This document shows, piece by piece, positions 1 through 64,000 of a DNA stretch of 64,000 nucleotides; position 1 is the first letter of the stretch, and every line of letters begins with the position of its first letter. The position numbers were made by a program, and so were the translations under genes. This DNA comes from Candidatus Glassbacteria bacterium. Its GTDB lineage: Bacteria; Gemmatimonadota; Glassbacteria; GWA2-58-10. The notes beneath the pieces are model-generated. The model did no database searches. It was not told the DNA's origin and saw only the letters and a list, made by a program, of their open reading frames with translations. The stretch lies in contig CAVVYO010000007.1 of NCBI GenBank assembly GCA_963752515.1, positions 112,660 to 176,659 on the forward strand, in the 5' to 3' direction.

Positions 1-509
1 TCCCGGAGCTGGAGCGGCAGACCGGCCTGAGCTACCCCGAGCTGTCGCGGCGTTTCCTGCGGCTGTCGCTGCGGCTGATCCGCGAGCACCCGGGGCAGTA
101 CCTGCGGACAGTCGGACGGGCGGCGGTCTATTTCTGGCTCCCCACCTGGTACGATGGCCGGGGCGGATGGGTCGACCTGGTGAAACGGGGACAGTGGCGG
201 GAGCGCCTGCTGCTGGGAGTTTACGGCGCGTTGCACGCCGCCGCGATGCTGCTGTTCCTGGCCCTGCCGATCGCCGCCCTGCTGCGCCGCCCGCTGCGAA
301 AGCTGTTCACGCCCGGCGTGAGCCTGATCTACGCGGTGGTGCTGTCCGCCTGGGCGGTGCAGGCGCTCATGGAGTTCGGCGAGAACGCCCGCTACAAGCA
401 GTCCCTGGAGCCGCTGGTGATCGGAGTGGCCCTGCTCGGCGCGGCCCGGCTGTGGCGGCGGAGAGCCGAATCCCCCGCCCTGACCGCCGGCGAGGATTCC
501 GGCCGCTGA
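1..509 (+). CDS. Membrane protein, C-terminal fragment; the gene begins upstream of the window. Possibly an ArnT/PMT-like glycosyltransferase C-terminus.
   Basis: Open frame from window edge to TGA at 507-509; translation has hydrophobic TM-like segments (LLLGVYGALHAAAMLLFLALPIAALL, LIYAVVLSAWAVQAL). Confidence 0.45.
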   Translation, partial: PELERQTGLSYPELSRRFLRLSLRLIREHPGQYLRTVGRAAVYFWLPTWYDGRGGWVDLVKRGQWRERLLLGVYGALHAAAMLLFLALPIAALLRRPLRKLFTPGVSLIYAVVLSAWAVQALMEFGENARYKQSLEPLVIGVALLGAARLWRRRAESPALTAGEDSGR

Positions 510-510
510 G

Positions 511-553
511 GGCTTTCCCCCGGCTTCCCTTCCATTTTCCCAACCTCTTGCGC
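511..553. repeat. Partial copy of module A (flank and half-arm: CCCCCGGCTTCCCTTCCATTTTCCCAACCTCTT)
   Basis: Matches the CCGGACCCTCCTTCCTCTTTCCCAAACTTTTT flank seen at 16040 and 19100. Confidence 0.4.
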
Positions 554-696
554 TGTCTGATCCTTCCCGCCGGATGGCAAGTCGGGATGGGATTGCCCGC
601 GCACCATGGTCCGGAACCTTCTCCCGACCCGGTTTCACCTTTTCCCGCGCCACGGGGGCAACCCTTGTTTTTGGTGGATACCCGGCGCGAGTTGTG

Positions 697-708
697 ATAT
701 AATCCAAC
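697..708 (+). promoter_or_regulatory. Extended -10 like element TGTGATATAAT upstream of the histidine kinase gene
   Basis: TGnTATAAT match in an AT-richer patch about 130 nt upstream of the ATG at 837. Confidence 0.3.
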
Positions 709-836
709 ACCCGGATTTCCGGTAATTTTCCCAGGGAAACGCTTCGACACGAGGGGCCGGCCGCAATCGGCCCCGGGAGCAGCGGCGATGGCGAAAGCGA
801 TGGCGCGCGCGGCGGCGCTGACAGTGCTGGGGGCGG

Positions 837-3800
837 ATGCCGCCTGCCGTGAGGAGCTGGCGCGGGTATGGGAGCGCGGCCGGGCTGCGCCTGCTGGAGC
901 CGCCCGGCGATGAGGACCGCCTGGCCGGGTTCTGTCGGGAACGCGGGGTCGCGGTGCTGGTGGCCTCGCTCGCCGCGGGCGACCCGGCCGGGGCGGAGCG
1001 CTTCGGTCGCCTGCGGGCCGCGCTGCCTTCCCTGCCGCTGGTGGCGCTGGTGGCCCGGGGCGGAGAGCGCCTGGCGCGAGCGGCGGGGGCCCAGGGCTGG
1101 CTGGTGCGGGAGGAACTGGACCCGCGGCTGGCCCGGCTGGTGCTGGAGCAGGCCGCAGCTCAGCGCCCGATGCTTTGCGCCCTGGAGGAGGCCGAGCGCC
1201 AGCGCACCCTGTTCGAGAGCACCAACGATGCGATCTACATCCACGACCTGGAGGGACGTTTCCTGGAGGTCAACCGGGTGGCCTGCGAGCGGCTGGGCTA
1301 CAGCCGGGAGGAGTACCTGGCCATGACCCCCCGCGACATCGACACCGAGCGCTATGCCGCATTGACGCCCGGGCGGATGCAGCTGCTGATGGCGCGCGGC
1401 TCGGCGCTGTTCGAGGCCGAACACCGGTCGCGGGATGGCCGGGTGATCCCGATCGAGCTCAGCACCCGGCTGATCGAGTTCCGCGGGGCGCCGGCGCTGA
1501 TCAGCATCGCCCGCGACATCAGCGAGCGCAAGCTGGCCGAGCAGGCCCTGCGCGAGAGCGAGGCCAAGCTCCGGGAGGCGCACGCCATCGCCCGACTGGG
1601 ACGCTGGGAACTGGACCTGGCCGATGGGTGTCTGCAGTGGTCGGACACCATCTATCAGATCTTCGAGATCGATCCGCGGCAGTTCGACGCCTCCTACGAG
1701 GCTTTCCTGGCGGCGATTCACCCCGAGGACCGCGCGGCGGTCGACCGCACCTACCGGGAGTCGGTGCTGAGCCGGACCTCCTACGACATCACCCATCGGC
1801 TGCTGATGCCGGACGGGCGGGTCAAGTGGGTGAACGAGATCGGCCGGACCGACTATGATGCCCGGGGACAGGCGATCCGCTCGGTGGGGATCGTGCAGGA
1901 CATCAGCGAACGCATCCGGGCCGAGCAGGCCCTGCGCGAAAGCGAGGAGCGTTTCCGCCGGATCTTCGATCTCAGCCCGCTCGGCGTCGCGGTGATCGGA
2001 CTGGATTACCGTTACCAGCAGGTCAACGACCGGTTTTGCCAGATCACCGGCTACAGTGCCGAGGAGCTGCGGCACAAGACTCTGGAGCAGATCACCCACC
2101 CCGGGGACCGCGAGGCCGACCAGGAGGCGGCGCGCCAACTGCTGGCCGGGGCGATCGACAGCTACCAGGCCGACAAGCGTTACCTGCGCAAGGAGGGCGG
2201 CGCGGTGTGGGTCGGGGTTTCGGTGCGGCTGGTCCGCGACAGCCAGGGCCGGCCGCAGTACTTCCTGCCGCTGATCGAGGACATCACCGAGCGCAAGCGG
2301 GCCGAGGAAATCCTGCGGCGGGCCAACGATGAGCTGGAGGAGCGGGTCCACCGGCGCACCGAGGAACTCTCCCGGGCCAATGCCGAGTTGCGCCACAGCC
2401 GGGGGAAGCTGGCCCGCGCCCAGCGCATGGCGGGCCTGGGCAGTTGGGACTGGAACCTGGAAAACGATGCGGTGGAGTGGTCGGAGGAGGTCTTCCGCAT
2501 CCTGGGTTATCAGCCGGGGTCGTTTGTCCCGGCCATCGGATTCTACCGCTCCCACCTGCATCCGGCCGACCGCGAGCGGGTGGAGCAGGCGGTGCAGGCG
2601 GCCCTGGAGGGACGGGGCCGGTTCGACCTGGAGTACCGGATCATCCGGGCGGATGGCGAGGAGCGGGTGGTGTTCGGCACCGCCGAGGTGGAGTGCGGAC
2701 CGGAGGACCGCCCGCTACGGGTCACCGGCACGATCCAGGACATCACTCAGCTGCGGCGGGCCCAGCAGGCCCTGCTCGAGGAGCAGGCCAAGCTGGAGGC
2801 GATGCTGGAGCAGAAAAGCCTGCTGGCGGAGATCGCCTCCCGGCTCAACTCCACCGCGACTTTCCGCCAGACACTCTCTGTCATCCTGGACCAGATCGCC
2901 CTGGCGACCGGGATCGGCCGGGTCGGGATGTACACCCTCGATCCGGAGGATGGCCGGTCGGAACGGCTGGGCTACCAGCTCTCACCCGGCTGCGCGATCG
3001 AGCCGGACTCGGAGCATGAGCCCTGTTGGTTCAGGGTGCCCGGCCTGCGCGAGAAGCTGAGCGAGGAAGTGACCATGATCTCGCTGGCGCGCGGACAGTC
3101 GACCGGCATGGCCCGGGAGATCCTGGAGCGCCAGGGGCAGGAGGCCCTGGACATTTTTCCGATCCGGGTCCAGGACCGCACCCGCGGCTGCCTCTGCCTC
3201 TGCCAGCCTCTCGGCCGCAAAGCGATCCCGGGGGAGTTCGATCTGTTCCGCACCATCGCCAACATGCTGGCCAGCAACTGGGAGAAGGAGCGCCAGTTCC
3301 AGGCCCGGATCGAGGCCGAGGAGAAACAGACCGAGGCGGTGCGTCTGGCCGAGCGCGCCAGCCGCCTGGCCTCGATCGGCGAGATGGCCGCCGGGATCAC
3401 CCACGAGATCAACCAGCCGCTCAATGCGATCAAGGTGACAGTCGACAGCATCCTGTACTGGAGCCGCAACAACCCCGGCCAGCTTCCCGAGCTGTTCACC
3501 GGCAAGCTGGGCAAGATTTCGGATGGGGTGACCCGGATCGATGAGATCATCCGCCACATGCGCGCGTTCTGGACCCGCCGGAACGAGCCTCCGGCCGAGC
3601 TGCTGGAGCTGAACGAGCGGGTACGCAGCGCGCTCTCGCTCACCGAGCGCCAGCTCGAGAGTCACGGAATCGCGCTGGAGCTGGAGCCGTCCCCCGAGCC
3701 GTTGATGGTCCGAGGCAACCGGGTCCACCTCGAGCAGGTGGCCGGCAACCTGCTGGTCAACGCGGTCCAGGCGCTGGAAGAGCTGGGAGGTCGGCGACCG

Positions 3801-4091
3801 CCCCGGCTGCGGGTGGCCACTTTCACCGAGGATCTGAGCGCGGTGCTGGAAGTCTCCGACAATGGTCCCGGGCTGCCCGGCCAGCAGGGCGCGGATGTTT
3901 TCGACCCCTTCTTCACCACCAAGCGCGAGGGCGAGGGCACCGGGCTGGGGCTGGCGATTGTCCGGCGCTTTGTCGAGCGCTATGGTGGGACAGTCACCGC
4001 GCGGAACAACTCCGAGGGCGGGGCCACGTTCACGGTCCGCCTGCCCCTGGCGCAGTACGAGGGCCAGGCCACCGGCCACCCGGGTCGCTGA
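837..4091 (+). CDS. Multi-PAS sensor histidine kinase (degenerate receiver-like N-terminus, several PAS/PAC modules, HisKA H-box, HATPase_c)
   Basis: 1084-aa ORF; repeated PAS-like blocks; H-box IGEMAAGITHEINQPLNAI; ATP-binding G-box GTGLGLAIVRRFVERYGGTVTARNNSEGGATFTVRLP. Confidence 0.85.
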   Translation: MPPAVRSWRGYGSAAGLRLLEPPGDEDRLAGFCRERGVAVLVASLAAGDPAGAERFGRLRAALPSLPLVALVARGGERLARAAGAQGWLVREELDPRLARLVLEQAAAQRPMLCALEEAERQRTLFESTNDAIYIHDLEGRFLEVNRVACERLGYSREEYLAMTPRDIDTERYAALTPGRMQLLMARGSALFEAEHRSRDGRVIPIELSTRLIEFRGAPALISIARDISERKLAEQALRESEAKLREAHAIARLGRWELDLADGCLQWSDTIYQIFEIDPRQFDASYEAFLAAIHPEDRAAVDRTYRESVLSRTSYDITHRLLMPDGRVKWVNEIGRTDYDARGQAIRSVGIVQDISERIRAEQALRESEERFRRIFDLSPLGVAVIGLDYRYQQVNDRFCQITGYSAEELRHKTLEQITHPGDREADQEAARQLLAGAIDSYQADKRYLRKEGGAVWVGVSVRLVRDSQGRPQYFLPLIEDITERKRAEEILRRANDELEERVHRRTEELSRANAELRHSRGKLARAQRMAGLGSWDWNLENDAVEWSEEVFRILGYQPGSFVPAIGFYRSHLHPADRERVEQAVQAALEGRGRFDLEYRIIRADGEERVVFGTAEVECGPEDRPLRVTGTIQDITQLRRAQQALLEEQAKLEAMLEQKSLLAEIASRLNSTATFRQTLSVILDQIALATGIGRVGMYTLDPEDGRSERLGYQLSPGCAIEPDSEHEPCWFRVPGLREKLSEEVTMISLARGQSTGMAREILERQGQEALDIFPIRVQDRTRGCLCLCQPLGRKAIPGEFDLFRTIANMLASNWEKERQFQARIEAEEKQTEAVRLAERASRLASIGEMAAGITHEINQPLNAIKVTVDSILYWSRNNPGQLPELFTGKLGKISDGVTRIDEIIRHMRAFWTRRNEPPAELLELNERVRSALSLTERQLESHGIALELEPSPEPLMVRGNRVHLEQVAGNLLVNAVQALEELGGRRPPRLRVATFTEDLSAVLEVSDNGPGLPGQQGADVFDPFFTTKREGEGTGLGLAIVRRFVERYGGTVTARNNSEGGATFTVRLPLAQYEGQATGHPGR

Positions 4092-4145
4092 ATAAAACCG
4101 GCGCGCGGGCGATCCAACCCCCAGATTGCTGACCGAGATCCGGGG

Positions 4146-4253
4146 TTGAACCAGCGAAAAGTTTGGGAAAGTGGAAGGGGGGGTTGGGGGGAAGGCATCC
4201 CTGGGGGGAGGGAGGAAATCCACGATTGCCTCGGGATTTCCTCCCTCCCCCCC
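4146..4253. repeat. Module A full copy: conserved flank TGAACCAGCGAAAAGTTTGGGAAAGTGGAAGG plus long GC-rich palindrome GGGGGGAGGGAGGAAATCC...GGATTTCCTCCCTCCCCCC
   Basis: Near-identical to copy at 31478-31578; perfect long inverted repeat; compensatory variants in other copies. Confidence 0.75.
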
Positions 4254-4346
4254 GCCACAGCCGTAATTTTCTCATTCTGGTTGTCAAAGTCGGTACAAGG
4301 CGGTCCCACGGCCCGCGCGGGCCATGGCACGGAAGGAGTTCCCGCG

Positions 4347-5051
4347 ATGCGAGTCATCAATGCCCTGATCCTCGGCCTGGGGATGGTCCTGGCGGCCCTG
4401 GTCTTCGGCCTGTTCTTCCACTCGGCGCGCCACCAGGAGAGCACGATCACGGTGGTGGGCCAGGCCCGCAAGTCGTTCACCGCCGACCTGGTCAAGTGGC
4501 AGCTCGTTTTGGTCGCCAATGTCGAGGGCCGGGAGGTCGCGGCCGGTTATGCCGGTCTGCGGGAGGACCTGCAGCGGGTGCGGGAGCTGATCCTGGCCGC
4601 CGGCGTGCCCGAGTCGGCGGTCTCGGTCCAGCCGATGACCACCCAGCCGATGTACGGCAATCAGGGCCTCATCACCGGCTACCGGCTGATGCAGTCGCTG
4701 ATCGTGATCACGGAGAAATTCCAGGCGGTGGAGGAGCTGGCGCTCGATCCGACCGGGCTGCTGCGCCAGGGGGTGGTGATCGAGCAGTCGCAACTGGAGT
4801 ATTACTATTCGAAAGTGGATGAGCTGAAGCGGGAGCTGCTGGCCGAGGCGACCAAGGATGCCCGGCTGCGGGCCGAGGAGATCGCCGGCAGCGCGGGCGC
4901 GAAAGTGGGGGCGATCCGCAGCGCCCGGGCCGGGGTGTTTCAGATCACCGAGCCCTATTCGACCGAGGTCCAGTCCTATGGGATTTACAACACCAGCAGC
5001 CGGGAGAAGGACATCCGGGTGACCGTGCACGGGGATTTCGAGCTGAAGTGA
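4347..5051 (+). CDS. SIMPL-domain periplasmic protein (DUF541, 26 kDa periplasmic immunogenic protein family)
   Basis: RBS GGAAGGAG 8 nt upstream of ATG 4347; N-terminal TM/signal MRVINALILGLGMVLAALVFG; family recalled from sequence pattern. Confidence 0.7.
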   Translation: MRVINALILGLGMVLAALVFGLFFHSARHQESTITVVGQARKSFTADLVKWQLVLVANVEGREVAAGYAGLREDLQRVRELILAAGVPESAVSVQPMTTQPMYGNQGLITGYRLMQSLIVITEKFQAVEELALDPTGLLRQGVVIEQSQLEYYYSKVDELKRELLAEATKDARLRAEEIAGSAGAKVGAIRSARAGVFQITEPYSTEVQSYGIYNTSSREKDIRVTVHGDFELK

Positions 5052-5101
5052 GTGACTATTACCCTCATTGTGACCGTTGATGTATTCTGGATGAAAAGAG
5101 C

Positions 5102-5130
5102 TTGACAAAAGTATCCTTTTGGCCGATACT
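5102..5130 (+). promoter_or_regulatory. Sigma-70-like promoter TTGACA-17 nt-GATACT for the NYN gene
   Basis: TTGACA at 5102-5107, 17-nt spacer, GATACT at 5125-5130, in an AT-rich islet. Confidence 0.4.
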
Positions 5131-5227
5131 ACTGCATAGTGAGTGAAACAACCCCTCGCACGTCCTTCGGGAGTGCGATGCAGGGGCGTCCGTACGGGCG
5201 CCCCTCGCTTATTATAAGGAGTTTTTT

Positions 5228-5899
5228 ATGACAAAGCGGGCCATTGTTTATGTGGATGGATTTAATTTTTACTACGGCGTATATGTCAGAAACCCGCAGT
5301 CTGAAAAGCTTAAATGGCTGGATCTGGTAAGGTTCAGTGAACTATTGCTCAAAGATTTTCAAGTTATTAAGGTAAAGCACTTTACGGCGCGGGTAAGCGC
5401 CTTGGGTGATGACAGGCGGCCGATCCGTCAGCAGACCTGGTGGAGGGCCTTGAAGCAGGTCAACGGAGAGAGGATCGAGATCATCGAGGGCAAATTCCGG
5501 ACCGACCCCAGACACATGCCCATCGCCTATCATGCGAATGGGGCAAAGGACAATCAGCCGATCAGGCAGAGCATCTGGGTCATCAGAACTGAGGAGAAGG
5601 GTTCGGATGTGAATCTGGCGACCCACTTGGTCTTTGATGCCTGCAGCAATAAATACGACACCGCACTGGTGATCTCGAACGACTCGGATCTGACTGAAGC
5701 CGTAAGGATCGTCAAGTTTGAGCTGGGAAAGGAAGTAATCCTGGCTAATCCTTATTCTCTCAAGGGTAGAATGCTCGTCAAGGAATTACAGGAGATTGCG
5801 CCAAATATCAGGACAATCAGGTATGGTCAGCTTCAGGTCAGCCAGCTTCCAGATATTATCCCGGGGACCAGCATCCACAAGCCCACTGAATGGTGCTGA
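5228..5899 (+). CDS. NYN-domain (LabA-like PIN-fold) predicted ribonuclease
   Basis: RBS AAGGAG upstream; N-terminal VYVDGFNFYYGV motif typical of NYN/LabA domain; gene and flanks are markedly lower in GC than surroundings. Confidence 0.75.
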   Translation: MTKRAIVYVDGFNFYYGVYVRNPQSEKLKWLDLVRFSELLLKDFQVIKVKHFTARVSALGDDRRPIRQQTWWRALKQVNGERIEIIEGKFRTDPRHMPIAYHANGAKDNQPIRQSIWVIRTEEKGSDVNLATHLVFDACSNKYDTALVISNDSDLTEAVRIVKFELGKEVILANPYSLKGRMLVKELQEIAPNIRTIRYGQLQVSQLPDIIPGTSIHKPTEWC

Positions 5900-6016
5900 A
5901 CGGAGAGTATCGTCCCGGCAGGCGGCGCCGTTGTGACAGCATGGAAGATCGTACGCACCTTGTTTTAAGTTGTAGCCGCCCACTATTAAAAATTTTCTAT
6001 ATTAATTAATATAAAG

Positions 6017-6052
6017 ACCGGGCCAGCAGTTGCCCGGCCTTTTGCTTTTATC
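6017..6052 (+). terminator. Rho-independent terminator after NYN gene
   Basis: Hairpin CCGGGCCAGCAGTTGCCCGG followed by CCTTTTGCTTTT. Confidence 0.5.
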
Positions 6053-6081
6053 CTGCCTGCTGTCCAGCATCTGTCATTAAA

Positions 6082-6120
6082 CTATCGAAAAAGTTTTCTC
6101 CCTCCCCCCGGAGCAGTTGG
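6082..6120. repeat. Partial module A/F copy (CGAAAAAGTTTTCTCCCTCCCCCCGGAGCAGTTGG)
   Basis: Shares CCCTCCCCCCGGARCAGTTGGC with 59695-59720 and flank CGAAAAAGTTT with module A. Confidence 0.4.
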
Positions 6121-6129
6121 CCATTGTCG

Positions 6130-7094
6130 TCAGGTTTGGATCAGCTCCTGTCCTGTCGCGGCGGGGCACGGCTCGGGCCGCTCGGTGGTCCCGTTGCGGA
6201 AGTACGCCTGCGGGAATAGCCGGTTGACCAGGATCCAGGCCCGCGGCTCGGCCCGTTTCATGGCGTGGCTGACCACCGGGACAATGCAGCCGCAGGTGCG
6301 GCAATCCACTCCGCGGCCCAGCACGCAGGGCTCCTTGCGATGCAGGGCGGCATCCAGCGAGATGAAATTTCTTCCCCGGAAGAAGCAGTCGCGGGCGTGG
6401 GCCTTGTCGCGCATGGTGGCGATGATCCGGGGGGTGAGCAAGACCAGCTTCCGGTCGCGTTTCCAGGCCCGCCGCAGCCGCGCGGTCGTTTCCTCGAGCT
6501 GCGCCCCGGCCAGCAGCAGCGGGTCATCCTGGCCGCGGTGGGAGGTGTAGAGGCTAAAGGTGATCCCCGCCACTTTGGTTTCCCGGGCGATCTCCACCAG
6601 CTCCTCGATGCAGTCGCGGTTGACAGTGGAGAGGGTCGGCGAGAGGACCACCCGACTGTCGCCGCGGACATTGGCGATGATCCGGTCGAACACCCGGGCC
6701 CCGCGAATCCGGTCGTGGACCTCCCGCGGGCCATCCAGGCTGACAAAAATCCGGCGGCGGATGTGCTCCGCCACCCGCTCGATCCCGTTGGTGGCGATCG
6801 CCAGGCCCGGGAATGTCCGGTCGGCGGCCTCGATCACCGCCGGGCGTAAGGAGTCGGCTCTCCGCCGGTGAGGAACGCGAAGCTCACCCCCCGGGCGCGG
6901 TGGTCGCGGAACAGCTCGCGCCACTGGCTGTCGGTCAGCTCATCCCGCGAGGCGAGGGTCTTGCGCCAGTAGCAGTGGGAACAGCTCAGATTGCAGCGGG
7001 AGGTGATCTCGTAGTTGGCTACCCGCGGAAAGCCATTGGCCTGCTTGAAATCCCGAATGAACCGGACCAGACGCACCAGCTTGGAACTGCTCAT
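6130..7094 (-). pseudogene. Radical SAM / SPASM-type protein with an apparent 1-nt frameshift (two ORFs 6834-7094 and 6130-6924 in different frames)
   Basis: N-terminal ORF carries CNLSCSHCYW (CxxxCxxC) and FLTGGEP; downstream ORF continues radical-SAM core and a C-terminal Cys cluster CRTCGCI; frames differ by one nt near 6835-6925. Confidence 0.6.
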
Positions 7095-7255
7095 CCCCCA
7101 CCCTCCCTCCTCGATTCTCAGCCGGGCGCTCCGGCGGTACTGCCGGCGGCGGCATGAAAATAGCTCCCCGATAATATTAATATTCCGCGGCCGGCAGTGG
7201 AAGCTGTGGTGGCGATTATTTCTGTGCAGAGGATCGGAGCGGCAGGCGCGGGCGG

Positions 7256-8914
7256 CTAACGGGCGGCGATCAGGAAGTTGGCCTCCTCGCTCCCGGCGAA
7301 GCCCAGGCGGAACGCCCGGGCCCGCAGGGAGACCTCCCGTCGGAACTCCAGCGGCTCGCAGTAGAGCCGCCAGCGCGGCTGGTCTCCCCGGTCGGTGGTC
7401 CAGGCCAGCGAGGCCCCGGGGGTCGGGCAGGACAGCTCCACCCGGACCGGCTGATCGGGGCCGGAGTCCAGCCGATGGATCGACGGCGCGGCGGTGATCG
7501 GCTGGCTGCCGCCGGGCCAGATCATCTCCACCAGCCGTTCTTCCGGAATCTGTCCCAGGTCGCCGGTGCGGGCCACCCAGCGCTCCAGCTCCAGGCGCAG
7601 CCGCCGGAGGGTGTCGGCGTGATGCGGGTCCCCGGCCAGGTTGCGGATTTCGTGCGGGTCCTCCCGGCAGTCGTAGAGCTCCTCCGGGGGCTTGGAGTCC
7701 CGGAAGAACGCCGCCGGCGGGCCCTCCAGCCGGCCCTCCCCGGCCAGGCGTTGCCAGGCCTGCCAGGCGGGCAGCCGGTCGCGGGAGGCGATCGGCGATG
7801 AGTAGGGGAGCTCGGGCCGATAGTTGCGGATGTACTTGAAGCGGCCATCGCGGACCGCGCGGAGCAGGTCGCGGGCCTGGTCCAGCCGGTCGCGGGCGGC
7901 GAAGACATACTCGCGCCGGCCGCGGTCGTCCGGACCGAGGAACGCCTGGCCCTGCAGGTAGGAGGGCGGGCTGACTCCGGCCAGCGAGAGCACGGTCGGC
8001 GCCAGGTCGATCGCGCTCACCAGCCGCTCGCCGACTGTCCCGGGCTGGATCGCCCCCGGCCAGCGCACCAGCAACGGCACCCGCAGCCCCGAGTCGTAGA
8101 GCCAGCCCCTGGCCCGCGGCATCCCGCTGCCGTGGCCGCTCATGAAGAACACCACGGTCCGGTCGGCCAGTCCATCGGCCTCCAGGCGGGCCAGCAGTTC
8201 GCCCACCCGGGCATCCAGGCGCTCGATGCGGTCCAGGTAAAGGGCCTGGTCGCCGCGCACCGCCGGGTCATCCGGGTAGCAGGGCGGCAGGCTCACCTGG
8301 CGCGGGTCGTGGCGCGGCCCCGCCCCTTGCGGCTCCGGGCCTGGCAGCGCGCCGATCTCCCCGAAATCGACCACCGCGAAAAACGGCTGGCCGGGATCGC
8401 GCCCGGCCCAGTCCTGGTGCTGCTCGCCGCAGTGGTCCCAGGCGGTGAGCGGCGGGCTGAGCCGGCGATCGATGGGGGCGCGGCTGGTGCAGAAGTAGCC
8501 GGCCTCGCGCAGGTACTCGGTGAAACAGCGCACATAGGGCGGGGGCACCGGCTCATAGTCGAACCCGGCCGAGGGGCAATGGGTGGGCGTGTGCATCGCG
8601 CCGATCGCGGTCGGGTACATCCCGGTGAGGATGCCCTCGCGGTTGGGGTCGCCGACCGGGGCCACCGCGAAAGCGTTGGTGAGGCGCAGGCCCTGGCGGG
8701 CCAGCCGGTCGAGGTGGGGGGTGCGCACCTCCCGCGAGCCGTAGCAGCCCAGGTCCGGGCTAAGGTCCTCGCAGCCGATCCAGAGGATGTTCAGCCGCTG
8801 TCCCGGGGGGACCGGCCCCTGGCGGTCCTCCGGGCGCGAGCAGCTTAGGGCTCCGGCGGCCAGGCCGGTCCCGGCGAGCTTCAGGAACTGCCGGCGGGGG
8901 AGCTTGCCCCTCAT
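7256..8914 (-). CDS. Sulfatase-fold (alkaline phosphatase superfamily) protein with Tat signal; lacks the formylglycine-forming Cys/Ser
   Basis: RRQFLKLAGTG Tat motif; sulfatase N-terminal blocks NILWIGCEDL...DLGCYGS and TPHLDRLARQGLRLTNAF; signature position reads APVGDPNREGILTG instead of C/S-x-P-x-R. Confidence 0.75.
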   Translation of the reverse strand: MRGKLPRRQFLKLAGTGLAAGALSCSRPEDRQGPVPPGQRLNILWIGCEDLSPDLGCYGSREVRTPHLDRLARQGLRLTNAFAVAPVGDPNREGILTGMYPTAIGAMHTPTHCPSAGFDYEPVPPPYVRCFTEYLREAGYFCTSRAPIDRRLSPPLTAWDHCGEQHQDWAGRDPGQPFFAVVDFGEIGALPGPEPQGAGPRHDPRQVSLPPCYPDDPAVRGDQALYLDRIERLDARVGELLARLEADGLADRTVVFFMSGHGSGMPRARGWLYDSGLRVPLLVRWPGAIQPGTVGERLVSAIDLAPTVLSLAGVSPPSYLQGQAFLGPDDRGRREYVFAARDRLDQARDLLRAVRDGRFKYIRNYRPELPYSSPIASRDRLPAWQAWQRLAGEGRLEGPPAAFFRDSKPPEELYDCREDPHEIRNLAGDPHHADTLRRLRLELERWVARTGDLGQIPEERLVEMIWPGGSQPITAAPSIHRLDSGPDQPVRVELSCPTPGASLAWTTDRGDQPRWRLYCEPLEFRREVSLRARAFRLGFAGSEEANFLIAAR

Positions 8915-9271
8915 GGCGCGACCTCGAATTGGCCTGGAAAGGGAAGGGGTGGGGGGCGGAAAGTCGCCCTCGGGAAGATATCATTCTAATGCCTTAACAT
9001 CAACAAAGTTCCAATTTCCGGAAGGGTAGACCGGGATTGAAGCTGGAATCGATGCGGAGAAACTTCGGAGGGCGAAAAGCTTGTTCAGGAATTCATCAGC
9101 CAGATCATCAGGTTGAGGTCCCCGGCGGACTCGATCCGGCCTTAAACTAGCGAAAAAGTTTGGTTCATCCGGGAATTCCGGAGTGAGAGCTTCTGCCGAC
9201 CGGGGAGCCGTGACGAGACCCTTCCCGGGCTGGGGGACACAAATTCCCGGCGGTGCGGCTAACTCTTTGGT

Positions 9272-9340
9272 TATCATTATGTTTCTTCTGCTGTGACCAG
9301 CAGCAGCCAGAGTCTGGCGGCGCAAAACTTGCCGGCCACA
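9272..9340. repeat. Module C short copy (TTCTTCTGCTGTGACCAGCAGCAG hairpin plus GGCGGCGCAAAACTTGCCGGCC)
   Basis: Homologous to 31165-31235 and, reverse-complemented, to 16365-16400. Confidence 0.6.
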
Positions 9341-9370
9341 CCCCAACCTCTGGGGCGGCGTCTGGAGATT

Positions 9371-9520
9371 ACACCCCCCGGCGGCTGAGGCCGCCACCCC
9401 CCTCCAGGGGGGACTGTGTTTGCTCCGCCCGTGGATGTGGAGCAACTGGTTGGGTGTCCGGCTATGATTCCCCCCTGGAGGGGGGTGGCCCCGCTTGCAG
9501 CGGGGCCGGGGGGTGTCAGC
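9371..9520. repeat. Module B copy 1: ~150-bp palindromic element with terminal inverted repeats (T)TACACCCCCCGG ... CCGGGGGGTGTCA
   Basis: Internal hairpins GGCGGCTGAGGCCGCC, CCCCCCTCCAGGGGGG, GGCCCCGCTTGCAGCGGGGCC; copies at 16189 and 25884. Confidence 0.65.
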
Positions 9521-9552
9521 TTTTCCGGCCGCCTCAGCCGGCCCAGAGCTGG

Positions 9553-9586
9553 CCGCAGGGGCGTCCGGCCGGACGCCCCTACAGCC
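9553..9586. repeat. Module E: perfect palindrome GGGGCGTCCGGCCGGACGCCCCTAC
   Basis: Second copy at 29281-29308; partial at 16145-16165; related hairpin in NYN 5' UTR (5190-5212). Confidence 0.55.
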
Positions 9587-9639
9587 GTTTCCCGAGCTAT
9601 CTGGTTCGAATTACTTAACTTGCGGATGGGTAAGCGCAT

Positions 9640-9880
9640 TGTCTTGGGGAGCGTGGCGGAGTGGTCTTGCGGGCCGTGGCTGGAGGCAAGGGATAGCGGA
9701 GCCGTTGCCGCATAATTTCCATCGTGGCTACTGCTACGAAGCGAGAGAGCCCGGCAGGCCATCGCGTTGCAGCGCCAGGGATGGCGCGAAACGCGGCGAC
9801 CTCAAAAGGAGCGATTTACCTCCCGCAGGCACACCGCTGCCAATTGAAGAGCTGATTGATCCTTCAGCTTCGCGGCCTTG
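9640..9880. repeat. Module D copy 1: ~240-bp conserved non-coding element (candidate structured RNA or transposon end)
   Basis: About 85 percent identical by eye to reverse complement of 28925-29172, e.g. GGCAGGCCATCGCGTTGCAGCGCCAGGGATGGCGCGAAACGCGGCGACC in both; differences include indels not in multiples of three. Confidence 0.6.
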
Positions 9881-10018
9881 GCTTCACAAGACTCTTGCTA
9901 CTTCTGGTCACAGAAGTAGAAAAATCCGAAGGATTTACGGGATTAACAGAGAGTTGGAGATTGCCCTCCAGCCCTTTTTGGTCACAAAAAGAAGAACAGC
10001 CGTCAGGCTTCAGAAATT
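9866..10018. repeat. Module C long copy: hairpin TACTTCTGGTCACAGAAGTA, hairpin AAATCCGAAGGATTT, then GGTCACAAAAAGAAGAACAGCCGTCAGGCTTCAG
   Basis: Homologous to 16395-16535 and, reverse-complemented, to the tandem pair at 28745-28925. Confidence 0.65.
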
Positions 10019-10044
10019 GCCAAGCGATCCGCAGCCTCCGCCCC

Positions 10045-10344
10045 CTACTCCTCTTCCGCCCCCTCCAGCCAGTGCTGCAGCACCTCCACCAGCTTCCGGG
10101 CCTGGTCCGGGCTGGAGATGTTGAACTTGGACTGCTGGCGGTACTCCTCCCGGATCTTGCGGTAACGGCGGATGGTGTACATGTCCTTGCCGTACTCCTG
10201 CTTGCTGTTGTTCCACTGCTGGTAACGGAAGATCACGGTCGCCCAAGCGCCCTTGGTGAGGATCTCCTTGTCCAGCTCCTTGATCAGCTGGACCCCATCC
10301 TCCTCGTAATTGATCGTCAGGTCTTCCACATGGTCCGACATCAC
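10045..10344 (-). CDS. Small hypothetical protein (99 aa, K/E-rich), likely co-transcribed with upstream GH43-like gene
   Basis: AGGAGG 5 nt upstream of ATG 10344; non-repetitive diverse composition; lower GC codons. Confidence 0.5.
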   Translation of the reverse strand: MMSDHVEDLTINYEEDGVQLIKELDKEILTKGAWATVIFRYQQWNNSKQEYGKDMYTIRRYRKIREEYRQQSKFNISSPDQARKLVEVLQHWLEGAEEE

Positions 10345-10384
10345 CCCTCCTGTCTGTTTTTCTTTTCTATGGTTGTCCGGACCA

Positions 10385-11368
10385 TCAACGGCCGGTGTCG
10401 CCCGCCCCGAGCAGGGCTCGCAGCACCGGACGTGGGGCGCGGAACACGGTCCCGTGGCGCGCTCCGGGCGGGAAGCTCACCCGGTCGGAGCGGTCCTCCC
10501 AGTGCTCCAGGTCATCCGAGACCGCCGCGCCGTAACGGCCCTCCTGGTAACAGTCGTAATAGAGGTGCCAGCGGCCGCCGATCCGGATCACGGTCGGGCC
10601 CTCGGCCCAGCAGTCGCCGGTGATCGGCTCCGAGGCCGGCCCGAAGATCCCATCCGGCGCGGCGCCGAACGCCACCCGGATGTTCTTCTGCGGCGGTGTC
10701 AGGCGCTCATCCTTGAAGAACAGCGCCAGCCGGTCCGCGCTCACCCGCACCAGCGTCCCATCGATGCAGTTGAAGCCGGGATCGTAGAACAGCGCGGAGG
10801 GGGTGAGCATCCGGAAATCGCGGGTGGCGGTGAAAAAGAGACGGTGGTTGTAGCCTTCCTCGCTGGCGGTGCTGTCCGGGCAACTGCCCGTGACCGTGCT
10901 GGACCAGTAGAGGTAGAACAGCCCGCGCTCCTGGTCCAGGAACAGTTCCGGGGCCCAGCAGTTGCGGGCCTGGGGCTCGTGCATCATCACCGGCAGCTCG
11001 TGCTGGGCGCTCCAGTGCGCCAGGTCGGTCGAGCTGGCATAGCCGATCGCCCGGTCCTGCCCGGAGGTGGTCCAGACCAGGTGGAACGTCCCATCCGGCC
11101 CGGGCAGGATGCAGGGATCGCGCATCAGGCGCTCATTGCCGACCGTCGGGCGCAGGAACGGACCGCCCGGGACTTCCTCCCAGGCCAGGCCATCCTCGCT
11201 CCAGGCCAGGAACAGCCCCTCCTCGCCATTACCTCGAAAGAACGCGAACATCAGCACGCTGTCGGCGGGCGCAGCGGCTGCGGGGACAGAGCCGCCGCCT
11301 CCGCCGCAGCCGGCCGCAATCGCGATCAGCAGGCCGAGGGCCAGGACCGCCTGGTTCAGGTACCGCAT
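10385..11368 (-). CDS. GH43-superfamily five-bladed beta-propeller glycoside hydrolase, lipoprotein
   Basis: Lipobox LLIAIAAGC after MRYLNQAV; catalytic-base-like RDPCI, WAPELF, catalytic-acid-like EGP motif (GDCWAEGPTV); start chosen at ATG 11366-11368 within longer ORF. Confidence 0.7.
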   Translation of the reverse strand: MRYLNQAVLALGLLIAIAAGCGGGGGSVPAAAAPADSVLMFAFFRGNGEEGLFLAWSEDGLAWEEVPGGPFLRPTVGNERLMRDPCILPGPDGTFHLVWTTSGQDRAIGYASSTDLAHWSAQHELPVMMHEPQARNCWAPELFLDQERGLFYLYWSSTVTGSCPDSTASEEGYNHRLFFTATRDFRMLTPSALFYDPGFNCIDGTLVRVSADRLALFFKDERLTPPQKNIRVAFGAAPDGIFGPASEPITGDCWAEGPTVIRIGGRWHLYYDCYQEGRYGAAVSDDLEHWEDRSDRVSFPPGARHGTVFRAPRPVLRALLGAGDTGR

Positions 11369-11385
11369 CCGCCAACTCTCCGTGT

Positions 11386-11811
11386 TCAGTCCCGCGCCTG
11401 GTAGTCCACCACCAGCACCTGGTCCAGGTGCGGCATCAGCGCCTGGGCGAACTGCCGGTGCGCCGGGTGGGGCAGGTAGTTGTCCCGGGCGGCCGCATTG
11501 TCGAACGAGACCAGGAAGCAGTGGGTGTATCCCTGGGCGAGGTTTTCGACACTGACATTGGTGCCCCACTCGAAGTCGCGGATCAGCTCGATGCGCTCGC
11601 GCAGGGCGCGGAAGTCCTGCTCGATCCGGCGGACAGTGTCGGCCGGAGTGCCCGCCTTGAAGCGCAGCAGCACGACATGGCGCAGCGGCTGCCCCTGCTC
11701 GACACTAGCGGGGACCGCCGCGGGCACGGCTTGCGGCGCGGGGGTTTCCGATCCGCAGGAGGCGGAAAGCGCCGCCGCCAGGCCCAGGCTGACCAGGCTC
11801 ATCTTGAGCAT
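11386..11811 (-). CDS. Dabb-family stress-responsive dimeric alpha/beta-barrel protein, lipoprotein
   Basis: Signal/lipobox MLKMSLVSLGLAAALSASC; Dabb pattern HVVLLRFKAGTP...; start ATG 11809-11811. Confidence 0.65.
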   Translation of the reverse strand: MLKMSLVSLGLAAALSASCGSETPAPQAVPAAVPASVEQGQPLRHVVLLRFKAGTPADTVRRIEQDFRALRERIELIRDFEWGTNVSVENLAQGYTHCFLVSFDNAAARDNYLPHPAHRQFAQALMPHLDQVLVVDYQARD

Positions 11812-12175
11812 TGAACTTCCTCCGGGATGATGGAGCGGATTCGAGCCGGGGCGCGCGTGTCCCGGGCGCAACAGGCGGTCAGGGGGGAGCAGGTCGCGGC
11901 TCCCGCGGGACAACAGAAAGCGGGCGATGAACCCGGCCGTCGCGGCGGCCGATGCCCATCCTGCCCGCCAGGTTATTTAAGCAGGCCCGGTCCTGCTGTC
12001 AAGTGGGTTCATGCGGGAGGGAAAATTGTTTTGCTTCCATCGGCAAGGAGTTATATAGTTCAAGCCACCGGCGGCGACAGCGCCGGACAGCCTCCCCGAG
12101 CATGTTCGCAGCGCCGCGCGGTCCCTGTCCCAGCTGGGCGGAACCGCGCTCACCCGACCGCAAGGAGACCGAGGG

Positions 12176-14631
12176 ATGCGCACTCACAGGTTCGAGCGGC
12201 TTTTCGCCGCGGCCCTGCTGGTTTCGGCCGCCACCCTGGCCCTGTCCGGCTGCCGTGGGCCGGAGCCGCGCCGGGCCGGACGACCCGGCCGCGGCATGGG
12301 AGGTGATTGGTCCGGGCGGCGGCGGCTCCACTTTCAACCCGACCTACAACCCCCGGGACCCGCAGAAAATCATCATCCGCTGCGACATGACCGGGACCTA
12401 TGTCACGGTCGATGGCGGCCAGTCCTGGCGGATGCACAATTTCCCGGGCGGGATGCGCACTTTCGCCTGGGACCCCTCCCGCCCGGCGGTGGTTTATGCC
12501 GGCGGGGATGGCCTCTACCGCTCCCGCGATGACGGCCGGAACTGGGAGCTGGTGTTCCCCGCTCCGGACCGGGTCACCGCCACCCGTTACCTGGGCGATC
12601 ATGCCGACTTCGCGATCCTCTCCGCGGACAATTTCCCGGAAGGGGCCTCGGTCACCGCGATCGGAGTCGACCCCCAGGACCCGCGAAGGCTGCTGGTGGG
12701 GCTGACCCGCAGCTCCGGCGGCGGGCCTGGCGCGGGGCTGTTCCTGTCGGAGGATGAGGGCGCGAGCTGGCGCGAGGTGGCCTCGCCGGCCCAGCCGGTG
12801 CTGGCGATTGCCGCCGATCCCCGGCCGGATGGCGAGCTGCTGGTGTTCACCCCGCGCGAGCTGAAGGTTTTCGACCGCTCCGATGGCTCCCTTGCCGACC
12901 GCCCCTTGCCGGAGGGTGTCGAGCGGCTGCAGTCGGTTTCCTGCGGCACGGATGCGGCCGGGAAAGTGTTCCGGGTCTACGCCCTGGCGCCGGTGGGCTG
13001 GGATGGCAAGCGGCACACCGGCGGGCTGTTTATCTCCGATGACGGCGGCCAGAGCTGGCGGCAGGCCACCGCCGGCCTGACCGAGGGCCTCGCGCCCGGG
13101 TCGGGACGATGGGGGGCTGACCCTGGACAACATCGCCTGCGCCGCGCTGGAGAGCGAGGTCGCCTACCTGGTCTGCAGCCGGTTCGATGCCGTGAACCCG
13201 CGGGGGGAGGTCGGCCACTGGTACGGGATCCTCAAGACCGAGGATGCCGGCGCGAGCTGGCGCTGGGTCTACCGCGCCGGGGGCGGCTCTCCCGACTACA
13301 CCATCCGCGATGGCTGGGAGGCCGAGAACCTGCAGGACTCCTGGGTCCGGCAGGCGTTCGCCGGGGAATTCATCCTGGCCCTCACCGCCGGGGTCTACCC
13401 CGCCGATGGCGACATCGCCAGCTTTACCGACTGGTACCGCACGATGCAGACCACCGATGGCGGGGCGACCTGGCGGGAGGTCTACAGCCGCCCCAACCCG
13501 GACAGCACGGTCACCAGCCGCGGGATGGATGTCACCACCTGCTATGGGGTCCATTTCGACCCGTTCGATCCGCAGCACCTGGCGGTGAGCTACACCGACA
13601 TCGGCTACTTCCACTCGTTCGATGGCGGCAAGTCGTGGCTGCGGTCGGTGGAGGGGCTGCCATCGGCCTGGGACAATACCTGCTACTGGATGCAGTTCGA
13701 TCCGGAGGTGGAGGGACGGCTCTGGTCGGTGTGGTCCTCCTGGCACGACATCCCGCGGCTGAAGATGGTGCGCAGCCCGCGCTGGCGGGAGTTCGCGGTG
13801 GGCGGAGTCGGTGTCTCGGACGATGGCGGCCGGACGTGGCGGGTCTCCAGCGATGGGTTGCCGGAGAACGCTCCCACCACCAGCATCGTGCTCGACCCCG
13901 ACACCCCGGCCGGCAACCGCACTCTCTATGTGACGGTCTTCGGCCAGGGCGTGTTCCGCTCCACCGATGACGGCCGCAGCTGGGAGCTCAAGAACCGTGG
14001 GCTGGGCGATCAACCGGCGGCCTGGGAGCTGAGCCTGGCCCGGGATGGCAACCTCTACCTGGTGGTGACCCAGATCATCGACCACCCGGACCCCCAAAAT
14101 CCGCAACTGCTGGATGGCGCGCTCTACCGCTCGGGCGACCGCGGCGAGACCTGGGTGCGGTTGCCCCTGCCCGCCGGCGTGCGTTTCCCGAACTCCCTGA
14201 CTGTCGATCCGGACCAGCCCCAGCGTCTCTATCTTTCCTGCTGGGCCAGCCTGCGCCAGGGGGACTATACCCGGGAGGGCGAGCCGGGCGGGCTGGCGGA
14301 GGCCGCGGGCGGGGCCTGGCTCTCGGAGGATGGCGGCGCCACCTGGCGGAACATCTTCGACCCCGCGGTCTATGTCTACGGCCTGACAGTCGACAGCCGT
14401 CACCCGGGAAGGCTCTACCTCAACACCTTCCAGAACGCCGCCTGGCGCAGCGATGACCGGGGCGAGAGCTGGGGCCGGATCGCCGGCTATGATTTCGAGT
14501 GGGGCCACCGCGTGGTGCTCGATCCCCACGACCCGGAGCAGGTCTATCTCACCACGTTCGGCGGCAGCGTGTTCCACGGCCGCCCGAATCTGCGCCGGGG
14601 AGGCGTCCGCCACCGCTCCGGAGGCGGCCAA
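12176..14631 (+). pseudogene. BNR/Asp-box repeat beta-propeller lipoprotein (GH74/sialidase-like fold) with at least two frameshifts and no in-frame stop before the next gene
   Basis: AAGGAG RBS plus lipoprotein signal MRTHRFERLFAAALLVSAATLALSGC in frame 2; protein-like translation shifts to frame 0 near 12255-12290 (..AAAWEVIGPGGGGSTFNP..DGGQSW) and to frame 1 near 13095-13105 (..LTLDNIACAALESEV..); many S/T-x-D-x-G-x-x-W repeats. Confidence 0.55.
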
Positions 14632-15984
14632 ATGAGCGCTATAAAAATTATGATACTGCTGTTCCTGGCGCTGGCCGGGCTGCCTGACATCGCTCCGGCC
14701 CTTTCCCCGGACCCGGTCCGCCGGGCGGTGGAACAGGAGTACCTGCAGCGCGCGGCGGAGGGAGCGGAGAAGTACCGCCAAGGCCCGGCCGAGCTGGTGC
14801 TGAAGGATCGCGCGGGCCATCCGCTGGCCGGGGCCACTGTCCGGGTGGAGCAGTTGCGGCACGAGTTCCTGTTCGGCAGCATCATTTTCGACCAACTGCG
14901 GGGCCAGGGCGACCCCTCCCGCGAGCAGGCCTACAAGGCGGCTTTCGCGAAGATTTTCAATTTCGCGGTCTTCCCGTTCTACTGGAAAGGCTATGAGCCG
15001 GAGGAGGGCCGGCCGCAGTGGGAGGCGATGACCCCGCTGCTCGAGTGGTGCCGCTCCCGGGGGATCACCACCAAGGGCCATCCGCTGGTCTGGACCGCCC
15101 CCTCGGGTTGGCCGGACTGGCTGGACCGTTACCCGCCGCAGGAGACGGTCGAGCTGCTCCAGCGACGGGTGACCGCGGTCACCGCCGGCTTCCGGGACCG
15201 GATCGAGATCTGGGATGTCTACAACGAGCCGGTCAACACCACGGCCTGGGGCTACCAGGGGCGCGAGTTCTGGGTGGATGACCGCCCGCTGGAGGAGTCC
15301 TCGCCGCTGGTGGAGCAGGCCTTTCATTGGGCCGAGCGCGGCAACCCCTCGGCGCACCTGATCCTCAACGAGTTCTACACCATCACCAAGCCCAACACCC
15401 GCGAGCGCTTCCACGCCCTGGTCAAGGGTCTGCTGGAAAAGGGAACGCCGATCCGCGGGCTGGGAATCCAGGGCCATGAGCCGCGCCAGTACTGGTATGA
15501 CCCGCGGGAGGTCTGGGCGGATTTCGACCGGCTGGGGGAGTTCGGGCTGCCGCTGCACCTGACCGAGGTGACTTTCACCTCTTCCGGCGACACCCTGCGC
15601 GGCTGGCGCGCCGGCGAGGGGGTCTGGGATGAACAGACCCAGGCCGAGTGCATCGAGCATTTCCTGCGGCTGGCGTTCGGACACCCCGCGGTGGCCTCGT
15701 TCAATTTCTGGGGCTTTTCCGACCGGGCGGTCTGGCTGAAAAAGGGCGGGCTGGTGGATGAGAACTACCGTCCCAAGCCCGCCTATGAGCGGGTGGACAG
15801 CCTGGTCAACCGCGAGTGGCACACCAGCCTGGCGGGCCGCACCGATGGGCAGGGCAAGCTTTCCTTCCGCGGCTTCCACGGCGACTACCGGGTGGAGGTC
15901 ACCACCGCCGATGGCCGGGTGCGCCGCTGGGAGCTGCCCCTGCGCAGCGACCGGGAAAACCGCTGGGTGCTGCTGGTGAAATGA
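14632..15984 (+). CDS. GH10 family glycoside hydrolase (beta-1,4-xylanase-like) with signal peptide
   Basis: GGAGG 7 nt upstream of ATG 14632; signal MSAIKIMILLFLALAGLP; GH10 acid/base motif WDVYNEP and nucleophile region LHLTEVTF. Confidence 0.8.
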   Translation: MSAIKIMILLFLALAGLPDIAPALSPDPVRRAVEQEYLQRAAEGAEKYRQGPAELVLKDRAGHPLAGATVRVEQLRHEFLFGSIIFDQLRGQGDPSREQAYKAAFAKIFNFAVFPFYWKGYEPEEGRPQWEAMTPLLEWCRSRGITTKGHPLVWTAPSGWPDWLDRYPPQETVELLQRRVTAVTAGFRDRIEIWDVYNEPVNTTAWGYQGREFWVDDRPLEESSPLVEQAFHWAERGNPSAHLILNEFYTITKPNTRERFHALVKGLLEKGTPIRGLGIQGHEPRQYWYDPREVWADFDRLGEFGLPLHLTEVTFTSSGDTLRGWRAGEGVWDEQTQAECIEHFLRLAFGHPAVASFNFWGFSDRAVWLKKGGLVDENYRPKPAYERVDSLVNREWHTSLAGRTDGQGKLSFRGFHGDYRVEVTTADGRVRRWELPLRSDRENRWVLLVK

Positions 15985-15987
15985 TCA

Positions 15988-16105
15988 TTCCGGGAGAGGG
16001 AGGAAAACCTTTTGGAAAAGGTTTTCCTCCCTCTCCCCGGACCTCTCTCTCTCTTTTCCCAAACTTCTTCGCAAGTTTCACGCGGGAGAACCGGCAACTG
16101 GCTGG
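15988..16105 (+). terminator. Module A copy acting as terminator-like hairpin for GH10 gene (hairpin GGGAGAGGGAGGAAAACC..GGTTTTCCTCCCTCTCCC then CTCTCTCTCTTTTCCCAAAC)
   Basis: Starts 4 nt after GH10 stop; stem carries compensatory substitutions relative to other copies; U-rich tract follows on the + strand. Confidence 0.6.
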
Positions 16106-16188
16106 AAGTGGGTCGAATTTGTTCGCCACCAACCAGGAGCGTAGCGACCCGGCCGGACGCCCCGGCTGATGAGGCGGTGCCCGGGCAT

Positions 16189-16337
16189 GACACCCCCCGG
16201 CAGCTGAAGCTGCCACCCCCCTCCAGGGGGGAGTAACAACGCTACACCCAACCGGTTGCGGCAACTCGACAGGTGCAGCCGGCACGGTCCCCCCTGGAGG
16301 GGGGTGGCCCCGCGGCAAGCGGGGCCGGGGGTGTAAG
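16189..16337. repeat. Module B copy 2, flanked by direct repeat GCCCGGGCAT (16179-16188 and 16338-16347)
   Basis: TIRs TGACACCCCCCGG / CCGGGGGTGTAA; same internal hairpins as copy 1; flanking 9-10 bp direct repeat resembles a target-site duplication. Confidence 0.65.
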
Positions 16338-16364
16338 GCCCGGGCATCGCACCAGCGGACGGGA

Positions 16365-16535
16365 GGCGGCATGCGAGTTTTGCGCCGCAAAAACTTTTGG
16401 TCCTTCTGGTCACAGCAGGAGAAAAATCCGCAGGATTTAGGGGATAAAGAACAAGCTGAAGATTTCCCTCCAGCCCTTTTGGGTCACAAAAAGAAGAACA
16501 GCCTGTCAGGCTTCAGGGATTTTCAAGATAGCTGG
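16365..16535. repeat. Module C copy (reverse orientation relative to 9866-10018)
   Basis: GGCGGCATGCGAGTTTTGCGCCGC, CCTTCTGGTCACAGCAGGAG, AAATCCGCAGGATTT, GGGTCACAAAAAGAAGAACAGCCTGTCAGGCTTCAG. Confidence 0.6.
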
Positions 16536-16726
16536 GGCTCCCGCCCCGCCGTGGCTTCCCCGAATGTCCGGATGAGCCTTAATACAGGGGATTGTGTTTT
16601 TTCTGCATTTTCAACACTTATGTAACTGAGTGCTGTGCATCGTCCGACAGGATGCAGAAATGCAAGGGGCCGCATCCTGTTCGAGGTGCGGCCCCTCTTA
16701 GTTTCATTCCAGTATGCCGCTTGGCC

Positions 16727-17533
16727 TCAGCTCCAGCCGTAGGCCTCGTGCAGCGCCCGGGCGGTGGGGATCACCCGCACGGTCTCGATCTTCATCAGCC
16801 GCTCCAGCAGCCTTTCCAGGTAGGCCGCGCCGATCGGGCCCCAGCCCTCCTCATCCAGCCCGTGAGTGTTGTAGACCATCCAGCCGCTGGGACGAGCCAG
16901 CAACTGCTCGATGTTCTCATCGATCGAGGCCTCGCCATTGCCCGGGCCGAATCCTCCGGTGCCGATCTTGGTCATCCCGACATGGGGCAGGGGATTGAGC
17001 ATCTCCCCATGGCAACGGTAGGCCAGCACCTGCGAGGGCAGCCAGGCCTCAATCTCCGGGGTGGCGTCATTGTAGGGGAAATTGAACACCGCCCGGCTGG
17101 CCTGGAAGCCTTTCAGCTCGGCCTCGAAGATGCGCAGGCACTCGGTGATCAGCCCCTGGGCCTCCGCGTGGGGCAGGCGGTCCAGGTGCTCGTGGTGGTG
17201 GCCATGCGGCATCACCTCGTGGCCCCGGGCCTGGAGCTCGTTCCAGAGGACAAAATCCCCGAGCTGGCCGGGGTCGACGTAGTCATCGACCAGCGGGCTC
17301 TCGGGCCGGTTGCCGGCGGCGGTGACATTGAAGCAGGCCGACAACCCGAACTTCTCGTAGATCTCGGCCGTGCGGAGGAACGACTTGCGGAAGCCGTCAT
17401 CGAAGCTCAGGGTGACCAGGTGCGGTTTCGGCACAGCTTTCTCCGAGCAGGCCTGGGTGAGGCCGGCGGCCGCGACGCAACAGGGAAACAGGCCGGCGGT
17501 CTTGATGAATTCGCGACGAGTGGGCATCATCAT
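16727..17533 (-). CDS. Polysaccharide deacetylase (CE4, NodB homology domain) with Tat-like signal
   Basis: RREFIKTAG signal; NodB motif TLSFDDG; His-rich HGHHHEH; hairpin GGGGCCGCACCTCGAACAGGATGCGGCCCC just downstream. Confidence 0.8.
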   Translation of the reverse strand: MMMPTRREFIKTAGLFPCCVAAAGLTQACSEKAVPKPHLVTLSFDDGFRKSFLRTAEIYEKFGLSACFNVTAAGNRPESPLVDDYVDPGQLGDFVLWNELQARGHEVMPHGHHHEHLDRLPHAEAQGLITECLRIFEAELKGFQASRAVFNFPYNDATPEIEAWLPSQVLAYRCHGEMLNPLPHVGMTKIGTGGFGPGNGEASIDENIEQLLARPSGWMVYNTHGLDEEGWGPIGAAYLERLLERLMKIETVRVIPTARALHEAYGWS

Positions 17534-17548
17534 CTCCTGCGGTTGGAG

Positions 17549-19005
17549 TCACCGTTTCAGTCCCGGCCCGCGGGCATCTTCGGTGGCCGGGGCTTGCCGC
17601 CCGGACCGGGGCAGCCACATTTTCTCGATCTCCTCCAGCGACTTCTCCTTGGTCTCGGGCACGAACAGGATCACGAACAGCACGGTCACCGCGCACATCA
17701 CGGCATAGAGCCAGAACGGGAAGCCGTGGTGGAAGTGTTCCACCAGCCAGGGGTCCTCGTTGAGCATCGGGAAGCTCTGGGAGACCACGAAATTGGCCCC
17801 CCACAGGCAGAACGTGGCCAGCGCCATCGCCCGGCCGCGGATGATGGTCGGGAAAATCTCCGAGAGCACCACCCACGCCACCGGGCCCAGCGACAGGGCG
17901 AAGCAGGCGATGTAGCCCAGGGCGAACGGCAGCACCCACAACGCGGCCTCGCCCAGGTAGGCCGAGATCCCCAGGGCGGTCAGGCAGATTCCCATCCCCG
18001 CCGCGCCCCAGATCATCAGCGGGCGGCGGCCCAGGCGGTCCACCGTCGTAAAGGGCGAAGACCGTGAAGCCCAGGTTGACCACTCCGATCGCGATGGTCT
18101 GCAGCAGGGCGGTATCGGTGCCGGAGCCCAGGCCCTTGAAAATCTCCGGGGCATAGTACATGAAGACGTTGATCCCGGTCACCTGTTGCAGGATCGCCAG
18201 CACCACTCCGATCACCAGCACGATCCGCATCCCGGGATGAAAGAGCTGGGCGAGCGAGCCGCTCTCGTGCGACAGGGCCTCGCGGATCTCGCCCAGCTCC
18301 CGCCGGGCCTGGACTGTGCCGCCGGCGCGCTCCAGGATCGCCAGGGCCTCGTCCTCCCGCCCGCGGGCGCAGAGCCAGCGCGGGGACTCGGGGACAAAGA
18401 ACAGCAGCACCAGCAGCACCAGCGCCGGCAGGGCCTCCGAGCCGAACATCCAGCGCCAGCCCACCGCGACATTCCATTCCAGGCCGCCCAGCCCGGCGAT
18501 GAAGTAGTTGACGAAGTAGACCAGCAGGATTCCGATCACGATCGCGAACTGGTTGATGGTCACCATCCGGCCGCGCACCGGGGCCGGGCTGATCTCGGCG
18601 ATGTACATCGGCGACGGTCATCGAGGCCGCGCCGACCCCGATCCCGCCGATGATCCGGTAGATCACGAACCAGAAGATGTCCGGCGGCAGGGCGGTGCCG
18701 ACCGCCGAAATCAGGTAGAACACCGCCGCCAGCAGCAGCACTTTCTTGCGGCCCAGCCGGTCGCTCAGCACCCCGGCCCCGGCCACTCCCAGCATGCAGC
18801 CGACCAGGGCCGAGCTGGCCGCCCAGCCCACCCAGGCCGGGGAAAGCGCGAACCGCTGCTGCAGGAAGCCGATCGCCCCCGAGATCACCGCCGTGTCATA
18901 GCCGAACAGCAGCCCGCCCAGGGCCGCCACGATGCTCACCCCGGCCACATAGGCCAGGCTGCCCTCCCGCGCCCCGCCCGCTTGCCGCTGCCGCCGCTCT
19001 TCCAT
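17549..19005 (-). pseudogene. MFS sugar porter (XylE/GalP-like) interrupted by two apparent frameshifts
   Basis: Three consecutive minus-strand ORFs in different frames each translate to sugar-porter segments (GYDTAVISGAI, PMYIAEISPAPVRGRMVTINQF, PESPRWL, VLSEIFPTIIRGRAMALATF, PETKEKSLEEIEKMW); junctions near 18600 and 18060-18154. Confidence 0.6.
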
Positions 19006-19055
19006 CCGCTCGCTCCTCCATGATGGTTGTCGCCTCGCACCTGTTCTGCCGACTG

Positions 19056-19136
19056 ATCCGGGGGAGGGGAGAAATCCCGTTGGTCGGGATTTCCTCCCTC
19101 CCCCCGGACCCTCCTTCCTCTTTCCCAAACTTTTTA
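19056..19136. repeat. Module A copy (GGGGGAGGGGAGAAATCCC..GGGATTTCCTCCCTCCCCCC plus CCTCCTTCCTCTTTCCCAAACTTTTT)
   Basis: Palindrome with compensatory changes; conserved flank. Confidence 0.65.
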
Positions 19137-19167
19137 TCTATTAAATTCTTATGTAAATATGTCAGGA

Positions 19168-21768
19168 TCAATGCGCCGTCGTGTCCGCCGCCCCGGCCAT
19201 CCCGTTGGGGTCCGGCACGACAATCGTGGTCTGGTTGAGGCGCGGGGCGGTCGGCGGCCAGTAGAGGGTATCCCCGGCGGTGGTCACCGCCCGCAGGTAC
19301 CACTCCAGGTCCGCGCTCACGTTCTCCGGGGCCAGGGCGATCCCATACACCGCTCCGCTGACCGGCGCCAGCGGCTCGACCAGGTACTCGCCCTGGCCAA
19401 GGTTGCGGCGGTGGAGCTCCAGCGCGGCGGGCTCGGCCCCCAGCAGGGTCGCCTCCAGGTGCAGGCCCTCGCCCCGCAGCAGGCTGGGCCGCGCCACCGG
19501 GACCAGCAGCCGGGCCGGCCCGCGGTAGTCGCCCGCGAGCGGGGTGATCGCTGTCAGCGAGGAGTCGCCTAACAGGGCCGCCAGCTCGCGGGCGGGGTCG
19601 CTCAGCAGCAGCGGGATCACGTGCTGCTGCCAGTTGGTGACAGTGCCCAGCTCCCCGGTGGTGGTGACAGTCAGCAGCAGGTGGTCCAGCGCCTGGCGGA
19701 TCGCCCCGGCCAGATCCTCCCGCAACGGCAGCACCCGCTCCCGCAGCGCCAGGTTGCGGGCCGCGGTATCGGGCAGGGCCTTGGCGCTCTCCAGGGCGCG
19801 GCCGAAGAGGCCCCACAGGCAGCTCACCCGGCCCACCTCGCGCAGGTAGCGGAAGTTTTCCAGCCAGTAGTCGAAGCGTTCGAGAGAGCCGGGACCCACG
19901 ACCAGCGGCCGCAGGGCCTCCAGCTCCCCGACAAAGGCATAGTCGATCTGCCGCTCCTCCCAGGGCACGCTGTCGGGCCTGACCCCGCCGGGGCCGTCCA
20001 CCCAGTTGGAGGGCCGGGGCAGCTTGCCATCCAGCCGGGCGAACAGCTCCCCGGCGGGCTCGGCCAGGGAGGGTCCGAACTCGGCCGCGGCCCAGTCGCG
20101 GTAGAAATCCCCGGCCGGCAGGTGGCGCGGCAGAGAGGCTCGCCCGACGCTGTCGAGCGGAGTCGGCTCGGCCGGAGCCCAGTCCGACTGGTCCCAGGCG
20201 GCGTGGGCCAGGGCCAGCACGTTCGGGCCCAGGATGCGGGTACGCCAGTGAATGCCCAGCAGGCCCGTGCAGCCATAGCGCGGGCATCGAACGGCATCCC
20301 GGCGCATTCGTCCCGCCCAGAGCTGGGGGATGATCAGCGCCGGGTCATCCTCCAGCCAGGGGATCGCCCATTTCGGCCGACCCTGCACCGCGGCGAAAGC
20401 CGGCTCCACCGGCTCATGCCCCACCTCCCGGTTGATGCAGCTCACCGGCCAGCCCGGCGGCAGCACCCGGTCGAACAGGGCGCGGTCCGCGGGCGGGCCG
20501 AGCACCCAGCCGCAGGTGGCCAGCTGGAAAGGGGCCCCGGTGGCCTCGGCGGCGGCGCGGGCCAGCTCCAGGTCGCGCCAGGGTGGCCTCCACCTGCGGC
20601 CGGTGGGCCCATCCCAGGTCCAGCCCTCGGGGGTCCAGAACCAGTAGTAGTCCAGGGGGTGGGTCTGCATGATCCGGCGGAACGCCCCCTCGTAGACCCG
20701 CTGAGTGGTTTCCGGGCGGCCCGGGTCCAGCCCCAGCGATTCCAGGCGCGCGGCCAGCAGCGGCGGCAGGGTAAGCGGAGTCTCGGTGCCCAGGCCGGTC
20801 CGGATGCCGTGCAGCCCGGCGTAAGCGAAAGCCCCATTTAGCAGGTCGCCGAAACGCTCGAACATCTCGACCGCTTCCGCCGAATCCTCCGGCCAGGGCG
20901 CCATTCCGCGCATGTAGTCGGCGCCGTAGGCCTCGCGGCTGTAGAGGCCGGCCAGGCCGCAGCAGTAGTTGGAGGTGGAGTCCGGGCGGTAGCCCCAGGT
21001 CCCGCTGAGGGTGGTGAAGTGGCGCGCGGGGTAGGCGAATTTCACCTGCGGGCCCTGGCCCAGGTCCTGTTCCGGCCCGAGCCAGACCGCCGGCTCCGGG
21101 CCGGCGTGACCGTAAGGGTAGGTGTGCAGGCCGAAGAAGTTCATCCGCAGCTTGGGGAGCTGGGCCAGGATCGTCTTGTACTGCTCGAGGTTCCACCAGT
21201 CCGGCCCCTCGGGGAAATCATGGAACGGCTGGATCCCCCGCAGCTCGAACAGCGGGCGGCCCAGCTCGCTGACCTGGGGCAGCTCCGGCTCGATCAGCGA
21301 GTCCGGCAGCACATCTCCGTGCAGGTAGAAGCGCACCCCGAGGCGCTCGGCCAGGCGGTAGGCCCCGTAGAGCGCGCCCAGCTCATCCCCGCCGGCCACC
21401 AGCACCACCCGCCGTCCCTGCTGCTCCAGGGTCTGCAGCAGGTACTCGGCCGGTTGCAGGTTTGCCACCCGGTTCGCCAGGGCGCTGTCGGCCAGGAATG
21501 GCCGCAGGTGGGGCCGCTCCTTGCTCCCGAGCACGATCAGGTTGACAGTCGAGGAGGTGGCATCCGTCTCCCCGACCAACGCGGGCAGCTCGCCGGTGCG
21601 CAGGTAGAAATAACGGCGCAACTCGGCGGAGGCCAGTTGCTCGAGGTAGCCCGACTCGGACGAGCGGTAGATCCCCGCCGCCGGCGATGGTTCCTGGCGG
21701 CGGCGGCAGCCGGGAGACAGCAGCGACAGGCAGAGCAGGGCCGGCAGCAGGATGGCTTCCAGGCGCAT
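19168..21768 (-). CDS. Large secreted glycoside-hydrolase-like lipoprotein (alpha-glucuronidase-like N-terminal region; family uncertain)
   Basis: Lipoprotein signal MRLEAILLPALLCLSLLSPGC at internal ATG 21766-21768; motif GALYGAYRLAERLGVRFY and TIM-barrel-like region; intact 866-aa frame. Confidence 0.6.
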   Translation of the reverse strand: MRLEAILLPALLCLSLLSPGCRRRQEPSPAAGIYRSSESGYLEQLASAELRRYFYLRTGELPALVGETDATSSTVNLIVLGSKERPHLRPFLADSALANRVANLQPAEYLLQTLEQQGRRVVLVAGGDELGALYGAYRLAERLGVRFYLHGDVLPDSLIEPELPQVSELGRPLFELRGIQPFHDFPEGPDWWNLEQYKTILAQLPKLRMNFFGLHTYPYGHAGPEPAVWLGPEQDLGQGPQVKFAYPARHFTTLSGTWGYRPDSTSNYCCGLAGLYSREAYGADYMRGMAPWPEDSAEAVEMFERFGDLLNGAFAYAGLHGIRTGLGTETPLTLPPLLAARLESLGLDPGRPETTQRVYEGAFRRIMQTHPLDYYWFWTPEGWTWDGPTGRRWRPPWRDLELARAAAEATGAPFQLATCGWVLGPPADRALFDRVLPPGWPVSCINREVGHEPVEPAFAAVQGRPKWAIPWLEDDPALIIPQLWAGRMRRDAVRCPRYGCTGLLGIHWRTRILGPNVLALAHAAWDQSDWAPAEPTPLDSVGRASLPRHLPAGDFYRDWAAAEFGPSLAEPAGELFARLDGKLPRPSNWVDGPGGVRPDSVPWEERQIDYAFVGELEALRPLVVGPGSLERFDYWLENFRYLREVGRVSCLWGLFGRALESAKALPDTAARNLALRERVLPLREDLAGAIRQALDHLLLTVTTTGELGTVTNWQQHVIPLLLSDPARELAALLGDSSLTAITPLAGDYRGPARLLVPVARPSLLRGEGLHLEATLLGAEPAALELHRRNLGQGEYLVEPLAPVSGAVYGIALAPENVSADLEWYLRAVTTAGDTLYWPPTAPRLNQTTIVVPDPNGMAGAADTTAH

Positions 21769-21987
21769 GGGATGGCTCCCGGATAAGGAGATGGTGACTG
21801 GGGTGCGGGCGGCGCAAGGGCCGGCGCGGGGTCCATCAATAGTATTACGCCGTCCCCTGCCGGTCAAGCGGTTACAGCGGGAGTGGCCGGCCGCGGAAAC
21901 GACCGGCCCGCGGGGGAGCAGAAAAAACCGCCCCCGGAAGGCGGCAGCTCCCGGGGGCGGTCAAAAGGCCAATCATCGCGTTTCGGC

Positions 21988-22920
21988 TCAGAACCTCCGC
22001 AACAGGCCGGCAGCGGTGGTGTCATACGGGCCACCGGTGGTATCGCCCGGGACACTGGTGGTATCACCCGGGACACCGGTGGTATCGCCCGGCACGCCGG
22101 TGGTGTCACCCGGGACACCGGTGGTGTCACCCGGGACACCATCCAGCTCGATCTCGACCATCGTCTCCTCATCCTCGGTCACATCGGCCTCGACCTGGCC
22201 GACCACTGTCCCGGTGGTGTCGCGGACCAGGATCGTGAACGGGCCGGGCGGCAGGAAGCCGAGGGTGAACCCGCCATCCTCGCCGACAAAGGTCGAGGTG
22301 ACGGTGTCGGCGCCGCTGACAGCATAGACCACCGCCCCGCGCGGGGCATCCGGCAGCTCACCGCTGACCTTGCCGACGCTGTCGGCGGTGACCAGGCGCA
22401 AGGTGGGGTCGAAGTCGTAATTATCCGCCCCCTCCTGGGCCTGGACCGAGCGGGCGACATCGAAGTCCACCACCACCTCGGTGGTTTGGTCCTCCTCCAC
22501 CATGAAGCCATCCTGGTTCTCGACCATGGCGGCATTGCCGGGCACTGTCAGCTGATAGCTCTGGGTGTCGGCCGTCACCACGGTCGCCTGCCCGATGCTG
22601 ATCCGGACCGCATCGTAGAAACCGGTGTCGATCTCGGCCTCGGCCAGCAACTCGGACTCGCCGCCGGTGAGCTGCAGCAGGTCCAGGCTCACCGGCTGCT
22701 GGGAGAGGGTCACCCATTGGTCGTTGCGACGCGCCTCCACCCGGGTGATGGTCAGGTTGAACTGATCGAAAGCCGCCGGGGCATCGGCCAGGTAGATCGC
22801 CAGGGTGCCCTGCAGGCCGGTCCCCGGTCCGACCGGGGTCGTGTCATCATCATCGCAGGCCGCCGCCAGCGCGAGCAACGGCCAGGCCAATACTGTCAGA
22901 TACTTGAATGCGACTCGCAA
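21988..22920 (-). CDS. DUF4382-like lipoprotein with C-terminal tandem GVPGDTT heptad repeats
   Basis: AAGGAGG 6 nt upstream of TTG start at 22918-22920; lipobox LLALAAAC; body resembles DUF4382 (TLAIYLADAPAAFDQFNLTITRVEA). Confidence 0.6.
   Translation of the reverse strand: MRVAFKYLTVLAWPLLALAAACDDDDTTPVGPGTGLQGTLAIYLADAPAAFDQFNLTITRVEARRNDQWVTLSQQPVSLDLLQLTGGESELLAEAEIDTGFYDAVRISIGQATVVTADTQSYQLTVPGNAAMVENQDGFMVEEDQTTEVVVDFDVARSVQAQEGADNYDFDPTLRLVTADSVGKVSGELPDAPRGAVVYAVSGADTVTSTFVGEDGGFTLGFLPPGPFTILVRDTTGTVVGQVEADVTEDEETMVEIELDGVPGDTTGVPGDTTGVPGDTTGVPGDTTSVPGDTTGGPYDTTAAGLLRRF
22018..22143 (-). repeat. 21-nt tandem repeat (about 6 units, CCGGTGGTGTCACCCGGGACA-like) encoding GVPGDTT repeats
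   Basis: Direct inspection: near-identical 21-mers in tandem inside the DUF4382-like CDS. Confidence 0.7.
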
Positions 22921-23011
22921 CTTCCGCCTCCTTGATCCTGATTGTTCCGCACCTGGCCCCCGGCTTCCGTCCGGACCATGCCGGGGACTCTCCCCGCAAA
23001 CCCGCCCGAAC

Positions 23012-23051
23012 CTGTACCGATCTGGCACAACCCTGTGCCGGATCGGTACAG
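23012..23051. promoter_or_regulatory. 18-bp inverted repeat CTGTACCGATCTGGCACA-ACCC-TGTGCCGGATCGGTACAG upstream of DUF4382-like gene; contains TGGCAC-N5-TGTGC resembling a sigma-54 -24/-12 element
   Basis: Near-perfect palindrome (1 mismatch) about 95 nt upstream of TTG start; GG-to-GC spacing is 11 rather than the canonical 10. Confidence 0.35.
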
Positions 23052-23406
23052 GCGCGATGACCACCCTGTTCGGGCGGCCGGTGGGCGGGGCCGGAGGGAG
23101 GGGGCCTCCCTGCCCGCACTCCGACCGTGCGGCTCTCAGGTCTGCAAGGCGAATGCCACGCGGGGGGTGTTAGTGTGCTAACCTGCAAATTTACAAAGAA
23201 TTAGATGTTTCTGGCGGCGGGTGGTCCGGGGCGGGCGCGGCTTTGCGGGAAAAATGATAAAATGCTGAAAAAAAGGTATCAGCTTTTTAAAATATTGCTT
23301 ATCAAAGACCTGAAGCGATCGGGCGGCGGTAAAGCCGAGCTCAAGGAACCGGTTCCCGGGGCCGCGCGAAACATCTGATAGTCTTCACAGCGTTGTCAAA
23401 TCGGGA

Positions 23407-25644
23407 TCAAAGCTCGTGGGCCCCAATGTCGGGGGCCATGCCCCGGTAGTCATCGTTGAAGCCGCGCAGGAGTTGGCCCCGGTCACGGCAGGGGCTTTCC
23501 GGCCGTAAGCTGAAATCGCCCGTTGCCGCGCTGCCCGCCAGGGGGTAGCTTGTCAGCAGGTCCTCGGTGAAGCCTTTCCAGGGGATCGCCCCCAGGCCCG
23601 GGGTGCTGCGGAAAGCCGGGTCGGCGTACAGCCCGTGGGCTTCCTGCCCGGTGGCCCGCCGGAATTCCTCCAGTGTGAAGTAAGTCGCCCCGTTCCACTC
23701 GAACTTGCGCGGTTCCAGCCCCGGAGCGTGCCACCAGCAGTCGTGGTCCAGCCGGTTGTTGCCATCATAGCCGGTGCGCACCGCGCGGTCGGCGCCGATC
23801 AGCGCATTGTTGGCGAACCACTTGTTGCGGCAGATCGGTCCCCCGGAAGGTTCGCCGGTCAGCCCCACCGCCGCCATCCCATTGCCGGTGTTCAGCCCAT
23901 AGCCGGAGTTGTGGTAGACCAGGGTCCAGCCCTCGCTCCAACGGCTGCCGACATTGAATTTGAAGAACATGTTGAGGAAAGTGGCCTCGTTGCGGGTGAC
24001 ATAGACCGGCCCGCGCTCGACCGGGGCCAGCGAGATCGCCACCAGCGCGTTGCGGATGCGGTTGCCGTGGGCCCGCAGGTTGACCCCGCCGCCATCCAGC
24101 TCCAGGGCGTCATCGCCGATGTCGTGGATGAGGTTGAACATCACATCCGTGTCGCGGTGCAGGGCGAGCTGGTCGACCTGCTGCCAGCTGTCCACGACGA
24201 TCCCGTCGAACCAGCCGCTGAGCGTGTTGCGGCAGTAGGAGCCGCCCCGGCCGGTGGCATCGGCGGCGATCCCCTGGCGGGGGTACTCGCCGGCCTTGAT
24301 CGTGCTCCAGGGGATCTCCAGCAGGCCATCCTCGCTGATCTCGTTCTCCCAGACCGCATTGCCATGGGTGGCGGCGTGCTTGAGGAACACCCCCCAGGTG
24401 CAGTGGCGGATGGTGTTGCCGTAGACCACGCAGCCCTCGGCGCCTTCCGAGAGCCGCACCGCGGCCGATCCATAGTGCTGCAGCTCGAAACCGCGCACGA
24501 CCACATTGGCGCAGCCCGACAGGAAAAAGCCCCAGGCATGGCGCGCCAGGCGCCAGGCGGACAGGCCGGGCGCCGCTCCGCCGGCGGCGCGGACATACAG
24601 TCGGCCGCCGCCGCTGTCCCAGTACCAGCCGCGCGGGGCCGGGGGGTCATTGGCGGCCAGTGTCGCCAGGCTCTCGTAGCGGTGCACCCGCTTGCCATCC
24701 TGGGAGACGTAGCCATAGCCGGGGAGCTGGTAGCCGCCTCCCGGCGCGCGGTAGTAGATGCCGCTGCCATAGCTGTTCCAGCCGCTGTCCCCGATCGGGA
24801 ACTCCAGCGAGCTGTCCAGCAGCACCCGCTCGCCCGGGGCGGCGGCGAACACCACCGGAGCCTCGGGCTCGCCGCGCGGCTGCAGCAGCAGGTCGCCCTC
24901 GGCGTAAGTGCCGGCGTGGACCCAGACGATGTCCCCGGCCCGGGCCAGGCCCGCGGCGTGGCCGATGCTGCGCCAGGGGTGGAGGGCATCGCCGGGAGCG
25001 CTGTCGCTGCCGACAGGGGAGACATGGAAGCTGCGGCCGCCGGCGGGCTCGAGGACCATGGTCCGGGTGGCGGTGGTCCCTTGCGTTTCGACTGTCGCGC
25101 CGGAGGCCGGATCGTAATGCAGCGCCCGCACCTCCAGGCGCTCGCCCTGCTCCAGGGGGAAAATGCCGGCCCAGGCCAGCGCGCGGGCGCTGTCGACCAC
25201 CAGGTCCGGGCCGTTGCGCCAGACCGTCTCGCCCGCGCGGCGCCAGAGCAGGCGGAACGCGCCGCCGGCCGGGAGCGGGCCGGAAAAGCCCAGCTCGGCC
25301 CCGACCGCGCTCCAGGTGGGATACAGTTCCAGCGAGCCGAGGGCGACCGGGTTCCGGCCCAGCGGGGTGAGGTCACCGCGGGCCGCTCGCAGCAGCAGGA
25401 CCAGGGCATCGCTCACCGCGGCGCGGCCATCGCCATCCAGGTCCAGGCGGGGGTCGCCCGGGGCGGCGGCGCGCTCGCGCAGCAGGTAGAGGGCATCCCG
25501 CGGGTCGGCGCGGCCATCGCGGTTGAGGTCCTCGCGCCACTCTTGGGCGGAGAGCGGGGCGGCGAGGAGCAGAAGCAGGAGGATGGGATCAGCGAGCCTG
25601 GCAAGATTGCACGTCACAGATGCGTCCTTCTTGACAGGTAGCAA
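23407..25644 (-). CDS. Right-handed parallel beta-helix protein (pectate-lyase-like fold, probable polysaccharide lyase/hydrolase) with N-terminal dockerin-like Ca-binding repeat pair
   Basis: Signal peptide; DLNRDGRADPRDALYLL and DLDGDGRAAVSDALVLL dockerin-type repeats; later beta-helix repeats with NxxHDIGDDALELDGGG. Confidence 0.7.
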   Translation of the reverse strand: MLPVKKDASVTCNLARLADPILLLLLLAAPLSAQEWREDLNRDGRADPRDALYLLRERAAAPGDPRLDLDGDGRAAVSDALVLLLRAARGDLTPLGRNPVALGSLELYPTWSAVGAELGFSGPLPAGGAFRLLWRRAGETVWRNGPDLVVDSARALAWAGIFPLEQGERLEVRALHYDPASGATVETQGTTATRTMVLEPAGGRSFHVSPVGSDSAPGDALHPWRSIGHAAGLARAGDIVWVHAGTYAEGDLLLQPRGEPEAPVVFAAAPGERVLLDSSLEFPIGDSGWNSYGSGIYYRAPGGGYQLPGYGYVSQDGKRVHRYESLATLAANDPPAPRGWYWDSGGGRLYVRAAGGAAPGLSAWRLARHAWGFFLSGCANVVVRGFELQHYGSAAVRLSEGAEGCVVYGNTIRHCTWGVFLKHAATHGNAVWENEISEDGLLEIPWSTIKAGEYPRQGIAADATGRGGSYCRNTLSGWFDGIVVDSWQQVDQLALHRDTDVMFNLIHDIGDDALELDGGGVNLRAHGNRIRNALVAISLAPVERGPVYVTRNEATFLNMFFKFNVGSRWSEGWTLVYHNSGYGLNTGNGMAAVGLTGEPSGGPICRNKWFANNALIGADRAVRTGYDGNNRLDHDCWWHAPGLEPRKFEWNGATYFTLEEFRRATGQEAHGLYADPAFRSTPGLGAIPWKGFTEDLLTSYPLAGSAATGDFSLRPESPCRDRGQLLRGFNDDYRGMAPDIGAHEL

Positions 25645-25725
25645 GGGACAAGTAATTTTAAAGTTAATACCAAGCAGATCTGAATAACAAAGGACTCATC
25701 ACCGACTGAGCTTTGGCTCGCCGGT

Positions 25726-25757
25726 CCCCCTCGGGTCGCGACCCGGGGGTTTTTATT
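25726..25757 (+). terminator. Orphan terminator-like hairpin CCCCCTCGGGTCGCGACCCGGGGG plus TTTTTATTT on + strand, upstream of the beta-helix gene start
   Basis: GC stem followed by T-tract; no + strand CDS immediately upstream. Confidence 0.3.
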
Positions 25758-25883
25758 TGGTTCATCCTTTTGTTTTGGGAAAAGCAGTGAAGCTTTCGGG
25801 AAATCAGCATCGCTTATCTGACAGATGGGTGGCCGCCCGGATTGGCCTGACCCAATCCATTGGCGGAAGAAGGCACATCAGCT

Positions 25884-26036
25884 TGACACCCCCCGGCAGC
25901 TGAAGCTGCCACCCCCCTCCAGGGGGGAGCTTGCTTGCTTCGCCCGTGGAGTTGCTGCAACCGGTCGGGTGGCAGGCTGTCAAGTCCCCCCTGGAGGGGG
26001 GATGGTCCCGATTCTATCGGGACCAGGGGGGTGTGA
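25884..26036. repeat. Module B copy 3
   Basis: TGACACCCCCCGGCAGCTGAAGCTGCCACCCCCCTCCAGGGGGGAG ... CCCCCCTGGAGGGGGG..GGGACCAGGGGGGTGTGA. Confidence 0.65.
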
Positions 26037-26171
26037 TGGCTGTCATGGCGCCAACGGTCCGGAGGTGCCAACGGGTTCGCGGGACAGGAGTTGCCCCTTG
26101 GATTTCCCAAATGGACTAAAAGAAAGGGCCGCCCTTCCGGGACGGCCCTTTCCATTTCCCACCTGGATCGT

Positions 26172-27476
26172 TTACAGTTCCTTGATATAGATGTTGCCGA
26201 ACTCGATCGGGTCGCCGTGGTGCTGCAGGGCGATCGGCCCGGTGGCGGCCATCCCCGGCAACTGGGCGTTGTCGAGCACCTTCTGGCCGTTGAGCAGGAC
26301 GGTCACCCGGTCGCCGACCGCGGTGATCTCGAAACGGTTCCACTCGCCGATCGGCTTGTCGGCGTTGAGGATCGGGGTGACCCCGGCCCGCACCTCGGGC
26401 GGCATGGTCTCATCCATCCGGTAGCCGTAGACCTCGCCCGAGCCGACCGGCCAGTTCCAGATGTTGAATTGGTTCTTGGAGTCGCCGCGGATGTAGATCC
26501 CGCTGTCGCCGGCATCGTTGACCAGGGCCTTGATCTCGTTGCCCTGCTCGTCCTTGGCATGGGAGCCGTCCGGCAGCACCACCGGCACGCTGTCGACCTT
26601 GATCGCCTCGGGCGACAGCCGCCAGTCGACAATCATGGTGAAATCGCCGTAGTCTTTTTCGGACCAGAGGTTCTTGTCCTCGGCCGTGCTGCCGCCATCG
26701 TAGCTGATCTTCCAGTCATCGGCCTTCCAGTGGCCCTCATGGCCGGGGTCCTGCTTCCAGCCGCGCAGGTCGATGCCGTTGTAGAGGGCGACAAAGCCGC
26801 GGTCCTCGAGCGCGGTCACCGCCGCCGGCGGATTGGTGGCGGGCAGCTCGTTGATCCGGATGTTGCGGAAGTGGACCTCGCTGCCCTCGGACTCCAGGCA
26901 GATGTATCCCTTGCGCGGATTGGCGTTGAACACGCGGTTGACATGGGTCCCGTTGACCCACAGGTCGATCATCCCATTCCGGCACTCCACCCGGTACTGG
27001 TTCCACTGGCCGGTGGGCTTCATTGCATCGCTGGTGGGCAGGGAGCGCATCCAGCCCTGGGGGTGCGGCTGGAACGGCACCATCGTCGCGCCCTGGATGC
27101 CGAAGATGTCCCCGGCGTTGCCATCCATGATCTGGATCTCGACCGAGCGGGTGAACGGCTGGCCGGTCACCGGCAGGTCATCGGAGTGGACGAACAGTCC
27201 GGCGTTGCCCCCGGCCTGCATGTGGCGCCACTCCAGCTCCAGCACGTAGTTCTCGTACTGGCGGTCGGTGCGCAGCACGCCGATCGGCTTGCCGGTGCAG
27301 ACGATGATCTTGTCCTTGACCGTCCAGGTTTCCGGGGCGCAGTTGACATTGACCCAGCCGGTCAGGTCCTGGCCGTTGAACAGCGGCTTGAAGTCCCCGG
27401 CCGCGTTGGAGCGCGAGCAGGTGACCACCAGGTAGAGCGCCAGCACCGACAGGCAGAGCAGCAGGATTTTTTTCAT
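26172..27476 (-). CDS. Tandem DUF1080 (3-keto-disaccharide hydrolase-like, concanavalin-like fold) secreted protein
   Basis: AAGGAGAAGG RBS; signal MKKILLLCLSVLALYLVV; two repeats ending HFRNIRINEL and EFGNIYIKEL characteristic of DUF1080. Confidence 0.75.
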   Translation of the reverse strand: MKKILLLCLSVLALYLVVTCSRSNAAGDFKPLFNGQDLTGWVNVNCAPETWTVKDKIIVCTGKPIGVLRTDRQYENYVLELEWRHMQAGGNAGLFVHSDDLPVTGQPFTRSVEIQIMDGNAGDIFGIQGATMVPFQPHPQGWMRSLPTSDAMKPTGQWNQYRVECRNGMIDLWVNGTHVNRVFNANPRKGYICLESEGSEVHFRNIRINELPATNPPAAVTALEDRGFVALYNGIDLRGWKQDPGHEGHWKADDWKISYDGGSTAEDKNLWSEKDYGDFTMIVDWRLSPEAIKVDSVPVVLPDGSHAKDEQGNEIKALVNDAGDSGIYIRGDSKNQFNIWNWPVGSGEVYGYRMDETMPPEVRAGVTPILNADKPIGEWNRFEITAVGDRVTVLLNGQKVLDNAQLPGMAATGPIALQHHGDPIEFGNIYIKEL

Positions 27477-27751
27477 CGAGCCTTCTCCTTGGGGAAGAAT
27501 GGGGGAGAGCGGCGCCGGAAAGCCCCCGGGCGCTGCGGGACATGAAGGCGGAAGACAGCATCTTTTTTCAATATAATCAGCCGGCACGGGCGGCGACAGC
27601 CTTTTGGGCCGAGCGCACCCCTAACGGCTTGTGGAACGGGCCGCCGGGGAGTTATCTTCAAGGAGCCGCCGCGCGATGGGCCTTTTCCCTTGCGGCGGCG
27701 CGGGACCCTACCGTACGGGAGGACCGGATGGCCGAGCAAAGGAGGAACCGC

Positions 27752-28696
27752 ATGTCGCGAAGGGATTTCACCCGTCTGGCCGTCGCGGGAGCGGCGGCGC
27801 TGGCCGCCACCGGCGCGCTGGAGGAGAGCCTGGCCCTGGAAAGCCCCTCGCGGCGGCGATTGCGCCTGGGGGGGCCGGTCTTCGGCCGGCCCGACAGCCC
27901 GGAAAGCTGGGTGGCGGCCCTGCAAGAGGCGGGTTACCGCGCCGCCTATTGCCCGCTGGAGGCGACAGCCGATGACACGACCGTGCGGGCCTGGCGCGCG
28001 GCCGCCGACCGGGCCGACCTCGTGATCGCCGAGGTCGGGGCCTGGAGCAATCCGATCAGCCCGGACGAGGCCGAACGCCAGAAAGCCCTGCAGCTCTGCC
28101 GGGACCAGCTCGCCCTGGCCGAGCGCATCGGCGCCCGCTGCTGCGTCAACATCAGCGGCACCCGCCTGAGCGGCTTCAGCGGCCCCCACCCGGACAACCT
28201 CACCCGCGAGACGTTCGAGATGATTGTCGAAACCACCCGCGCGATCATCGATGCGGTCCGGCCCACCCGCACGTTCTATGCCCTGGAGACCATGCCCTAC
28301 GCTTACCCGGACTCGGCCGACTGCTACCTGGAGCTGATCCGGGCGATCGACCGTCCGGCGATGGCCGCCCACCTCGACCCGGTGAACCTGGTGTCGAGTC
28401 CCCAGCGCTATTTCCGCAACGGCGAGCTGATCCGGGAGTGCTTCGCCAAGCTGGGGCCGTACCTCAAAAGCTGCCACGCCAAGGATACCCTGCTGCGGCG
28501 GGAGCTGACCACCCATCTCGATGAGGTCCAGCCGGGGCTGGGCACCCTCGATTACGCGGTCTACCTGACCGAGCTGGCGAACCTTCCCGATCCGCCGCCG
28601 CTGATGCTGGAGCACCTCAAGACCGCGGAGGAGTACCGGGCCGGGGCGGAGCATATCCGCGGGGTGGCGCGGAAGGTGGGATTATCGTTCGAGTGA
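27752..28696 (+). CDS. Sugar phosphate isomerase/epimerase (xylose-isomerase-like TIM barrel) with Tat signal
   Basis: AAGGAGG 6 nt upstream of ATG 27752; MSRRDFTRLAVAGAAALAATGA Tat motif; TIM-barrel AP-endonuclease-2-like pattern. Confidence 0.75.
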   Translation: MSRRDFTRLAVAGAAALAATGALEESLALESPSRRRLRLGGPVFGRPDSPESWVAALQEAGYRAAYCPLEATADDTTVRAWRAAADRADLVIAEVGAWSNPISPDEAERQKALQLCRDQLALAERIGARCCVNISGTRLSGFSGPHPDNLTRETFEMIVETTRAIIDAVRPTRTFYALETMPYAYPDSADCYLELIRAIDRPAMAAHLDPVNLVSSPQRYFRNGELIRECFAKLGPYLKSCHAKDTLLRRELTTHLDEVQPGLGTLDYAVYLTELANLPDPPPLMLEHLKTAEEYRAGAEHIRGVARKVGLSFE

Positions 28697-28744
28697 GGCC
28701 GGCGGGCGGCCCGGGGTCGGGAGAGTCCCGGTTTCTTTGATATT

Positions 28745-28925
28745 CCCGTAAATCCGGCGGATTTTTCTCCTGCTGTGACCAAGTAGCAAGAGTCTTTAAC
28801 AGCAGGGCCGCGAAGGGGGAGGGAAAGCTCCAGCTTGTTCTTTATCCCGTAAATCCTTCGGATTTTTCTACTTCTGTGACCAGAAGTAGCAAGAGTCTTT
28901 AAAGGCCAAGGCCGCGAAGCTGAAA
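28745..28925. repeat. Two tandem module C units (about 100-bp period) in reverse orientation
   Basis: Each unit: CCCGTAAATCCnnnGGATTTTTCT + (C/A)CT(G/T)CTGTGACCA(A)GTAGCAAGAGTCTTTAA; loops differ (GGC vs TTCG) while stems are conserved. Confidence 0.65.
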
Positions 28926-29172
28926 TAGCAGTAAGGTTTTCAATCACCGGCGGTGTGCCTGCGGTAGTCAATCGCTCCTTCAGCGGTCGCCGCGTTTCGC
29001 GCCATCCCTGGCGCTGCAACGCCATGGCCTGCCGACCTCAAGCAGCTTCTTCTGTGCCGCGATGGAAATTGCGCGGCAATGACACCGCTTCCCTTTGCCT
29101 CCAGCCGCGGCCCGCAAGACCGCCCTATCCCGGAATCTTTCGTAGGGGCCGGCCCCCGTGCCGGCCCTGAAA
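28925..29172. repeat. Module D copy 2 (reverse complement of 9640-9880)
   Basis: Reverse complement contains GGTCTTGCGGGCCGCGGCTGGAGGCAAAGGGAAGCGG...GGCAGGCCATGGCGTTGCAGCGCCAGGGATGGCGCGAAACGCGGCGACC. Confidence 0.6.
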
Positions 29173-29280
29173 AACACAACCCCCTGTTTCCCCCTTTGCT
29201 AAGGGGGATCAACAGCACTGCCGCCCGACCGGTGTCATCAACACCAGGCCCGAGTGTCGGCAGCCGGCCCGGAGTTTGCT

Positions 29281-29308
29281 GTAGCGTCCGGCCGGACGCC
29301 CCTACCCT
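29281..29308. repeat. Module E copy 2 (GCGTCCGGCCGGACGCCCCTAC)
   Basis: Identical palindrome core to 9553-9586. Confidence 0.55.
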
Positions 29309-29446
29309 TTATCCCGATGATCCTGCATCTCCCAGGCTGCGGCTGGAAGCCCGTAATCACTTGTAGTGGCGGGTTTGAAACCCGCCGCTACGGCCAAATC
29401 CAAATCAAGTGGCTCGGATTCAGCCTGCGGCTGACGTACCCGAGAT

Positions 29447-29530
29447 CACAGCAAAAAGTTTGGGAAGGTGAGAGGGGGTCCGGGGGAGAGCGGAAACCTT
29501 TTTCAAAAGGTTTCCGCTCTCCCCCGGAAA
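29447..29530 (-). terminator. Module A copy positioned as terminator for the decarboxylase gene (on minus strand: hairpin then CCTTCCCAAACTTTTTGCTG)
   Basis: Palindrome GGGGGAGAGCGGAAACC..GGTTTCCGCTCTCCCCC (compensatory changes) 10 nt after the stop of the minus-strand CDS. Confidence 0.6.
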
Positions 29531-29540
29531 TGTTTGAGCA

Positions 29541-30932
29541 TCAAACAGGGCCGGCGGCGCTCTCGCGGCCTCCCAGCTCCAGGATCAGCTCCAGCAGCAG
29601 TTCCAGGTCCTCGCGGCGGCTGCGATGGTTGACGATGCAGACCCGCAGAGTGGTGCGGCCCTCCACCCGGGCCGGGGTGATAAACGCCCGGCCATCGCGC
29701 TCGATCCCGGTCAGGATTCGCTGCTGCAGGCGGTCGAGGGCCTCCGGCGGCCAGGCGGGGCCCGCGGGCAGGTAGCGGAAGCAGACAATCGACAGCCCCA
29801 CCGGGGCGCAGAGCTCCAGGCGCGGTTCCTCCTCCACCCGATGGGCCAGCTGACGGGCCAGCTCTAGGTTGCGCGCCACCATCCGCCCCAGTTTGTCCAG
29901 CCCGTAGGCGCGGAAAGCGAACCAGATCTTGAACGCCCGCGAGGCGCGGGTGAGCTGGATCGTGTAGTTCATCATGTCCCATTCGGTCTCGCGGCCGAGG
30001 TAGGAGGCGTGCAGGTGGAAGGTGTCGAACAGCGTTCGGCGGTCACGCACCAGGGTGAGGCCAGCTTCCACCGGGATGAAAAACCACTTGTGGGGGTCGG
30101 TGGCGATCGAGTCCGCCCGCTCGATCCCGCGCAGTTTTTCTCGGCCCTCGGCGGTAAGGATCGCCCCGCCGCCATAGGCCGCATCGACATGCAGCCAGAG
30201 GCTTTCCTGATGGCAGAACTCCGCCAGCTTCGGCAGGGGGTCCACCGCCCCGGTGGTCACCGCCCCGGCCTGGGCAACCACACAGAATGGCCGTAAGCCT
30301 GCCTGTCGATCCTCCGCCACCGCCCGGGCCAGCTCATCCATCCGCAGACGAAAGTTTCGGTCCACCGGGATTTTCCGCACGAACCGCGCCCCCAGTCCCA
30401 GCAGCCCCGCGCTACGCTCCACCGAGGCGTGGGCCTCGCTCGAGGCGTACAGCGTGAGCGGCTGCGCCAGCCCCTGCACTCCCTGCTCCAGTGAGCCCGG
30501 CAACGCCCACTCCCGGGCCGTGGCGAGTGCGTGCAGGTTGGCCATGGTCCCGCCCGAAACCAGCACCCCGCCGTGCTCCTCCACCGGCAGCCCGAACAGC
30601 CCGGCGAACCAGCCGGTCACCACCCGCTCCAGCACCGTCGTGACCGGGCTGGCCCGGAACAGGCCGGGAGTCTGGTTGAGGCCGACATTGATCAGCTCGC
30701 CCAGGGTTCCGGCCGGGGAGGGGCTGGAGAGGATCCAGGGCCAGAACCGCGGATGGCCGATCCGGGTCAGTCCCGGCAGGATTTTTTCCCTGGTTTCCGC
30801 CAGGACCTGAGCCACGCCCAGTTCCTCCCGCGGCAGGTCACCGGGGATTGTCTCCAGCAACTGCTCGGGAGTGAGCTGCGGCACCGCCGGCGTGTCGCCG
30901 ATCCCCCGCAGGTGCCCGGCGATCAGCTCCAT
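29541..30932 (-). CDS. PLP-dependent group II amino-acid decarboxylase (aromatic-L-amino-acid/DABA decarboxylase-like)
   Basis: PLP-lysine motif SIATDPHKW; conserved decarboxylase blocks; N-terminus uncertain: an ATG at 31013 with TATAAT/AGAGG upstream reads MEENRHREHETLDLDHLEAA in another frame, suggesting a possible frameshift near 30955. Confidence 0.75.
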   Translation of the reverse strand: MELIAGHLRGIGDTPAVPQLTPEQLLETIPGDLPREELGVAQVLAETREKILPGLTRIGHPRFWPWILSSPSPAGTLGELINVGLNQTPGLFRASPVTTVLERVVTGWFAGLFGLPVEEHGGVLVSGGTMANLHALATAREWALPGSLEQGVQGLAQPLTLYASSEAHASVERSAGLLGLGARFVRKIPVDRNFRLRMDELARAVAEDRQAGLRPFCVVAQAGAVTTGAVDPLPKLAEFCHQESLWLHVDAAYGGGAILTAEGREKLRGIERADSIATDPHKWFFIPVEAGLTLVRDRRTLFDTFHLHASYLGRETEWDMMNYTIQLTRASRAFKIWFAFRAYGLDKLGRMVARNLELARQLAHRVEEEPRLELCAPVGLSIVCFRYLPAGPAWPPEALDRLQQRILTGIERDGRAFITPARVEGRTTLRVCIVNHRSRREDLELLLELILELGGRESAAGPV

Positions 30933-31010
30933 CACCGCGGCCAGGTGCTGCTTCGAGGTGGTCCAGGTCCAGGGTTTCGTGCTCCCGGTGGCGGTTTTCT
31001 TCCATGTCGG

Positions 31011-31060
31011 CCTCTGTATAAATTATAATATAAAAATTAATATATTGGTAATCCGGCCAG
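31011..31060 (-). promoter_or_regulatory. AT-rich promoter-like region (TATAAT elements) upstream of decarboxylase gene
   Basis: GTATAAATTATAATATAAAAATTAATATATTGG in a GC-rich background. Confidence 0.3.
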
Positions 31061-31164
31061 CGGTGAACGAGGGCCTGATCCAAGATAAGCACATCCCGGC
31101 CGCGGGGGAAGAGCGGTCAGCCGCCCTGCCGGCGGAAAATTCCCAATTGAGCAGCGATCTCTTT

Positions 31165-31235
31165 GATTGTCATGATGTTTCATCTTCTGTGACCAGAAGA
31201 AGCGAGAGGCGGTGCGGCGCAAAACTTGCCGCCAG
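31165..31235. repeat. Module C short copy
   Basis: TTGTCATGATGTTTCATCTTCTGTGACCAGAAGAAGC..GGCGGTGCGGCGCAAAACTTGCCGCC, homologous to 9272-9340. Confidence 0.6.
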
Positions 31236-31477
31236 TGGTGGTCTTCAATTGGCCGTTTGTAATCGCTGGTTCTTTACGCTACCCGCCTGCGTGGGTAGCG
31301 CTGACGCGCATCTGCCAGTCAGTTTTTGCCTCCCCTGATGCCGAACATGGGATTGAGAGCAATGTAACCGCTGCTTTGCCGTGGCTCATATCCCGATTAC
31401 ATCGGGACTGCCGCGGTGGCGGCCAAAGGCCGCCTGAGGGTGAAAGGCAAAGACTTTGGAATGTCACCCATTAATCA

Positions 31478-31578
31478 ATAAAAAGTTTGGGAAAGTGGAA
31501 GGGGGGATTGGGGGGAAGGCATCCCTGGGGGGAGGGCGGAAAACCTTTTCCAAAAGGTTTCCGCCCTCCCCCCGGGAA
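31478..31578 (-). terminator. Module A full copy positioned as terminator for heparinase-like gene
   Basis: Near-identical to 4146-4253; on minus strand hairpin is followed by CCTTCCACTTTCCCAAACTTTTTATTG 15 nt after the CDS stop. Confidence 0.65.
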
Positions 31579-31592
31579 ACGCTGGCAATCAG

Positions 31593-33551
31593 CTACTCCA
31601 GCGCGACTCGGGTGCGAGCGCCGGGCGGGCCCTCCAGCACCAGGGTCGCCCCGGGCAGGCGCAGGCGCAGGCGGTCGGGCCCGGACTGCTCCAGCCGGGC
31701 TTCCGCCGGGGCGGCGTCCTGATCGGCCACATCGATCAGGTGGACAAACAGGTAGTCCGGGCTGTCGGCGGTGGGGAAGCTTTCCGCCCGGCCGGCCCCG
31801 AGGGCGGGGTTTTCGGGCCCGGGCGGGTAACGCTGGCCGGCCACCGTGAAAGCGGCGACCGTGTCGATCCGCGCCGCGGCGGGAGCGAGCAGGCTCACCA
31901 CCGCCCGGGCCCCGCTGTCGGCCACTGTGAACGAGCGCTCGGCGAGTTGGGAGGGCTTGACCGGGTAGTGCCAGAGCACCCGGGGCTGATACCGGCTGTC
32001 GGTCACCCGCACCTGGTCGACCACCACCAGGAAACGGCCATCGATCCAGGCCAGCTCGCGGCGGACCCGCTCGACCCTGCCGGCCGGGTAGGCGGCCCCG
32101 AAATCGGCGGCGAGGTAGGCCAGGCGCGGCTCATCGCGGTAGTCGATCACATCCCCATACTCGGCCTCGGGGGTGGCCAGGTACTCCTTGATCGTGCCCA
32201 TCCCCTGGTTGGCGTAGCTGCGCTGGCAGCCGGAGTCCTCGGGATCGGTGCGGTCCACTACCTGGATCGTGTTGTGGGCCACCGAGTTGTGGAAGTACTT
32301 CCGGTAGTGGTCGGTGTCGGTGCCGCCGCGGTAGGAGCCGGTCTCGATCAGCAGCGGGGCCCGGCGGAACACCTCGACATGCCCGGCATCGAAATGGCCG
32401 TGGTTGTCGAAATAGTCCCCGCACTTGAAGAACACGAAGCTGTCATCCGGGCCCCAGCCGGAGCGCCAGCAGGCCATCCCCACCCCTTCCGGGCCGAACA
32501 GCATCCGGGTGGGCAGGCTCGCCCGCGGCCGGGCGAGGCGGTCCGGGTCCCAGTAGAGCAGCACCTGGTACTCGGAGCCGATCTCCACCCCCGGGCGGGA
32601 GTCGCGGCCGGAGCTGTCGCGGTAGCGCTCGATCAGCTCATTGAGGTAGCCGAACCCCGCCGGCTCATCGTAGTAGAAAGCCCGCTCGGAGACCACCCGG
32701 AACGAGAAGTGGTCCGGCCTACGGTCGAAGCAGTCCCCGAAGCGGGCCAGCAGCCCCCGCGGCTCCTGGGCGGCGATCACGAACAGCGCCTCGCGCCAGG
32801 CCCAGTCTTCCTGCTCGCGACGGATCGGGTCCCAGAAATCCTCCCCGGTGGCGGTGTACCAGGCGGCCAGGAAGTGCCCGACCAGCCACATCGTGTACTT
32901 GCGGCCATAGGCCAGCGAGCTGTGGACCGCCCCGCCCTGGAGCTGCCGGGCCGGGAACAGGTCCTCGGTCCAGAGACGGCGGGCCCACTCCAGTTGCTCC
33001 TGGGCCTCCTCGCAGTGGCCGGCCAGGGCCAGGGCGGCGATCGCCACCCCGGCCGGATAGCCGTACATCCGGGTGTGGAAGACATGGGTGCCCTGGGAGT
33101 AGTAGATCTCCCGGCAATGCTTCATCCCGCGGACCAGGTCCGCAATCACGATCTTTTTCGACTGTTCGCCGAACTCCGGACGGCTGTAGAGCCAGTCGAA
33201 AGCCATCGCTTTCCACATCAGCACCCGGCCATCATCGGTGGTGCTGTCGAACCGCAGCGGCTGCTCCAGCTCCTCGATCGCCGCTCGCACCGCCGCGGGA
33301 TCATCCAGCAGCAGGGCGTGCAGGGCGCGGTTGGGCAGCCCGCGCCCGCGGCCCATCCGCTCCAGGTAAAGCTGATAGCGGCTGTCGGCGGCCCGCTGCC
33401 GCAACTCGGCCAGGGTGATCGAGCGCGGCCCGTAGCTCTCGGCGCGGAAGAACAGCCGGGGGTGCTCCGGGAACACCTCCACCGCGGCGGAGGCTGCCGG
33501 GACAGCCGCCAGCAGCAGGGTGGTCAGCAGCAGGAGGGCCAGTCGGTGCAT
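31593..33551 (-). CDS. Heparinase II/III-like polysaccharide lyase family protein (alginate-lyase-like N-domain)
   Basis: AAGGAG RBS; signal MHRLALLLLTTLLLAAVPAASA; His-rich block DNHGHFDAGHVEVF typical of heparinase II/III C-terminal domain. Confidence 0.65.
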   Translation of the reverse strand: MHRLALLLLTTLLLAAVPAASAAVEVFPEHPRLFFRAESYGPRSITLAELRQRAADSRYQLYLERMGRGRGLPNRALHALLLDDPAAVRAAIEELEQPLRFDSTTDDGRVLMWKAMAFDWLYSRPEFGEQSKKIVIADLVRGMKHCREIYYSQGTHVFHTRMYGYPAGVAIAALALAGHCEEAQEQLEWARRLWTEDLFPARQLQGGAVHSSLAYGRKYTMWLVGHFLAAWYTATGEDFWDPIRREQEDWAWREALFVIAAQEPRGLLARFGDCFDRRPDHFSFRVVSERAFYYDEPAGFGYLNELIERYRDSSGRDSRPGVEIGSEYQVLLYWDPDRLARPRASLPTRMLFGPEGVGMACWRSGWGPDDSFVFFKCGDYFDNHGHFDAGHVEVFRRAPLLIETGSYRGGTDTDHYRKYFHNSVAHNTIQVVDRTDPEDSGCQRSYANQGMGTIKEYLATPEAEYGDVIDYRDEPRLAYLAADFGAAYPAGRVERVRRELAWIDGRFLVVVDQVRVTDSRYQPRVLWHYPVKPSQLAERSFTVADSGARAVVSLLAPAAARIDTVAAFTVAGQRYPPGPENPALGAGRAESFPTADSPDYLFVHLIDVADQDAAPAEARLEQSGPDRLRLRLPGATLVLEGPPGARTRVALE

Positions 33552-33601
33552 CTTACGCTCCTTGCTTGAGGTGGCGAAAGGCACGGATCAAGACACCAGG
33601 C

Positions 33602-36364
33602 TCACTCGATCACCACGGTCGCGATCCGTTTGGCCGGCAGGGTGAGCCGGACCAGCCCGCCCTCGACCGCGGCCGCGGTCCGGGAATCCGGCTCCCCGGC
33701 CAGGGTGACACAGCGGACAGCGGCAGGGGCCTGGAGGGTACGCAAGGCGATCCGCTCCGTGGTTGCACCGGGATTGAACAGCCGCACCGTCAGGGCGTTG
33801 CCCTCGTACTGGATGCTGGTCACGACCGCATTGCCCTCCAGCGCCAGGAACGACTGCTCGCGGGGGAGAACCGGGCCGCCCTCCCGCCACGCCAGGTCGC
33901 GGGCGAGCACATCCGCGGTACGGACCGCGCCGCTCACCTGTCGCGCCGCCAGGAACAGGCGTCGGGCCGGGACTTTCCCGGCGAACGGCGCCAGCTCGTA
34001 ATGGAAGGTGTGGGTGCCCTGGATCTGGCCGCCGGGGTTGCGGTCGATCCCGGCGAGCACCGCCCGTCGGAACGAGCGCAGCAGAGTCAGGGCCACCGGC
34101 CGCTCGGGAGAGTCGATCACCGTGCACTCGGGCAGGCCGCGGGCCACCACCGCCAGTCCGGCCGCGCTATCGCCGAACGCGGTCCAGCTCTCCTGGGCGC
34201 TGGTCTCCACCGGCAGCTCATCGCGGAGGTCGGTATCCTCCGGCAGGGCCACTTTCCGCTCGGCCACATCGAACGCCGAGCTGCTGAAATAGCGGTCACC
34301 CGCCAGGCCGGTCGGGAACAGCACCCGCAGCCGGTGGTCCTTGACATTGTTCTCGACCGTGGTGGTCACCTCCAGCCGGTCCGAGCCGTGTCGCAGGGTC
34401 AGCTCGGAGACAATCCGCAACGGGGCTTCGCGCTCGGCGCGGACCATCCGGCGGAAGTCGAACTCCGCGGGCAGGTTCATGGTCAAGGCCAGGCGCAGGG
34501 TGGCTTTGGCGAAGCCATCGGTCACCACGGACAAATCCGCCCCGCCGGCGGTGGAGAGGTGGACCCGGTCATTGACCGCCGGCCCGTGGAACCAGCCATC
34601 CCCGATGTCGGCCCGGTCCTCGAAGGTGAGCAGGTTGTCGAAACGCTTGCCGGTGCGCTTGTCGGTGAGGGCGATGGTCCCGTCGGGCTGGGCCTCGACC
34701 TTGAGGAACTCATTCTCGATCACGTTGTGGGCGGTCATCAGGCTTCCCGAATGGCGGGTCGGGCGATCCGCCGGTTCCACCAGCAGGGTGGTGTAGCCCA
34801 GGGCCGGGATGGCGAGCGGGACAGTCACCCGCACCACCTGGCGGGTGTCGCCCTCGGGGGTGTGGCCCCAGGTGCGCCAGAAGCCCTCGACATCGCGCTC
34901 CTGGGAGACGAGCTGCCAGGGCAGCTCCTTGCCGTCCGGCCCGGTCAGCCGGAAGGCGAACTTTTCCTCGTAGCCGAAGAACTCCTGGAAACGGGAGGGC
35001 CAGTCATCGGGGAGCGGGATGTCCAGGTCCACCGGCTCGGCCAGCGGCTCCGGGGTGGGATTGAACACCGCCAGCAGCATCGCGCCGTGCTCCAGCTCCG
35101 GCGCGGCGGCCAGCGCCAGCGCGGTCAAAGCCTCCCGCGACTGCCGGGCCGCGATCTGGCGCGACTGGTCGAAGCGGTAGAGCATGTCCTGGTGCACCTG
35201 GTCGATCGAGCAGCCGCACATGCTGTCGTGGGGGTGGTTCTCGATCAGGTGACGCCAGGCGGCGCGGAAGTAGCCGCGAGGGTACTCGCGCCCCAGGGCC
35301 TGGGCGGCGAAAGCGCAGAAGGGCTCGGCCCAGCCGAGGAGCTCATCCTCGCAGGCGGCGTTCATCTGCTTGAGGTGAATCCGGCTGGAGTAGACCCCCG
35401 GGATCAGGTGGCCATCGCTGCTGTCGCGGCGGGAGACCCGCATCTCGCCGCTGAAAGTCTGCAACTTGGTCCGGTCCAGCGCGGCCAGCAGCTCCTGCTG
35501 GTAGCCGGCCGGATCGCTGTGGACCACCCGCACCCCCTGGGCCGCCAGCTCGCTTTCCGCCAGCCGGAACAGCTCGCCGATCCGCGGCTCGATCTCGGTG
35601 TGGTCGCGGCCATCATAGAGCAGGATCGGCAGGCCCGGGGTGCGCGCGCCCTCGGCCCGCATGTACTCCGTCAGCCGGGGGACCGCTTTGGCCGGGTCGA
35701 ACGGCTCGATGAGCGGAGTGTTGCGCACCATCTGGTGGAAAGTGGTGTAGCCATGCTCGGCAAAGCGATAGGTGGGGATGGTGGTGCCATCCGGGGCGCG
35801 CCAGAGGAAGATCCCGGTGCCGGCGCGGGGCTCCAGCCCCCGCCAGGCGTAGGCCAGCGGGATCCCGCACTGGTCCAGCAACTGGGGGATCTGGCCGACA
35901 TGCCCGAACTGGTCATTGCAGAAGCCCGGGAACTGTCCCTGAAAACCGAGCTCGCGGGAGAGCTCCATCCCGAGCTGGAGGTTGCGCACCAGCGACTCGC
36001 CGCTGACCAGCCACTGGTCCGGGACCACGTACCACGGGCCCGGGGCCAGCCGACCCTCCCGGCAGTAACGCTCGACCAGCTCCCGCCGCTCGGGGCGGAT
36101 CTCCAGGTAGTCGAACAGCGGGATCGCCTGGCCATCCACCGTGAAGCAGCGGAAGCCCGGATCGCGCTCCAGGGTGGCCAACACCTCGTCCAGCAGGCTC
36201 ACCAGCCGGTAGCGGTAGTTCTGGAACGACTCGTACCACTCGCGGTCCCAGTGGGTGCTGGCGATGTAGTGGGCGGTGCGGGGCTCGGCGCCCCGGACCG
36301 CGGGAGCGAGCGGCAGGGCCAGCAGCAGGACCGACAGCAAGGCAGTGCGAAAGGCGTGGCGCAT
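33602..36364 (-). CDS. GH38 alpha-mannosidase with signal peptide
   Basis: N-terminal HYIASTHWDREWYESFQNYRYRLVSLLDEVL matches the GH38 HSHWDREW block; 920 aa intact. Confidence 0.8.
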   Translation of the reverse strand: MRHAFRTALLSVLLLALPLAPAVRGAEPRTAHYIASTHWDREWYESFQNYRYRLVSLLDEVLATLERDPGFRCFTVDGQAIPLFDYLEIRPERRELVERYCREGRLAPGPWYVVPDQWLVSGESLVRNLQLGMELSRELGFQGQFPGFCNDQFGHVGQIPQLLDQCGIPLAYAWRGLEPRAGTGIFLWRAPDGTTIPTYRFAEHGYTTFHQMVRNTPLIEPFDPAKAVPRLTEYMRAEGARTPGLPILLYDGRDHTEIEPRIGELFRLAESELAAQGVRVVHSDPAGYQQELLAALDRTKLQTFSGEMRVSRRDSSDGHLIPGVYSSRIHLKQMNAACEDELLGWAEPFCAFAAQALGREYPRGYFRAAWRHLIENHPHDSMCGCSIDQVHQDMLYRFDQSRQIAARQSREALTALALAAAPELEHGAMLLAVFNPTPEPLAEPVDLDIPLPDDWPSRFQEFFGYEEKFAFRLTGPDGKELPWQLVSQERDVEGFWRTWGHTPEGDTRQVVRVTVPLAIPALGYTTLLVEPADRPTRHSGSLMTAHNVIENEFLKVEAQPDGTIALTDKRTGKRFDNLLTFEDRADIGDGWFHGPAVNDRVHLSTAGGADLSVVTDGFAKATLRLALTMNLPAEFDFRRMVRAEREAPLRIVSELTLRHGSDRLEVTTTVENNVKDHRLRVLFPTGLAGDRYFSSSAFDVAERKVALPEDTDLRDELPVETSAQESWTAFGDSAAGLAVVARGLPECTVIDSPERPVALTLLRSFRRAVLAGIDRNPGGQIQGTHTFHYELAPFAGKVPARRLFLAARQVSGAVRTADVLARDLAWREGGPVLPREQSFLALEGNAVVTSIQYEGNALTVRLFNPGATTERIALRTLQAPAAVRCVTLAGEPDSRTAAAVEGGLVRLTLPAKRIATVVIE

Positions 36365-36751
36365 GGACAGACCTCCGTGGGTGGCGCGGAAGAATGGGGC
36401 AGGGTGTATCAGGTAGCTTGGCGATGATAATAAGCGATTTCTTCCCTTGCGGCCACGATTACGAGTGATAAGTTAGGCAGGACGATCCCCGGCGGCCCCG
36501 CCGACTCATCCGGCGGCAGGCCCGCCGCTGCCCGGCTTCCGCCTCGGACTGCCGCTTAAGCCCGCTGTGACCGCTGCCGGGCGATCAGGCTCGACCCGGC
36601 CGCGGGGATGCTCCGCGGCGCTTGCGATCCCCGCCGCGAGGGCGGCGCTTGCGGCGGCTGAAACGGCTGTAACAAAACTCCGCCCACCGGAGTGTATGAG
36701 TCAGGTCCACCGCTCTGGGCGGCGAGGGCCGCGAAACGGCGGTCTTTCTTG

Positions 36752-36780
36752 ACAATTCGGGCGGCGCAAGTATAATAAGT
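36752..36780 (+). promoter_or_regulatory. Consensus sigma-70 promoter TTGACA-17 nt-TATAAT upstream of hybrid sensor kinase gene
   Basis: TTGACAATTCGGGCGGCGCAAGTATAAT; about 165-nt leader before ATG 36949. Confidence 0.5.
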
Positions 36781-36948
36781 ATCGTTCTGTGAAATGGTTT
36801 CGGTTATCTGACAGAAAATTGGAGGAACAGCCAGCGGCGCTAAGTTGTCGATCCGCTGCCGGGAGTCGCTTCCCGACAGCATAGGCAAGATGCAAGTCCA
36901 TCGTCCGGCGCTTCACAGCGTGATCCGCCGGCGAAGAAAGTCCGACAG

Positions 36949-39900
36949 ATGTTCCTGCGCGGGATTTCCCCCCATGGTTCCGGGCGCAGGGAGGCTGGCG
37001 CGGCAGGATTTTGTGCCGTCTTCCTGGGCCGGATAAAGCGTATTGTCGGCACACCGGTCCTTCCGGCGCTGGTGGGCTTTTCGCTCCTGTTTTCCTCCCC
37101 GCTCCATCCCCAGACCTACCCTTTCCAGACCTACACCGGCAGCCAGGGCTTCCCCCGGACCTCGATCCTCAGCCTGTTCCAGGACTCGCGGGGCTACCTC
37201 TGGTTCGGCACCTGGAACGGCCTGTACCGTTTCGACGGCGCCGAGCTGGCGGCTTTCGAGAAGCAGGACGGGCTGGGCCACAACTCGGTCTGCTCGATCG
37301 GCGAGGACCGCCGCGGCCGGATGTGGTTCGGCACGGTCGGCGGCGGGGTGAGCTGCCTCGAGGCGGGCCGCTGGCAAACCTTCACCACCCGGGATGGGCT
37401 GGCCAGCAATCATGTCCAGTGCATCGTCCAGGACCGTCGCGGCCGGCTCTGGTTCGGCCACTACGAGCAGGGGCTGAGCTGCCTGGAGGACGGGCGCTGG
37501 AGCACGATCACCACCGCCGGCCCGCAGGGTCCGCCCATCAAGGATGTCCGTTCGATGCTGGAGGACAGCCGGGGCAACCTCTGGATCGGCACCGCCGGCG
37601 AGGGAGTGTTGCGCTACGATGGCAGCCGCTGGCAGGTGTTCACCACGGCGGATGGCCTGGCCGGCAACCATGTGATGCACCTGTCGGAGGATCGCCGCGG
37701 CCGGATCTGGTTCGGCACGGATGCCGGGTCGAGCTACTACGACAACGGGCGCTGGCGCAGTTTCACCTGCCGGGATGGGATGGTGGACTGCCGGGTCGAT
37801 TGCATCATCGAGGACCGGGACGGCAACCTCTGGTTCGGCACCCGTCGCGGCGTGACGCGTTACGATGGCCAGGGATTCAGGACTTTCACCCGTGAGGATG
37901 GGTTGGCTCGGGACCACGTCCGCACCATGCTCCAGGATGCCGAGGGCAACCTCTGGTTCGGCACGGTCGGCGGCGGGCTGTCCCGGCTGGGCCCCTCGCC
38001 GTTTCTCAACTATACCAAGCGCGATGGGCTCGGGGATGACATGGTGATCACTGTCCTCGAGGACCGCCAGGGCAACCTCTGGGTCGGCACCTACGGCGGG
38101 GGGCTGAGCCGGATGACCCCGAATGGCCGCTGGACCACTTTTACCGAGCGCGATGGGCTGGCCAGCAACTACATCCGCTCCCTGTACGAGGACAGCCAGG
38201 GACGGCTCTGGTATGGGACCTACCAGTTCGGGGCCGGCTTCTTCGACGGGGGCGGCTGGAAGCTGGCCGGGCCCGGCAACGGCATGGAGTACCAGGACGT
38301 GGTCTGCATCTTCGAGGATCGGGAACGCCGGCTGTGGTTCGGGACCTCCCGCGGAGCGTTCTGCCTGGATCAAGGTCGCTGGAGTACCCTCACCACCCGG
38401 GAGGGTCTGGCCCACAACACGGTTTATTCGATCCGGCAGGACAGTGCCGGCGCCCTCTGGTTCGGCACTTTCGGCGGAGGGGTGAGCATCCGGGAGGGTG
38501 ACCGCTGGCGCCACCTCACGGAGCAGGATGGCCTGCTCAGCGACTTTGTCCAGGTGCTCTTCCAGGCGCGCGACGGCAGCCTCTGGATCGGCGGCGAGGG
38601 CGGGGTCTCCCACTACACCACCGATGGCCGCTTCGTCAACTACACCGCCCGCGAGGGATTTGTCGGCAACACCTGCAGCGCGATTGTCGCCGATGACTAT
38701 TACCTCTATTTCGCCAGCAACCTCGGGGTCAACCGCTGGGATGGCGAGAGCTTCAAGAGCTTCTCCAGCCGGGATGGCCTGGCGGGAGATGAGCTCAACA
38801 AGGGCTCCTGTTTCCACGACAGCCGCGACCGGTTGTGGTTCGCCACCTCGACCGGCCTGTCCTGCTTCGAGCCCGAGCGCTACCGGCCCAACCTCATTCC
38901 GCCGCCGGTTTACATCAACCGGGTCAGCGGCCCGGAAGGCCAGGGCTACGGCCCCTCCAGCCGCCTCGGCCACCGTCGTAACGACCTGACGTTCGATTAC
39001 TCCGCGGTCTGCTTCACCTCCCCGGGGGCGCTGGTCTACCATTACCGGCTCCAGGGCCACGACCCGGACTGGCAGACCACCCGCGCCCGGAGCATCCGTT
39101 ACGCCAGCCTGCCCGGCGGAGAGTACCGCTTCCAGGTCCGGGCGGTCAACACCGATGGGGTCTGGAGCAGCGCCGCGGCCGAGTTCGATTTCTACATCGA
39201 GCCCCCGTTCTGGGAAAGCTGGTGGTTCCTGCTCTGCGGCGGATCGCTGCTGGTGGGTCTGGTGTTCGCCGGGGCCGGCCAGTGGTACCGCCGCCATAAC
39301 CGGCACCACCTCCAGGAAAAGGAGGAGGAGCTGACCCACATCCGCCTGGACAACCTGGAGCGCCGCCGCTCCGAGGCCGCCCTGCTCGAGGAGCGCGGCA
39401 AGCTGAGCCTGCTGCTCCAGCACGAGCGCCTGCTGTCGCGCATCGCCGCCCGGCTCAACTCGGCCGGCTCGTTCGGGGATATCCTGCAGGAACTGCTGGA
39501 GGAACTGGGACGCACGGTCTCGGCTGAGCACCTGAGCTTCTTCGAGCTGGCCGGCCGGCCCTCCGGAGAGCGGCGGCTGGCGCGGCTGGCCTGCTGGTGC
39601 CCGGGCAATGGCTGCCGCTGCCCGATCGAGCTCGATCCGCCGGCGGCCGGCCGCCTGCTCGAGCGGCTCCGCGCCAGCGGCTATGCGGTGCTGGTCGAGG
39701 AGCCGAGCACCAATGGCGGCCGGGGGCTGATCGGCTGCGAGGTCGGCGACCGCTGGGGACTGGTGGCCCCGCTGGCCCTGGATGGCGACCTGCGCGGGCT
39801 GTTCTGCTGCTGCCGCCCCGGACGCCTGGCCTGGAGCGAGAACGAGCTCGAGCTCTGGCGGACGGTCTCACACCTGATCCTCGGCGCCTGGGAGCGCCAG

Positions 39901-40695
39901 CTCCAGTTCCAGGCCCTGCTGGAGGCCGAGAAGAATCGGGCCGAGGCGATCCAGCTGGCCGAGCAGGCCGGGCGTCTGGCCTCGATCGGCGAGCTGGCGG
40001 CCGGGATCACCCACGAGATCCTCCAGCCGCTGACCACGATCAATTTCGCGGTCAACCGCCTGATCTACTGGCACAAGAGCAACGAGGGGGTGCTGCCGGA
40101 GGCTTTCGCCGGCCGGCTGCAGAAGATCTCTTTCGGCGTGGAGCGCATCGACCACATCATCCAGCACATGCGCTCGTTCTGGGATTCCCCGGGCCAGGAG
40201 CCGGATCGGCCGACCGATCTCAACCAGGCGGTCGAGGCCGCGCTGTCGCTGATCGGCCGCCAGCTCTACGCCCACGGGGTGAACCTGCAGGTGAGCCTGT
40301 CCCCCGCCCCGCTGACTGTCGACAGCCAGTCGATCCGGCTCGAGCAGGTGGTGATCAACCTGACGGTCAATGCCATGCACTCGCTGGATTCCCGGGGCGG
40401 GTCGCAGGAGAAGCGGCTGGAGATTTCCACCTTTATCGAGGAGGGCCAGGCGGTGCTCGAGATGCGCGACAACGGGACCGGGGTGCCGGCCGAGGCCCTG
40501 CCCCGGATTTTCGATGCCTTTTTTACCACCAAGCGGCCGGGCGAGGGCACCGGCCTGGGCCTGGCGATCGTCCGGCGCTTTGTCGAGAAGTGCGCCGGGA
40601 CTATCGCCGTGGCCAACAACGAGAGCGGAGGCGCCGTCTTCACCGTGCGCCTCCCGATCGCCGCCGCGGTGCGGCCCCACTCGGACCGGGGGTGA
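36949..40695 (+). CDS. Ligand-binding sensor histidine kinase with two-component regulator propeller (Reg_prop repeats, Y_Y_Y), TM, GAF-like segment, HisKA, HATPase_c
   Basis: About 12 repeats of the RGxLWFGTxxGG type; TM WWFLLCGGSLLVGLVFAG; H-box GELAAGITHEILQPLTTI; ATPase GTGLGLAIVRRFVEKCAGTIAVANNESGGAVFTVRLP (paralogous to C-terminus of 837-4091). Confidence 0.85.
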   Translation: MFLRGISPHGSGRREAGAAGFCAVFLGRIKRIVGTPVLPALVGFSLLFSSPLHPQTYPFQTYTGSQGFPRTSILSLFQDSRGYLWFGTWNGLYRFDGAELAAFEKQDGLGHNSVCSIGEDRRGRMWFGTVGGGVSCLEAGRWQTFTTRDGLASNHVQCIVQDRRGRLWFGHYEQGLSCLEDGRWSTITTAGPQGPPIKDVRSMLEDSRGNLWIGTAGEGVLRYDGSRWQVFTTADGLAGNHVMHLSEDRRGRIWFGTDAGSSYYDNGRWRSFTCRDGMVDCRVDCIIEDRDGNLWFGTRRGVTRYDGQGFRTFTREDGLARDHVRTMLQDAEGNLWFGTVGGGLSRLGPSPFLNYTKRDGLGDDMVITVLEDRQGNLWVGTYGGGLSRMTPNGRWTTFTERDGLASNYIRSLYEDSQGRLWYGTYQFGAGFFDGGGWKLAGPGNGMEYQDVVCIFEDRERRLWFGTSRGAFCLDQGRWSTLTTREGLAHNTVYSIRQDSAGALWFGTFGGGVSIREGDRWRHLTEQDGLLSDFVQVLFQARDGSLWIGGEGGVSHYTTDGRFVNYTAREGFVGNTCSAIVADDYYLYFASNLGVNRWDGESFKSFSSRDGLAGDELNKGSCFHDSRDRLWFATSTGLSCFEPERYRPNLIPPPVYINRVSGPEGQGYGPSSRLGHRRNDLTFDYSAVCFTSPGALVYHYRLQGHDPDWQTTRARSIRYASLPGGEYRFQVRAVNTDGVWSSAAAEFDFYIEPPFWESWWFLLCGGSLLVGLVFAGAGQWYRRHNRHHLQEKEEELTHIRLDNLERRRSEAALLEERGKLSLLLQHERLLSRIAARLNSAGSFGDILQELLEELGRTVSAEHLSFFELAGRPSGERRLARLACWCPGNGCRCPIELDPPAAGRLLERLRASGYAVLVEEPSTNGGRGLIGCEVGDRWGLVAPLALDGDLRGLFCCCRPGRLAWSENELELWRTVSHLILGAWERQLQFQALLEAEKNRAEAIQLAEQAGRLASIGELAAGITHEILQPLTTINFAVNRLIYWHKSNEGVLPEAFAGRLQKISFGVERIDHIIQHMRSFWDSPGQEPDRPTDLNQAVEAALSLIGRQLYAHGVNLQVSLSPAPLTVDSQSIRLEQVVINLTVNAMHSLDSRGGSQEKRLEISTFIEEGQAVLEMRDNGTGVPAEALPRIFDAFFTTKRPGEGTGLGLAIVRRFVEKCAGTIAVANNESGGAVFTVRLPIAAAVRPHSDRG

Positions 40696-40698
40696 TGC

Positions 40699-42165
<1,467 letters not shown>

Positions 42166-42465
42166 GCGGATTCCCGCCACCGCTGACCGCAGCGCGACGC
42201 CCCGGCCCCCCGGGGCGTCGGCGTTTGGGCTCCCGCCGCAGCTGGCTGGTTCTGCACGTTGGTTGAAAATATTTGGTTGAAATTATCCAATTGGTTATTG
42301 ACAACCACTTCCCTCCGCTCGAATGAACCGCGTAAATCCATCCGCAGCACGTAATTGCAGGGGTGTTGCTTCCTGGCATCATTATTGGATAAGAAAATAG
42401 CGACTGCAACAGGGTTCTCCCCCCCTGCCGGGCAGAATTGCGCCCGGAGGACTACGGCGGATGCG

Positions 42466-42858
42466 ATGCCTAATCGACTGAATGTGATGCTGATCGAGGA
42501 TGACCAGGAAGTGCTGGAGAGTCTGGATTTCACGCTCGACTCTCTGGGGTTTCGCACCGCGGCGTTTCTGGACCCGCGCGAGGCGATCCGCGCTTATTTC
42601 CGCAACCATTACGACCTGGTGATCACCGACTTGAAGATGCCCCAGCTCGATGGTCTGGGGGTGTTGTGCGCGTTGCGCGGGGGCGATCCCCAGGCGCGGG
42701 TGATCATCATCAGCGGGGCGCTGGAGAGCGGGAGCCGGGAGAAAGCCCGCCAGGCCGGGGCGGTGTGTTTCCTGCGCAAGCCATTGTTGGATATCGAGGC
42801 TTTTGTCGACCTGTTGGCCGGGATCGAGCAGGCGGTCAACCAGGCGGCCGAAGCTTGA
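42466..42858 (+). CDS. Standalone CheY-like receiver domain protein
   Basis: MPNRLNVMLIEDD...VITDLKMPQLDG; 130 aa. Confidence 0.7.
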   Translation: MPNRLNVMLIEDDQEVLESLDFTLDSLGFRTAAFLDPREAIRAYFRNHYDLVITDLKMPQLDGLGVLCALRGGDPQARVIIISGALESGSREKARQAGAVCFLRKPLLDIEAFVDLLAGIEQAVNQAAEA

Positions 42859-43212
42859 CTGGAAAGCTCCCCGAACGGAACGCAGCGTCCTCCCTGAAGT
42901 TGGGTTTTCGTACGGGGTCGGGAAAAGGCGAAAGGAAGGCAGGCCCAAGCCGGCCAATTGAAGCCTGACCGATTAGCCTTTTCCCACTTTTTGTGATTTG
43001 AGGCGGCCGGGAAGCGGTTGCCTGAGCGGTTTTGGCATGGGGGAGCGGAGCAGGCTCCCCATCACCCGCACGCGAGGGAGGGCCGGCGATGGCGTGAACC
43101 GATTCAGGAGTTGCTGCACTTCCGTTCCACAGCGATTCGGAGGTCACGGGAACATAATTGCCAAGTCTGATTCGTCTTTTTTTGGTTGCCAAGCAGATCC
43201 TTGGGAGGATCT

Positions 43213-46200
43213 ATGTCCAAGTTTGTTAAATTGTTAGGTTTGATGGCCCTGGTTGTGGCCTTGTGGGCCACGGCGGCCCTTGCCCAGCTTTCCACCTCCA
43301 AGATCGAGGGCACGGTCCGCGACAAGGACACCGGCCAGCCGCTGGCCGGCGTACAGGTGGTGGTCGAGGGCACGCGGCTGGGTAATGTCACCAATGATGA
43401 TGGTTATTATTTCATTCTGAACGTCCCGCCGGGACGGCGTGGGATCACTTTGACCTTTACCGGCTATCAGAAGACCACCATTTCTGATCAGCTGATCCTG
43501 GCCGGCCAGACCGCGACGGTCAACGCCACCCTCAGCTCGACCATTGTCGAGTTGCAGGGGATCACCGTGGCGGCGACCGCCGAGCCGATGGTGCCGCGTG
43601 ACAACACGGTGACCAAGGCTCGTCTGACCACCGACCAGATGGCGGAGATTCCGGCCACGCGGCTGGAGGACATGCTGACGCTCGAGGCCGGCGTGCAGTT
43701 GGGCGGCCCCGGCGCGATGGCCCGCGGGCTGCGCATTCGCGGCGGCCGGTTGGGCGAGGAGGCGATGGTGGTGGACGGGGTGACGGTGCGCAACTACAGC
43801 GCCGACCCGTTCCGCAGCGGCCTGGGCTGGGTCTGGGAGCAGGAGGAGGGCTCGCTCAGTCAGGATGCCACTCCGCTGGAGTTCTCCACGGCCGGCGTGG
43901 AAGAGGTCGACATCATCACCGGCGGCTTCCAGGCCGAGTATGGCAACGCCCAGTCGGGCATTGTCAATGTCGTCACCAAGGAGGGCTCGGCCCGCTACGA
44001 GGGCAACGTGCGCCTGATCAGCGACCAGCTCAACCCACGCACCTCGGACTTCGGCTACAACCAGCTGCAGACCTCGGTGGGCGGGCCGGTGCCGCTGATC
44101 AAGAACTTCTACTTCAATGTTTCGGGCGAGCTTCAGGGCGAGGCCGACCGCACCCCGACCCATGCCGATGCGGGCTTCCGCGGGATCAACCAGACCTTTG
44201 TCGACCGGCTCAACAATGCGGTGCGCAACGACCCGGTCTTCGGCAACCAGATGCCGGCCTTCACGCTGGAGCAGTTCCAGCTGGGGCGTGAGTTCTACGC
44301 CAGCAAGACCGGGGCCAGCGCCGCGCTGTGGCAGCCGGGCAACCCGGTGCGCCAGCCCGACAACTGGGCCGATCGCACCATTACCACCGGCAAGCTGACC
44401 TACTACCCGTTCCAGGGCCTCAAGCTGCTGAGCTCGATCAACTTCTCGCGCAGCCAGAACGCCTACCCGACACGCAGCAACGGCGATTATTTCTGGACCG
44501 GGCAGATCGATGAGAGCACCCTGCCCAGCCGCGATTTTGCCGAGTGGAAGGGCGACTATATCGGCGAGGACGGGCTCTGGCACGGCTACATCCCGCAGAC
44601 CTACGGGCGGCGGGTGCGCACCAGCAACATGCTGGTCGGCGCCGACTGGGACTTTCTGCAGAGCGCCGAACGCAGCGCCACCCTGCAGTTCCGTTTCAGC
44701 CGGATGAAGACCCAGGAAATCGGCAGCTCGAGCCTGAAGGACAACTATGTCCGCTCGGACAAGACGCTGGGCTCCTGGTCGGCTCACGACATCCCGTTCG
44801 AGCTCGACGTTTTCCCGAACAAGGACCTGCCGCTGGACAACACCCCGGAAGCCGAGCTCTATTTCCCCAACGGTGAGGGTCCCTGGCAGCGCAGCTGGGA
44901 CATCGAGTATCCCTTCAAGCTGATGCGCGACAACGACCTGTACTGGCTGAGCTACTTCTATACCCGGGAGTGGCAGGACAACTACAAGGCCGATGTCGAC
45001 TTCCAGTGGAACCGCTTCAACCGCGCCAAGACCGGCGTGCAGTACTCGGACTTCGCGAACAACCGCTATGAGTTGCATAACATGGTCCGTCGGCGTGACC
45101 TGAACAACGAGTTCCGGTACCAGCCGACCATCCTGTCGGGCTACCTGCAGAACCGCACCGATCTGGGCGACTTCGTCTTCAACTACGGGTTGCGCTTCGA
45201 CCGCTTCGACCCGGTCGACAACTGGGGCCTGCGCAGCGGCGACCAGTGGGGGGAGAATTTCTTCCCGACCGTGCTCAACGAGTGGAGCCCGCGGTTCGAT
45301 GTGGGCTTCCCGGTGACCGACAAGGCGCAGATGCGCTTCAGCTATGGAGTGTTCAGCCAGCTGCCGAGCTTCAGCTTCATCTTTGACGGCAGCAACCCCG
45401 GCGGGCTGGAGTACAGCCGCACCGACGCTTTCGAGGCCGGGATGAGCTACATGCTGAGCGACGACATGGTGCTGGACCTGGTGACCTACTACCGCGATGT
45501 CGATGGCAACGTGGCCAGCAAGGAGTTCTTCCGCGACTACCAGCAGTGGCACGAGGAGCGGCGGGTTCGCGACTGGACCACCGGTTACAGCAACAAGGAC
45601 AACGGCAACATCAAGGGGATGGACCTGACCCTGCGGCGCCGTTTTGCCAACAATTTCGCCTTCAGCATGATCTACACCCTGCAGTTTTCGCGCACGACCG
45701 GCAGCCAGTACGGCACGACCTCGCAGTGGAACGTGTTCATCGACCCGGCCACGGGCGAGACGTTCACTCCGCCGGATGAGCTGCGGCCGATCGATGGCGA
45801 CCGCACCCACGTGCTGAGCACCAACCTGAACTACATTTTCCCGGCGGATTTCCAGGCCGGGACGATGACCAACACGATCCTGCGCAACGTCGGGGTGACC
45901 GGGGTGTTCCGGTTGTTGAGCGGCCAGCCGGCTTATGACCGCATCGTCAACAGCGGCTCGACCTATCATCTGAACGCCTTCGAGGACGTCACCTACCTGA
46001 CGCGCCGCGATGGGCGTCCGATCGGCGGAGTCAACTACTTCCGCGGCCGTTGGGACTACAACCTGGACCTGCGGCTCACCAAGCGTCTGCAGGTGGGCGG
46101 CACGCGGCAGGTGTCGGTCTTCAGCGAGATCGCCAATGTCTTCAACAAGAAGTACCCGACGCCTTATCCATCGGGCTACAACTACGAGGGTTACTTCCGC

Positions 46201-46413
46201 GGTCCGGGCGGCGGTCAGGAGCTGGTCTGGAGCGATGCGCTGAGCCCGGAGCAGAAGGTTTACTTCAATGGCGACTTCAACCAGGACGGCCGGCTGTCGC
46301 TGGAGGAGCAGGCCAAGGTGGTGATGGCCCAGTCGATGCTGACCGGCACGATGGACAAGAGCCAGTACGGCATCGCCCGGCACGTGCGGATGGGGTTGGA
46401 GTTCAGTTTCTGA
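43213..46413 (+). CDS. SusC/RagA-like TonB-dependent outer-membrane receptor (carboxypeptidase-regulatory-like domain + plug + barrel)
   Basis: GGGAGG RBS; signal MSKFVKLLGLMALVVALWATAALA; CarbopepD_reg-like N-domain (KIEGTVRDKDTGQPLAGVQVVVEG..NDDGYYFI); C-terminal aromatic terminus ..RMGLEFSF. Confidence 0.85.
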   Translation: MSKFVKLLGLMALVVALWATAALAQLSTSKIEGTVRDKDTGQPLAGVQVVVEGTRLGNVTNDDGYYFILNVPPGRRGITLTFTGYQKTTISDQLILAGQTATVNATLSSTIVELQGITVAATAEPMVPRDNTVTKARLTTDQMAEIPATRLEDMLTLEAGVQLGGPGAMARGLRIRGGRLGEEAMVVDGVTVRNYSADPFRSGLGWVWEQEEGSLSQDATPLEFSTAGVEEVDIITGGFQAEYGNAQSGIVNVVTKEGSARYEGNVRLISDQLNPRTSDFGYNQLQTSVGGPVPLIKNFYFNVSGELQGEADRTPTHADAGFRGINQTFVDRLNNAVRNDPVFGNQMPAFTLEQFQLGREFYASKTGASAALWQPGNPVRQPDNWADRTITTGKLTYYPFQGLKLLSSINFSRSQNAYPTRSNGDYFWTGQIDESTLPSRDFAEWKGDYIGEDGLWHGYIPQTYGRRVRTSNMLVGADWDFLQSAERSATLQFRFSRMKTQEIGSSSLKDNYVRSDKTLGSWSAHDIPFELDVFPNKDLPLDNTPEAELYFPNGEGPWQRSWDIEYPFKLMRDNDLYWLSYFYTREWQDNYKADVDFQWNRFNRAKTGVQYSDFANNRYELHNMVRRRDLNNEFRYQPTILSGYLQNRTDLGDFVFNYGLRFDRFDPVDNWGLRSGDQWGENFFPTVLNEWSPRFDVGFPVTDKAQMRFSYGVFSQLPSFSFIFDGSNPGGLEYSRTDAFEAGMSYMLSDDMVLDLVTYYRDVDGNVASKEFFRDYQQWHEERRVRDWTTGYSNKDNGNIKGMDLTLRRRFANNFAFSMIYTLQFSRTTGSQYGTTSQWNVFIDPATGETFTPPDELRPIDGDRTHVLSTNLNYIFPADFQAGTMTNTILRNVGVTGVFRLLSGQPAYDRIVNSGSTYHLNAFEDVTYLTRRDGRPIGGVNYFRGRWDYNLDLRLTKRLQVGGTRQVSVFSEIANVFNKKYPTPYPSGYNYEGYFRGPGGGQELVWSDALSPEQKVYFNGDFNQDGRLSLEEQAKVVMAQSMLTGTMDKSQYGIARHVRMGLEFSF

Positions 46414-46494
46414 GGACCGCCGTGCCGGTGGCAATGTTTTCATGATCCGGCGATGCGGTTATTCTCTCAGCAGGCATCATACAGGAGTAACCAC

Positions 46495-49400
46495 ATGCTC
46501 GACAGACAGTTTTTGATCAAGCTGATGGTTGTAGCCCTGCTGGTGGCGGTCGCCCAACCCGCCCGGGCGGAGTTGAAGAGCCACGTGTCATCCAAGGGCA
46601 ACAACATCGGGTTTGCGGTCCGCGTCGGTTTCGGCGGCCCGTTCAATACTTATGATGACAGTCATCAGTTTCCGCGCGGCTCGGGGAACATGTACACCTA
46701 CGGCCGCTGGCAGTGGGGCGTGAACGTGGCGCGTGACCTCGACGGCGATGGGACGCCCGAGGACACGATGACCAACCGTTCCCGTAACGGCACGTGGGAG
46801 GGCCAGCGCCAGTCGCTGGAGTTCGGCGATGAGCTGGCCGCGGCCGCGGCCGCCGGCGAGCGCATGAGTGAGTTTTCCGGCCGGATCACCAGCAACCGGG
46901 TCTGGACCTCGACCGACGCCGACGATCTGGCCGACTGGCCGGTGGAGTTCCGCGCGGGCCGGAGCCCGAGCGGCGAGCCGATCCTGCACGGGGCCGAGAC
47001 GATCGTCTGCATGCTGGGCAACGCCTTTACCGAGAGCCAGGATGCGGTGGGCGCCTCGATCGAGGTTCGGGCGCATTTCCTGAACTTTGCCGAGTCGAAC
47101 AACATGGTGTACGCGCACGTGTTCTTCCAGAACATGTCGGAGTACATCAAGTGGAACTTCAACCAGGACGTGCGCGCCCTGGTGGCCAACACCCCGGACG
47201 GGCAGGTCTGGCAAGGGGTGCAGATGGTCTACGGCTATGGCAACGGCTGCTATTCCGGCAGCGGCAACGACGAGGCCTGGCTGTACTACTACCCGATGGG
47301 AATCATCGCCCACTGCGATGCCAACGGAGTGGAGAGTTCCTTCACCACTAACCCGGCGGCGGTGGCGGCGATGCACTTCGAGAACCCGAAGTGGAACGGC
47401 CAGGAGATGAAGTTCACCAACGCCATGGCCCACCGCTGGAACTCGGAGTTCGGCGGCCCGACCCCGCTCGAGGTGCTCGAGGGCGGCCACAATACCGGTG
47501 TGGGCTACCGCTACGGCAACGGTAAGTACGATCCCTACGCTCCATCGGCGTTTTTGGTGGGTTACACCAGCCCCTGGACCGGTGGCACGCTTTACGGTTG
47601 GCCGGGAGTGCTGGAGCCGGGTGACCCGCGCTACAATCAGTGGATCTGGGGCACCAAGAACAACCAGAACTCCTACAACTTCTGGAGCGAGTTCAAGGAC
47701 TTCGCCCCGCGCGACAGCTTCAGCGTGGACTGGGTGGCCGCTTTCGTCATGCCGGCCAGCCCGCCGTATGCTTTCCCGCAGTCGGTGATCGCTGAGATCG
47801 ACAATCCCAGCGTGCAGACCCAGATGCAGCCGATCATCGACTACATGAACGTGGCGCGGATCGTGCGCGATGGCGGCTTCATCCTGCCGGAGACGCCGAC
47901 CCCGCCGCCGTTGACGATCATCCCCGGTGACAAGCAGGTGACGATCACCTGGAGCGATGTCAACCTCAACACCCCGGATGCCTACTATGGCTTCCTGCAG
48001 CAGTATCCGGAGCTGGATCCCGATGGGCGTTACCGCCAGTACGACTTCGAGGGCTACCGGCTTTACCGCAGCTTTGTCGGGCCCAGCGACTCGCACAGCA
48101 AGCTGCTCTGGGAAGGCAGCCTGAGTGGCGAAAACCTCCAGTTCTACTATATCGACACCCAGGCCAAGGACGAGCCCTACTACCGGATGCAGAACGGGAT
48201 GCACGTCTGGTATGCCCTGGTGGCGTATGACCGGAACGTGGACCCGGTCACCCAAGTGGAGTTCAGCCTGCCGGATGCCACCAGCGGCAAGACCTGGAAC
48301 CGCCCGGCGAGCGCTCCGCTGTTTACGGTGGAGGCCCGCAGCAATGCCAGCAACTTCCGTGCGGCCACTTTTGGCAGCGTGCCTACACCCCCTTCCACGG
48401 CGGCACCCTGACCGAGGGCGCCAGTACCGAGCTTCGCGGCGACGGCAGCGGCAAGCTGCTCGATGCCCCGAAACTGCTGGCCCCGATGTTGAGTTTCGAG
48501 CTGGATGCGATCACCAGCGAGAAAATCATGCGGACCAGACCGTGATGCTGGTTTGCACCGGGATGGAAAGCTTCGACTTCGGCGGCTGGAACTGGCCGAC
48601 CGGGACCCGCGGCTTCGAGCTGCAGACCAGCAGCGGCGCAGGATCAGCAATCCCGCCGCTGGTGCGGGGCATTCACCAGGAACGGTGGCGCTGCCAGCAG
48701 TGAGCTGGTGGTCCACGGCCCGGTGGACACGCCGAGGGTGCGGCCTATGCGCTGAAGACCACGATCGAGGGCCTGGCCCATGGCGATGCCGAGGCCAACC
48801 TGTACAATGACGTCAACGCCGGCGGCTACGCCGGGGCGACGATCGCTCCGGCTCGCTACCGCTGCGGCGCGCAACTGGCTCGGCGCCCCGAGACAACATG
48901 GGCTGGGTCACCAGCGCGCAGTTCAGCCTGACCTGGGGCACCGCCAATGGCGAACTGACCGTGGCGGTCAAAAACCTCACCACCGGGCCGTGCCGTTCGG
49001 CCAGTACCCCGATGACTTAGGCTGGGGCATCGCTCCCGGCGCGATCATCGGCACCCTGGGGTTCGGCCGAGCAACATCTATAACGAGCTGTCCCTGCCGC
49101 AGGCGGACCGTACCTTAAGCTGGTGCAGAGCCTGCCCGCGGACAACACCGAGGGATTCGGGATCTGGGTCAACGGCATCTTCTGGGTGTTCAGCGACCTG
49201 ACCGCGATGCCGGCGCCGGCACGGTGATCACCATCGCCACCGTCTGGGGCAGCTGGAACGGCGGACCAGACCATCTTCACCCAGGAACCCGATCCGCCGT
49301 TCACTGGCGACAAGTGGACCATCCAGATCAAACCACGACTCTGAATGCCGAGGATGCCGACCTCAGCCAGATCAGGGTGGTGCCGAATCCCTACATGGCC

Positions 49401-49739
49401 AGCTCGTTCCTGGACCTGTCGCCGGAAAGCCGCCGCATCGAGTTCGTCAACCTGCCGGACCAGTGCACGATCCGCATCTACTCGATGGGCGGGAACCTGG
49501 TCAACGTGCTCAACCATATCGGCGCCAACCGGATGGGCTGGGGCGACTACACCGACTGGGACCGGCTGGACAACAACAGCCAGCCGAAGGAGTTTACCGG
49601 TTACGACAACCACAGCGGCACCGAGCCGTGGAACCTGCGCAACCGTTTCGGCCAGACCGTGGCCAGCGGCCTGTATTTCTTCCACGTGACTGACTCTCGG
49701 GGAGAGACCCATACCGGGAAGTTCTACATCATCAACTGA
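46495..49739 (+). pseudogene. Large secreted protein with FN3-like segment and a T9SS C-terminal sorting domain; intact to 48411, then protein-like translation hops frames about 8 times before an in-frame T9SS CTD
   Basis: AGGAG RBS; signal MLDRQFLIKLMVVALLVAVAQPARA; after 48411 good peptide segments appear in alternating frames (AYTPFHGGTLTEGASTELRGDGSGKLLDAP; MLVCTGMESFDFGGWNWPTG; DNMGWVTSAQFSLTWGTANGELTVAVKN; YLKLVQSLPADNTEGFGIWVNGIFWVF; QTIFTQEPDPPFTGDKWTIQIKP); C-terminal IRVVPNPYMAS..RIEFVNLPDQCTIRIYSMGGNLVNVL..SGLYFFHVTD..GKFYIIN matches the T9SS CTD. Confidence 0.55.
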
Positions 49740-49798
49740 TGATCGATGCAGACGGATTGCCGGTATGTCAACTTTCCCGACGATAATGGAGGTAGAAC

Positions 49799-51011
49799 AT
49801 GTTGAAGAAGATGGCCACAAGGGCTTTGCTGATCGCTGGCCTGCTGCTGTCGTTCGTCGCTTTCCCGGCCCTGGCCCAGGGTGTGGCGCGGCAGGAGTAC
49901 AGCGGCCTGGACAAATACCCCGAGCAGGGGCGGCCGGATGAACTCCTCGTTTGTCGGAGTCAGGGCGGCCGAGTTTCTGAAATCCCGGTCGGTGCTCGCG
50001 GCATCGGCATGGGCAGTTCCTTTTCGGCCGTCACCGACGACATCAGCTCGATGTGGTGGAACCCGGCCGGTCTGGGCTTCCTGCAGCAGAAGGAAGTGAT
50101 GTTCAATGTCGTTGACTACACCATGGACCTGACCTACAGCTACCTGGCCGCCGCCGCTCCGATGGCCGATGGGCGGGTGGTGGTGGGCGGGTTCTTCGGT
50201 TATCTCGACATCCCGGACATGCAGATCACCACGGTCGGCTCTCCCGCAGGGCACGGGCCGCACTTTTTCCGCCTATGACTTCCAGATGGGCGGCTCGTTG
50301 GCCTACACCCTGTCGGACCGCTTTATCGCCGGGATGAACTTCAAGTACATCCACCAGGACATGTTCAACAACATCGGCGGCGACGCTTTCGCTATCGATG
50401 CCGGTGCGATCTACCACACCGAGCTGGCCGACCGCGAGGTCCGTTTCGCGTTCGCGATCCAGAACCTGGGCACCAACATCACCATGCGCGGCCCGAACCT
50501 GCTGTACGAGGTCGGTCCGGAAGATGGCAGCGGGTTGCTGCCCTACGGGTACCAGGATTACACGAACTACGTTTACGCCCTGCCGCGGCGCAGCAACCGC
50601 TGGGCCTACCGGCAGACGCACACCTACCGGTTGCCGACGATTGTCAAGCTGGCGCTGTCCTACAACCTGTACACCGGTGAGAGCGCCAACTGGCTGGCCT
50701 CGGCCGAGCTGTGGCGCAACAGCAGCACGCCGATCAGCTATGCCACCGGCACCGAGATGAACTACAACTTCACGCCGTTTTTGTCCGGGGCGATTCGCGC
50801 CGGCTGGTTGATCCAGACCGACGAGTTCACCAATGACACGGACGAATTCGGCTACTCCTACTGGGGCGATGACCCGACCTTCCGGGGCGTAAGCTTCGGC
50901 GGCGGGATCAAGCGCACCTTCGGCGGCCGGGCGATCGACTTCAACTACGCCTACCGCAACAAGGGCCGCCTGACGGCGGATAACTTCTTCACGGTTTCGT
51001 TCGGCTTCTGA
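49799..51011 (+). CDS. PorV/PorQ-family (T9SS-associated) outer-membrane beta-barrel protein; one apparent frameshift near 50240
   Basis: GGAGG RBS; signal MLKKMATRALLIAGLLLSFVAFPALAQG; GARGIGMGSSFSAVTDDISSMWWNPAGLGFL resembles the PorV N-terminal block; C-terminal ..NFFTVSFGF ends in Phe; frame switches from 49799 frame to 50169 frame around TTTTT at 50255. Confidence 0.65.
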
Positions 51012-51054
51012 GTTTCAACCAGACGGTAAATTGAGCCGAAGAACCGTCCAATCG

Positions 51055-51096
51055 CCCCTCGGCCCGGCCTGACAGGTCGGGCCGGGGGCTTTTTAT
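51055..51096 (+). terminator. Rho-independent terminator after PorV-like gene
   Basis: GGCCCGGCCTGACAGGTCGGGCCGGG hairpin followed by GGCTTTTTAT. Confidence 0.55.
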
Positions 51097-51216
51097 CCCA
51101 GTCGGCTCTTGCCTGGCCGGGCCGCACAGGCTAAATAGAATAAAAACCACCAATCGCCAGCTCCGAAATCCGTACTCACGGCACCCCCGCAGTTCCACTC
51201 AGGCCAGGAGGGACCG

Positions 51217-53722
51217 ATGTCCCGTCTGCTGAATCTCACGCGGCAACCCGCATCGCTTCTCACCCTGGGCCTGCTGCTGGCCCTGCTGCTTCCGCTTTCC
51301 CGGGTTCGGGCCGAGGAGTCTCCCGCCGGGACGCTGCTGCTGGAGGGTTTCGAGGAGCAGGACGCGCTGGAGCGCTGGTACTTCCAGGAGGCCGCCGGCC
51401 AGCTTGCCACCGCCCGCGCCACCGAGGGAGTCCGCTCGGCCCGGATCAGCTTTGGAGCCGAGGGCCGGAAGGGGCCGGAACTCGCGATGCGCCTGCCCCT
51501 GGATCAGCATTACCTGCCGGGCAACGACTACCTGCCCTTTGACCGCCTGGCGTTCGATGTCTACAACGAGACCGGCAAGGTGATCGAGCTGCGGGCCGGG
51601 CTGCGGGATACCCTCGGCAACCAGCTCTCCTACCGCACCTTCTCCATCCCGCCCCGCAGCGGCATGACCTGCGAGCTGCCCATCGCCCATCTCTTCAAGC
51701 ACGTGCCGCAGGTTTTCGGCAGCCGGGGGGAGAAGGAAGAGCAGCCGCCGAAGATCCTTTCTTTCTACCTGCTGCTGGTCGAGCGGAACGAGCTCTACCT
51801 GGACAACCTGCGGCTGGTGGCGAGTCCGCTCGAGGTCAGAGAGGCCGGGTTGGGGCTCGACCCGTTCCAGGCCGGCCGGGTACTGGCCGGTTGCCGGCTC
51901 AATCGCGCCGCGGCCTGCGACCTGAGGATCATGGACGATCAGGGCCGCATCGTGGCCCGCCACTACCAGCTCACCGACCTGTTCCGCTGGAGCTGGGAGA
52001 GCGAGACCGACCGCTCGACCCTCGCTCCCGGCAGCTATACCGCCCGGCTGACTGTCGCCGATGTCCGCTGGAATCCCGACCGGCCGATCGTGCGCGAGCT
52101 GGGGAGCTTCCAGGTGGCTCCGGAGCGGGAGCGGCCGGAGCTGGTGGCCTGGCACGAGCCCACCACCCGCCAGGTGATGCTTTCCGACCGCCCGCAGGCC
52201 GGCCAGCCCGTGCTGACCTGGGAGGAGATCGCCGCGGAGAAGCCGGAGCTGGCCCCGCTGCGGATCGAGATGGCCCGGGGCGAGGTCGAGGGCGCCCAGC
52301 TGGTGTTCCTCACCCGCTCGCGCACCGCCCGCCTGGGCTTCGCGATCGAGGGCCTGAGTCACACCCGCGGCGGGATGCCTTTCCCGCTGGAGGGCGGCGA
52401 AATCCTGCAGGTGGGCTATGTCCTGACCCGCGACCCGCTCTACTACGAGGTGGACCACATCGGCTGGTGGCCGGATGCCCTGCTGCCGAATGCGCAGATG
52501 TATGCCGAGCCCCAGGAGTGCATGCCGGTCTGGGTGAACCTCCGCTCCGACCGGGAAACTGTCCCCGGGCTCTATCGCGGCCGGCTGGCGATCACCCTCA
52601 ACGGCGAGCGGGCCGGGTCGATCCCGCTGGAGGTGACGGTCCATCCGCCGGTGCTGCCGGAATCAGACTACGATCCGCACCGCGTTCACCACCTCCGATG
52701 AGCTGATCGCCGAGGTCCACGGCGGCAAGCTGCCACCGGGGATGCTGCGCCGCTACCACCAGTTTGTCGCCGACCATCGTCTGAACCCGGACAACATCTA
52801 CCGCAGCCGCCCGCCGGAGCTGGAGACGGTCGAGTACTTCGCCGGCAAGGACCAGCTCAACGCCTTCAACCTGAAGTACATCGGCGGCCGGGTGGAGATG
52901 ATCGACCAGATCGACAACGAGGCCTACCTGCAGGAGCTGGCCGATGAGCTCGACCCTTACGTGGCCGAGCTGCGCCGTCGCGGGCTGGCCGACAAGGCCT
53001 ATTTCTATGGCTTCGATGAAATCGGCGGCGAGATGTACGAGGTGGTCCGGCGCACTTTCGGCTTCCTGAAAAAACGCTACCCGGAAATCCCCACCATGAC
53101 TACCGGCCGCGATGCCAGCTTCGGGATCGACTCCGGCCTGGAGGACGAGGTGGACATCTGGGTGCCGCTCACCCCGGTCTATGATCTTCAGCGGGCCGAG
53201 GCCACCCGCAAGCGGGGCAAAGAGGTCTGGTGGTACATCTGCATCAGCCCGCCCCACCCTTACGCCAACTGGTTCGTCGAGTACCCGGCGCTGGAGCCCC
53301 GCCTGCTGTGGTGGATGACCTGGCAGCAGCGGGTCCCGGGCTTCCTCTACTACCTGACCAACCTGCGCCACGGCCAGGAAGAGCTGATGCGGCTGGACGG
53401 CCACAACAAGACCAACTGGAACCCGGCCTCGTGGCGCACGGCCAACGGGGATGGCTGCTTCATCTACAGCGGGCCCGAGGGACCGATCAGCACGATCCGC
53501 TTCGAGAACATCCGCGACGGGTTGGAGGACAGCGAGCTGCTGTTCCTGCTGGAGCGGCGCCTGAAGGATGGCGGCCGGGCCGGACAGGCGCTCTGCGGCG
53601 AGCTGATCCGCTCGCTGACCGACTACTGCCGGGACCCGGCGCAGTTCGCCGAGGTGCGGCGGCGGCTGCTGCAGCAGGCCGGAGGCCGGACGGTCACGCG
53701 GGCTGTCGGCGGGGGGGAATGA
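51217..53722 (+). pseudogene. Secreted DUF4091-like putative glycoside hydrolase; single apparent frameshift near 52690-52745
   Basis: AGGAGG RBS; signal MSRLLNLTRQPASLLTLGLLLALLLPLSRVRA; upstream ORF ends HRVHHLR* while the next frame reads TAFTTSDELIAEVHGGKLPPGMLRRYHQFVADHRLNP continuous with the 52742 ORF; GWWPDALLPN block. Confidence 0.5.
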
Positions 53723-53765
53723 GCCGGAGCGAATCGGGTTTGGCTTGACACCGGTGGGGGCGAGC

Positions 53766-53810
53766 CCTCAAGTTGAAGGGAGGCTCGCCCCCCTTTTTTA
53801 CGCTCCGGGG
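53766..53810 (+). terminator. Rho-independent terminator after DUF4091-like gene
   Basis: GGGGGCGAGCCCTCAAGTTGAAGGGAGGCTCGCCCCC then TTTTTTAC. Confidence 0.6.
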
Positions 53811-53875
53811 GGAAGGCGGAAACCTTTGGGGAATGGTTTCCGTCCTCTGCCCGGAACAACTGGTCGTCTTTTCGG
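53811..53875. repeat. Module A-like imperfect hairpin (GGGGGGAAGGCGGAAACC..GGTTTCCGTCCTCTGCCC) with F-type flank CCGGAACAACTGGTCGTCTTTTCGG
   Basis: Degenerate palindrome related to module A; flank shared with 59695-59735. Confidence 0.45.
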
Positions 53876-53914
53876 TGTTGTCGTCAAATTGGCATCATGG
53901 GCGGGAGGATCGGA

Positions 53915-54328
53915 ATGGATTCCAGGGCGAGAGACCGGCAACGGCAGCCGCGCTCCTTCCCGGCCCGGGTGGCCCGGGTGGTGGACCCGCGGACAGTGAT
54001 CATCGACCGGGGAAGGCGGGATGGCGTGCAGCCGGGCCAGCTCTTCCAGCTCTACAGCCTGGCCGAGGCCGACTGGCGCCAGCGCCGGGAGGGCGGGAGC
54101 CAGGAACAGTTGCGGGTGATCCGCGGCACGGGCGAGGTGATCGCCGCCGGGGAGGGCCGGGCGGTGCTGCGTTCCACCCGCAGCCAGGGTCCGTTGATTG
54201 TCACCCGCCCCAGCCCGTTACGGTTCCTCGGAGTGGGGCCGGAACTGGTGGTTGCTCCCGATTCATCTGCGGACCGGGCCCCGTTCGATGACCCGGTGGC
54301 CGGCGACCTGGCGCTCCCGCTGGATTAG
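53915..54328 (+). CDS. Hypothetical Arg-rich small protein
   Basis: GGGAGG RBS 6 nt upstream of ATG 53915; no recognisable domain; could be spurious in GC-rich DNA. Confidence 0.3.
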   Translation: MDSRARDRQRQPRSFPARVARVVDPRTVIIDRGRRDGVQPGQLFQLYSLAEADWRQRREGGSQEQLRVIRGTGEVIAAGEGRAVLRSTRSQGPLIVTRPSPLRFLGVGPELVVAPDSSADRAPFDDPVAGDLALPLD

Positions 54329-55434
54329 CTCCCTGCGCTCCAGAGCAGCTCGATGGTCAGTCCCCCCACCGGCTCGGTGTCGATGTAGGCGAAACGGCCC
54401 TCGATGCTCTCCCGGCCCCAGGCCCCATCCTGCGAGACCGGCGCCCCGCACTTGTCGAACAGCGCCGTGGCCTCGTCCATGTCCTCCACCTCGAAAGCGA
54501 TGTGGTGGAAGCCCTCGCCGTGCTTCTCCAGGAACTCCTTGTAGATGCTGCGTCCCCAGGTGGGCTGGATCACCTCCAGGCTGGTCCGGCCGAATTGCCC
54601 CCAGCCCATGTGCATCCGCAGGTCCTCAGCCTCGCCCCGGTAACGGCGGAGCAGCCCCTGGTTGTCCCGGTCCACCCGCTGCATCGGGAAGCCCAGTCCG
54701 CGGTAGTAGTCCATCACCCGGTCGACATCCGGCACGACAGTCGCATACTGGACGATCGGGCCGAACGGGTACTGGTGGTCCTCCCGCGCGGACGCCCCCG
54801 GGCGGTGGTTGGGGTCGAAGACCAGCTCGAAACAAACCCCGCCCACCGGCTCGGTGTCCAGGTAGGCAAAGGTCCCCTGGCCGCCGGCGTTGGTGAAGTG
54901 GCCGCGCTGGACCACTCCCACCCCCTGCCGCTCCAGCAGCTCCACCCGCCGCTCCAGCGCTTCCGGGCTCTCCTGGCGGAAAGCCACGTGCTGGATCCCC
55001 TCCCGGTGCTTTTCCAGGAACTCATCGTAGACACTGTAGCCCTCGGCCGGCTCGAACAGCTCCAGCCCCACCCCGCCGAGGGTGGTCCAGCCCCAGCGGG
55101 TCACCAGGTCCACCTGGCGGCCCCGGTACCAGACTCCGGGCGAGCGGTGGGCCTCCTCGGTGTAGATCGAGCCCAGCCCGAGCTGGCGCCAGTACTCGAC
55201 TGTCCGCTGCAGGTCGCGCACCACCCAGCCCAGGTGGGCCACCTCGCCGAACGGCGATGGGTCCGGCAGGCTCTCCGCCGGGGCCTCCCCGGTTGCGGCC
55301 GCGGCCTGCGGGAGCGTGGCGGCGAGCAGATCCTGCGGCAGCAGGGGCGCGGCCAGTCCCGCGCCGGTGAGCGCCAGGAACTGCCGTCGGCCCAAGGGTT
55401 CCTGTTCCTGCGGCATCGGTTCCTCCTGTGACAC
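54325..55434 (-). CDS. VOC (glyoxalase/bleomycin-resistance/dioxygenase) superfamily protein with tandem domains and Tat signal
   Basis: RRQFLALTGAGLAAPLL; two repeats of the G(L/V)xHxAFxV..E pattern (IQHVAFRQES, FHHIAFEVED) and FAYLDTEPVGG / FAYIDTEPVGG duplicates. Confidence 0.7.
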   Translation of the reverse strand: MSQEEPMPQEQEPLGRRQFLALTGAGLAAPLLPQDLLAATLPQAAAATGEAPAESLPDPSPFGEVAHLGWVVRDLQRTVEYWRQLGLGSIYTEEAHRSPGVWYRGRQVDLVTRWGWTTLGGVGLELFEPAEGYSVYDEFLEKHREGIQHVAFRQESPEALERRVELLERQGVGVVQRGHFTNAGGQGTFAYLDTEPVGGVCFELVFDPNHRPGASAREDHQYPFGPIVQYATVVPDVDRVMDYYRGLGFPMQRVDRDNQGLLRRYRGEAEDLRMHMGWGQFGRTSLEVIQPTWGRSIYKEFLEKHGEGFHHIAFEVEDMDEATALFDKCGAPVSQDGAWGRESIEGRFAYIDTEPVGGLTIELLWSAGS

Positions 55435-55457
55435 AAGTTAAAGCCAAACCGTCTGTT

Positions 55458-55512
55458 CCGGGGGGAGGGCGGGAACCTTTTCCACCTTCCAAAACTTTTT
55501 CGCTGGTTCGAT
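55458..55512. repeat. Truncated module A (left arm CCGGGGGGAGGGCGGGAACC + TTCCAAAACTTTTTCGCTGGTTCG)
   Basis: Internal-deletion derivative of the full element. Confidence 0.55.
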
Positions 55513-55626
55513 GCTGCTACCGGACGGTGAGTCGGGATGAATGATGTCCGCCGGTCTGGTGTCGCTTTCCTGATAAGCATAGCACGAGCCACGGAGGACA
55601 GTCAAGCGCCATGGCCCGGCAACCGC

Positions 55627-56505
55627 TCATTTGCCGCCGGATTGGCTATCCGCCCGCTCGACCCGGTACAGGTAGTCCCGGCGGCTCCAGAGGATCCCGC
55701 GCAGCGGCCGGGTCGGATCGACCACGGCGGTGATCAGCTCCTCGCGGTCCTGGTTGCTCTCGGCGTGCAGCAGGCCATCCGGGTCGATCACATAGCTCTT
55801 GCCCGCCTGGACCGGGCCGGCGCAGTTGCAGGAGACCACCCAGATCCCATTCTCGGCCGCCCGGCTGCGCAGGTGTCCCTCCCAGACCGGAATTTTCCAG
55901 GAATCCCCGCCCGCGGCGTGGGAGATGTGCAGCATCACGCTGACCCCCTCCAGGGCCAGCAAGCGCCAGGGCTCCGGGAAACGGGCATCGTAGCAGATTT
56001 GCAGCCCGCACTTGAGGCCCTCCAGCTCCACCGGCCGGAAGCTCCTCCCGGCGGCGTAGACCGCTCCCCCGGTGCCGTGCAGCTTGTCGAACGTGGCCAG
56101 GATCGCCCCATCGCGGCCCAGCAGGTGGGCGGTGTTGTAGAGGCTGTCCCCGCGCCAGTCCGAGGTGCCGATCACCACGAAGATTCCCGCCCGGGCGGTC
56201 TCCTCCCGCACCCGCGCCAGGGCCTGCTCCAACTCCTCCCGCGCGGGGAAGGGCTTGTCCTGGAAATGCAGGGGCCGGTAGCCGGAGAGCGCGGTCTCGG
56301 GGAACAGCAGCAGCTCCACCCCCAGGCTGTCGGCCCGGCGGATGAAGCGCACCGCCCGTTCCAGGTTGTCGGCGACCCGGTCGGTGACTGTCATCTGGGC
56401 GCAGCCGGCCAGGAAGGGCCGCTCCCCCAGCCCGGGCCGGGCCGCGAGCGGGGCGGCCGCCAGGCCAAGGGCCAGCAGGGTCGGGATGAGTGGTGCGACT
56501 GGCAT
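55627..56505 (-). CDS. Carbon-nitrogen hydrolase (nitrilase superfamily) with signal peptide
   Basis: Catalytic Glu in LLLFPETALSGY; nitrilase-superfamily E-K-C triad pattern inferred. Confidence 0.7.
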   Translation of the reverse strand: MPVAPLIPTLLALGLAAAPLAARPGLGERPFLAGCAQMTVTDRVADNLERAVRFIRRADSLGVELLLFPETALSGYRPLHFQDKPFPAREELEQALARVREETARAGIFVVIGTSDWRGDSLYNTAHLLGRDGAILATFDKLHGTGGAVYAAGRSFRPVELEGLKCGLQICYDARFPEPWRLLALEGVSVMLHISHAAGGDSWKIPVWEGHLRSRAAENGIWVVSCNCAGPVQAGKSYVIDPDGLLHAESNQDREELITAVVDPTRPLRGILWSRRDYLYRVERADSQSGGK

Positions 56506-56676
56506 CGGGGTTCCTCCGGTTTGAGGTGCGTGGCGGATCGGGCTCGGGTGGCGCCGGGCTTATTGTAGCGACTTTCTTGCCGCCGCGCCATCCCCGTGGG
56601 TCAATCTCATTTCTGAGAATGGCGACTGCGATTATGAGACACCGCGGAAACCCTCGCGGAGAATTCTCCTTGCGGG

Positions 56677-57831
56677 ATGCGGATTTGCCGATCCACCGGT
56701 TCTGGTATCCCTTTTGCATTCTTTCGCCAGGCAACAAACCAAACGCGCCTGCCGGTGCCGCGATGGCGACCGGCCGCGCTTTCCTCGATCACAGGGGACA
56801 CTCCGGTGAGAGACGACTACCAGCGCCCGGCCTCCGAAAATGTCTATCGGCTGCTGCAACTGCCCAAGATCGACGGGCATACGCATCTGGGCTGGCACTG
56901 CCGGGGCGAGGCGCTCTACCGCCTGCTGGACTCGGTCAATTTCCGCTGGATCACCATCTGCTACGGCGGCACCCGCTGGCAAAACCTGCAACTGATGATC
57001 GACACCGCCGGCCGGATGCACCGGGACTATCCCGACCGTTTCTCCTGGGTGACCTCGTTCAACCTGGACAACTGGGGAAGCGGGCGCTGGGAGCAGGACA
57101 CCCTGGACCTGTTGCAGCGCAGCTTCGAGGCCGGCGCGGTGGGGGTCAAGGTCTGGAAAGAGATCGGGATGGCGCTGAAAGATGCCGACTCCAGCTACGT
57201 GATGGTCGACGATGACCGGTTCGCTCCGCTGTTCGAGACCCTGCGGGAGCATGGGCGCACCCTGGTGGCCCACATCGGCGAGCCCCTGAGCTGCTGGCTG
57301 CCGTTGGACCAGATCCATGTTCCCGGCGACCTGGCCTACTACAGCGCCCACCCGGCGGAGCACTGCCACTGCCGGAAGGATGTGCCGTTCCATCAGTGCC
57401 ACATCCAGGCGATGGACCGGGTGCTGGCGCGCTACCCCGGGCTGCGGGTGGTCTGGTGCCACCTGGCCAGCCTGGAGACCGACCTGGAGCAGATCTCGGC
57501 CCGGCTGGAGCGCTATCCCAACCTGGCGGTGGACCTGGCGGCCCGGGTGGGCCACCTCCAGTTCCAGGACAGCGGGCTGGTGCGCGAGTTCTTTCTCCGC
57601 CACCAGGACCGCATCATCTACGGCACCGACACCGAGCTGGAAGCGGCCGAGCCGGGCGCGGCCGAGGATGAGCTGCGCGCCGCCCGCGAGGTCTACATCC
57701 AGGACCTGATCTATTTCGCCACCGACTGGGAGATCTCGGTCAATGGCCGCCATCGCGGGCTGGCCCTGCCGGATGAGGTCCTGGAGAAGATTTTCCGCAC
57801 CAATGCCGAGAAGTGGTATTCCCCGGACTGA
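56677..57831 (+). CDS. Amidohydrolase-2 family metal-dependent TIM-barrel hydrolase
   Basis: IDGHTHLGWH metal-binding motif; start uncertain (ATG 56677 vs GTG about 56803). Confidence 0.65.
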   Translation: MRICRSTGSGIPFAFFRQATNQTRLPVPRWRPAALSSITGDTPVRDDYQRPASENVYRLLQLPKIDGHTHLGWHCRGEALYRLLDSVNFRWITICYGGTRWQNLQLMIDTAGRMHRDYPDRFSWVTSFNLDNWGSGRWEQDTLDLLQRSFEAGAVGVKVWKEIGMALKDADSSYVMVDDDRFAPLFETLREHGRTLVAHIGEPLSCWLPLDQIHVPGDLAYYSAHPAEHCHCRKDVPFHQCHIQAMDRVLARYPGLRVVWCHLASLETDLEQISARLERYPNLAVDLAARVGHLQFQDSGLVREFFLRHQDRIIYGTDTELEAAEPGAAEDELRAAREVYIQDLIYFATDWEISVNGRHRGLALPDEVLEKIFRTNAEKWYSPD

Positions 57832-57926
57832 GCGGGCAGCGAGGGACACCGGGGGATCCAGCGCGAAGGCCGCAGGTTCGTGAGAGCCTGCGGCCTTCCG
57901 ATTTTGTCGCCTGCTCTGAGGCAAGG

Positions 57927-59441
57927 CTACTTCACGCTGTTCTCCCGCACGGTGATTTTGCCCAGCCGGTACCAGCCATCGGGCTGCAGCCCCTCGATCG
58001 CCAGCTTGACATGGGGCCGGCGGGTGCGCGGCTCGACAATCGCGATCTCCAGGTCATACTCGCCCTCGGGCATGTCCACCGGCAGGTAAATCGCGCTGTC
58101 GTAGATCATGTCCCCGGGCATCCAGGTGCGGATGTCGGCCTCGGTGGGGAAGAACTCGGTGCGCTGGGCATTGGTGAGCCGGATCGCCAGCGGCCACTGA
58201 CGGTAGGCCGGGGCGACGCCCTTGTTCTCCCACCAGGAGCGGAAGGCCAGCTTGCCGTGGGGCCGCACCTCGACCGGGTAGCTGAACTTGCGCAGCACGA
58301 ACCGGTAGCCCATCTTCTTGAGCCACTCGTCCACCAAGGGCCGCCACTCGTCGGGCACCGCGCTGCTTTTGGCGTTGAAAGTGCTGACATGCCATTTCAG
58401 CGCCTGGTCGAAGATGTACTTGACCACTTCCTCGTTGTAGCCCTGCCGCTGCTTCCAGCTCAGGAACGTGCCGCAGATCTCGTGGGCGATCGGGGCTTTC
58501 TTCCAGGCGTCCATCATCCCGGCGCGCATGATGTCCTGGGGGTAGAGGTCGTACATGTGGCACCAGTCGCCCTGGGTGTCGCGCCAGAAGCCCATGTCGC
58601 CGATGCAGTCGCCGCGCCAGCCGAGGTGGCGGGTCTGCGAGCCCGCCTCATTGCTGGCGCCGTCCGGCCAGTAGGCGGCGATCGGGGTGCCGCGCACCAG
58701 CAGGCCCGGCTCCGGGGAATCGCCGTTGAGCGGCTGGAAGATCAGGTGGGTCTGCTTGAAGCTGTCCAGGTAGGAGTTGAGCAGGGCGATTCGGGTCTGG
58801 TCGCTCAGCCGGTGGGTGCCATCGCCCTCGCCCCAGAAGCCGACAATCGAGATGTCGATCCACTCCAGGTCCGGGTGCCCATCGTAGCGCTCGCCCATCG
58901 CGCGGATCATCCCGCCGAAATACTTGAGATAGTCGGGGTTTTCCGGGTCGGTGCGCCACTTGTCGCTGGTCAGGTTCTTCTCCGGGCCGACCATTTTCCG
59001 GTACCAGGCCGGGACATCCTCGTTCTCGCCCCCGCCATAGGTGGCGATCCGCAGGCAGAGGGTCTGGCCGCGCTCGGCGGCGGTCTTGAGGGCCTTGTCG
59101 AGCATCGCCCAGTTGTACTGCTCCCGCTCGGGCTCGAGGTAGCGCCAGTAGACCCGGAAGTAGGCGGTGGTGGTGGCGGGATGGTCGGGGTTGGTCAGGT
59201 CGCCATCGAATTCCTGGTACTCGATCGGATGGCCCTCGGTCCAGTGGATCCCGCCGTTGAGGGTGTCGCCGTTGAAGCGCTGGAAGGTGTGGAAGCCGAT
59301 CCCGGGGTTGTTGAGGACCGCGTCGATCTCTTTCGGGCGGACGATCACCTGCTCGACTGTCGGCTTGGGGATGCCGAGCTGGGCCAGGGCGGGCAGGGCG
59401 CCGACCAGCAGCAGGGTCAGCACGGACAGCAGTTGGCGCAT
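57927..59441 (-). CDS. Secreted DUF4874/DUF4832-like putative glycoside hydrolase (TIM-barrel-like)
   Basis: AAGGGAGG RBS; signal MRQLLSVLTLLLVGALPALAQ; family assignment from recalled pattern only. Confidence 0.6.
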   Translation of the reverse strand: MRQLLSVLTLLLVGALPALAQLGIPKPTVEQVIVRPKEIDAVLNNPGIGFHTFQRFNGDTLNGGIHWTEGHPIEYQEFDGDLTNPDHPATTTAYFRVYWRYLEPEREQYNWAMLDKALKTAAERGQTLCLRIATYGGGENEDVPAWYRKMVGPEKNLTSDKWRTDPENPDYLKYFGGMIRAMGERYDGHPDLEWIDISIVGFWGEGDGTHRLSDQTRIALLNSYLDSFKQTHLIFQPLNGDSPEPGLLVRGTPIAAYWPDGASNEAGSQTRHLGWRGDCIGDMGFWRDTQGDWCHMYDLYPQDIMRAGMMDAWKKAPIAHEICGTFLSWKQRQGYNEEVVKYIFDQALKWHVSTFNAKSSAVPDEWRPLVDEWLKKMGYRFVLRKFSYPVEVRPHGKLAFRSWWENKGVAPAYRQWPLAIRLTNAQRTEFFPTEADIRTWMPGDMIYDSAIYLPVDMPEGEYDLEIAIVEPRTRRPHVKLAIEGLQPDGWYRLGKITVRENSVK

Positions 59442-59694
59442 GGGTAATCCTCCCTTGAGTTGAGGGGCTGAAACCGCCGGAGACAGTGGCAAAGCGCTGA
59501 GGGAAGGGTAATCGCCGCGGGGACGCCAGTCAAGGGGATCGGGGCGGGGGATCGCCCTCCCTCCGCTTTTCCCTTGCCTTCCCGCCCGCGCTTCATAAAT
59601 TGGCCTTTACCGCCACCTGTTTCCTTAAGCCCCATTCCCGTGAGGGGGTTGAATGCGCCGGCAGCTCGCGCTCGGGCGGCCGGCCCGGCGCTCT

Positions 59695-59735
59695 GCGCCC
59701 TCCCCCCGGAACAGTTGGCTTTTGCAGTCGAATTG
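59695..59735. repeat. Module F fragment GCCCTCCCCCCGGAACAGTTGGCTTTTGCAGTCG
   Basis: Shared with 6095-6125 and 53850-53875. Confidence 0.4.
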
Positions 59736-59873
59736 GTACGATGTCGCTGACCACGGAATTTGGAACCTTCCGCCGCGCCGGGCGGTCCCAGAGGGTGAAC
59801 GATGGTCGGGCGGGCGCGCTGCTTTTCCCGGCCTTGACTGTAACCGGCATCCTCGAGCAAGGGGGTCCTCACG

Positions 59874-60815
59874 ATGTTCGAGCGCGTGGTTCAAGCGCTG
59901 CGCAAGGCGGCGCTGGTGATTTTCCGCAACCTCTGGCTGTTCCTGTTCGCGACGATCTACGCCCTGCTGGGCCCGCTGCTGGTGCTGGGCGGGACCGGCC
60001 TGCCGGTGCTGCTGTGGTGGGTCGCCGGAAGGCCGCTGCATCCCGCGCTGCTGGCGACCGACCCCCTGGCGTTCCTGCTCCGGCACTGGCAGTTGATTCT
60101 CTACGCCCTGCTGGGCGGGATGCTCGGCTACGCGCTCTACCTGGTGATCACGATCTTCTACCGCGGGGCGCTGACCGGCACGGTCGCCCGGGCGGTCCAG
60201 ACCGGCCGGGATGGTTCGGAGACGCGGCGCCTGCCCGCCGCGACTTTCCTGCGCGAGGGCCGGGACAATTTCGCCGGCAGCCTGGGGACCGCGACCCTGG
60301 CCTACCTGCTGCCGTTGCCGGTCCTGCTGCCGCTGCTGGGGCTGCTGACCCTGGGGGCGTTGCGCCTGCCGAAGCTGCTGTCCACTGCGTTCCTGGCCGG
60401 GGGGCTGCCGGAGCTGACCGCTCCGCTGATCATCCTGGCTGCGGCCGGGGTGCTGCTGCTGCTGCTGACCGTTCTCCTCACCGCCCTGGCCGGGCTGTGG
60501 TACCGTTACGCCCTGGCCGCCCTCTGCGCCGAGGGCCTGCCCGCCTCCCGGGCGATGGGGGCCGCGCTGGAGTTCTTCCGCCGGCGTTGGCGGCTGGTGC
60601 TGATCCTGATGCTGTTCTGGCTGGTGCTGGGGCTGGCGTTCGGCGCGGCCTCCTGGCCGTTCGGCTTCCTGGTGGACCAGCTCAGCGGGCTGGCCCGGGG
60701 GATCGTCCGCGGCTTCCTGCTGCTGATCGCCCCGGCGACAGTCGCCCTGGGCTTTTTCCTGGAACTGTGGATGAGCACGGCGATGGTGGTGCTCTATCTG
60801 GACAATCGTCCGTAG
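59874..60815 (+). CDS. Polytopic membrane protein of unknown function
   Basis: AAGGGGG RBS; about 8 hydrophobic helices; stop abuts rimO. Confidence 0.55.
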   Translation: MFERVVQALRKAALVIFRNLWLFLFATIYALLGPLLVLGGTGLPVLLWWVAGRPLHPALLATDPLAFLLRHWQLILYALLGGMLGYALYLVITIFYRGALTGTVARAVQTGRDGSETRRLPAATFLREGRDNFAGSLGTATLAYLLPLPVLLPLLGLLTLGALRLPKLLSTAFLAGGLPELTAPLIILAAAGVLLLLLTVLLTALAGLWYRYALAALCAEGLPASRAMGAALEFFRRRWRLVLILMLFWLVLGLAFGAASWPFGFLVDQLSGLARGIVRGFLLLIAPATVALGFFLELWMSTAMVVLYLDNRP

Positions 60816-60866
60816 GAAAGGTGGTTAGCGCTGATCGGTCCGAACGAGCATTCCGAACGCCTGCCG

Positions 60867-62207
60867 GTGGGAGTGATCACCCTCGGCTGCGCCAAGAACC
60901 AGGTCGACAGCGAGTACCTGCTGGCCGACCTCGAGCGCTGGGGTTTCGAGCCCACCGCGCAACTGGAGCGCGCCGCGGCGATCGTGATCAACACCTGCGC
61001 TTTCATCCGGCCCGCCAAGGAGGAGTCGATCGAGACCATCCTCGAGGCGGCCCGTTACCGTGAAAGCGGGGCGCTGCAAGTGCTGGCGGTGGTGGGCTGC
61101 CTGGCCCAGCGCTACCGGGAGGAGCTGGAGCGGGAGCTGCCGGAGGTGGACCTGTTCCTGGGAGTGGGCGCCGAGCAGCGCAGCCTGGGCGAGGCGCTCT
61201 ACCATCGCCTGCGGCCGGGCCAGGCCCCGCCGGGAGAGTTCTCCGGCCTGGCGACCCGCGCGGCGCTCACCGCCGGCCAGGGCTGGGCCTACCTCAAGCT
61301 CTCCGAGGGCTGCGACAACCGTTGCAGCTACTGCGCCATTCCGCTGATCCGTGGCAACCTGGAGAGCCGCGACCCCGCGGAGCTGGTCGCCGAGGCCCGG
61401 CGGCTGGAGGCGGCCGGGGTGCGGGAGCTGAACCTGATCGCCCAGGACCTCACCGCCTACGGGCTCGACCGGGGAGCCGGGCATCCCCGGCTGGAGGGGC
61501 TGCTGGAACGGCTGCTGGCCGAGACCACCATCCCCTGGCTGCGCCTGCTGTACGCTCACCCGGCCCACCTGCGGCCCGAGTTGCTGGAGCTGATGTCCCG
61601 CGAATCCAGAATCCTGCCCTACCTCGACCTGCCGATCCAGCACGCCTCCGACCGGGTGCTGGAGCGGATGGGTCGCCGCTATACCAGGGCCCGGCTGGAG
61701 GAGTCGATCGCCCGCGCCCGCGAGCTGCTGCCGGAGCTGGTGCTGCGCACGACCGTGCTGGTGGGGTTCCCCGGGGAGCGGGAACGGGATTTCCAGGAGC
61801 TGCTGGAGTTTATCGCCCGGGTACGGTTCGACCGGCTGGGAGGCTTCGAGTACTCGGCCGAGGAGGGTACCGCGGCCCATGGCCTTTCCGGCAAGGTCAG
61901 CCGCGCGGTGCGGGAGCGAAGGCTGGCCGCGGTGCTGGAGCTGCAGCGGGAGGTGAGCGCCGAGCTTTCCGCCGCGCGGGTCGGCCGGGTGCTGCCGGTG
62001 CTGGTCGAGCGCGAGCTGGCGGCCGATGAGGCCCCATCCCCGGAGTACCATTGGCTGGCCCGCTCGAAAGCCCATGCTCCGGAGGTGGATGGCTGGGTCT
62101 ACCTGGAGGATCGCCCCGGGCTGGCCCCGGGACTGATTGTCCCGGCGCGGGTGCTCGAAGCCGGGGATTTCGACCTGTTCGCCGCGCCGCTAAAGCAGGA
62201 GGGGTGA
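60867..62207 (+). CDS. rimO: Ribosomal protein S12 methylthiotransferase RimO (MiaB-family radical SAM, TRAM C-terminus)
   Basis: MTTase N-domain VITLGCAKNQVDSE; radical SAM LSEGCDNRCSYCAIP; start codon GTG uncertain by a few codons. Confidence 0.8.
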   Translation: MGVITLGCAKNQVDSEYLLADLERWGFEPTAQLERAAAIVINTCAFIRPAKEESIETILEAARYRESGALQVLAVVGCLAQRYREELERELPEVDLFLGVGAEQRSLGEALYHRLRPGQAPPGEFSGLATRAALTAGQGWAYLKLSEGCDNRCSYCAIPLIRGNLESRDPAELVAEARRLEAAGVRELNLIAQDLTAYGLDRGAGHPRLEGLLERLLAETTIPWLRLLYAHPAHLRPELLELMSRESRILPYLDLPIQHASDRVLERMGRRYTRARLEESIARARELLPELVLRTTVLVGFPGERERDFQELLEFIARVRFDRLGGFEYSAEEGTAAHGLSGKVSRAVRERRLAAVLELQREVSAELSAARVGRVLPVLVERELAADEAPSPEYHWLARSKAHAPEVDGWVYLEDRPGLAPGLIVPARVLEAGDFDLFAAPLKQEG

Positions 62208-62337
62208 TTTTTCGGAATTCTTGTATTCTCAGTCGGAAGTTGTTACAATAATGCTGATTCGGCCGGCGATGCCGGTGCGATGGGGGCGGCGGGTCTCACT
62301 CGGGGAGCGGGATCGCCGCCCTTGCTGCATCCGGCTG

Positions 62338-62390
62338 TTCCGGGGGGAGGGGAACTCTTCCTCTTTCCAAAACTTTTTCGCTGGTTCATT
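62338..62390. repeat. Truncated module A (CCGGGGGGAGGGGAACTCTTCCTCTTTCCAAAACTTTTTCGCTGGTTCA)
   Basis: Same flank as 55458-55512. Confidence 0.55.
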
Positions 62391-62442
62391 GCTGGATGTC
62401 GGGCCGCGAGTCAGCCTGACCCCACCGCCGGGGGTGCCCCCT

Positions 62443-64000
62443 TTGAAGCGCCTGCTGACCAGCCTGGCCATCCTAATTCCGCTGCTCGCCACGGCCCTGC
62501 CCGCGCGGGCCCAGGACCTGCCGGCGGTGATCTCCCAGGTCCGGGTCCAGCCCTCGCCGTTCTCTCCCAACCGCGATGGGCTCGATGAAACCACCACCTT
62601 CTCGTTCTTCCTCAGCGAGCGCTCCCGGGTCACGGTCGAGATCCTGTTTTTCGCGTTCGAGACCACGATCGGCGGGGTCAACCTGCACTATGGCCCCCTG
62701 ACCGATACCCTGCTGCTGGGCGGCCGCAGGGTGCCGTTTGCCTCCGACACCGTCAAGCTCTACAGCGATGCTTCCGCCGGCCTGAATGAGTTCTCCTGGG
62801 ATGGCCGAATCCGCCACAAGATCCTCCAGCGGTACATCACCCTCCCGGACAGCGAGTATACCTACCTGATCCGCGCCGAGGACCTGGATGCGGACGACTC
62901 CTACCGCAGCCTGCCGATCACCGGTAGGGTCCGGGTCGATGCCCACCCGCCGGTGATCAGCGGTGTCTCGGCCGAGCCCAACCCCTTCAGCCCGGACAAC
63001 GATAGGATCAACGACCTGGCGCGGATCGGCTTCACCCTGGATGGGATGCCCGCCAATGCCGTGCTGGGTAACCTGGTGTTCACGGTCAATGTCGATCCCG
63101 ATGGCAACCGCAGCTTTGTCCTCGACAACTCCGGCACCACCCCGGCCCTGCGGCTGCTAACTCCCCTGAACGTGCCCCATGCCCCGATCGCCCTGCAGTT
63201 CATCAAGACCACCCAGAACAACAACGCGATCAGCCTGCAGTTCCAGGGCGGGCGGATCCTCGACTCCGGCGACACGGTCCAGGTCAACACCGGCCAGATC
63301 ACCATCGCCCCCGATGATCCGCTCGGGACAGTCTACCGGGATGACACCCGTTTCAGCTACCTCAACCGGCTGATCTACAATGGCGGCACCGGGACCGTCG
63401 AAACCAGCCGGATCGAGCTGCGCACCTCCGCCGGCTGGCTGGCGGTCAAGCTGCTCCAGGGAAACCAGGTGATATTCGCCGAAACCTGCCGGTCGATCCG
63501 CCCTTTACCGGGGATGGCAGCTACAGCGCCACCCTCAATCCGGGCCAGTTGCCCGATGGCGACTACACCTACCTGATCTCCGCGGTGGATGAGGGCGGCA
63601 ACACCACCGAATTTACCGGCATGCTCACCGCCAGCAGCAGCCGGCTGGGAGTGGCCGACCTGGTCGCCGAGCCGGCCCGGATCAGCCCGGCCGACACCAA
63701 CCACCAGTTCGACCTGACCACGATCCGTTACCGGCTGAGCAAGACGGCCAAGGTCACGATCCAAGTCTTCCGCGACAGCACTGCCCTGGTGGCCGCCAAC
63801 CTGGTCGATACCCTGCTGACCGCCGATCCCCAGGCCGCGGGCGGGCACACCATCACCTGGGATGGCCGCGACCGGCTGGCCCGGCCGGTCAGTCCCGGCC
63901 AGGAGCGCCGTTACCGGATCGTGGTCTCGGCGTTCGATGAACAGAGCGGCGAAACCAGCCAGTCCTCGACCACGGTGATGGTGGACAACCGCCCGCCGCA
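62443..64000 (+). CDS. Cell-surface protein with repeated FlgD-Ig-like / Ig-like domains (NPFSPNxDG motifs); continues beyond window; apparent frameshift near 63480
   Basis: TTG start with signal MKRLLTSLAILIPLLATALPARAQ; repeats VQPSPFSPNRDG, AEPNPFSPDNDRIND; after 63480 the protein-like reading (PVDPPFTGDGSYSATLNPGQLPDGDYTYLISAVDEGGN...) is in another frame. Confidence 0.55.

What the first reader, a model, noticed from the sequence alone, without database searches (positions are those of the whole stretch)
4146..4253. Module A: a GC-rich 40-46 bp perfect palindrome with conserved AAAAAGTTTGGGAAAG flank, at least 8 hairpin-bearing copies plus truncated/flank-only copies in 64 kb, compensatory stem changes
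Copies lie at 4146, 15988, 19056, 29447, 31478, 53811, 55458 (truncated) and 62338 (truncated), with flank-only or partial copies at 511, 6082, 9146 and 59695. The hairpin stem differs between copies (GGGCGGAAACC / GGGAGGAAATCC / GAGAGCGGAAACC / GAGGGAGGAAAACC) but both arms change together, preserving the palindrome. That pattern implies selection for the hairpin. Three copies sit directly after stop codons with hairpin followed by CCCAAACTTTTT in the sense direction (after GH10, the decarboxylase and the heparinase-like gene). They therefore probably act as intrinsic terminators, as REP/BIME elements do. Truncated internal-deletion derivatives indicate MITE-like decay.
Basis: partly seen in the sequence, partly recalled or inferred. 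Interest (0 to 1): 0.7.

Follow-up and report, generated by a model that had tools for sequence, protein, structure and literature searches.

The report
Triplex-shaped hairpin repeat in Glassbacteria
The repeated GC-rich hairpin is real and its two arms co-evolve, but it is not a dedicated terminator: a third, purine-rich segment mirrors one arm, giving the layout of a three-stranded DNA fold like the E. coli BoxC repeats, and that segment co-evolves with the arms too.

Summary
Module A is real. The window holds 6 hairpin-bearing copies, 3 internal-deletion copies and 3 fragments, all intergenic. The same element occurs in two other genomes of the Candidatus Glassbacteria clade. Across 12 copies, arm covariation is strong: 92.7% paired, 10 of 23 pairs changed on both sides, 0/500 shuffles reach this.

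The terminator reading fails. Orientation relative to genes is mixed. The T run lies 13-45 nt from the stem. A terminator scan calls none of the hairpins, yet finds canonical terminators nearby.

New finding: the G/A/T-only tract (S) between the conserved flank and the left arm (L) is a mirror image of L. Anchored identity is 86%, against 70% in column shuffles (0/2000) and 64% for the best direct-repeat register. S changes together with L and the right arm R. The order 5'-S-turn-L-loop-R-3' is that of a class I purine-motif intrastrand DNA triplex. It is the sister layout of E. coli BoxC/PIT/TM_ECO, which is class II, also intergenic, orientation-free and deletion-prone.

A second repeat family in the window has the class II layout. 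The lineage's RAYT-type transposase is flanked by a different, GTAG-type REP. Triplex formation is inferred from sequence only.

The parts
4146..4170 (+). Copy 1 (the finding): conserved left flank TTGAACCAGCGAAAAGTTTGGGAAA
4171..4183 (+). Copy 1: S, a G/A/T-only tract GTGGAAGGGGGGG (candidate third strand). It mirrors the start of the next segment (4184-4202) in 10/10 positions plus a T/C position, and mirrors L less well
4184..4202 (+). Copy 1: 19-nt insertion TTGGGGGGAAGGCATCCCT, shared only with copy 31480. It is a partial direct copy of the start of L
4203..4252 (+). Copy 1: hairpin. Purine arm L 4203-4221, loop 4222-4233, pyrimidine arm R 4234-4252
4253..4296 (+). Copy 1: right flank with the TGGTTGTCAAAGTCGGTAC motif that recurs after copies 53811 and 59695 and after the copies in other genomes
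15985..16081 (-). Copy 2, full: flank 16054-16081, S 16042-16053, L 16016-16038, R 15992-16013. R lies 4-7 nt from the GH10 stop codon (15984)
19049..19137 (-). Copy 3, full: flank 19121-19137, S 19109-19120, L 19085-19105, R 19060-19079. It lies between the GH67N-like gene stop (19168) and the MFS transporter start
29447..29532 (+). Copy 4, full and the cleanest: flank 29447-29466, S GGTGAGAGGGGG 29467-29478, turn TCC, L 29482-29502, R 29505-29525. S mirrors L in 13 of 14 positions
31474..31585 (+). Copy 5, full with a 20-nt insertion: flank 31474-31494, S 31495-31506, insertion 31507-31526, L 31527-31549, R 31552-31573
53807..53896 (+). Copy 6: decayed hairpin (L 53807-53824, R 53835-53852, several uncompensated mismatches) plus a long right flank. 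It has no flank and no S
55449..55511 (-). Copy 7, internal deletion: flank + start of S + R + right flank. L and the loop are lost
62331..62389 (-). Copy 8, internal deletion downstream of rimO. The orthologous spacer in 6 related loci has no Module A
6077..6139 (+). Copy 9, internal deletion. The junction lies in the GTTTT that occurs both in the flank and at the start of R (a slippage-type deletion)
9142..9163 (+). Left flank only
59695..59739 (+). R arm remnant plus right flank only
513..548 (-). Degenerate flank + S remnant

Best explanation
Module A is an interspersed intergenic repeat of about 85-110 nt, specific to a Candidatus Glassbacteria (Gemmatimonadota) lineage.

Layout of a full copy, 5' to 3' on its G-rich strand:
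- a conserved A/T-rich flank, (GAACCAGCG)AAAAAGTTTKGGAA;
- a G/A/T-only tract S;
- a 2-4 nt turn;
- a purine arm L;
- a short loop;
- a pyrimidine arm R;
- a short right flank, GGAA(A/C)A.

Shown from sequence: L and R form a 19-24 bp hairpin. S is the mirror image of the basal 13-16 nt of L. Folded back, S would therefore lie antiparallel to L in the major groove and make G*G-C, A*A-T and T*A-T triads. This is the class I purine-motif intrastrand triplex layout (reverse-Hoogsteen strand, then purine strand, then pyrimidine strand). In duplex DNA the same S/L pair is a classical H-DNA mirror repeat fused to a cruciform-forming palindrome. Both relations, L/R complementarity and S/L mirror identity, are kept by coordinated substitutions.

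Inferred mechanism: the element acts as a DNA structure, not as a signal read in one direction by RNA polymerase. The G-rich strand would fold when it is single-stranded or under negative supercoiling, during replication, transcription or repair. That fold is what selection, or the unknown copying machinery, preserves. It also stalls polymerases and promotes slippage, which would produce the observed copies that have lost S/L but kept the flank and R. Effects on neighbouring genes, such as a 3' hairpin on convergent mRNAs, would be by-products.
For: 1. Hairpin covariation: 23 pairs, 92.7% paired, 10 pairs with double changes, covariation score 0.339 against 0.197 in shuffles (0/500), slid controls lower.
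2. Mirror relation S/L: over 14 anchored positions in 12 copies, 85.7% identity against 70.0% when S letters are shuffled within columns (0/2000). Seven columns change in both S and L while staying identical, in 21 cells against 9.0 expected (0/2000). Sliding S by 1-3 nt gives 43-56%.
3. The true S-to-L assignment is the single best of 5040 permutations among 7 subfamilies.
4. The best direct-repeat register gives only 64%, against 84% for the mirror.
5. Concrete triple changes. Copy 29453 differs from the common type by G->A in S, G->A in L and C->T in R at the same triad. The L015a/L028b type differs at four L positions (7, 8, 10, 11) and all four are mirrored in S.
6. S contains no C in any copy and uses T opposite A. 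That fits a purine-motif third strand on the G-rich strand, not a pyrimidine-motif strand on the complement.
7. S is left unpaired in the minimum-energy DNA folds.
8. An ITxF-like scan (10 triads, at most 1 mismatch) finds 2 loci in the window, both Module A, and 0 in each of 20 shuffles.
9. A second, unrelated repeat family has the class II layout Y-R-[hairpin]-RH. It shows a three-way change between genomes: CCCCCCT/AGGGGGG/GGGGGGT against CCCCTCT/AGAGGGG/GGGGTGT.
10. Behaviour matches the described BoxC/PIT/TM_ECO motif: always intergenic, no orientation bias, head-to-head pairs (L028, L015, L052, L085), small deletions, uneven abundance among relatives (PMC4666352).
Against: - No experiment. 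Triplex formation is inferred from sequence only.
- For TM_ECO itself, in vivo DMS footprinting and duplex CD/NMR did not show a stable triplex (PMC4666352).
- The sample is small: 12 hairpin copies in about 7 subfamilies. The copies are related by descent, so shuffles overstate significance. I set the S/L registers and removed the bulges by hand.
- Each copy has 1-3 non-canonical triads. Many have a C-G interruption, opposite T in S. I recall the T*C-G triad as tolerated, but verified it here only for the pyrimidine motif.
- The turn nucleotides (TCC, CC) are often complementary to the right flank (GGA, GG). They could extend the hairpin instead of forming a free turn.
- In copies 4156 and 31480 a 19-20 nt insertion separates S from L. 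There S mirrors the inserted segment, which has no pyrimidine partner on the same strand. This fits duplex H-DNA better than an intrastrand triplex.
- The function of the strongly conserved AAAAAGTTTKGG flank is not explained.
Confidence: 0.5

Rival explanations
1. Plain REP/MITE-like hairpin repeat. Only the L/R hairpin matters, for mobilisation by a single-strand transposase or for stabilising mRNA 3' ends. The G-rich spacer is low-complexity filler whose resemblance to a mirror of L comes from composition and shared descent.
For: Hairpin covariation is solid. Copies are extragenic, abundant (12 sites in 64 kb) and embedded in mosaics with other repeats. Deletion derivatives exist. Individual copies' mirror matches are only modestly above composition-preserving shuffles (p = 0.0006 to 0.24 per subfamily). 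The rimO spacer shows presence/absence among relatives.
Against: Mirror identity beats column shuffles, slid registers and the direct-repeat model. Substitutions in L are matched in S at the mirrored position in several subfamilies. No replication or recombination process is known to me that creates mirror (non-complemented) repeats. There are no terminal inverted repeats. The lineage's RAYT is flanked by another hairpin family.
Confidence: 0.25
2. Intrinsic (possibly bidirectional) transcription terminator. The hairpin stops RNA polymerase, and CCCAAACTTTTT supplies the U tract.
For: Three copies start 4-15 nt after the stop codons of the GH10, decarboxylase and heparinase-like genes, and no other terminator-like site is seen there. 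The hairpins are very stable.
Against: The T run is 13-45 nt from the stem. None of the hairpins is called in the terminator scan, while canonical terminators are. Orientation relative to flanking genes is mixed. Copy 53811 follows a canonical terminator. Truncated hairpin-less copies are retained. PIT/BoxC elements showed no terminator or promoter activity in the work cited in PMC4666352.
Confidence: 0.1
3. RNA-level element on the C-rich strand. Read in reverse, the transcript is purine arm - loop - pyrimidine arm - turn - pyrimidine third strand. That is a class III pyrimidine-motif RNA triple helix, which could protect mRNA 3' ends, or be a small RNA driven by the TTGACA-containing motif in the right flank.
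For: For G/C-rich motifs, a class I layout on one strand implies a pyrimidine-motif layout (class III here) on the complement, and pyrimidine-type intrastrand triplexes can form in RNA (PMC4666352). The reverse complement of the right-flank motif reads TTGACA-N16/17-TAnnGn in L003, L049, L085 and copy 4156. Three copies lie in the 3' UTR of convergent genes in this orientation.
Against: It would need about 10 protonated C+*G-C triads at neutral pH. The T residues of S become A in this strand, which fits no pyrimidine-motif triad. Most window copies lack the right-flank motif, and its putative -10 is poor. Orientation is mixed. Rfam gives only sub-threshold generic long-hairpin (miRNA precursor) hits.
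Confidence: 0.07
4. Promoter or operator module for the downstream gene. The flank AAAAAGTTTGGG would act as a Bacteroidota-like -7 box, or GGAAC in the right flank as an ECF -35.
For: Seven copies (4156, 19135, 53811, 55500, 59695, L015a, L028b) point toward a gene start 40-100 nt away.
Against: Eight copies point into the 3' end of a convergent gene. Spacings to candidate -35/-10 partners are inconsistent. The downstream genes are functionally unrelated (SIMPL, MFS transporter, glyoxalase, ThiS, Sir2-like). The sigma-70 scan calls nothing at the elements.
Confidence: 0.05

Closest known systems
BoxC / PIT element / TM_ECO intrastrand triplex motif of E. coli and other Proteobacteria and Cyanobacteria (Hoyne et al. 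2000, as cited; Holder et al. 2015, PMC4666352)
   Same: It is a G/C-rich interspersed repeat of three consecutive blocks on one strand: a pyrimidine arm, a purine arm, and a purine-rich third strand that mirrors the purine arm. It is always intergenic and has no orientation or gene-function bias. Copies are often in head-to-head pairs. It is prone to small deletions, and its abundance is very uneven among relatives.
   Different: TM_ECO is class II (5'-Y-R-RH-3') with 9-nt blocks and 3-6 nt loops. Module A is class I (5'-RH-R-Y-3') with 13-16 potential triads on the basal part of a 19-24 bp hairpin. Module A also carries a conserved 16-25 nt A/T-rich flank and lives in an uncultivated Gemmatimonadota lineage. 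Triplex formation by TM_ECO was shown in vitro; for Module A it is not tested.
REP / BIME / REPIN elements with their RAYT transposase
   Same: Extragenic palindromic repeats with compensatory stem changes, high copy number, mosaic clusters with other modules, and possible effects on mRNA 3' ends.
   Different: There is no GTAG (or equivalent) at the hairpin foot. The hairpin is 40-50 nt rather than 20-40 nt, with a long asymmetric flank. The RAYT-like gene of two related genomes is flanked by GTAGGGGCGACGCATGCGTCGCCC hairpins, and the window has that GTAG type separately at 9555-9582 and 29278-29305.
MITEs such as ERIC, Correia/NEMIS, RUP
   Same: Short non-coding interspersed elements with internal-deletion derivatives and insertion polymorphism among relatives.
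   Different: No terminal inverted repeats. The two ends carry direct, not inverted, similarity (GAACCAGCG ... GAACAGCCG in the window; AAAAAG ... AAAAAG in the other genomes). No variable target-site duplication is seen.
H-DNA-forming homopurine-homopyrimidine mirror repeats (best known from eukaryotic promoters and introns)
   Same: The S-turn-L segment is a homopurine mirror repeat with a 2-4 nt spacer, which is the defining requirement for H-DNA.
   Different: Here the mirror repeat is fused to an inverted repeat of the same arm, is a dispersed repeat family in a bacterium, and shows covariation.

Membership tests
Intrastrand triplex motif, class I purine motif (ITxF definition, PMC4666352) | Three consecutive blocks on one strand in the order reverse-Hoogsteen strand, purine strand, pyrimidine strand | tested here: met
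   S-turn-L-loop-R in all full copies
Intrastrand triplex motif, class I purine motif (ITxF definition, PMC4666352) | The third strand, antiparallel to the purine strand, gives G*G-C, A*A-T or T*A-T triads. Stem 6-15 nt, with at most one mismatch if longer than 7 nt | tested here: inconclusive
   88.1% allowed triads over 14 positions in 12 copies. Copies 29453 and 16069 pass a 10-triad, at most 1-mismatch scan. Others have 2-3 mismatches or a C-G interruption opposite T
Intrastrand triplex motif, class I purine motif (ITxF definition, PMC4666352) | Both connecting loops 1-6 nt | tested here: not met
   The first turn is 2-4 nt, but 19-20 nt in copies 4156 and 31480. Between the triad-forming parts of L and R lie a further 6-10 bp of stem plus the loop
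Intrastrand triplex motif, class I purine motif (ITxF definition, PMC4666352) | Triplex demonstrated physically (CD, NMR, melting) | not testable with these tools
   Needs synthetic oligonucleotides
REP / REPIN-RAYT system | Conserved GTAG-like tetranucleotide at the 5' foot of a 20-40 nt imperfect palindrome | tested here: not met
   Module A arms start GGGGG/TCCGGGGG. GTAG hairpins are a separate family in the window
REP / REPIN-RAYT system | Cognate RAYT gene flanked by the same repeat | tested here: not met
   No Y1 transposase among the 40 window ORFs scanned. RAYT-like genes in L089 and L083 (Pfam Y1_Tnp 25.5 bits; NCBIfam REP_Tyr_transpos E = 1.6e-16, below its cut-off) are flanked by GTAGGGGCGACGCATGCGTCGCCC, not Module A. 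The window genome outside the 64 kb could not be searched
REP / REPIN-RAYT system | Extragenic, many copies, compensatory stem changes | tested here: met
   12 intergenic sites in 64 kb
MITE | Terminal inverted repeats and target-site duplication | tested here: not met
   The ends are directly, not invertedly, similar, and the similar sequence is the same in many copies
Intrinsic terminator | GC-rich hairpin followed within 0-2 nt by a T/U run, oriented with the upstream gene | tested here: not met
   None of the four hairpins in 15500-32000 is called. The T run is 13-45 nt away and orientation is mixed
Described RNA family (Rfam 15) | Match at the gathering score | tested here: not met
   0 matches in the window at the gathering score. 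Only sub-threshold generic long-hairpin (miRNA precursor) hits with E-value thresholds

The most novel reading that the evidence does not exclude
Selection maintains a 13-16 triad intramolecular DNA triple helix (H-DNA or intrastrand triplex) in vivo. The three-way coordinated substitutions in S, L and R, in two unrelated repeat families of the same lineage, would then be covariation evidence of the kind used for RNA structure. It would show that a bacterial triplex-forming repeat is a functional structure rather than a sequence curiosity.
Probability: 0.3. Interest if true: 0.8.

Novelty: new variant of a known kind. Interest (0 to 1): 0.6.

Why it matters
Whether intramolecular DNA triplexes form and matter in bacterial cells is unresolved. 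BoxC/TM_ECO folds in vitro but left no in vivo footprint, and its only known correlate is local genome instability (PMC4666352). A repeat family in which the third strand co-varies with both hairpin arms gives an evolutionary handle on that question. It also supplies defined sequences for biophysical and polymerase-stalling tests. In practice, the repeat breaks assemblies: the Logan contig of this organism ends inside the 29453 hairpin. It could also be mis-annotated as a terminator or as a REP.

Tried and rejected
Only the five loci of one Glassbacteria MAG were real.
- Metagenome scan with a longer flank+S pattern: one chance hit.
- Three viral-contig scans: unrelated repeats or a chance coding match. 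There is no sign of a phage vector.
- Exact look-ups of window proteins: not on record. The only other assembly of this organism is a 1.9 kb Logan contig that ends in the repeat, so same-species insertion polymorphism could not be tested.
- Promoter readings were checked by eye and with the scan: sigma-70, Bacteroidota -33/-7, sigma-54 and ECF GGAAC. Spacings were inconsistent, so they were rejected.
- A pseudoknot between the flank UUUUGG and the loop CCAAAA was rejected: it is absent in copies 4156 and 19135, whose loops differ.
- G-quadruplex as the conserved feature was rejected: a canonical motif occurs in only 5 of 12 copies.
- S as a direct repeat of L, giving an alternative S-R hairpin, was rejected: best register 64% against 84% for the mirror.
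- Strand choice from G-T against A-C mismatches in the stem was too sparse to decide.
- My first mirror test, with free slips, was weak. It gave clear results only once registers were fixed. This is a caveat as much as a result.
Full report
**What is in the sequence**

The region 4146-4296 holds one copy of a repeat that I orient as flank -> hairpin. Its parts are:
- a conserved flank, TTGAACCAGCGAAAAGTTTGGGAAA;
- a G-rich tract;
- a 19-bp hairpin, GGGGGGAGGGAGGAAATCC / GGATTTCCTCCCTCCCCCC;
- a right flank.

The 16-nt flank motif occurs 7 times with at most 2 mismatches, against 0 expected. The repeat finder recovers the hairpin family (D7) and the flank family (D20) on its own. A profile built from full copies finds five full copies in the window at E = 1e-16 to 1e-23 (4156+, 16069-, 19135-, 29453+, 31480+). 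It also finds a decayed hairpin at 53807-53852 and weak partial matches at 55449-55511, 62331-62389, 6077-6139 and 513-548. Flank-only (9142-9163) and right-end-only (59695-59739) pieces are seen by eye. That makes 6 hairpin-bearing copies, 3 internal-deletion copies and 3 fragments. All 12 lie between ORFs that have strong GC3 signal and mostly Pfam support.

**Where it comes from and where else it occurs**

The window is about 67% G+C. Its RimO is 61-66% identical to proteins that NCBI names Candidatus Glassbacteria, followed by a drop to about 50% for Gemmatimonadota and others. The decarboxylase gene is 100% identical to a protein on a 318-kb NCBI/ENA contig and has no close relatives. A 1.9-kb Logan contig of the same organism (99.9% identity) ends inside the 29453 hairpin.

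An exact-pattern scan of one genome per species was mostly noise. It did hit five contigs of one MAG, Candidatus Glassbacteria Zod_Metabat.976, at 57-59% G+C. These carry six further copies: L003, L015 twice, L028 (one full and one truncated), L049 and L052. Fetching rimO neighbourhoods of clade members gave one more copy in a third genome at 53% G+C (L085/L086, between lolA and a beta-lactamase gene). About 21 kb each of three others, and 12 kb of a fourth, gave none. The spacer downstream of rimO carries a Module A remnant only in the window genome. Metagenome and viral scans added nothing. The family is therefore lineage-specific, unevenly distributed, and conserved across genomes that differ by 14 points of G+C.

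**Hairpin covariation**

I aligned 12 hairpin copies from the three genomes (A1). RNAalifold predicts 23 pairs, and 10 of them have changes on both sides. Counting on that structure gives the following:

| measure | observed | control |
|---|---|---|
| cells paired | 92.7% | 84.5% in shuffles (0/500 reach it) |
| cells with double changes | 26 | 10.6 in shuffles (0/500 reach it) |
| cells paired after sliding the partner 1-3 columns | - | 50-75% |

As single-stranded DNA the hairpins fold at -23 to -32 kcal/mol, with z = -3.4 to -8.9.

**The terminator reading does not hold**

- Taking flank->hairpin as forward, copies between co-directional genes are forward four times (4156, 19135, 53811, 55500) and reverse three times (31480, 62378, 511).
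- Copies 16069, 29453 and 6082 sit in convergent spacers. Copy 59695 sits in a divergent one.
- In the other genomes the mix is the same. L028b points at thiS and L015a at a Sir2-like gene. L003, L049, L085 and L028a point into convergent gene ends.
The first T run comes 13 nt (16069), about 22 nt (29453) or about 45 nt (31480) later.
- The consensus scan of 15500-32000 calls none of the four hairpins. It does find canonical hairpin+T-run sites elsewhere.
- Copy 53811 is directly preceded by a textbook terminator at 53760-53799.
- A strong hairpin will affect any transcript that crosses it. Nothing indicates that termination is what the family is built for.

**The missed feature: the spacer mirrors the left arm**

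In every full copy the tract S between the flank and the left arm L contains only G, A and T. Read backwards, S equals L.

| copy | S | turn | L |
|---|---|---|---|
| L003 | AGGTGGGAGGGGG | CCT | GGGGGAGGGCGGA |
| 29453 | GGTGAGAGGGGG | TCC | GGGGGAGAGCGG |
| L015a / L028b | GAGAAATGGGGG | CTTT | GGGGGAAAGGAGA |
| L015b | AAAAAGGGATAGAGGG | ACC | GGGGGAAAGGGAAAAA |
| 16069 | AAAAGAGAGAGAGAGG | TCC | GGGGAGAGGGAGGAAAA |

With registers fixed at the turn, the results are:
- The correct pairing of S with its own L is the single best of 5040 permutations among seven subfamilies.
- Over 14 positions in 12 copies, identity is 85.7% against 70.0% when S letters are shuffled within columns (0/2000).
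- Seven columns change in both S and L and stay identical, in 21 cells against 9.0 expected (0/2000).
- Sliding S by 1-3 nt gives 43-56%.
- A direct-repeat model reaches at most 64%, against 84% for the mirror.

Individual events are telling. Copy 29453 differs from the common type by G->A in S, G->A in L and C->T in R at one triad. The L015a type differs from the common type at four L positions, and all four are mirrored in S. Where L has C (with G in R), S has T. Where L has A, S has A or T.

My first, looser test with free slips was only marginal per copy. The copies are also related by descent. The statistics should therefore be read as supportive, not final.

**What that architecture is**

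A mirror repeat cannot pair by Watson-Crick rules, and I know of no replication or recombination process that generates one. The order 5'-S-turn-L-loop-R-3', with S antiparallel to a purine strand L and G opposite G, A or T opposite A, is exactly the class I purine-motif intrastrand triplex defined by Holder et al. 2015 (PMC4666352). In duplex DNA, S/L is the homopurine mirror repeat required for H-DNA.

That paper characterises the E. coli BoxC/PIT/TM_ECO motif, CCCTCNCCC-N3-6-GGGNGAGGG-N3-GGGNGAGGG. It is class II, always intergenic, and has no orientation or gene-class bias. It is often found in inverted pairs, varies widely in copy number between relatives, and is prone to small deletions. 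In the earlier work it cites, the motif had no promoter or terminator activity. It forms a triplex in vitro but gave no in vivo footprint.

Module A behaves the same way. There are head-to-head pairs in L015, L028, L052 and L085. The deletion derivatives have lost S/L but kept R, and copy 6082 is joined at the GTTTT present in both the flank and R.

The differences are these:
- class I rather than class II;
- 13-16 potential triads on the basal part of a 19-24 bp hairpin, so it would escape the ITxF loop limits;
- a C-G interruption in many copies;
- a conserved A/T-rich flank.

A strict scan (10 triads, at most 1 mismatch) finds only Module A copies 29453 and 16069 in the window, and nothing in 20 shuffles.

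The T residues in S, and in the second family below, fit a purine-motif third strand on the G-rich strand. They do not fit a pyrimidine-motif strand on the complement. According to the paper, purine-motif triplexes do not form in RNA. Both points favour DNA as the level of action.

**Independent support from a second family**

A second repeat has the architecture pyrimidine block - loop - purine block - embedded variable hairpin - purine-type third strand.
- Window: six copies at 9412-, 9470+, 16231-, 16289+, 25927- and 25986+, reading TCCCCCC-TGG-AGGGGGG-T-[variable hairpin]-GGGGGGTGT.
- Relatives L089 and L083: TCCCCTCT-ATCA-AGAGGGG-TG-[hairpin]-C-GGGGTGTGTG.

This is class II with a hairpin in the second loop. 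Between genomes, one triad changes in all three blocks: C/G/G becomes T/A/T. I did not analyse it further.

**REP/RAYT and MITE membership**

None of the 40 window ORFs scanned is a transposase. Two relatives carry a 175-aa RAYT-like gene.
- Pfam Y1_Tnp scores 25.5 bits, above the gathering score of 23.
- NCBIfam REP-associated tyrosine transposase scores E = 1.6e-16, which is below its cut-off.
- The HUH and Tyr motifs are visible.
- The gene is flanked by GTAGGGGCGACGCATGCGTCGCCC hairpins.

The window has that GTAG type as a separate family at 9555-9582 and 29278-29305, with a degenerate copy at 5180-5205. Module A is therefore not the lineage's canonical REP.

Its ends are directly rather than invertedly similar, and part of its left flank (CATCGAACCAGCG) recurs inside the other repeat module. 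That argues against a MITE with terminal inverted repeats and for a BIME-like mosaic organisation.

**Other readings**

- Rfam has nothing: 0 matches at gathering scores, and only sub-threshold generic long-hairpin (miRNA precursor) hits otherwise.
- A canonical G-quadruplex motif is present in only 5 of 12 copies.
- Promoter models gave inconsistent spacings.
- A conserved motif 25-45 nt to the right of several copies (TTGTYGTCAAATTGGTA; reverse complement contains TTGACA) is shared across genomes. It is absent from most window copies, and it remains unexplained.

**Verdict**

The terminator and REP interpretation is only partly right.

The best-supported description is a lineage-specific interspersed repeat with the three-block layout of a purine-motif DNA triplex or H-DNA built on a long hairpin. 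It is a new variant of the BoxC/PIT/TM kind. Both the hairpin and the third strand are maintained by coordinated substitutions.

That it folds this way in cells, and what it does there, is inferred rather than shown. The candidates are structure-dependent copying, polymerase stalling with slippage deletions, or local instability.

Weaknesses:
- few copies, related by descent;
- hand-set registers;
- imperfect triads;
- turn nucleotides that can pair with the right flank;
- the 19-20 nt insertion in copies 4156 and 31480, which fits H-DNA better than an intrastrand fold;
- the negative in vivo data for TM_ECO.

Noticed in passing
window 9412-9470 region, 16231-16335, 25927-26035 (six copies: 9412-, 9470+, 16231-, 16289+, 25927-, 25986+); L089 17563 and 18579; L083 18455: A second repeat family reads TCCCCCC-TGG-AGGGGGG-T-[variable covarying hairpin]-GGGGGGTGT. 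That is a class II triplex-like layout with a hairpin in the second loop, arranged as inverted pairs. Relatives have CCCCTCT/AGAGGGG/GGGGTGT, a three-way change at one triad.
   Followed up: partly
window 9555-9582 (-), 29278-29305 (-), degenerate 5180-5205; L089 17672-17695, 17950-17973, 18270-18293; L090 11370-11430: GTAG-type REP hairpins (GTAGGGGCGTCCGGCCGGACGCCCC in the window) form a separate family. In relatives the same type flanks, and also occurs inside, a RAYT-like gene.
   Followed up: partly
L089 17718-18248 (-), L083 17600-18127 (-): A 175-aa RAYT-like Y1 transposase sits at a syntenic position in two Glassbacteria-clade genomes. A GTAG hairpin lies within its coding sequence (the GDACVAP peptide stretch).
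   Followed up: partly
window 17397-19128 (-): An MFS sugar transporter is split over three overlapping reading frames (Sugar_tr profile positions 1-123, 125-309 and 308-452). This is either a pseudogene or frameshift errors in the assembly.
   Followed up: no
window 11952-15984 (+): BNR/Sortilin repeats continue across two overlapping frames (11952-13970 and 13192-15984) ahead of the GH10 domain. This suggests one long gene with a frameshift.
   Followed up: no
window 53760-53799 (+): A canonical intrinsic terminator (GCGAGCCCTC...GAGGCTCGC followed by CCCCCTTTTTT) lies directly upstream of Module A copy 53811.
   Followed up: yes
window 4277-4296, 53875-53896, 59725-59739, 6120-6139; L003, L049, L085, L028b right flanks: The motif TTGTYGTCAAATTGGTA (reverse complement contains TTGACA) lies 25-45 nt to the right of some copies and is conserved across three genomes. 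AATTGG[TC]A occurs in the window only three times, two of them here. Its role is unknown.
   Followed up: partly
window 4184-4202 and 31507-31526: A 19-20 nt insertion (TTGGGGGGAAGGCATCCCT) is shared by two copies 27 kb apart. S mirrors this inserted segment rather than the hairpin arm.
   Followed up: partly
window 22011-22157: A 21-nt tandem repeat (five or more units) lies inside the DUF4382 gene on the opposite strand.
   Followed up: no
window 28697-29540, 9000-10040, 16070-16590, 30936-31592: Long intergenic regions (0.5-1 kb) are built almost entirely of several repeat modules in varying order (I1-I8, D6, D11). This is a BIME-like mosaic organisation.
   Followed up: no
L082 (Logan ERR10755943 contig, 1911 nt): An independent assembly of the same organism (99.9% identity) ends inside the 29453 hairpin. 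The repeat breaks short-read assemblies.
   Followed up: yes

What the first reader, a model, noticed from the sequence alone, without database searches (positions are those of the whole stretch)
9553..29308. About 450-bp composite E-D-C element present twice in inverted orientation, bracketing an 18.7-kb CAZyme and transporter segment
The left copy (9553-10018, + orientation) and right copy (28745-29308, reverse orientation) share the same module order. That order is the palindrome E (GCGTCCGGCCGGACGCCCCTAC), then a roughly 240-bp block D at about 85 percent identity, then the two-hairpin module C. The C ends face inward. Length differences inside D are not multiples of three, so D is not a protein remnant. 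The enclosed segment holds GH43-like, Dabb, BNR, GH10, CE4, MFS, a large GH-like lipoprotein, DUF4382, the dockerin beta-helix protein, DUF1080 and a sugar-P isomerase. The geometry is that of a composite transposon or an invertible/recombinogenic island. Alternatively D is a two-copy structured ncRNA flanked by hairpin modules.
Basis: seen in the sequence. Interest (0 to 1): 0.75.

Follow-up and report, generated by a model that had tools for sequence, protein, structure and literature searches.

The report
Two inverted copies of a non-coding repeat
The inverted repeat is real, but it is two diverged copies of a lineage-specific non-coding intergenic repeat lying behind two oppositely oriented genes, not the ends of a transposon; its 180-nt core may be a small structured RNA.

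Summary
Window 9663-9976 (+) and 29121-28813 (-) align over about 315 nt at 82-83% identity (blastn E 2.5e-87). A 30-60 nt GTAG-tagged palindrome (E) lies 77 nt upstream of one copy and 160 nt upstream of the other.

The transposon or invertible-island reading is not supported. No ORF in the window has a transposase, integrase or invertase domain. The arms have no terminal inverted repeats and no target-site duplication. GC content and skew of the enclosed 18.7 kb match the flanks.

Modules C and E also occur elsewhere, inside and outside the segment. The window's other long spacers carry further repeated hairpin families (A, B). In all three full C copies, C abuts the stop codon of a gene in one fixed orientation. 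That rule alone explains why the two D-C units are inverted.

D (about 204 nt, core 179 nt) is non-coding and occurs exactly twice in the window. The 47 substitutions between the copies preserve a multi-helix fold on one strand only (E→D→C; local permutation p about 0.015; the other strand is at null). No promoter, Rfam family or homolog was found. The organism is an isolated relative of Candidatus Glassbacteria.

Best reading: a modular REP/BIME-style intergenic repeat whose core may be a small RNA.

The parts
9551..9586 (.). E, left copy: GTAG-tagged GC-rich palindrome. The minus strand reads GTAGGGGCGTCCGGCCGGACGCCCC.
   Evidence: I1, 20-nt arms, 90% complementary
9663..9866 (+). D, left copy: non-coding block of about 204 nt. 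The predicted folded core is 9660-9838: closing helix P1, long hairpin P2, variable hairpin, GGGA-loop hairpin 9764-9794 and a small hairpin. A further hairpin follows at 9844-9867.
9867..9952 (+). C-a, left copy: TTCGCGGCC..AAGACTCTTGCTACTTCTGGTCACAGAAGTAGAAAAATCCGAAGGATTTACGGGAT. It has a 9-bp hairpin with a GGTCA loop, then an A-run and a 6-bp hairpin. On the minus strand this reads as a hairpin followed by UUUUUCU.
9960..10024 (+). C-b, left copy: a second, related hairpin subunit (CTTTTTGGTCACAAAAAG..AGCCGTCAGGCT). It ends 20 nt from the stop codon of the 99-aa gene.
10045..10344 (-). Gene of unknown function (99 aa from the first start codon, 143 codons stop to stop). Its stop codon abuts the left C module.
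27542..28696 (+). Sugar-phosphate isomerase/epimerase (xylose-isomerase-like TIM barrel). The source annotation has 314 aa. Its stop codon lies 48 nt from the right C module, and its own terminator-like hairpin is at 28711-28735.
28744..28815 (-). Second C-a unit of the right copy, in tandem with the first (101-nt spacing). It has a 2-nt deletion in the large hairpin.
   Evidence: (D18)
28845..28919 (-). C-a, right copy. It shares a 56-nt identical run with the left C-a.
28920..29121 (-). D, right copy. The folded core is 29124-28949.
29281..29305 (.). E, right copy: GTAGGGGCGTCCGGCCGGACGCTAC. It is separated from D by about 160 nt that hold three further hairpins, including a second GTAG-tagged palindrome at 29142-29167.
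16373..16527 (+). Third full C unit (C-a + C-b) without D, inside the 'bracketed' segment. It is 84-85% identical to the left C and faces the 3' end of the CE4 gene (stop at 16727).
   Evidence: (D10, I3, I12)
9279..9334 (-). Partial C-like unit (large hairpin only) in the opposite orientation, at the far end of the same spacer, upstream of the sulfatase gene.
   Evidence: (I24)
31158..31229 (-). Partial C-like unit outside the segment, between the heparinase-like and decarboxylase genes.
   Evidence: (I8, I18)

Best explanation
The two arms are two old, diverged copies (about 82% identical) of a lineage-specific, non-coding, modular intergenic repeat.

Each copy is a mosaic of three parts:
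- a GTAG-tagged REP-like palindrome (E);
- a structured core of about 200 nt (D);
- a double-hairpin module (C).

C and E are dispersed repeats, and further hairpin families (A, B) fill this genome's other long spacers in the manner of REP/BIME or BOX-type mosaics.

Every full C unit lies just past the stop codon of a gene, oriented so that the gene's transcript reads a small hairpin followed by a U-tract. I infer that C serves as a terminator or 3'-end stabiliser for that gene. The two D-C units sit behind genes on opposite strands (the 99-aa gene on minus, the TIM-barrel gene on plus), so the units are inverted relative to each other. The 'bracketing' of 18.7 kb follows from that rule and is not a transposon architecture.

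D is kept, or was spread, as a single-stranded nucleic acid of the E→D→C strand, because its substitutions preserve a fold on that strand only. Whether that molecule is an RNA or ssDNA is not shown.

Shown: the repeat itself, its modularity, its non-coding nature, the absence of mobility genes and transposon ends, the orientation rule, and the strand-specific fold conservation.
Inferred: the terminator role of C, the mode of spread, and any function of D.
For: - Repeat and its limits.
- D occurs only twice in the window: nhmmer and a covariance model.
- Additional C copies at 16373-16527, 9279-9334 and 31158-31229. CTGGTCACAGNAG occurs 6 times against 0.27 expected.
- E-type GTAG palindromes at 9582, 29305, 29142, 16141 and 29391. 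This fits the GTAG-tagged REP superfamily described in PMC3733652.
- Other repeated hairpin families in the same spacers: D5, D6, D16, D17, and the hairpin hits.
- Orientation rule, 3 of 3 full C copies. Distances from the stop codon are 20, 48 and 200 nt (gene map; sequences).
- The reverse complement of C-a folds into a 17-bp hairpin, -18.6 kcal/mol, z -3.7.
- No mobility genes. No TIR. No compositional break.
- D is non-coding.
- Fold conservation. Consensus energy is -72.95 on the forward strand and -52.35 on the reverse. There are 5 double and 5 G·U/G-C changes and no broken pair. Re-placing the same 47 substitutions gives 0/400 under a uniform null. A local ±8 nt null gives z -2.3 and p about 0.015 on the forward strand, against z about 0 on the reverse.
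Against: - Only 64 kb of this genome can be read, so a genome-wide copy number for D, C and E is unknown. 'Dispersed repeat' rests on 2 copies of D, 3 full plus 2 partial copies of C, and 2-5 copies of E.
- No RAYT or other mobilising enzyme is seen.
- D has no palindromic or TIR structure like a typical REP or MITE.
- The orientation rule has only three cases (chance 1/8).
- The consensus terminator scan did not flag C-a on the gene strand, because its small stem has fewer than 3 G-C pairs.
- The 98%-identical core block and the strand-specific fold suggest selection on D itself, which favours the small-RNA rival.
Confidence: 0.5

Rival explanations
1. D is a true small structured RNA gene present as two paralogs. 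It is transcribed E→D→C, convergently with the neighbouring carbohydrate-metabolism gene. Its 3' extension through C is antisense to the C-bearing 3' UTRs of several genes. It would then act as a regulator of this polysaccharide-utilisation region, loosely as PUL-associated antisense RNAs do in Bacteroides.
For: - Strand-specific preservation of a 52-58-pair multi-helix fold.
- Single-sequence folding z-scores of -3.0 and -2.5.
- A 38-nt perfectly conserved block next to a 32%-identical variable hairpin, a pattern typical of structured RNAs.
- No coding potential.
- PUL-associated cis-antisense RNAs exist in the FCB relative Bacteroides (PMC7366714).
Against: - No sigma-70-like promoter (at least 8/12 matches) lies within 180 nt upstream of either copy, and no sigma-54 site is there.
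- Homology starts exactly at D, so no shared promoter exists.
- No terminator is conserved in that direction.
- No Rfam family reaches threshold.
- No homolog was found in genome, metagenome, viral, plasmid or phage collections with the patterns used, nor in 116 kb of relatives' loci.
- Two sequences give little covariation power: 17/500 shuffles match the observed score.
Confidence: 0.27
2. The pair is a passive recombination substrate. RecA-dependent crossover between the inverted copies occasionally inverts the 18.7-kb segment, so the population may be polymorphic for its orientation, with no dedicated machinery.
For: The copies are inverted and share perfect runs of 56 and 38 nt. From my own knowledge, these exceed the roughly 25-30 nt minimal processing segment for homologous recombination known from E. 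coli. GC skew over 10-29 kb averages near 0, against about +0.05 to the left.
Against: Overall identity is only 82%, which strongly depresses homologous recombination. The skew difference is within the noise of the window. There are no reads and no close relative to compare: the best homologs are 61-66% identical at the protein level. The distant homologous loci show no informative synteny.
Confidence: 0.1
3. The structure is a composite transposon, or a programmed invertible or mobilisable island, whose ends are the E-D-C elements.
For: Only the geometry supports this: inverted copies of the same module order with the C ends facing inward.
Against: - No transposase, integrase or invertase is present in the arms, the segment or the rest of the window.
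- There are no terminal inverted repeats.
- There is no target-site duplication outside D or outside E.
- The segment's GC content and gene content (CAZymes) continue into both flanks.
- Modules C and E also occur inside and outside the segment.
- The arms are 18% diverged.
Confidence: 0.04
4. D is a distant member of the lysM-Actino class of candidate cis-regulatory RNAs (RF03090), that is, a riboswitch-like leader.
For: A permissive Rfam scan aligns left D (9650-9815, +) end to end with RF03090 at 24.3 bits. The E-value is 0.0011 for a 0.9-kb search. The alignment includes the GGGA-loop hairpin and a 3' AAGGAGC. The overall architecture, an outer helix enclosing three hairpins, is similar.
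Against: - The family's gathering score is 153.8 bits.
- The right copy scores 13.9 bits, E 0.84.
- In a whole-window search the left hit has E 0.077 and ranks among plain-hairpin noise.
- No gene follows D in that direction. The next gene is convergent.
- The motif is described only in 5' UTRs of lysM genes in one phylum (PMC5737381).
- A pattern covering the positions shared by D and the family consensus found nothing in metagenome or viral contigs.
Confidence: 0.02

Closest known systems
REP / BIME mosaics (GTAG-tagged repetitive extragenic palindromes) and REPINs
   Same: - Short GC-rich imperfect palindromes with a GTAG tag (E and at least three other hairpins).
- Clustered in mosaics with other hairpin modules in long spacers, mostly just past gene 3' ends.
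- Lineage-specific.
- Module B has the two-inverted-hairpin layout of a REPIN.
(Definitions: PMC3733652, PMC3337134; BIME organisation from my own knowledge.)
   Different: - D, at about 200 nt, is far longer than a REP.
- D is not palindromic and has a branched fold.
- No RAYT gene is visible.
- Genome-wide copy number is unknown.
Modular intergenic repeats such as pneumococcal BOX (boxA-boxB-boxC), ERIC/IRU and Correia elements (own knowledge)
   Same: - Non-coding units of 100-450 nt built from modules that also occur separately or in variable number.
- Located in intergenic spacers and transcribed with neighbouring genes.
- Strong predicted secondary structure.
   Different: Those families have tens to hundreds of copies and, for Correia and ERIC, terminal inverted repeats. 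Here only two D copies are visible and no TIR or TSD was found.
PUL-associated cis-antisense small RNAs of Bacteroides (DonS family)
   Same: A non-coding element on the strand opposite to carbohydrate-utilisation genes in a bacterium of the FCB group, possibly acting through antisense pairing (PMC7366714).
   Different: DonS-type RNAs are 78-128 nt and are encoded divergently at the 5' end of susC homologs. D is about 180-290 nt and convergent with the 3' ends of non-susC genes. It has no detectable promoter and no sequence relation to DonS.
lysM-Actino RNA motif (Rfam RF03090)
   Same: An outer helix enclosing three hairpins; a hairpin with a GGGA loop flanked by GCGUU and CGA; a 3' AAGGAGC.
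   Different: - The score is 24 bits against a 153.8-bit threshold.
- The match is not significant at window scale.
- The phylum differs.
- There is no downstream gene and no lysM gene.
Composite transposons (Tn5/Tn10 type)
   Same: Two inverted copies of one sequence flank a block of accessory genes.
   Different: - The arms carry no transposase.
- The arms have no TIR and no TSD.
- The arms are 18% diverged.
- The arms are built from modules found elsewhere in the window.

Membership tests
Composite transposon | Each arm is an insertion sequence encoding a transposase | tested here: not met
   The arms are about 315 nt. No Pfam hit at E <= 1 for ORFs spanning the arms. No transposase domain anywhere in the window.
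Composite transposon | Terminal inverted repeats at the arm ends and a target-site duplication outside the unit | tested here: not met
   No inverted repeat bounds D-C or E-D-C. The flanks outside D (..GGCGGAGT versus GCCCTATCC..) and outside E do not match.
Composite transposon | The unit is present or absent as a block in related genomes | not testable with these tools
   The closest homologs are 61-66% identical proteins. The source genome is not in the searchable DNA collections.
Site-specific invertible segment (Hin/Gin/Fim/shufflon type) | A recombinase/invertase gene within or next to the segment | tested here: not met
   No recombinase, integrase or resolvase domain in any ORF of the 64-kb window.
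Site-specific invertible segment (Hin/Gin/Fim/shufflon type) | Both orientations present in the population | not testable with these tools
   No reads or alternative assemblies are available.
REP (GTAG/CGTC-tagged palindromes) - applied to module E | A 20-40 bp imperfect palindrome with a GTAG or CGTC tetranucleotide at one end | tested here: met
   GTAGGGGCGTCCGGCCGGACGC(CCC) at 9582 (-) and 29305 (-). Similar GTAG hairpins at 29142, 16141 and 29391. Definition from PMC3733652.
REP (GTAG/CGTC-tagged palindromes) - applied to module E | High copy number in the genome and an associated RAYT (TnpA-REP) gene | not testable with these tools
   Only 64 kb of the genome can be read. It holds 2 clear E copies and about 3 related hairpins, and no Y1 transposase.
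REP / REPIN - applied to module D | The element is a short palindrome, or a pair of inverted REPs forming one long hairpin | tested here: not met
   D is about 204 nt and non-palindromic. Its predicted fold is branched, with 4 branch points in model R1.
MITE | Terminal inverted repeats plus a target-site duplication | tested here: not met
   and the flanks read. The only end-like feature is an inverted partial C hairpin at 9279-9315 versus 9889-9925 in the left spacer (84%). It has no counterpart at the right copy.
lysM-Actino RNA (RF03090) | Covariance-model score at or above the curated gathering score (153.8 bits) | tested here: not met
   24.3 bits (left) and 13.9 bits (right). No hit at gathering threshold. 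E 0.077 at window scale.
lysM-Actino RNA (RF03090) | Located in the 5' UTR of a lysM-domain gene | tested here: not met
   The next gene in D's direction is convergent in both copies (gene map). Family context from PMC5737381.
Structured small RNA gene (generic) | A secondary structure conserved through compensatory change on one strand | tested here: inconclusive
   Two sequences only. There are 5 double and 5 one-sided pair-keeping changes and 0 broken pairs of 58. Permutation p is about 0.015 on the forward strand and 0.3-0.5 on the reverse. The shuffle control gives 17/500.
Structured small RNA gene (generic) | Own promoter and terminator, and a detectable transcript | tested here: not met
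   No sigma-70-like or sigma-54-like site upstream of D. A terminator-like hairpin in D's direction occurs only after the left C-a (9953-9972). Transcript presence is not testable here.
Intrinsic terminator - applied to module C on the strand of the adjacent gene | A stable hairpin followed by a U-tract shortly after a stop codon | tested here: inconclusive
   AAAUCC-UUC-GGAUUU + UUUUCU lies 20-200 nt after three stop codons, and a 17-bp extended hairpin folds at -18.6 kcal/mol. The consensus scan did not flag it because the small stem has 2 G-C pairs. Two of the three genes also have another hairpin of their own.

The most novel reading that the evidence does not exclude
D is the founding pair of a new class of branched small RNA of about 180 nt: a closing helix, a long hairpin, a variable hairpin and a GGGA-loop hairpin. 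It would be confined to an uncultivated lineage related to Candidatus Glassbacteria and encoded convergently with carbohydrate-utilisation genes. It would be fused to a repeated hairpin module (C) that is also carried, in antisense, in the 3' UTRs of several neighbouring genes. One RNA could then pair with a whole set of CAZyme transcripts.
Probability: 0.2. Interest if true: 0.55.

Novelty: new member of a known kind. Interest (0 to 1): 0.3.

Why it matters
For genome annotation, a striking inverted-repeat geometry around a CAZyme block should not be read as a mobile or invertible island here. The block is ordinary chromosome. The repeats belong to a rich, lineage-specific set of intergenic hairpin modules placed by a gene-end orientation rule.

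If the less likely reading is right, D would be a new structured RNA tied to polysaccharide-utilisation genes in a candidate lineage with no cultured member and no known regulatory RNAs. Such a case would give an entry point to RNA-based control of glycan use outside Bacteroides. With two copies in one assembly, the case cannot yet be made.

Tried and rejected
**Rfam**
- The gathering-threshold scan of the whole window found nothing.
- Permissive scans gave only sub-threshold hits. lysM-Actino was rejected as chance.

**Collection scans**
- Genome contigs with GCGTTGCANNNNNNGGGANNNNNNGAAACGCGG returned one chance coding hit in Larkinella.
- Metagenome contigs with a broader D-core pattern and with a C pattern returned 0.
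- Viral contigs with three patterns returned 0.
- blastn in distant mode against plasmids and phages found no match.

**Reaching the source genome**
- Exact-protein look-ups of window proteins, and of the 100%-identical P0001, are not on record.
- The P0001 cluster carries no name or accession.

**Relatives**
- Loci around RimO and TIM-barrel homologs, 116 kb in total, hold no D or C by nhmmer. The covariance model, run on L002 and L005-L008, also finds none.
- Their synteny is too loose to test inversion or insertion.

**Coding hypotheses for D**
- The six-frame translations share no frame.
- There are no Pfam hits.
- No TnpB-like C-terminal motifs are visible. I had considered an IS200/IS605 omega-RNA or PATE origin. 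It was dropped because there is no tnpB remnant, no matching left-end and right-end hairpins, and no Rfam IS605-orfB hit.

**Promoter searches upstream of D**
- No sigma-70 site and no sigma-54 site.

**C as a promoter**
- TTGCTA-16-TAGAAA is only 8/12 and lacks the -10 T.
- All three full copies point into gene 3' ends.
- The decarboxylase gene has its own AT-rich TATAAT region downstream of the partial C copy.
- On these grounds the promoter idea was rejected.

**Other**
- There are no tRNA or tmRNA genes, so this is not a tRNA-targeted island.

Full report

Yes. A blastn comparison of the window with itself aligns 9663-9976 (+) with 29121-28813 (-). The match spans 315 columns at 83.2% identity, E 2.5e-87. 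The repeat finder reports the same match in three ungapped pieces (I1, I5, I6). A global alignment gives 253/308 identical positions and six gap columns.

The palindrome E (GGCGTCCGGCCGGACGCC) is exact at 9560-9577 and has one mismatch at 29283-29300. Allowing up to 3 mismatches, the pattern finds 3 matches in the window against 0.43 expected. E, D and C are in the same order in both copies, and the C ends face the enclosed segment.

Two details need correcting:
- The strongly similar part consists of D proper (9663-9866, 79% identical) plus one C subunit, C-a (9867-9952, 90%, with a 56-nt perfect run).
- The inner ends differ. The left copy continues with C-b (9960-10024). The right copy continues with a second C-a in tandem (28815-28744).

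E is only loosely attached. It lies 77 nt from D on the left and about 160 nt on the right, where three more hairpins are intercalated.

**2. Surroundings**

GC3 frame analysis and Pfam give the following gene map:

| Coordinates | Strand | Gene |
|---|---|---|
| 7256-8914 | - | sulfatase |
| 10045-10344 | - | 99-aa ORF, unknown function |
| 10385-~11400 | - | GH43-like |
| 11386-11913 | - | Dabb |
| 11952-15984 | + | BNR/sortilin + GH10, in two frames |
| 16727-17533 | - | CE4 |
| 17549-19128 | - | MFS sugar transporter, in two frames |
| 19168-21867 | - | GH67N-like |
| 21988-23064 | - | DUF4382 |
| 23407-25644 | - | beta-helix protein |
| 26172-27587 | - | DUF1080 |
| 27542-28696 | + | TIM-barrel sugar-phosphate isomerase |
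| 29541-30935 | - | PLP decarboxylase |
| 31593-33584 | - | heparinase-like |

The rest of the window carries more glycan-utilisation and sensor genes and no mobility gene. These include GH38, GH123, a TonB-dependent receptor, a Reg_prop/Y_Y_Y kinase and an NtrC-type activator.

GC content and GC skew of 10-29 kb do not stand out from the flanks. The enclosed block is therefore ordinary chromosome in gene content and in composition.

RimO (60816-62207) is 61-65% identical to proteins named Candidatus Glassbacteria, then drops to 50% or less. The TIM-barrel protein has one 100% match, on a 318-kb NCBI/ENA contig, and the next best match is 66%. The organism is thus an isolated relative of that group.

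**3. The modules are dispersed repeats**

C is not confined to the boundaries.
- A third full C (C-a + C-b, 84-85% identical to the left one) lies at 16373-16527, inside the segment and without D.
- Partial copies lie at 9334-9279 (-) and 31229-31158 (-).
- The invariant loop motif CTGGTCACAGNAG occurs six times against 0.27 expected.
- Stems differ between copies by compensating changes, for example U-A to G-C in the 9315 copy (read). The hairpin therefore matters more than its sequence.

E reads GTAG + GC-rich palindrome on one strand (GTAGGGGCGTCCGGCCGGACGC). Similar GTAG-tagged hairpins lie at 29142, 16141 and 29391. This matches the definition of GTAG-tagged REPs (PMC3733652).

The same spacers hold two further families (D5, D6, D16, D17):
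- Family A: perfect 50-nt hairpins at 4206, 15992, 19059, 29480, 31528 and 53806, each shortly after a stop codon.
- Family B: REPIN-like double hairpins at 9371-9516, 16190-16331 and 25886-26034.

The long spacers of this genome (650-1400 nt) are mosaics of hairpin modules, in the style of BIME or BOX elements (comparison from my own knowledge).

**4. Why the two copies are inverted**

In all three full copies, C lies just beyond a stop codon:
- 20 nt after the 99-aa gene;
- 48 nt after the TIM-barrel gene;
- 200 nt after CE4.

In each case it is oriented so that the gene's own strand reads the reverse complement of C. That strand shows a 6-bp hairpin AAAUCC-NNN-GGAUUU followed by UUUUCU. These merge into a 17-bp extended hairpin (-18.6 kcal/mol, z -3.7).

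The 99-aa gene is on the minus strand and the TIM-barrel gene on the plus strand, so the two D-C units are necessarily inverted relative to each other. Three cases out of three has a chance probability of 1/8. The rule is therefore suggestive and not proven. It does remove the need for any transposon-like explanation of the geometry.

**5. Tests of the transposon or invertible-island reading**

- The arms have no ORF with a family match.
- No inverted repeat bounds D-C or E-D-C.
- The sequences just outside D and outside E do not form a direct duplication.
- No recombinase is present in 64 kb.

Passive homologous recombination between the copies cannot be excluded, because perfect runs of 56 and 38 nt exist. 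At 82% overall identity it would be rare, and nothing here shows that it happens.

**6. What is D?**

D is non-coding. The three frames of the two copies diverge at the 2-nt and 1-nt gaps, and no ORF is shared. Pfam finds nothing at E <= 1.

D occurs exactly twice in the window, by nhmmer and by a covariance model of its core (R1; 212.9 and 206.1 bits, next hit 17 bits).

Its conservation is mosaic: 85%, then a 22-nt stretch at 32%, then a 49-nt block at 98%, then 75%.

RNAalifold predicts the following on the E→D→C strand (-72.95 kcal/mol):
- a closing helix of 13 pairs;
- a long hairpin of about 19 pairs;
- a variable hairpin;
- an 11-pair hairpin with a GGGA-containing loop;
- a small hairpin;
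- a further 6-pair hairpin downstream.

The opposite strand gives -52.35 kcal/mol. All 58 pairs are kept in both copies. Five are kept through changes on both sides, and five through G-C/G·U changes that would be A·C mismatches on the other strand.

RNAalifold chooses pairs that fit, so I ran two permutation tests.
- Uniform null: the same 47 substitutions were re-placed at random on one copy. The forward strand gives -56.4 ± 4.7 (0 of 400 reach the observed value). The reverse strand gives -46 ± 5 (p about 0.1).
- Local null: each substitution was moved by at most 8 nt, which keeps the regional conservation. The forward strand gives z -2.2 to -2.3 (p 0.013-0.017). The reverse strand gives z -0.4 to 0.

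This is modest but strand-specific evidence that D is constrained as a single-stranded fold of the E→D→C strand.

**7. What speaks against a plain small-RNA gene**

- Homology begins exactly at D, so there is no shared promoter.
- No sigma-70-like site (at least 8/12) lies within 180 nt upstream of either copy, and no sigma-54 site is there.
- In D's direction, only the left copy has a terminator-like hairpin after C-a (9953-9972).

Rfam gives nothing at curated thresholds. A permissive scan aligns left D with lysM-Actino (RF03090) at 24.3 bits, against a gathering score of 153.8. The right copy scores 13.9 bits. At window scale the left hit has E 0.077 and sits among hairpin noise. That motif is also defined by its position before lysM genes (PMC5737381), and no gene follows D. 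I treat the resemblance as chance.

**8. Search for relatives**

- Pattern scans of the species-representative genomes returned one chance hit in a Larkinella coding region.
- Scans of JGI metagenomes returned nothing, as did scans of viral contigs.
- blastn against plasmids and phages found nothing.
- The source contig could not be reached by exact-protein look-up.
- In 116 kb of loci around RimO and TIM-barrel homologs from the nearest available organisms, nhmmer found no D or C; the covariance model, run on L002 and L005-L008, also found none.

D, C and E are therefore lineage-specific as far as can be seen. This fits selfish or structural repeats, and equally a young small-RNA family. It leaves only two sequences for all structural inference.

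**9. Verdict**

The repeat is real. The transposon or invertible-island interpretation is not supported.

- Best explanation (0.5): two diverged copies of a modular, non-coding intergenic repeat. Their relative inversion follows from the orientation of the genes they trail.
- Main rival (about 0.27): D itself is a functional small RNA read E→D→C, convergent with carbohydrate genes. This would be loosely analogous to the PUL-associated antisense RNAs of Bacteroides (PMC7366714), but differs in size, position and sequence.
- Passive recombination substrate: about 0.1.
- True mobile or invertible unit: about 0.04.
- lysM-Actino membership: about 0.02.

Interest is moderate to low. The finding is a new member of a known kind of feature, in a poorly sampled lineage, with a possible but unproven new RNA inside it.

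Noticed in passing
window 4206-4255, 15992-16041, 19059-19108, 29480-29529, 31528-31577, 53806-53855: Family A: six copies of a near-perfect palindrome of about 50 nt (GGGGGAGAGCGGAAACCTTTT..AAAAGGTTTCCGCTCTCCCCC). Each lies about 8-115 nt after a stop codon, and several lie next to a conserved box AAAAGTTTGGGAAAG(T)G. It is probably the main repeated terminator or REP-like family of this genome. These hairpins account for the spurious miRNA hits in permissive Rfam scans.
   Followed up: partly
window 9371-9516, 16190-16331, 25886-26034: Family B: a REPIN-like unit of two inverted CCCCCCTNNAGGGGGG hairpins plus a GGCCCCGC..GCGGGGCC hairpin, present in three copies. Its last hairpin gives a sub-threshold whalefall-1 RNA hit (25985-26030, 25.8 bits against a gathering score of 37).
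   Followed up: partly
window 17549-19128; 11952-15984; 49796-51011; 51139-53722: Four genes are split into two overlapping reading frames: the MFS sugar transporter, BNR/sortilin+GH10, a FadL-like outer-membrane protein, and GH123 N-terminal + catalytic domains. Either the assembly carries single-base indel errors (for example from long reads) or several genes are pseudogenes. Small indels in non-coding alignments should be treated with caution.
   Followed up: no
window 23143-23158 (-): TGGCATTCGCCTTGCA is a good sigma-54 -24/-12 match in the spacer upstream of the DUF4382 gene. The window also encodes an NtrC-type sigma-54 activator (40696-42165) next to a Reg_prop/Y_Y_Y sensor kinase (36844-40695). 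The number of such matches in the window equals the chance expectation (10 against 10.0).
   Followed up: no
window 9641-9685: The first ~23 nt of the left D (GTCTTGCGGGCCGTGGCTGGAGG) are preceded by a diverged tandem copy of themselves (GTCTTGGGGAGCGTGGCGGAGTG). The right copy has no such duplication. It may be a slippage or insertion scar at the boundary of the repeat.
   Followed up: no
window 9277-9240 (-) and 31172-31117 (-): Both partial C-like copies are followed at once by ATG and a similar short reading frame: MITKELAAPPGI.. and MTIKEIAAQLGIFRRQGG*. The sequence resembles the N-terminus of a helix-turn-helix protein. It may be a remnant of a gene that once followed the C hairpin, which would hint that the C family derives from the end of a larger element.
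   Followed up: partly
window 22014-22140: Six tandem copies of a 21-nt unit (CGGTGGTATCACCCGGGACAC, 85% matches) lie inside the DUF4382 gene. This is a 7-residue repeat in the protein.
   Followed up: no
window 5052-6129, 42166-43170, 48412-49795: Three further spacers of 1.0-1.4 kb show no gene by GC3 analysis. The first has only 50% GC against 67% for the window. They were not examined for RNAs or small genes.
   Followed up: no
L006 5317-10945; L007 892-5035: In distant relatives, the homologous TIM-barrel isomerase gene also lies near heparinase II/III-like and GH38 genes, though in a different order and orientation from the window. The gene neighbourhood is loosely conserved, but no repeat modules are present there.
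   Followed up: partly

What the first reader, a model, noticed from the sequence alone, without database searches (positions are those of the whole stretch)
16179..16347. Module B: 150-bp palindromic MITE-like element with TGACACCCCCCGG terminal inverted repeats; copy 2 flanked by a 9-10 bp direct repeat GCCCGGGCAT
Three copies (9371-9520, 16189-16337, 25884-26036) share perfect TIRs and internal hairpins (GGCAGCTGAAGCTGCC, CCCCCCTCCAGGGGGG, GGCCCCGCnnGCAGCGGGGCC). A 10-nt direct repeat on both sides of copy 2 looks like a target-site duplication and implies transposition of a non-autonomous element. A 10-mer recurring by chance within 170 bp is unlikely.
Basis: seen in the sequence. Interest (0 to 1): 0.6.

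Follow-up and report, generated by a model that had tools for sequence, protein, structure and literature searches.

The report
Four-hairpin palindromic intergenic repeat family
A ~146-bp palindromic DNA repeat sits three times between genes and can fold into a four-armed hairpin; it looks like a REP/RIME-type interspersed repeat, and its supposed transposition footprint at one copy is better read as an extra stem of the palindrome.

Summary
Three copies (9371-9516, 16190-16334, 25886-26034) share two inverted ~45-nt arms around a ~57-nt asymmetric centre. Every copy folds, on either strand, into a four-way junction (z about -8 to -9.6). All six stem substitutions are compensatory. GCCCGGGCAT occurs only twice in the window, both times flanking copy 2.

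The MITE/TSD reading is only partly supported.
- Copies 1 and 3 have no flanking direct repeat of 5 nt or more.
- The repeat at copy 2 is the self-complementary core of a 13-bp outer stem, so inverted repeat and direct repeat coincide.
- Copy 1 and inverted copy 2 share homologous flanks on both sides, and a fourth copy on another contig shares about 430 nt with copy 1. The duplicated unit is therefore larger than the TIR-delimited element.
- The window encodes no transposase.

Best reading: a new family of REP/REPIN-, BIME/RIME-like structured mosaic repeats. They are non-autonomous, make no TSD, and appear homogenised by gene conversion.

One lead is worth following. Arms with the same syntax (CACCCC run, spacer, C-run/loop/G-run hairpin) bracket DUF559 (Vsr-fold endonuclease) genes in a hot-spring MAG, Deinococcus, Azospirillum, Sinorhizobium and others. 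Module B may be the gene-less form of such elements. This could not be tested in the source genome, which the look-up tools would not return.

The parts
9371..9516 (.). Module B copy 1. P1 9371-9379/9508-9516; hpA 9380-9395 (GGCGGCTGAGGCCGCC); P3 9397-9412/9470-9485; centre 9413-9469; hpB 9487-9507.
16190..16334 (.). Module B copy 2. P1 16190-16198/16327-16334 (G5); hpA 16199-16214; P3 16216-16231/16289-16304; centre 16232-16288, reverse-complemented relative to copies 1 and 3; hpB 16306-16326.
25886..26034 (.). Module B copy 3. P1 25886-25894/26026-26034; hpA 25895-25910; P3 25912-25927/25986-26001; centre 25928-25985; hpB 26004-26024 (GGTCCCGATTCTATCGGGACC, two compensatory pairs). Its flanks are unrelated to those of copies 1 and 2.
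16174..16186 (.). Left strand of outer stem P0 of copy 2 (GCGGTGCCCGGGC). It contains the left copy of the 10-nt direct repeat (16179-16188).
16338..16350 (.). Right strand of outer stem P0 of copy 2 (GCCCGGGCATCGC). It contains the right copy of the 10-nt direct repeat (16338-16347).
9160..9590 (.). Larger mosaic segment around copy 1. It is shared, in inverted orientation, with the copy 2 region and almost identically with a fourth copy on another contig. It contains the TGTGACCAG...GCGGCGCAAAACT module (about 9263-9334) on the left and CCGCCTCA...GGGGCGTCCGGCCGGACGCCCC (9557-9580) on the right.
16125..16440 (.). Larger mosaic segment around copy 2, the inverted counterpart of 9255-9600.

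Best explanation
Module B is a family of about 146-bp non-coding, strictly intergenic, structure-defined palindromic repeats of the REP/REPIN and BIME/RIME kind.

Anatomy. Each copy has two inverted arms around a ~57-nt asymmetric centre. An arm consists of the outer run ACACCCCCC, a small variable hairpin, and the inner palindrome CCCCCCTCCAGGGGGG. Either strand can fold, as ssDNA, as a cruciform or as RNA, into a four-way junction.

How I think it works. It is a non-autonomous DNA element that is recognised through its hairpin arms by an enzyme encoded elsewhere. It is propagated without target-site duplication, partly as a piece of larger mosaic segments of 0.3-0.45 kb. Its arms are kept alike by gene conversion or template switching. 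The 10-nt direct repeat at copy 2 is the self-complementary core of an added 13-bp outer stem, not a transposition footprint.

What is shown: the anatomy, the fold, the compensatory changes, the lack of direct repeats at the other copies, the flank homology, the fourth copy, and the same arm syntax around DUF559 genes in other bacteria.

What is inferred: the mode of copying, the gene conversion, and the identity of the trans-acting enzyme. My candidate is a DUF559/Vsr-fold endonuclease, with roughly 0.3 probability on its own.
For: - Copy number: three copies, six arms, far above chance.
- Position: all copies lie in intergenic spacers, in two cases outside terminator-like hairpins of the flanking genes.
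- Fold: the same four-way junction in every copy on both strands. RNA MFE -105 to -116 kcal/mol, z -8.0 to -9.6; DNA z -8.3 to -9.4.
- Covariation: 20 arm pairs are 100% paired, 3 pairs changed on both sides, and none is broken.
- Conservation pattern: arms about 95% alike, centre only 65-74% alike. This is the REPIN-like pattern.
- Direct repeats: none at copies 1 and 3. At copy 2 the inverted repeat (13 bp) is longer than the direct repeat (10 nt), and P0 forms in the MFE fold (-77.3 kcal/mol).
- Flanks: copy 1 and copy 2 flanks are homologous in inverted orientation only. The fourth copy (P0146) matches 9160-9588.
- Gene conversion: the (+)-strand left arm of copy 2 is identical to that of copy 3 over 44 nt, although copy 2 is inverted by its centre and flanks.
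- Cross-phylum arm syntax: hot-spring MAG JAUQPW01, where a DUF559 gene lies between two such elements. Among 12 DUF559 loci, 9 have a strict C-rich hairpin within 200 nt (3.7/kb, against 0-0.17/kb in unrelated DNA), and 11 show arms by eye. Deinococcus psychrotolerans has 55-nt TIRs of this syntax around DUF559 between paaD and paaZ, and Deinococcus sp. QL22 has that site empty.
- Gene-less forms: present in Aeromonas, Rahnella and D. aetherius.
Against: - Only three copies (plus one inferred from a protein) could be examined, because the source genome could not be read beyond the window.
- No copy shows a presence/absence polymorphism, so mobility itself is unproven.
- The link to DUF559 elements rests on shared architecture and short shared motifs, not on demonstrated homology. 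The window has no DUF559 gene.
- The small hairpins hpA and hpB have no counterpart in most DUF559-flanking arms.
- The 10-nt direct repeat is itself improbable by chance (3e-4), and a transposon that targets palindromes would give the same picture at copy 2.
- The outer stems at copies 1 and 3 are not significant (7 bp including 2 G-T pairs, p about 0.1; 5 bp, not significant).
- The strand carrying the 'forward' centre folds 3-8 kcal/mol better as RNA, which hints at an RNA-level role.
Confidence: 0.55

Rival explanations
1. Classical MITE. A deletion derivative of an IS, mobilised in trans by a DDE transposase that binds the TGACACCCCCCGG inverted repeats and creates a 9-10-bp target-site duplication. 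Copy 2 keeps its TSD and the others have lost theirs.
For: The element has terminal inverted repeats beginning TG...CA, is small and non-coding, and is multi-copy. The 10-nt direct repeat abutting copy 2 is unique in the window, and P is about 3e-4 for random sites. If the target was an 18-bp palindrome, one insertion would explain both the direct and the inverted repeat.
Against: - Two of three copies have no direct repeat of 5 nt or more.
- Decay cannot explain this. At the homologous flank positions copy 1 has 1/10 and 3/10 matches to the 'TSD', while the adjacent 8+2 nt are identical.
- Homology between copies 1, 2 and 4 runs through the supposed element boundary on both sides.
- No transposase is encoded in the window, and no IS with these ends turned up in the genome, metagenome, viral or plasmid scans.
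- The compensatory changes in the internal hairpins are not expected for a decaying MITE.
Confidence: 0.1
2. Family of structured non-coding RNAs or cis-acting RNA elements (mRNA 3'-end stabilisers, insulators or sRNA paralogues). Under this reading the conserved four-way junction is selected at the RNA level.
For: - Very stable folds with compensatory pairs.
- The right arm of copy 3 matches the Rfam Whalefall-1 model with the same two-hairpin-plus-AGGGNG layout, at 25.8 bits and E 6e-5 in a 221-nt search. Weinberg et al. rated that motif a true RNA (PMC2864571).
- The strand with the 'forward' centre is 3-8 kcal/mol more stable.
- The related half-element in Comamonadaceae lies co-oriented with flanking genes in the four loci where this could be read.
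Against: - No Rfam family reaches its gathering score; Whalefall-1 needs 37 bits.
- All arm stems are pure Watson-Crick on both strands, which is the signature of a DNA palindrome. Strand-specific G-U pairs are absent.
- There is no promoter-like or terminator-like signal belonging to the element, and copies 2 and 3 lie beyond the terminator-like hairpins of neighbouring genes.
- The centre and the hairpin order are not kept in a fixed orientation.
- The same arm syntax brackets protein genes elsewhere.
Confidence: 0.2
3. Not mobile at all. On this reading the copies are remnants of local segmental (inverted) duplications of intergenic DNA, kept as palindromes by template-switch correction. 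They may be used by the host as binding or cruciform sites for nucleoid or topology proteins, as proposed for BIMEs.
For: - Copies 1, 2 and 4 share 0.3-0.43 kb including flanks.
- The block replacement that created a perfect outer stem at copy 2 looks like a quasi-palindrome template-switch event.
- The same spacers contain several other repeat modules.
Against: Copy 3 shares only the TIR-delimited core, with no flank homology (p>0.2). The core is therefore a discrete unit that reached an unrelated site. The same core motif occurs in distant phyla, which local duplication cannot explain.
Confidence: 0.15

Closest known systems
REPINs / REP sequences with RAYT transposases (Bertels & Rainey 2011, PMC3116915; Di Nocera et al. 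2013, PMC3733652)
   Same: Two highly conserved inverted units, each containing a hairpin, separated by a less conserved spacer. Strictly extragenic, non-autonomous, with no TSD. The arms evolve by compensatory change. In a related system the putative enzyme gene is itself bracketed by the repeats.
   Different: The arms are about 45 nt with two hairpins each, against 20-40 nt with one. There is no GTAG or CGTC tag. No RAYT (Y1 transposase) was seen. The candidate partner has a Vsr/PD-(D/E)XK fold, not HUH.
Mosaic intergenic elements: BIMEs of E. coli, RIMEs / Sm-repeats of Sinorhizobium (Osteras et al. 1995, cited in PMC2573895), mosaic SNRs of Deinococcus radiodurans (PMC1978522)
   Same: Modular palindromic units combine with other repeat modules in the same intergenic spacers, in either orientation. 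In Sinorhizobium, elements with C-run/G-run double-hairpin arms and a centre that can be inverted flank a DUF559 gene (L059).
   Different: There is no sequence identity beyond the short C/G-run syntax. The window's family has extra hairpins (hpA, hpB) and an 18-bp inner stem. I could not read the RIME paper to confirm that the L059 elements are RIMEs.
Bacterial MITEs with long stem-loops (Correia/NEMIS, ERIC, RUP)
   Same: About 100-150 bp, with terminal inverted repeats, intergenic, and able to fold into one long hairpin.
   Different: Those have consistent short TSDs (for example TA for Correia) and, for several, an identified IS partner. Here the TSD criterion fails.
Whalefall-1 RNA motif (Rfam RF01762; Weinberg et al. 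2010, PMC2864571)
   Same: One arm has the same layout: pyrimidine-rich/purine-rich hairpin, second hairpin, trailing AGGGNG.
   Different: The score is below Rfam's gathering threshold (25.8 against 37 bits). Only one of six arms is hit in the 17-kb search. Whalefall-1 has not been described as half of a palindrome.
Intergenic C6-hairpin-C6-loop-G6 element of Comamonadaceae (found here; I know of no published description)
   Same: It shares ACACCCCCCG, a small hairpin, and CCACCCCCCTCCAGGGGGG (about 30 nt of identical syntax) with a Module B left arm. It also shows compensatory changes.
   Different: It is asymmetric: a single arm followed by a different stem-loop. It sits co-oriented with the flanking genes, often directly after a stop codon.

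Membership tests
MITE (non-autonomous DDE transposon) | Terminal inverted repeats at both ends of every copy | tested here: met
   ACACCCCCCGG / CCGGGGGGTGT is present in all three copies, with one indel or mismatch in copies 2 and 3.
MITE (non-autonomous DDE transposon) | Target-site duplication of constant length flanking the copies | tested here: not met
   A direct repeat of 10 nt occurs only at copy 2; copies 1 and 3 have at most 3-4 nt. The copy 2 repeat is part of a 13-bp inverted repeat.
MITE (non-autonomous DDE transposon) | Homology between copies ends at the TIRs | tested here: not met
   Copies 1, 2 and 4 are homologous for 50-110 nt or more beyond both ends. This holds only for copy 3.
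MITE (non-autonomous DDE transposon) | Autonomous IS with the same TIRs in the genome | tested here: inconclusive
   None in the window and none in the genome, metagenome, viral or plasmid scans. The rest of the source genome could not be read.
REPIN / REP-RAYT | Two inverted REP units separated by a spacer, forming a long hairpin; arms more conserved than spacer | tested here: met
   Arms about 95% identical, centre 65-74%; folds.
REPIN / REP-RAYT | Unpaired GTAG (or CGTC) tag next to the REP hairpin | tested here: not met
   The arms begin (T/G)ACACCCCCC and carry no GTAG or CGTC tag.
REPIN / REP-RAYT | A RAYT (Y1/HUH transposase) gene in the genome, flanked by the REPs | not testable with these tools
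   There is no such gene in the window, and the source genome was withheld from look-ups.
Whalefall-1 RNA (RF01762) | Score at or above Rfam's gathering threshold (37 bits) | tested here: not met
   Best score 25.8 bits, at 25985-26030. Copies 1 and 2 are not hit.
BIME/RIME-type mosaic intergenic repeat | Palindromic units combined with other repeat modules, in both orientations, only between genes | tested here: met
   Module B co-occurs with the TGTGACCAG module, the GGGGCGTCCGGCCGGACGCCCC palindrome and the GGGAGGGAGGAAA palindrome in spacers 8915-10045 and 15985-16726. All copies are intergenic.
DUF559-bracketing palindromic elements (class proposed here) | Arm syntax: outer (A)CACCCC run, short spacer, C-run/loop/G-run hairpin, mirrored on the other side | tested here: met
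   Module B arms fit this syntax, with a hairpin inserted in the spacer. Compare L001, L002, L050, L055, L056 and L054. This is a resemblance of architecture; no model-based test was done.
DUF559-bracketing palindromic elements (class proposed here) | A DUF559 gene bracketed by Module B arms in the same genome | not testable with these tools
   tblastn finds no DUF559 gene in the window.

The most novel reading that the evidence does not exclude
Module B may be the gene-less (MITE/REPIN-like) form of a cross-phylum class of small selfish elements that, as far as I know, has not been described. Full-length members would carry a DUF559 (Vsr-fold PD-(D/E)XK) endonuclease between long structured inverted arms of C-run/G-run hairpins. 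The endonuclease would recognise the extruded hairpin or four-way junction and drive copying (homing-like or REP/RAYT-like) without target-site duplication. That would assign a function to DUF559 and a common origin to RIME-like repeats, the Comamonadaceae element and possibly the Whalefall-1 'RNA'.
Probability: 0.3. Interest if true: 0.7.

Novelty: new member of a known kind. Interest (0 to 1): 0.4.

Why it matters
As it stands, this is one more family of bacterial intergenic palindromic repeats. It is useful to know for annotation, because these copies spawn spurious ORFs such as P0146. It is also a caution: a direct repeat made of a self-complementary sequence next to a palindrome is not evidence of transposition.

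The wider interest is the recurring arm syntax around DUF559 genes in Deinococcus, Alpha-, Beta- and Gammaproteobacteria, cyanobacteria and a hot-spring MAG. If that association reflects a nuclease-repeat partnership analogous to RAYT-REPIN, it would give a testable function to a very common domain of unknown function. It would also explain a class of repeats that has been known since the 1990s without a mechanism.

Tried and rejected
- Rfam at gathering and permissive thresholds: no family. The miRNA-type hits are generic hairpin matches.
- Empty-site comparison: not possible. The nearest homologues are only 52-66% identical, and their contigs (GC 54-56%) carry no Module B.
- Collection scans with the 16- and 19-mers returned numbers that I estimate to be near chance (17 metagenome and 18 viral stretches). 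Only the composite motif is informative.
- Searches of Module B against plasmids and of the Aeromonas element against E. coli found nothing useful.
- Degenerate TSDs at copies 1 and 3: none.
- Outer-stem 'covariation' at copies 1 and 3: considered, then downgraded as not significant.
- attC, retron, IS200/IS605-end, tRNA-like and terminator readings were rejected. The required partner genes or consensus motifs (R/L boxes, RT, TnpA, T-runs) are absent.
- A covariance model of DUF559-flanking arms was abandoned because MAFFT did not keep the hairpins in register.
- The orientation of the hpB loop was too short to be informative.

Full report
**1. Observation**

The three copies exist at 9371-9516, 16190-16334 and 25886-26034. 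The repeat finder groups them (D5, D17). The inner 16-mer CCCCCCT(CC/GG)AGGGGGG occurs six times, against 0.09 expected. A profile of the six arms finds no further arm in the window.

GCCCGGGCAT occurs only at 16179-16188 and 16338-16347. The TIRs are slightly less perfect than the finding states: copy 1 starts TTACAC, copy 2 ends GGGGGTGTAA, and copy 3 ends CCAGGGGGGTGTGA.

**2. Anatomy**

Each copy reads as follows:
- ACACCCCCC (P1)
- hairpin A (GGCRGC-TGAR-GCYGCC)
- A
- CCCCCCTCCAGGGGGG (P3, left)
- a 57-58-nt centre
- CCCCCCTGGAGGGGGG (P3, right)
- T
- hairpin B (8-9 bp)
- GGGGGGTGT (P1)

All copies fold into the same four-way junction on either strand, as RNA or as DNA. RNA MFE is -105 to -116 kcal/mol with z -8.0 to -9.6. 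DNA z is -8.3 to -9.4.

Across the arms, 20 pairs are 100% paired. All six stem substitutions form three compensatory pairs. With only three sequences the power is low: 19 of 500 shuffles reach the observed value.

The arms are about 95% alike, while the centres are only 65-74% alike. The centre of copy 2 aligns with the others only as its reverse complement (37/57 and 42/58, scores 17 and 22, against 0 and 7 in the forward sense).

**3. Context**

The window has 67% GC and is full of polysaccharide-utilisation genes: sulfatase, GH43, GH10/BNR, GH38, GH67-like, DUF1080 and a TonB-dependent receptor. GC3 frame analysis places all three copies in intergenic spacers.
- Copy 2 lies between convergent genes.
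- Copies 1 and 3 lie between co-directional minus-strand genes.
- Copies 2 and 3 lie beyond terminator-like hairpins of their neighbours.
- No promoter-like or terminator-like signal belongs to the element itself.
- The window encodes no transposase, integrase, RAYT or DUF559 gene.

**4. The 'TSD'**

Within 16-nt flanks, copy 1 has a longest direct repeat of 4 nt and copy 3 of 3 nt. Copy 2 has a direct repeat of 10 nt. It also has an inverted repeat of 9 Watson-Crick pairs, or 13 pairs with one G-T: GCGGTGCCCGGGC/GCCCGGGCATCGC.

For random site pairs in this window, P(DR>=10) = 3e-4, P(IR>=9) = 9e-4 and P(IR with G-T >=10) = 5e-3. The core GCCCGGGC is self-complementary, so any inverted repeat built on it is also a direct repeat. 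The 13-bp stem forms in the MFE fold of the extended copy (-77.3 kcal/mol, z -8.9).

The decisive evidence comes from the flanks. Copy 1(+) and copy 2(-) have homologous flanks on both sides:
- Left flank: about 80 nt at about 70% identity, containing TTCTNCTGCTGTGACCAG...GCGGCGCAAAACT (score 58, 0/500 shuffles).
- Right flank: CA + 10 nt + CCGCCTCA ... GGGGCGTCCGGCCGG (score 31, p = 0.002).
- In the same orientation there is no similarity.

At the positions of the copy 2 repeat, copy 1 carries unrelated sequence (1/10 and 3/10 matches), embedded between identical neighbours. Module B was therefore already in place when these two segments diverged, and the repeat/stem of copy 2 arose later by a local block replacement. 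A quasi-palindrome template switch would do this; that step is inference.

The flanks of copy 3 are unrelated to either of the others (p>0.2). The 146-bp core is thus a discrete module, but it is not always the unit that gets duplicated.

**5. A fourth copy**

I translated the stop-free frames of the three copies and searched the protein collection. This found one spurious 282-aa ORF, P0146, on a 1,158,748-bp NCBI/ENA contig. Its residues 67-211 match window 9588-9160 in two frames, almost identically, across Module B and both flanks. Homology stops beyond that.

I take this to be a paralogous segment of about 430 nt, probably from the same genome, because no close relative exists in the collection. 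The contig could not be fetched.

**6. Arm shuffling**

By its centre and its flanks, copy 2 is inverted. Yet in plus-strand coordinates it still has hairpin A on the left and hairpin B on the right. Its left arm is identical to that of copy 3 over 44 nt, and its right arm is copy-1-like.

I infer that the arms are exchanged between copies by gene conversion. This is possible in either orientation, because the sequences on both sides of each small hairpin are the same in both arms.

**7. Relatives elsewhere**

A 32-nt pattern scan of 185,579 species genomes hit only one hot-spring MAG, JAUQPW01. There the core takes the form AACACCCCCCTAACCCCCCTCCAGGGGGG...CCCCCCTGGAGGGGGGTTAGGGGGGTGTT. It occurs once alone (L002) and twice as direct copies bracketing a 131-aa DUF559 gene (L001; PF04480, E 3.5e-31).

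The metagenome and viral scans gave hit numbers that I estimate to be near chance. They nevertheless revealed a composite motif: ACAC-C6, then 3 nt or a small hairpin, then (A)C6-TCCA-G6. One group carrying it is an intergenic element of Comamonadaceae, present in Acidovorax, Variovorax, Diaphorobacter and Comamonas. It resembles a single Module B arm followed by another stem-loop, and it has its own compensatory changes.

**8. DUF559 association**

I took DUF559 genes from the plasmid collection without regard to their flanks and inspected 12 loci.
- Eleven show C-run/G-run hairpin arms within about 100 nt, often on both sides.
- With a strict definition (perfect 6-bp stem, at least 5 C), 9 of 12 loci qualify. 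The density is 3.7/kb near the gene, 0.46/kb farther away, and 0-0.17/kb in unrelated DNA.
- In D. psychrotolerans the gene sits between 55-nt inverted repeats (…CACTCACCCCCTCCCAGCCTCCCCCCTCAAGGGGGAGGAG…). These are inserted exactly after the paaD stop codon. Deinococcus sp. QL22 has paaD-paaZ without the element.
- Gene-less versions with the Module B layout (arm, short centre, arm) occur in Aeromonas caviae, with related arrangements in Rahnella and D. aetherius.
- In Sinorhizobium, a DUF559 gene is flanked by two complete elements whose centres are inverted relative to each other.

I found no paper describing this association. Related background:
- A Vsr-like homing endonuclease family is known (I-Bth0305I, PMC3239194).
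- Mosaic repeats are known in Deinococcus (PMC1978522).
- Mosaic repeats are known in Sinorhizobium (RIMEs, cited in PMC2573895).
- REP/REPIN-RAYT systems are well described (PMC3116915, PMC3733652).

**9. Rfam**

Nothing reaches a gathering score. The right arm of copy 3 resembles the Whalefall-1 motif in layout (25.8 against 37 bits). Weinberg et al. listed Whalefall-1 as a candidate ncRNA known only from whale-fall metagenomes. The DUF559-flanking arms do not hit that model.

**10. Verdict**

The element is a structured, non-autonomous, intergenic palindromic repeat of the REP/REPIN and BIME/RIME kind, and it is a new family.

The TSD, and with it the evidence for cut-and-paste transposition, does not hold. 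The best mechanistic guess is propagation and homogenisation through the hairpin arms by an enzyme encoded elsewhere. A DUF559 endonuclease is a specific and testable candidate, with probability about 0.3. An RNA-level role cannot be excluded, at about 0.2.

Noticed in passing
window 4206-4255, 15992-16041, 19059-19108, 29480-29529, 31528-31577, 53806-53855 (and 4152-4192, 29449-29489, 31476-31516): A second repeat family: about 50-nt palindromes GGGAGRGGGAGGAAAACCTTTT..AAAAGGTTTTCCTCCCTCYCCC. Three of them are preceded by AAAAAGTTTGGGAAAGTGGAAGGGGGG. Several sit directly after stop codons (for example after the GH10 gene at 15984), which looks terminator-like (D6/D14/D18/D20).
   Followed up: partly
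window 9263-9334, 9889-9983, 16403-16485, 28744-28898 (two copies), 31159-31231: A third repeat module containing TGGTCACAG(C/A)AG and the hairpin AAATCCNNNGGATTT. On the minus strand, two copies begin a short ORF MITKE(L/I)AA..GI that looks like the N-terminus of an HTH regulator. It may be the remnant 5' end of a duplicated gene, or a shared promoter/leader (D10/D19, 53, 71, 72, 98).
   Followed up: partly
window 9557-9580, 29284-29305; partial at 16149-16163 and 5180-5205: A 22-24-nt perfect GC palindrome, GGGGCGTCCGGCCGGACGCCCC, recurs in the same spacers as Module B.
   Followed up: no
window 17549-18154 and 18016-19128; 11952-13970 against 13192-15984: Possible frameshifted genes. The MFS sugar-transporter ORF matches only the C-terminal third of the Pfam profile. 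The BNR/GH10 gene overlaps a 672-aa ORF in another frame. Homologues cover only 50% of the 930-aa query.
   Followed up: no
window 22011-22157: Five or more tandem 21-nt coding repeats (CACCGGTGGTATCGCCCGGGA) lie inside the minus-strand DUF4382/CarboxypepD_reg gene 21988-23064 (D3, 25).
   Followed up: no
L006, L012/L016/L019, L038 2500-2590, L039 2500-2580: The Comamonadaceae 'half' element (C6, small hairpin, C6-loop-G6, long stem-loop) lies co-oriented with the flanking genes in the four loci where this could be read. In two of them it follows a stop codon directly (hypE in Acidovorax). The two C6 runs and one G6 run could form alternative pairings.
   Followed up: partly
L058 121-291: Next to the DUF559 element of Azospirillum lipoferum plasmid AZO_p3 there is a near-threshold match to the Caulobacter sRNA family CC2171 (69.7 against 75 bits, E 1e-12).
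   Followed up: no
L002 2592-3152: The solo element in MAG JAUQPW01 lies about 330 nt upstream of a Uma2-family (PD-(D/E)XK) endonuclease gene (PF05685, E 1.7e-37). This is another small nuclease family often found in many copies.
   Followed up: no
window 59874-60815 (P0125): This 313-aa protein of unknown function is found with identical sequence on short Logan contigs from runs ERR15459707 and ERR12035931. On one of them the upstream neighbour is different (a 246-aa AF_1680-family gene). This suggests that related strains with rearranged synteny exist in public reads.
   Followed up: no
L049, L055, L056 (Deinococcus plasmids): In three Deinococcus species the DUF559 element sits inside the hpa (4-hydroxyphenylacetate) gene cluster, between different gene pairs. 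This points either to repeated insertion into the same region or to rearrangement around it.
   Followed up: no
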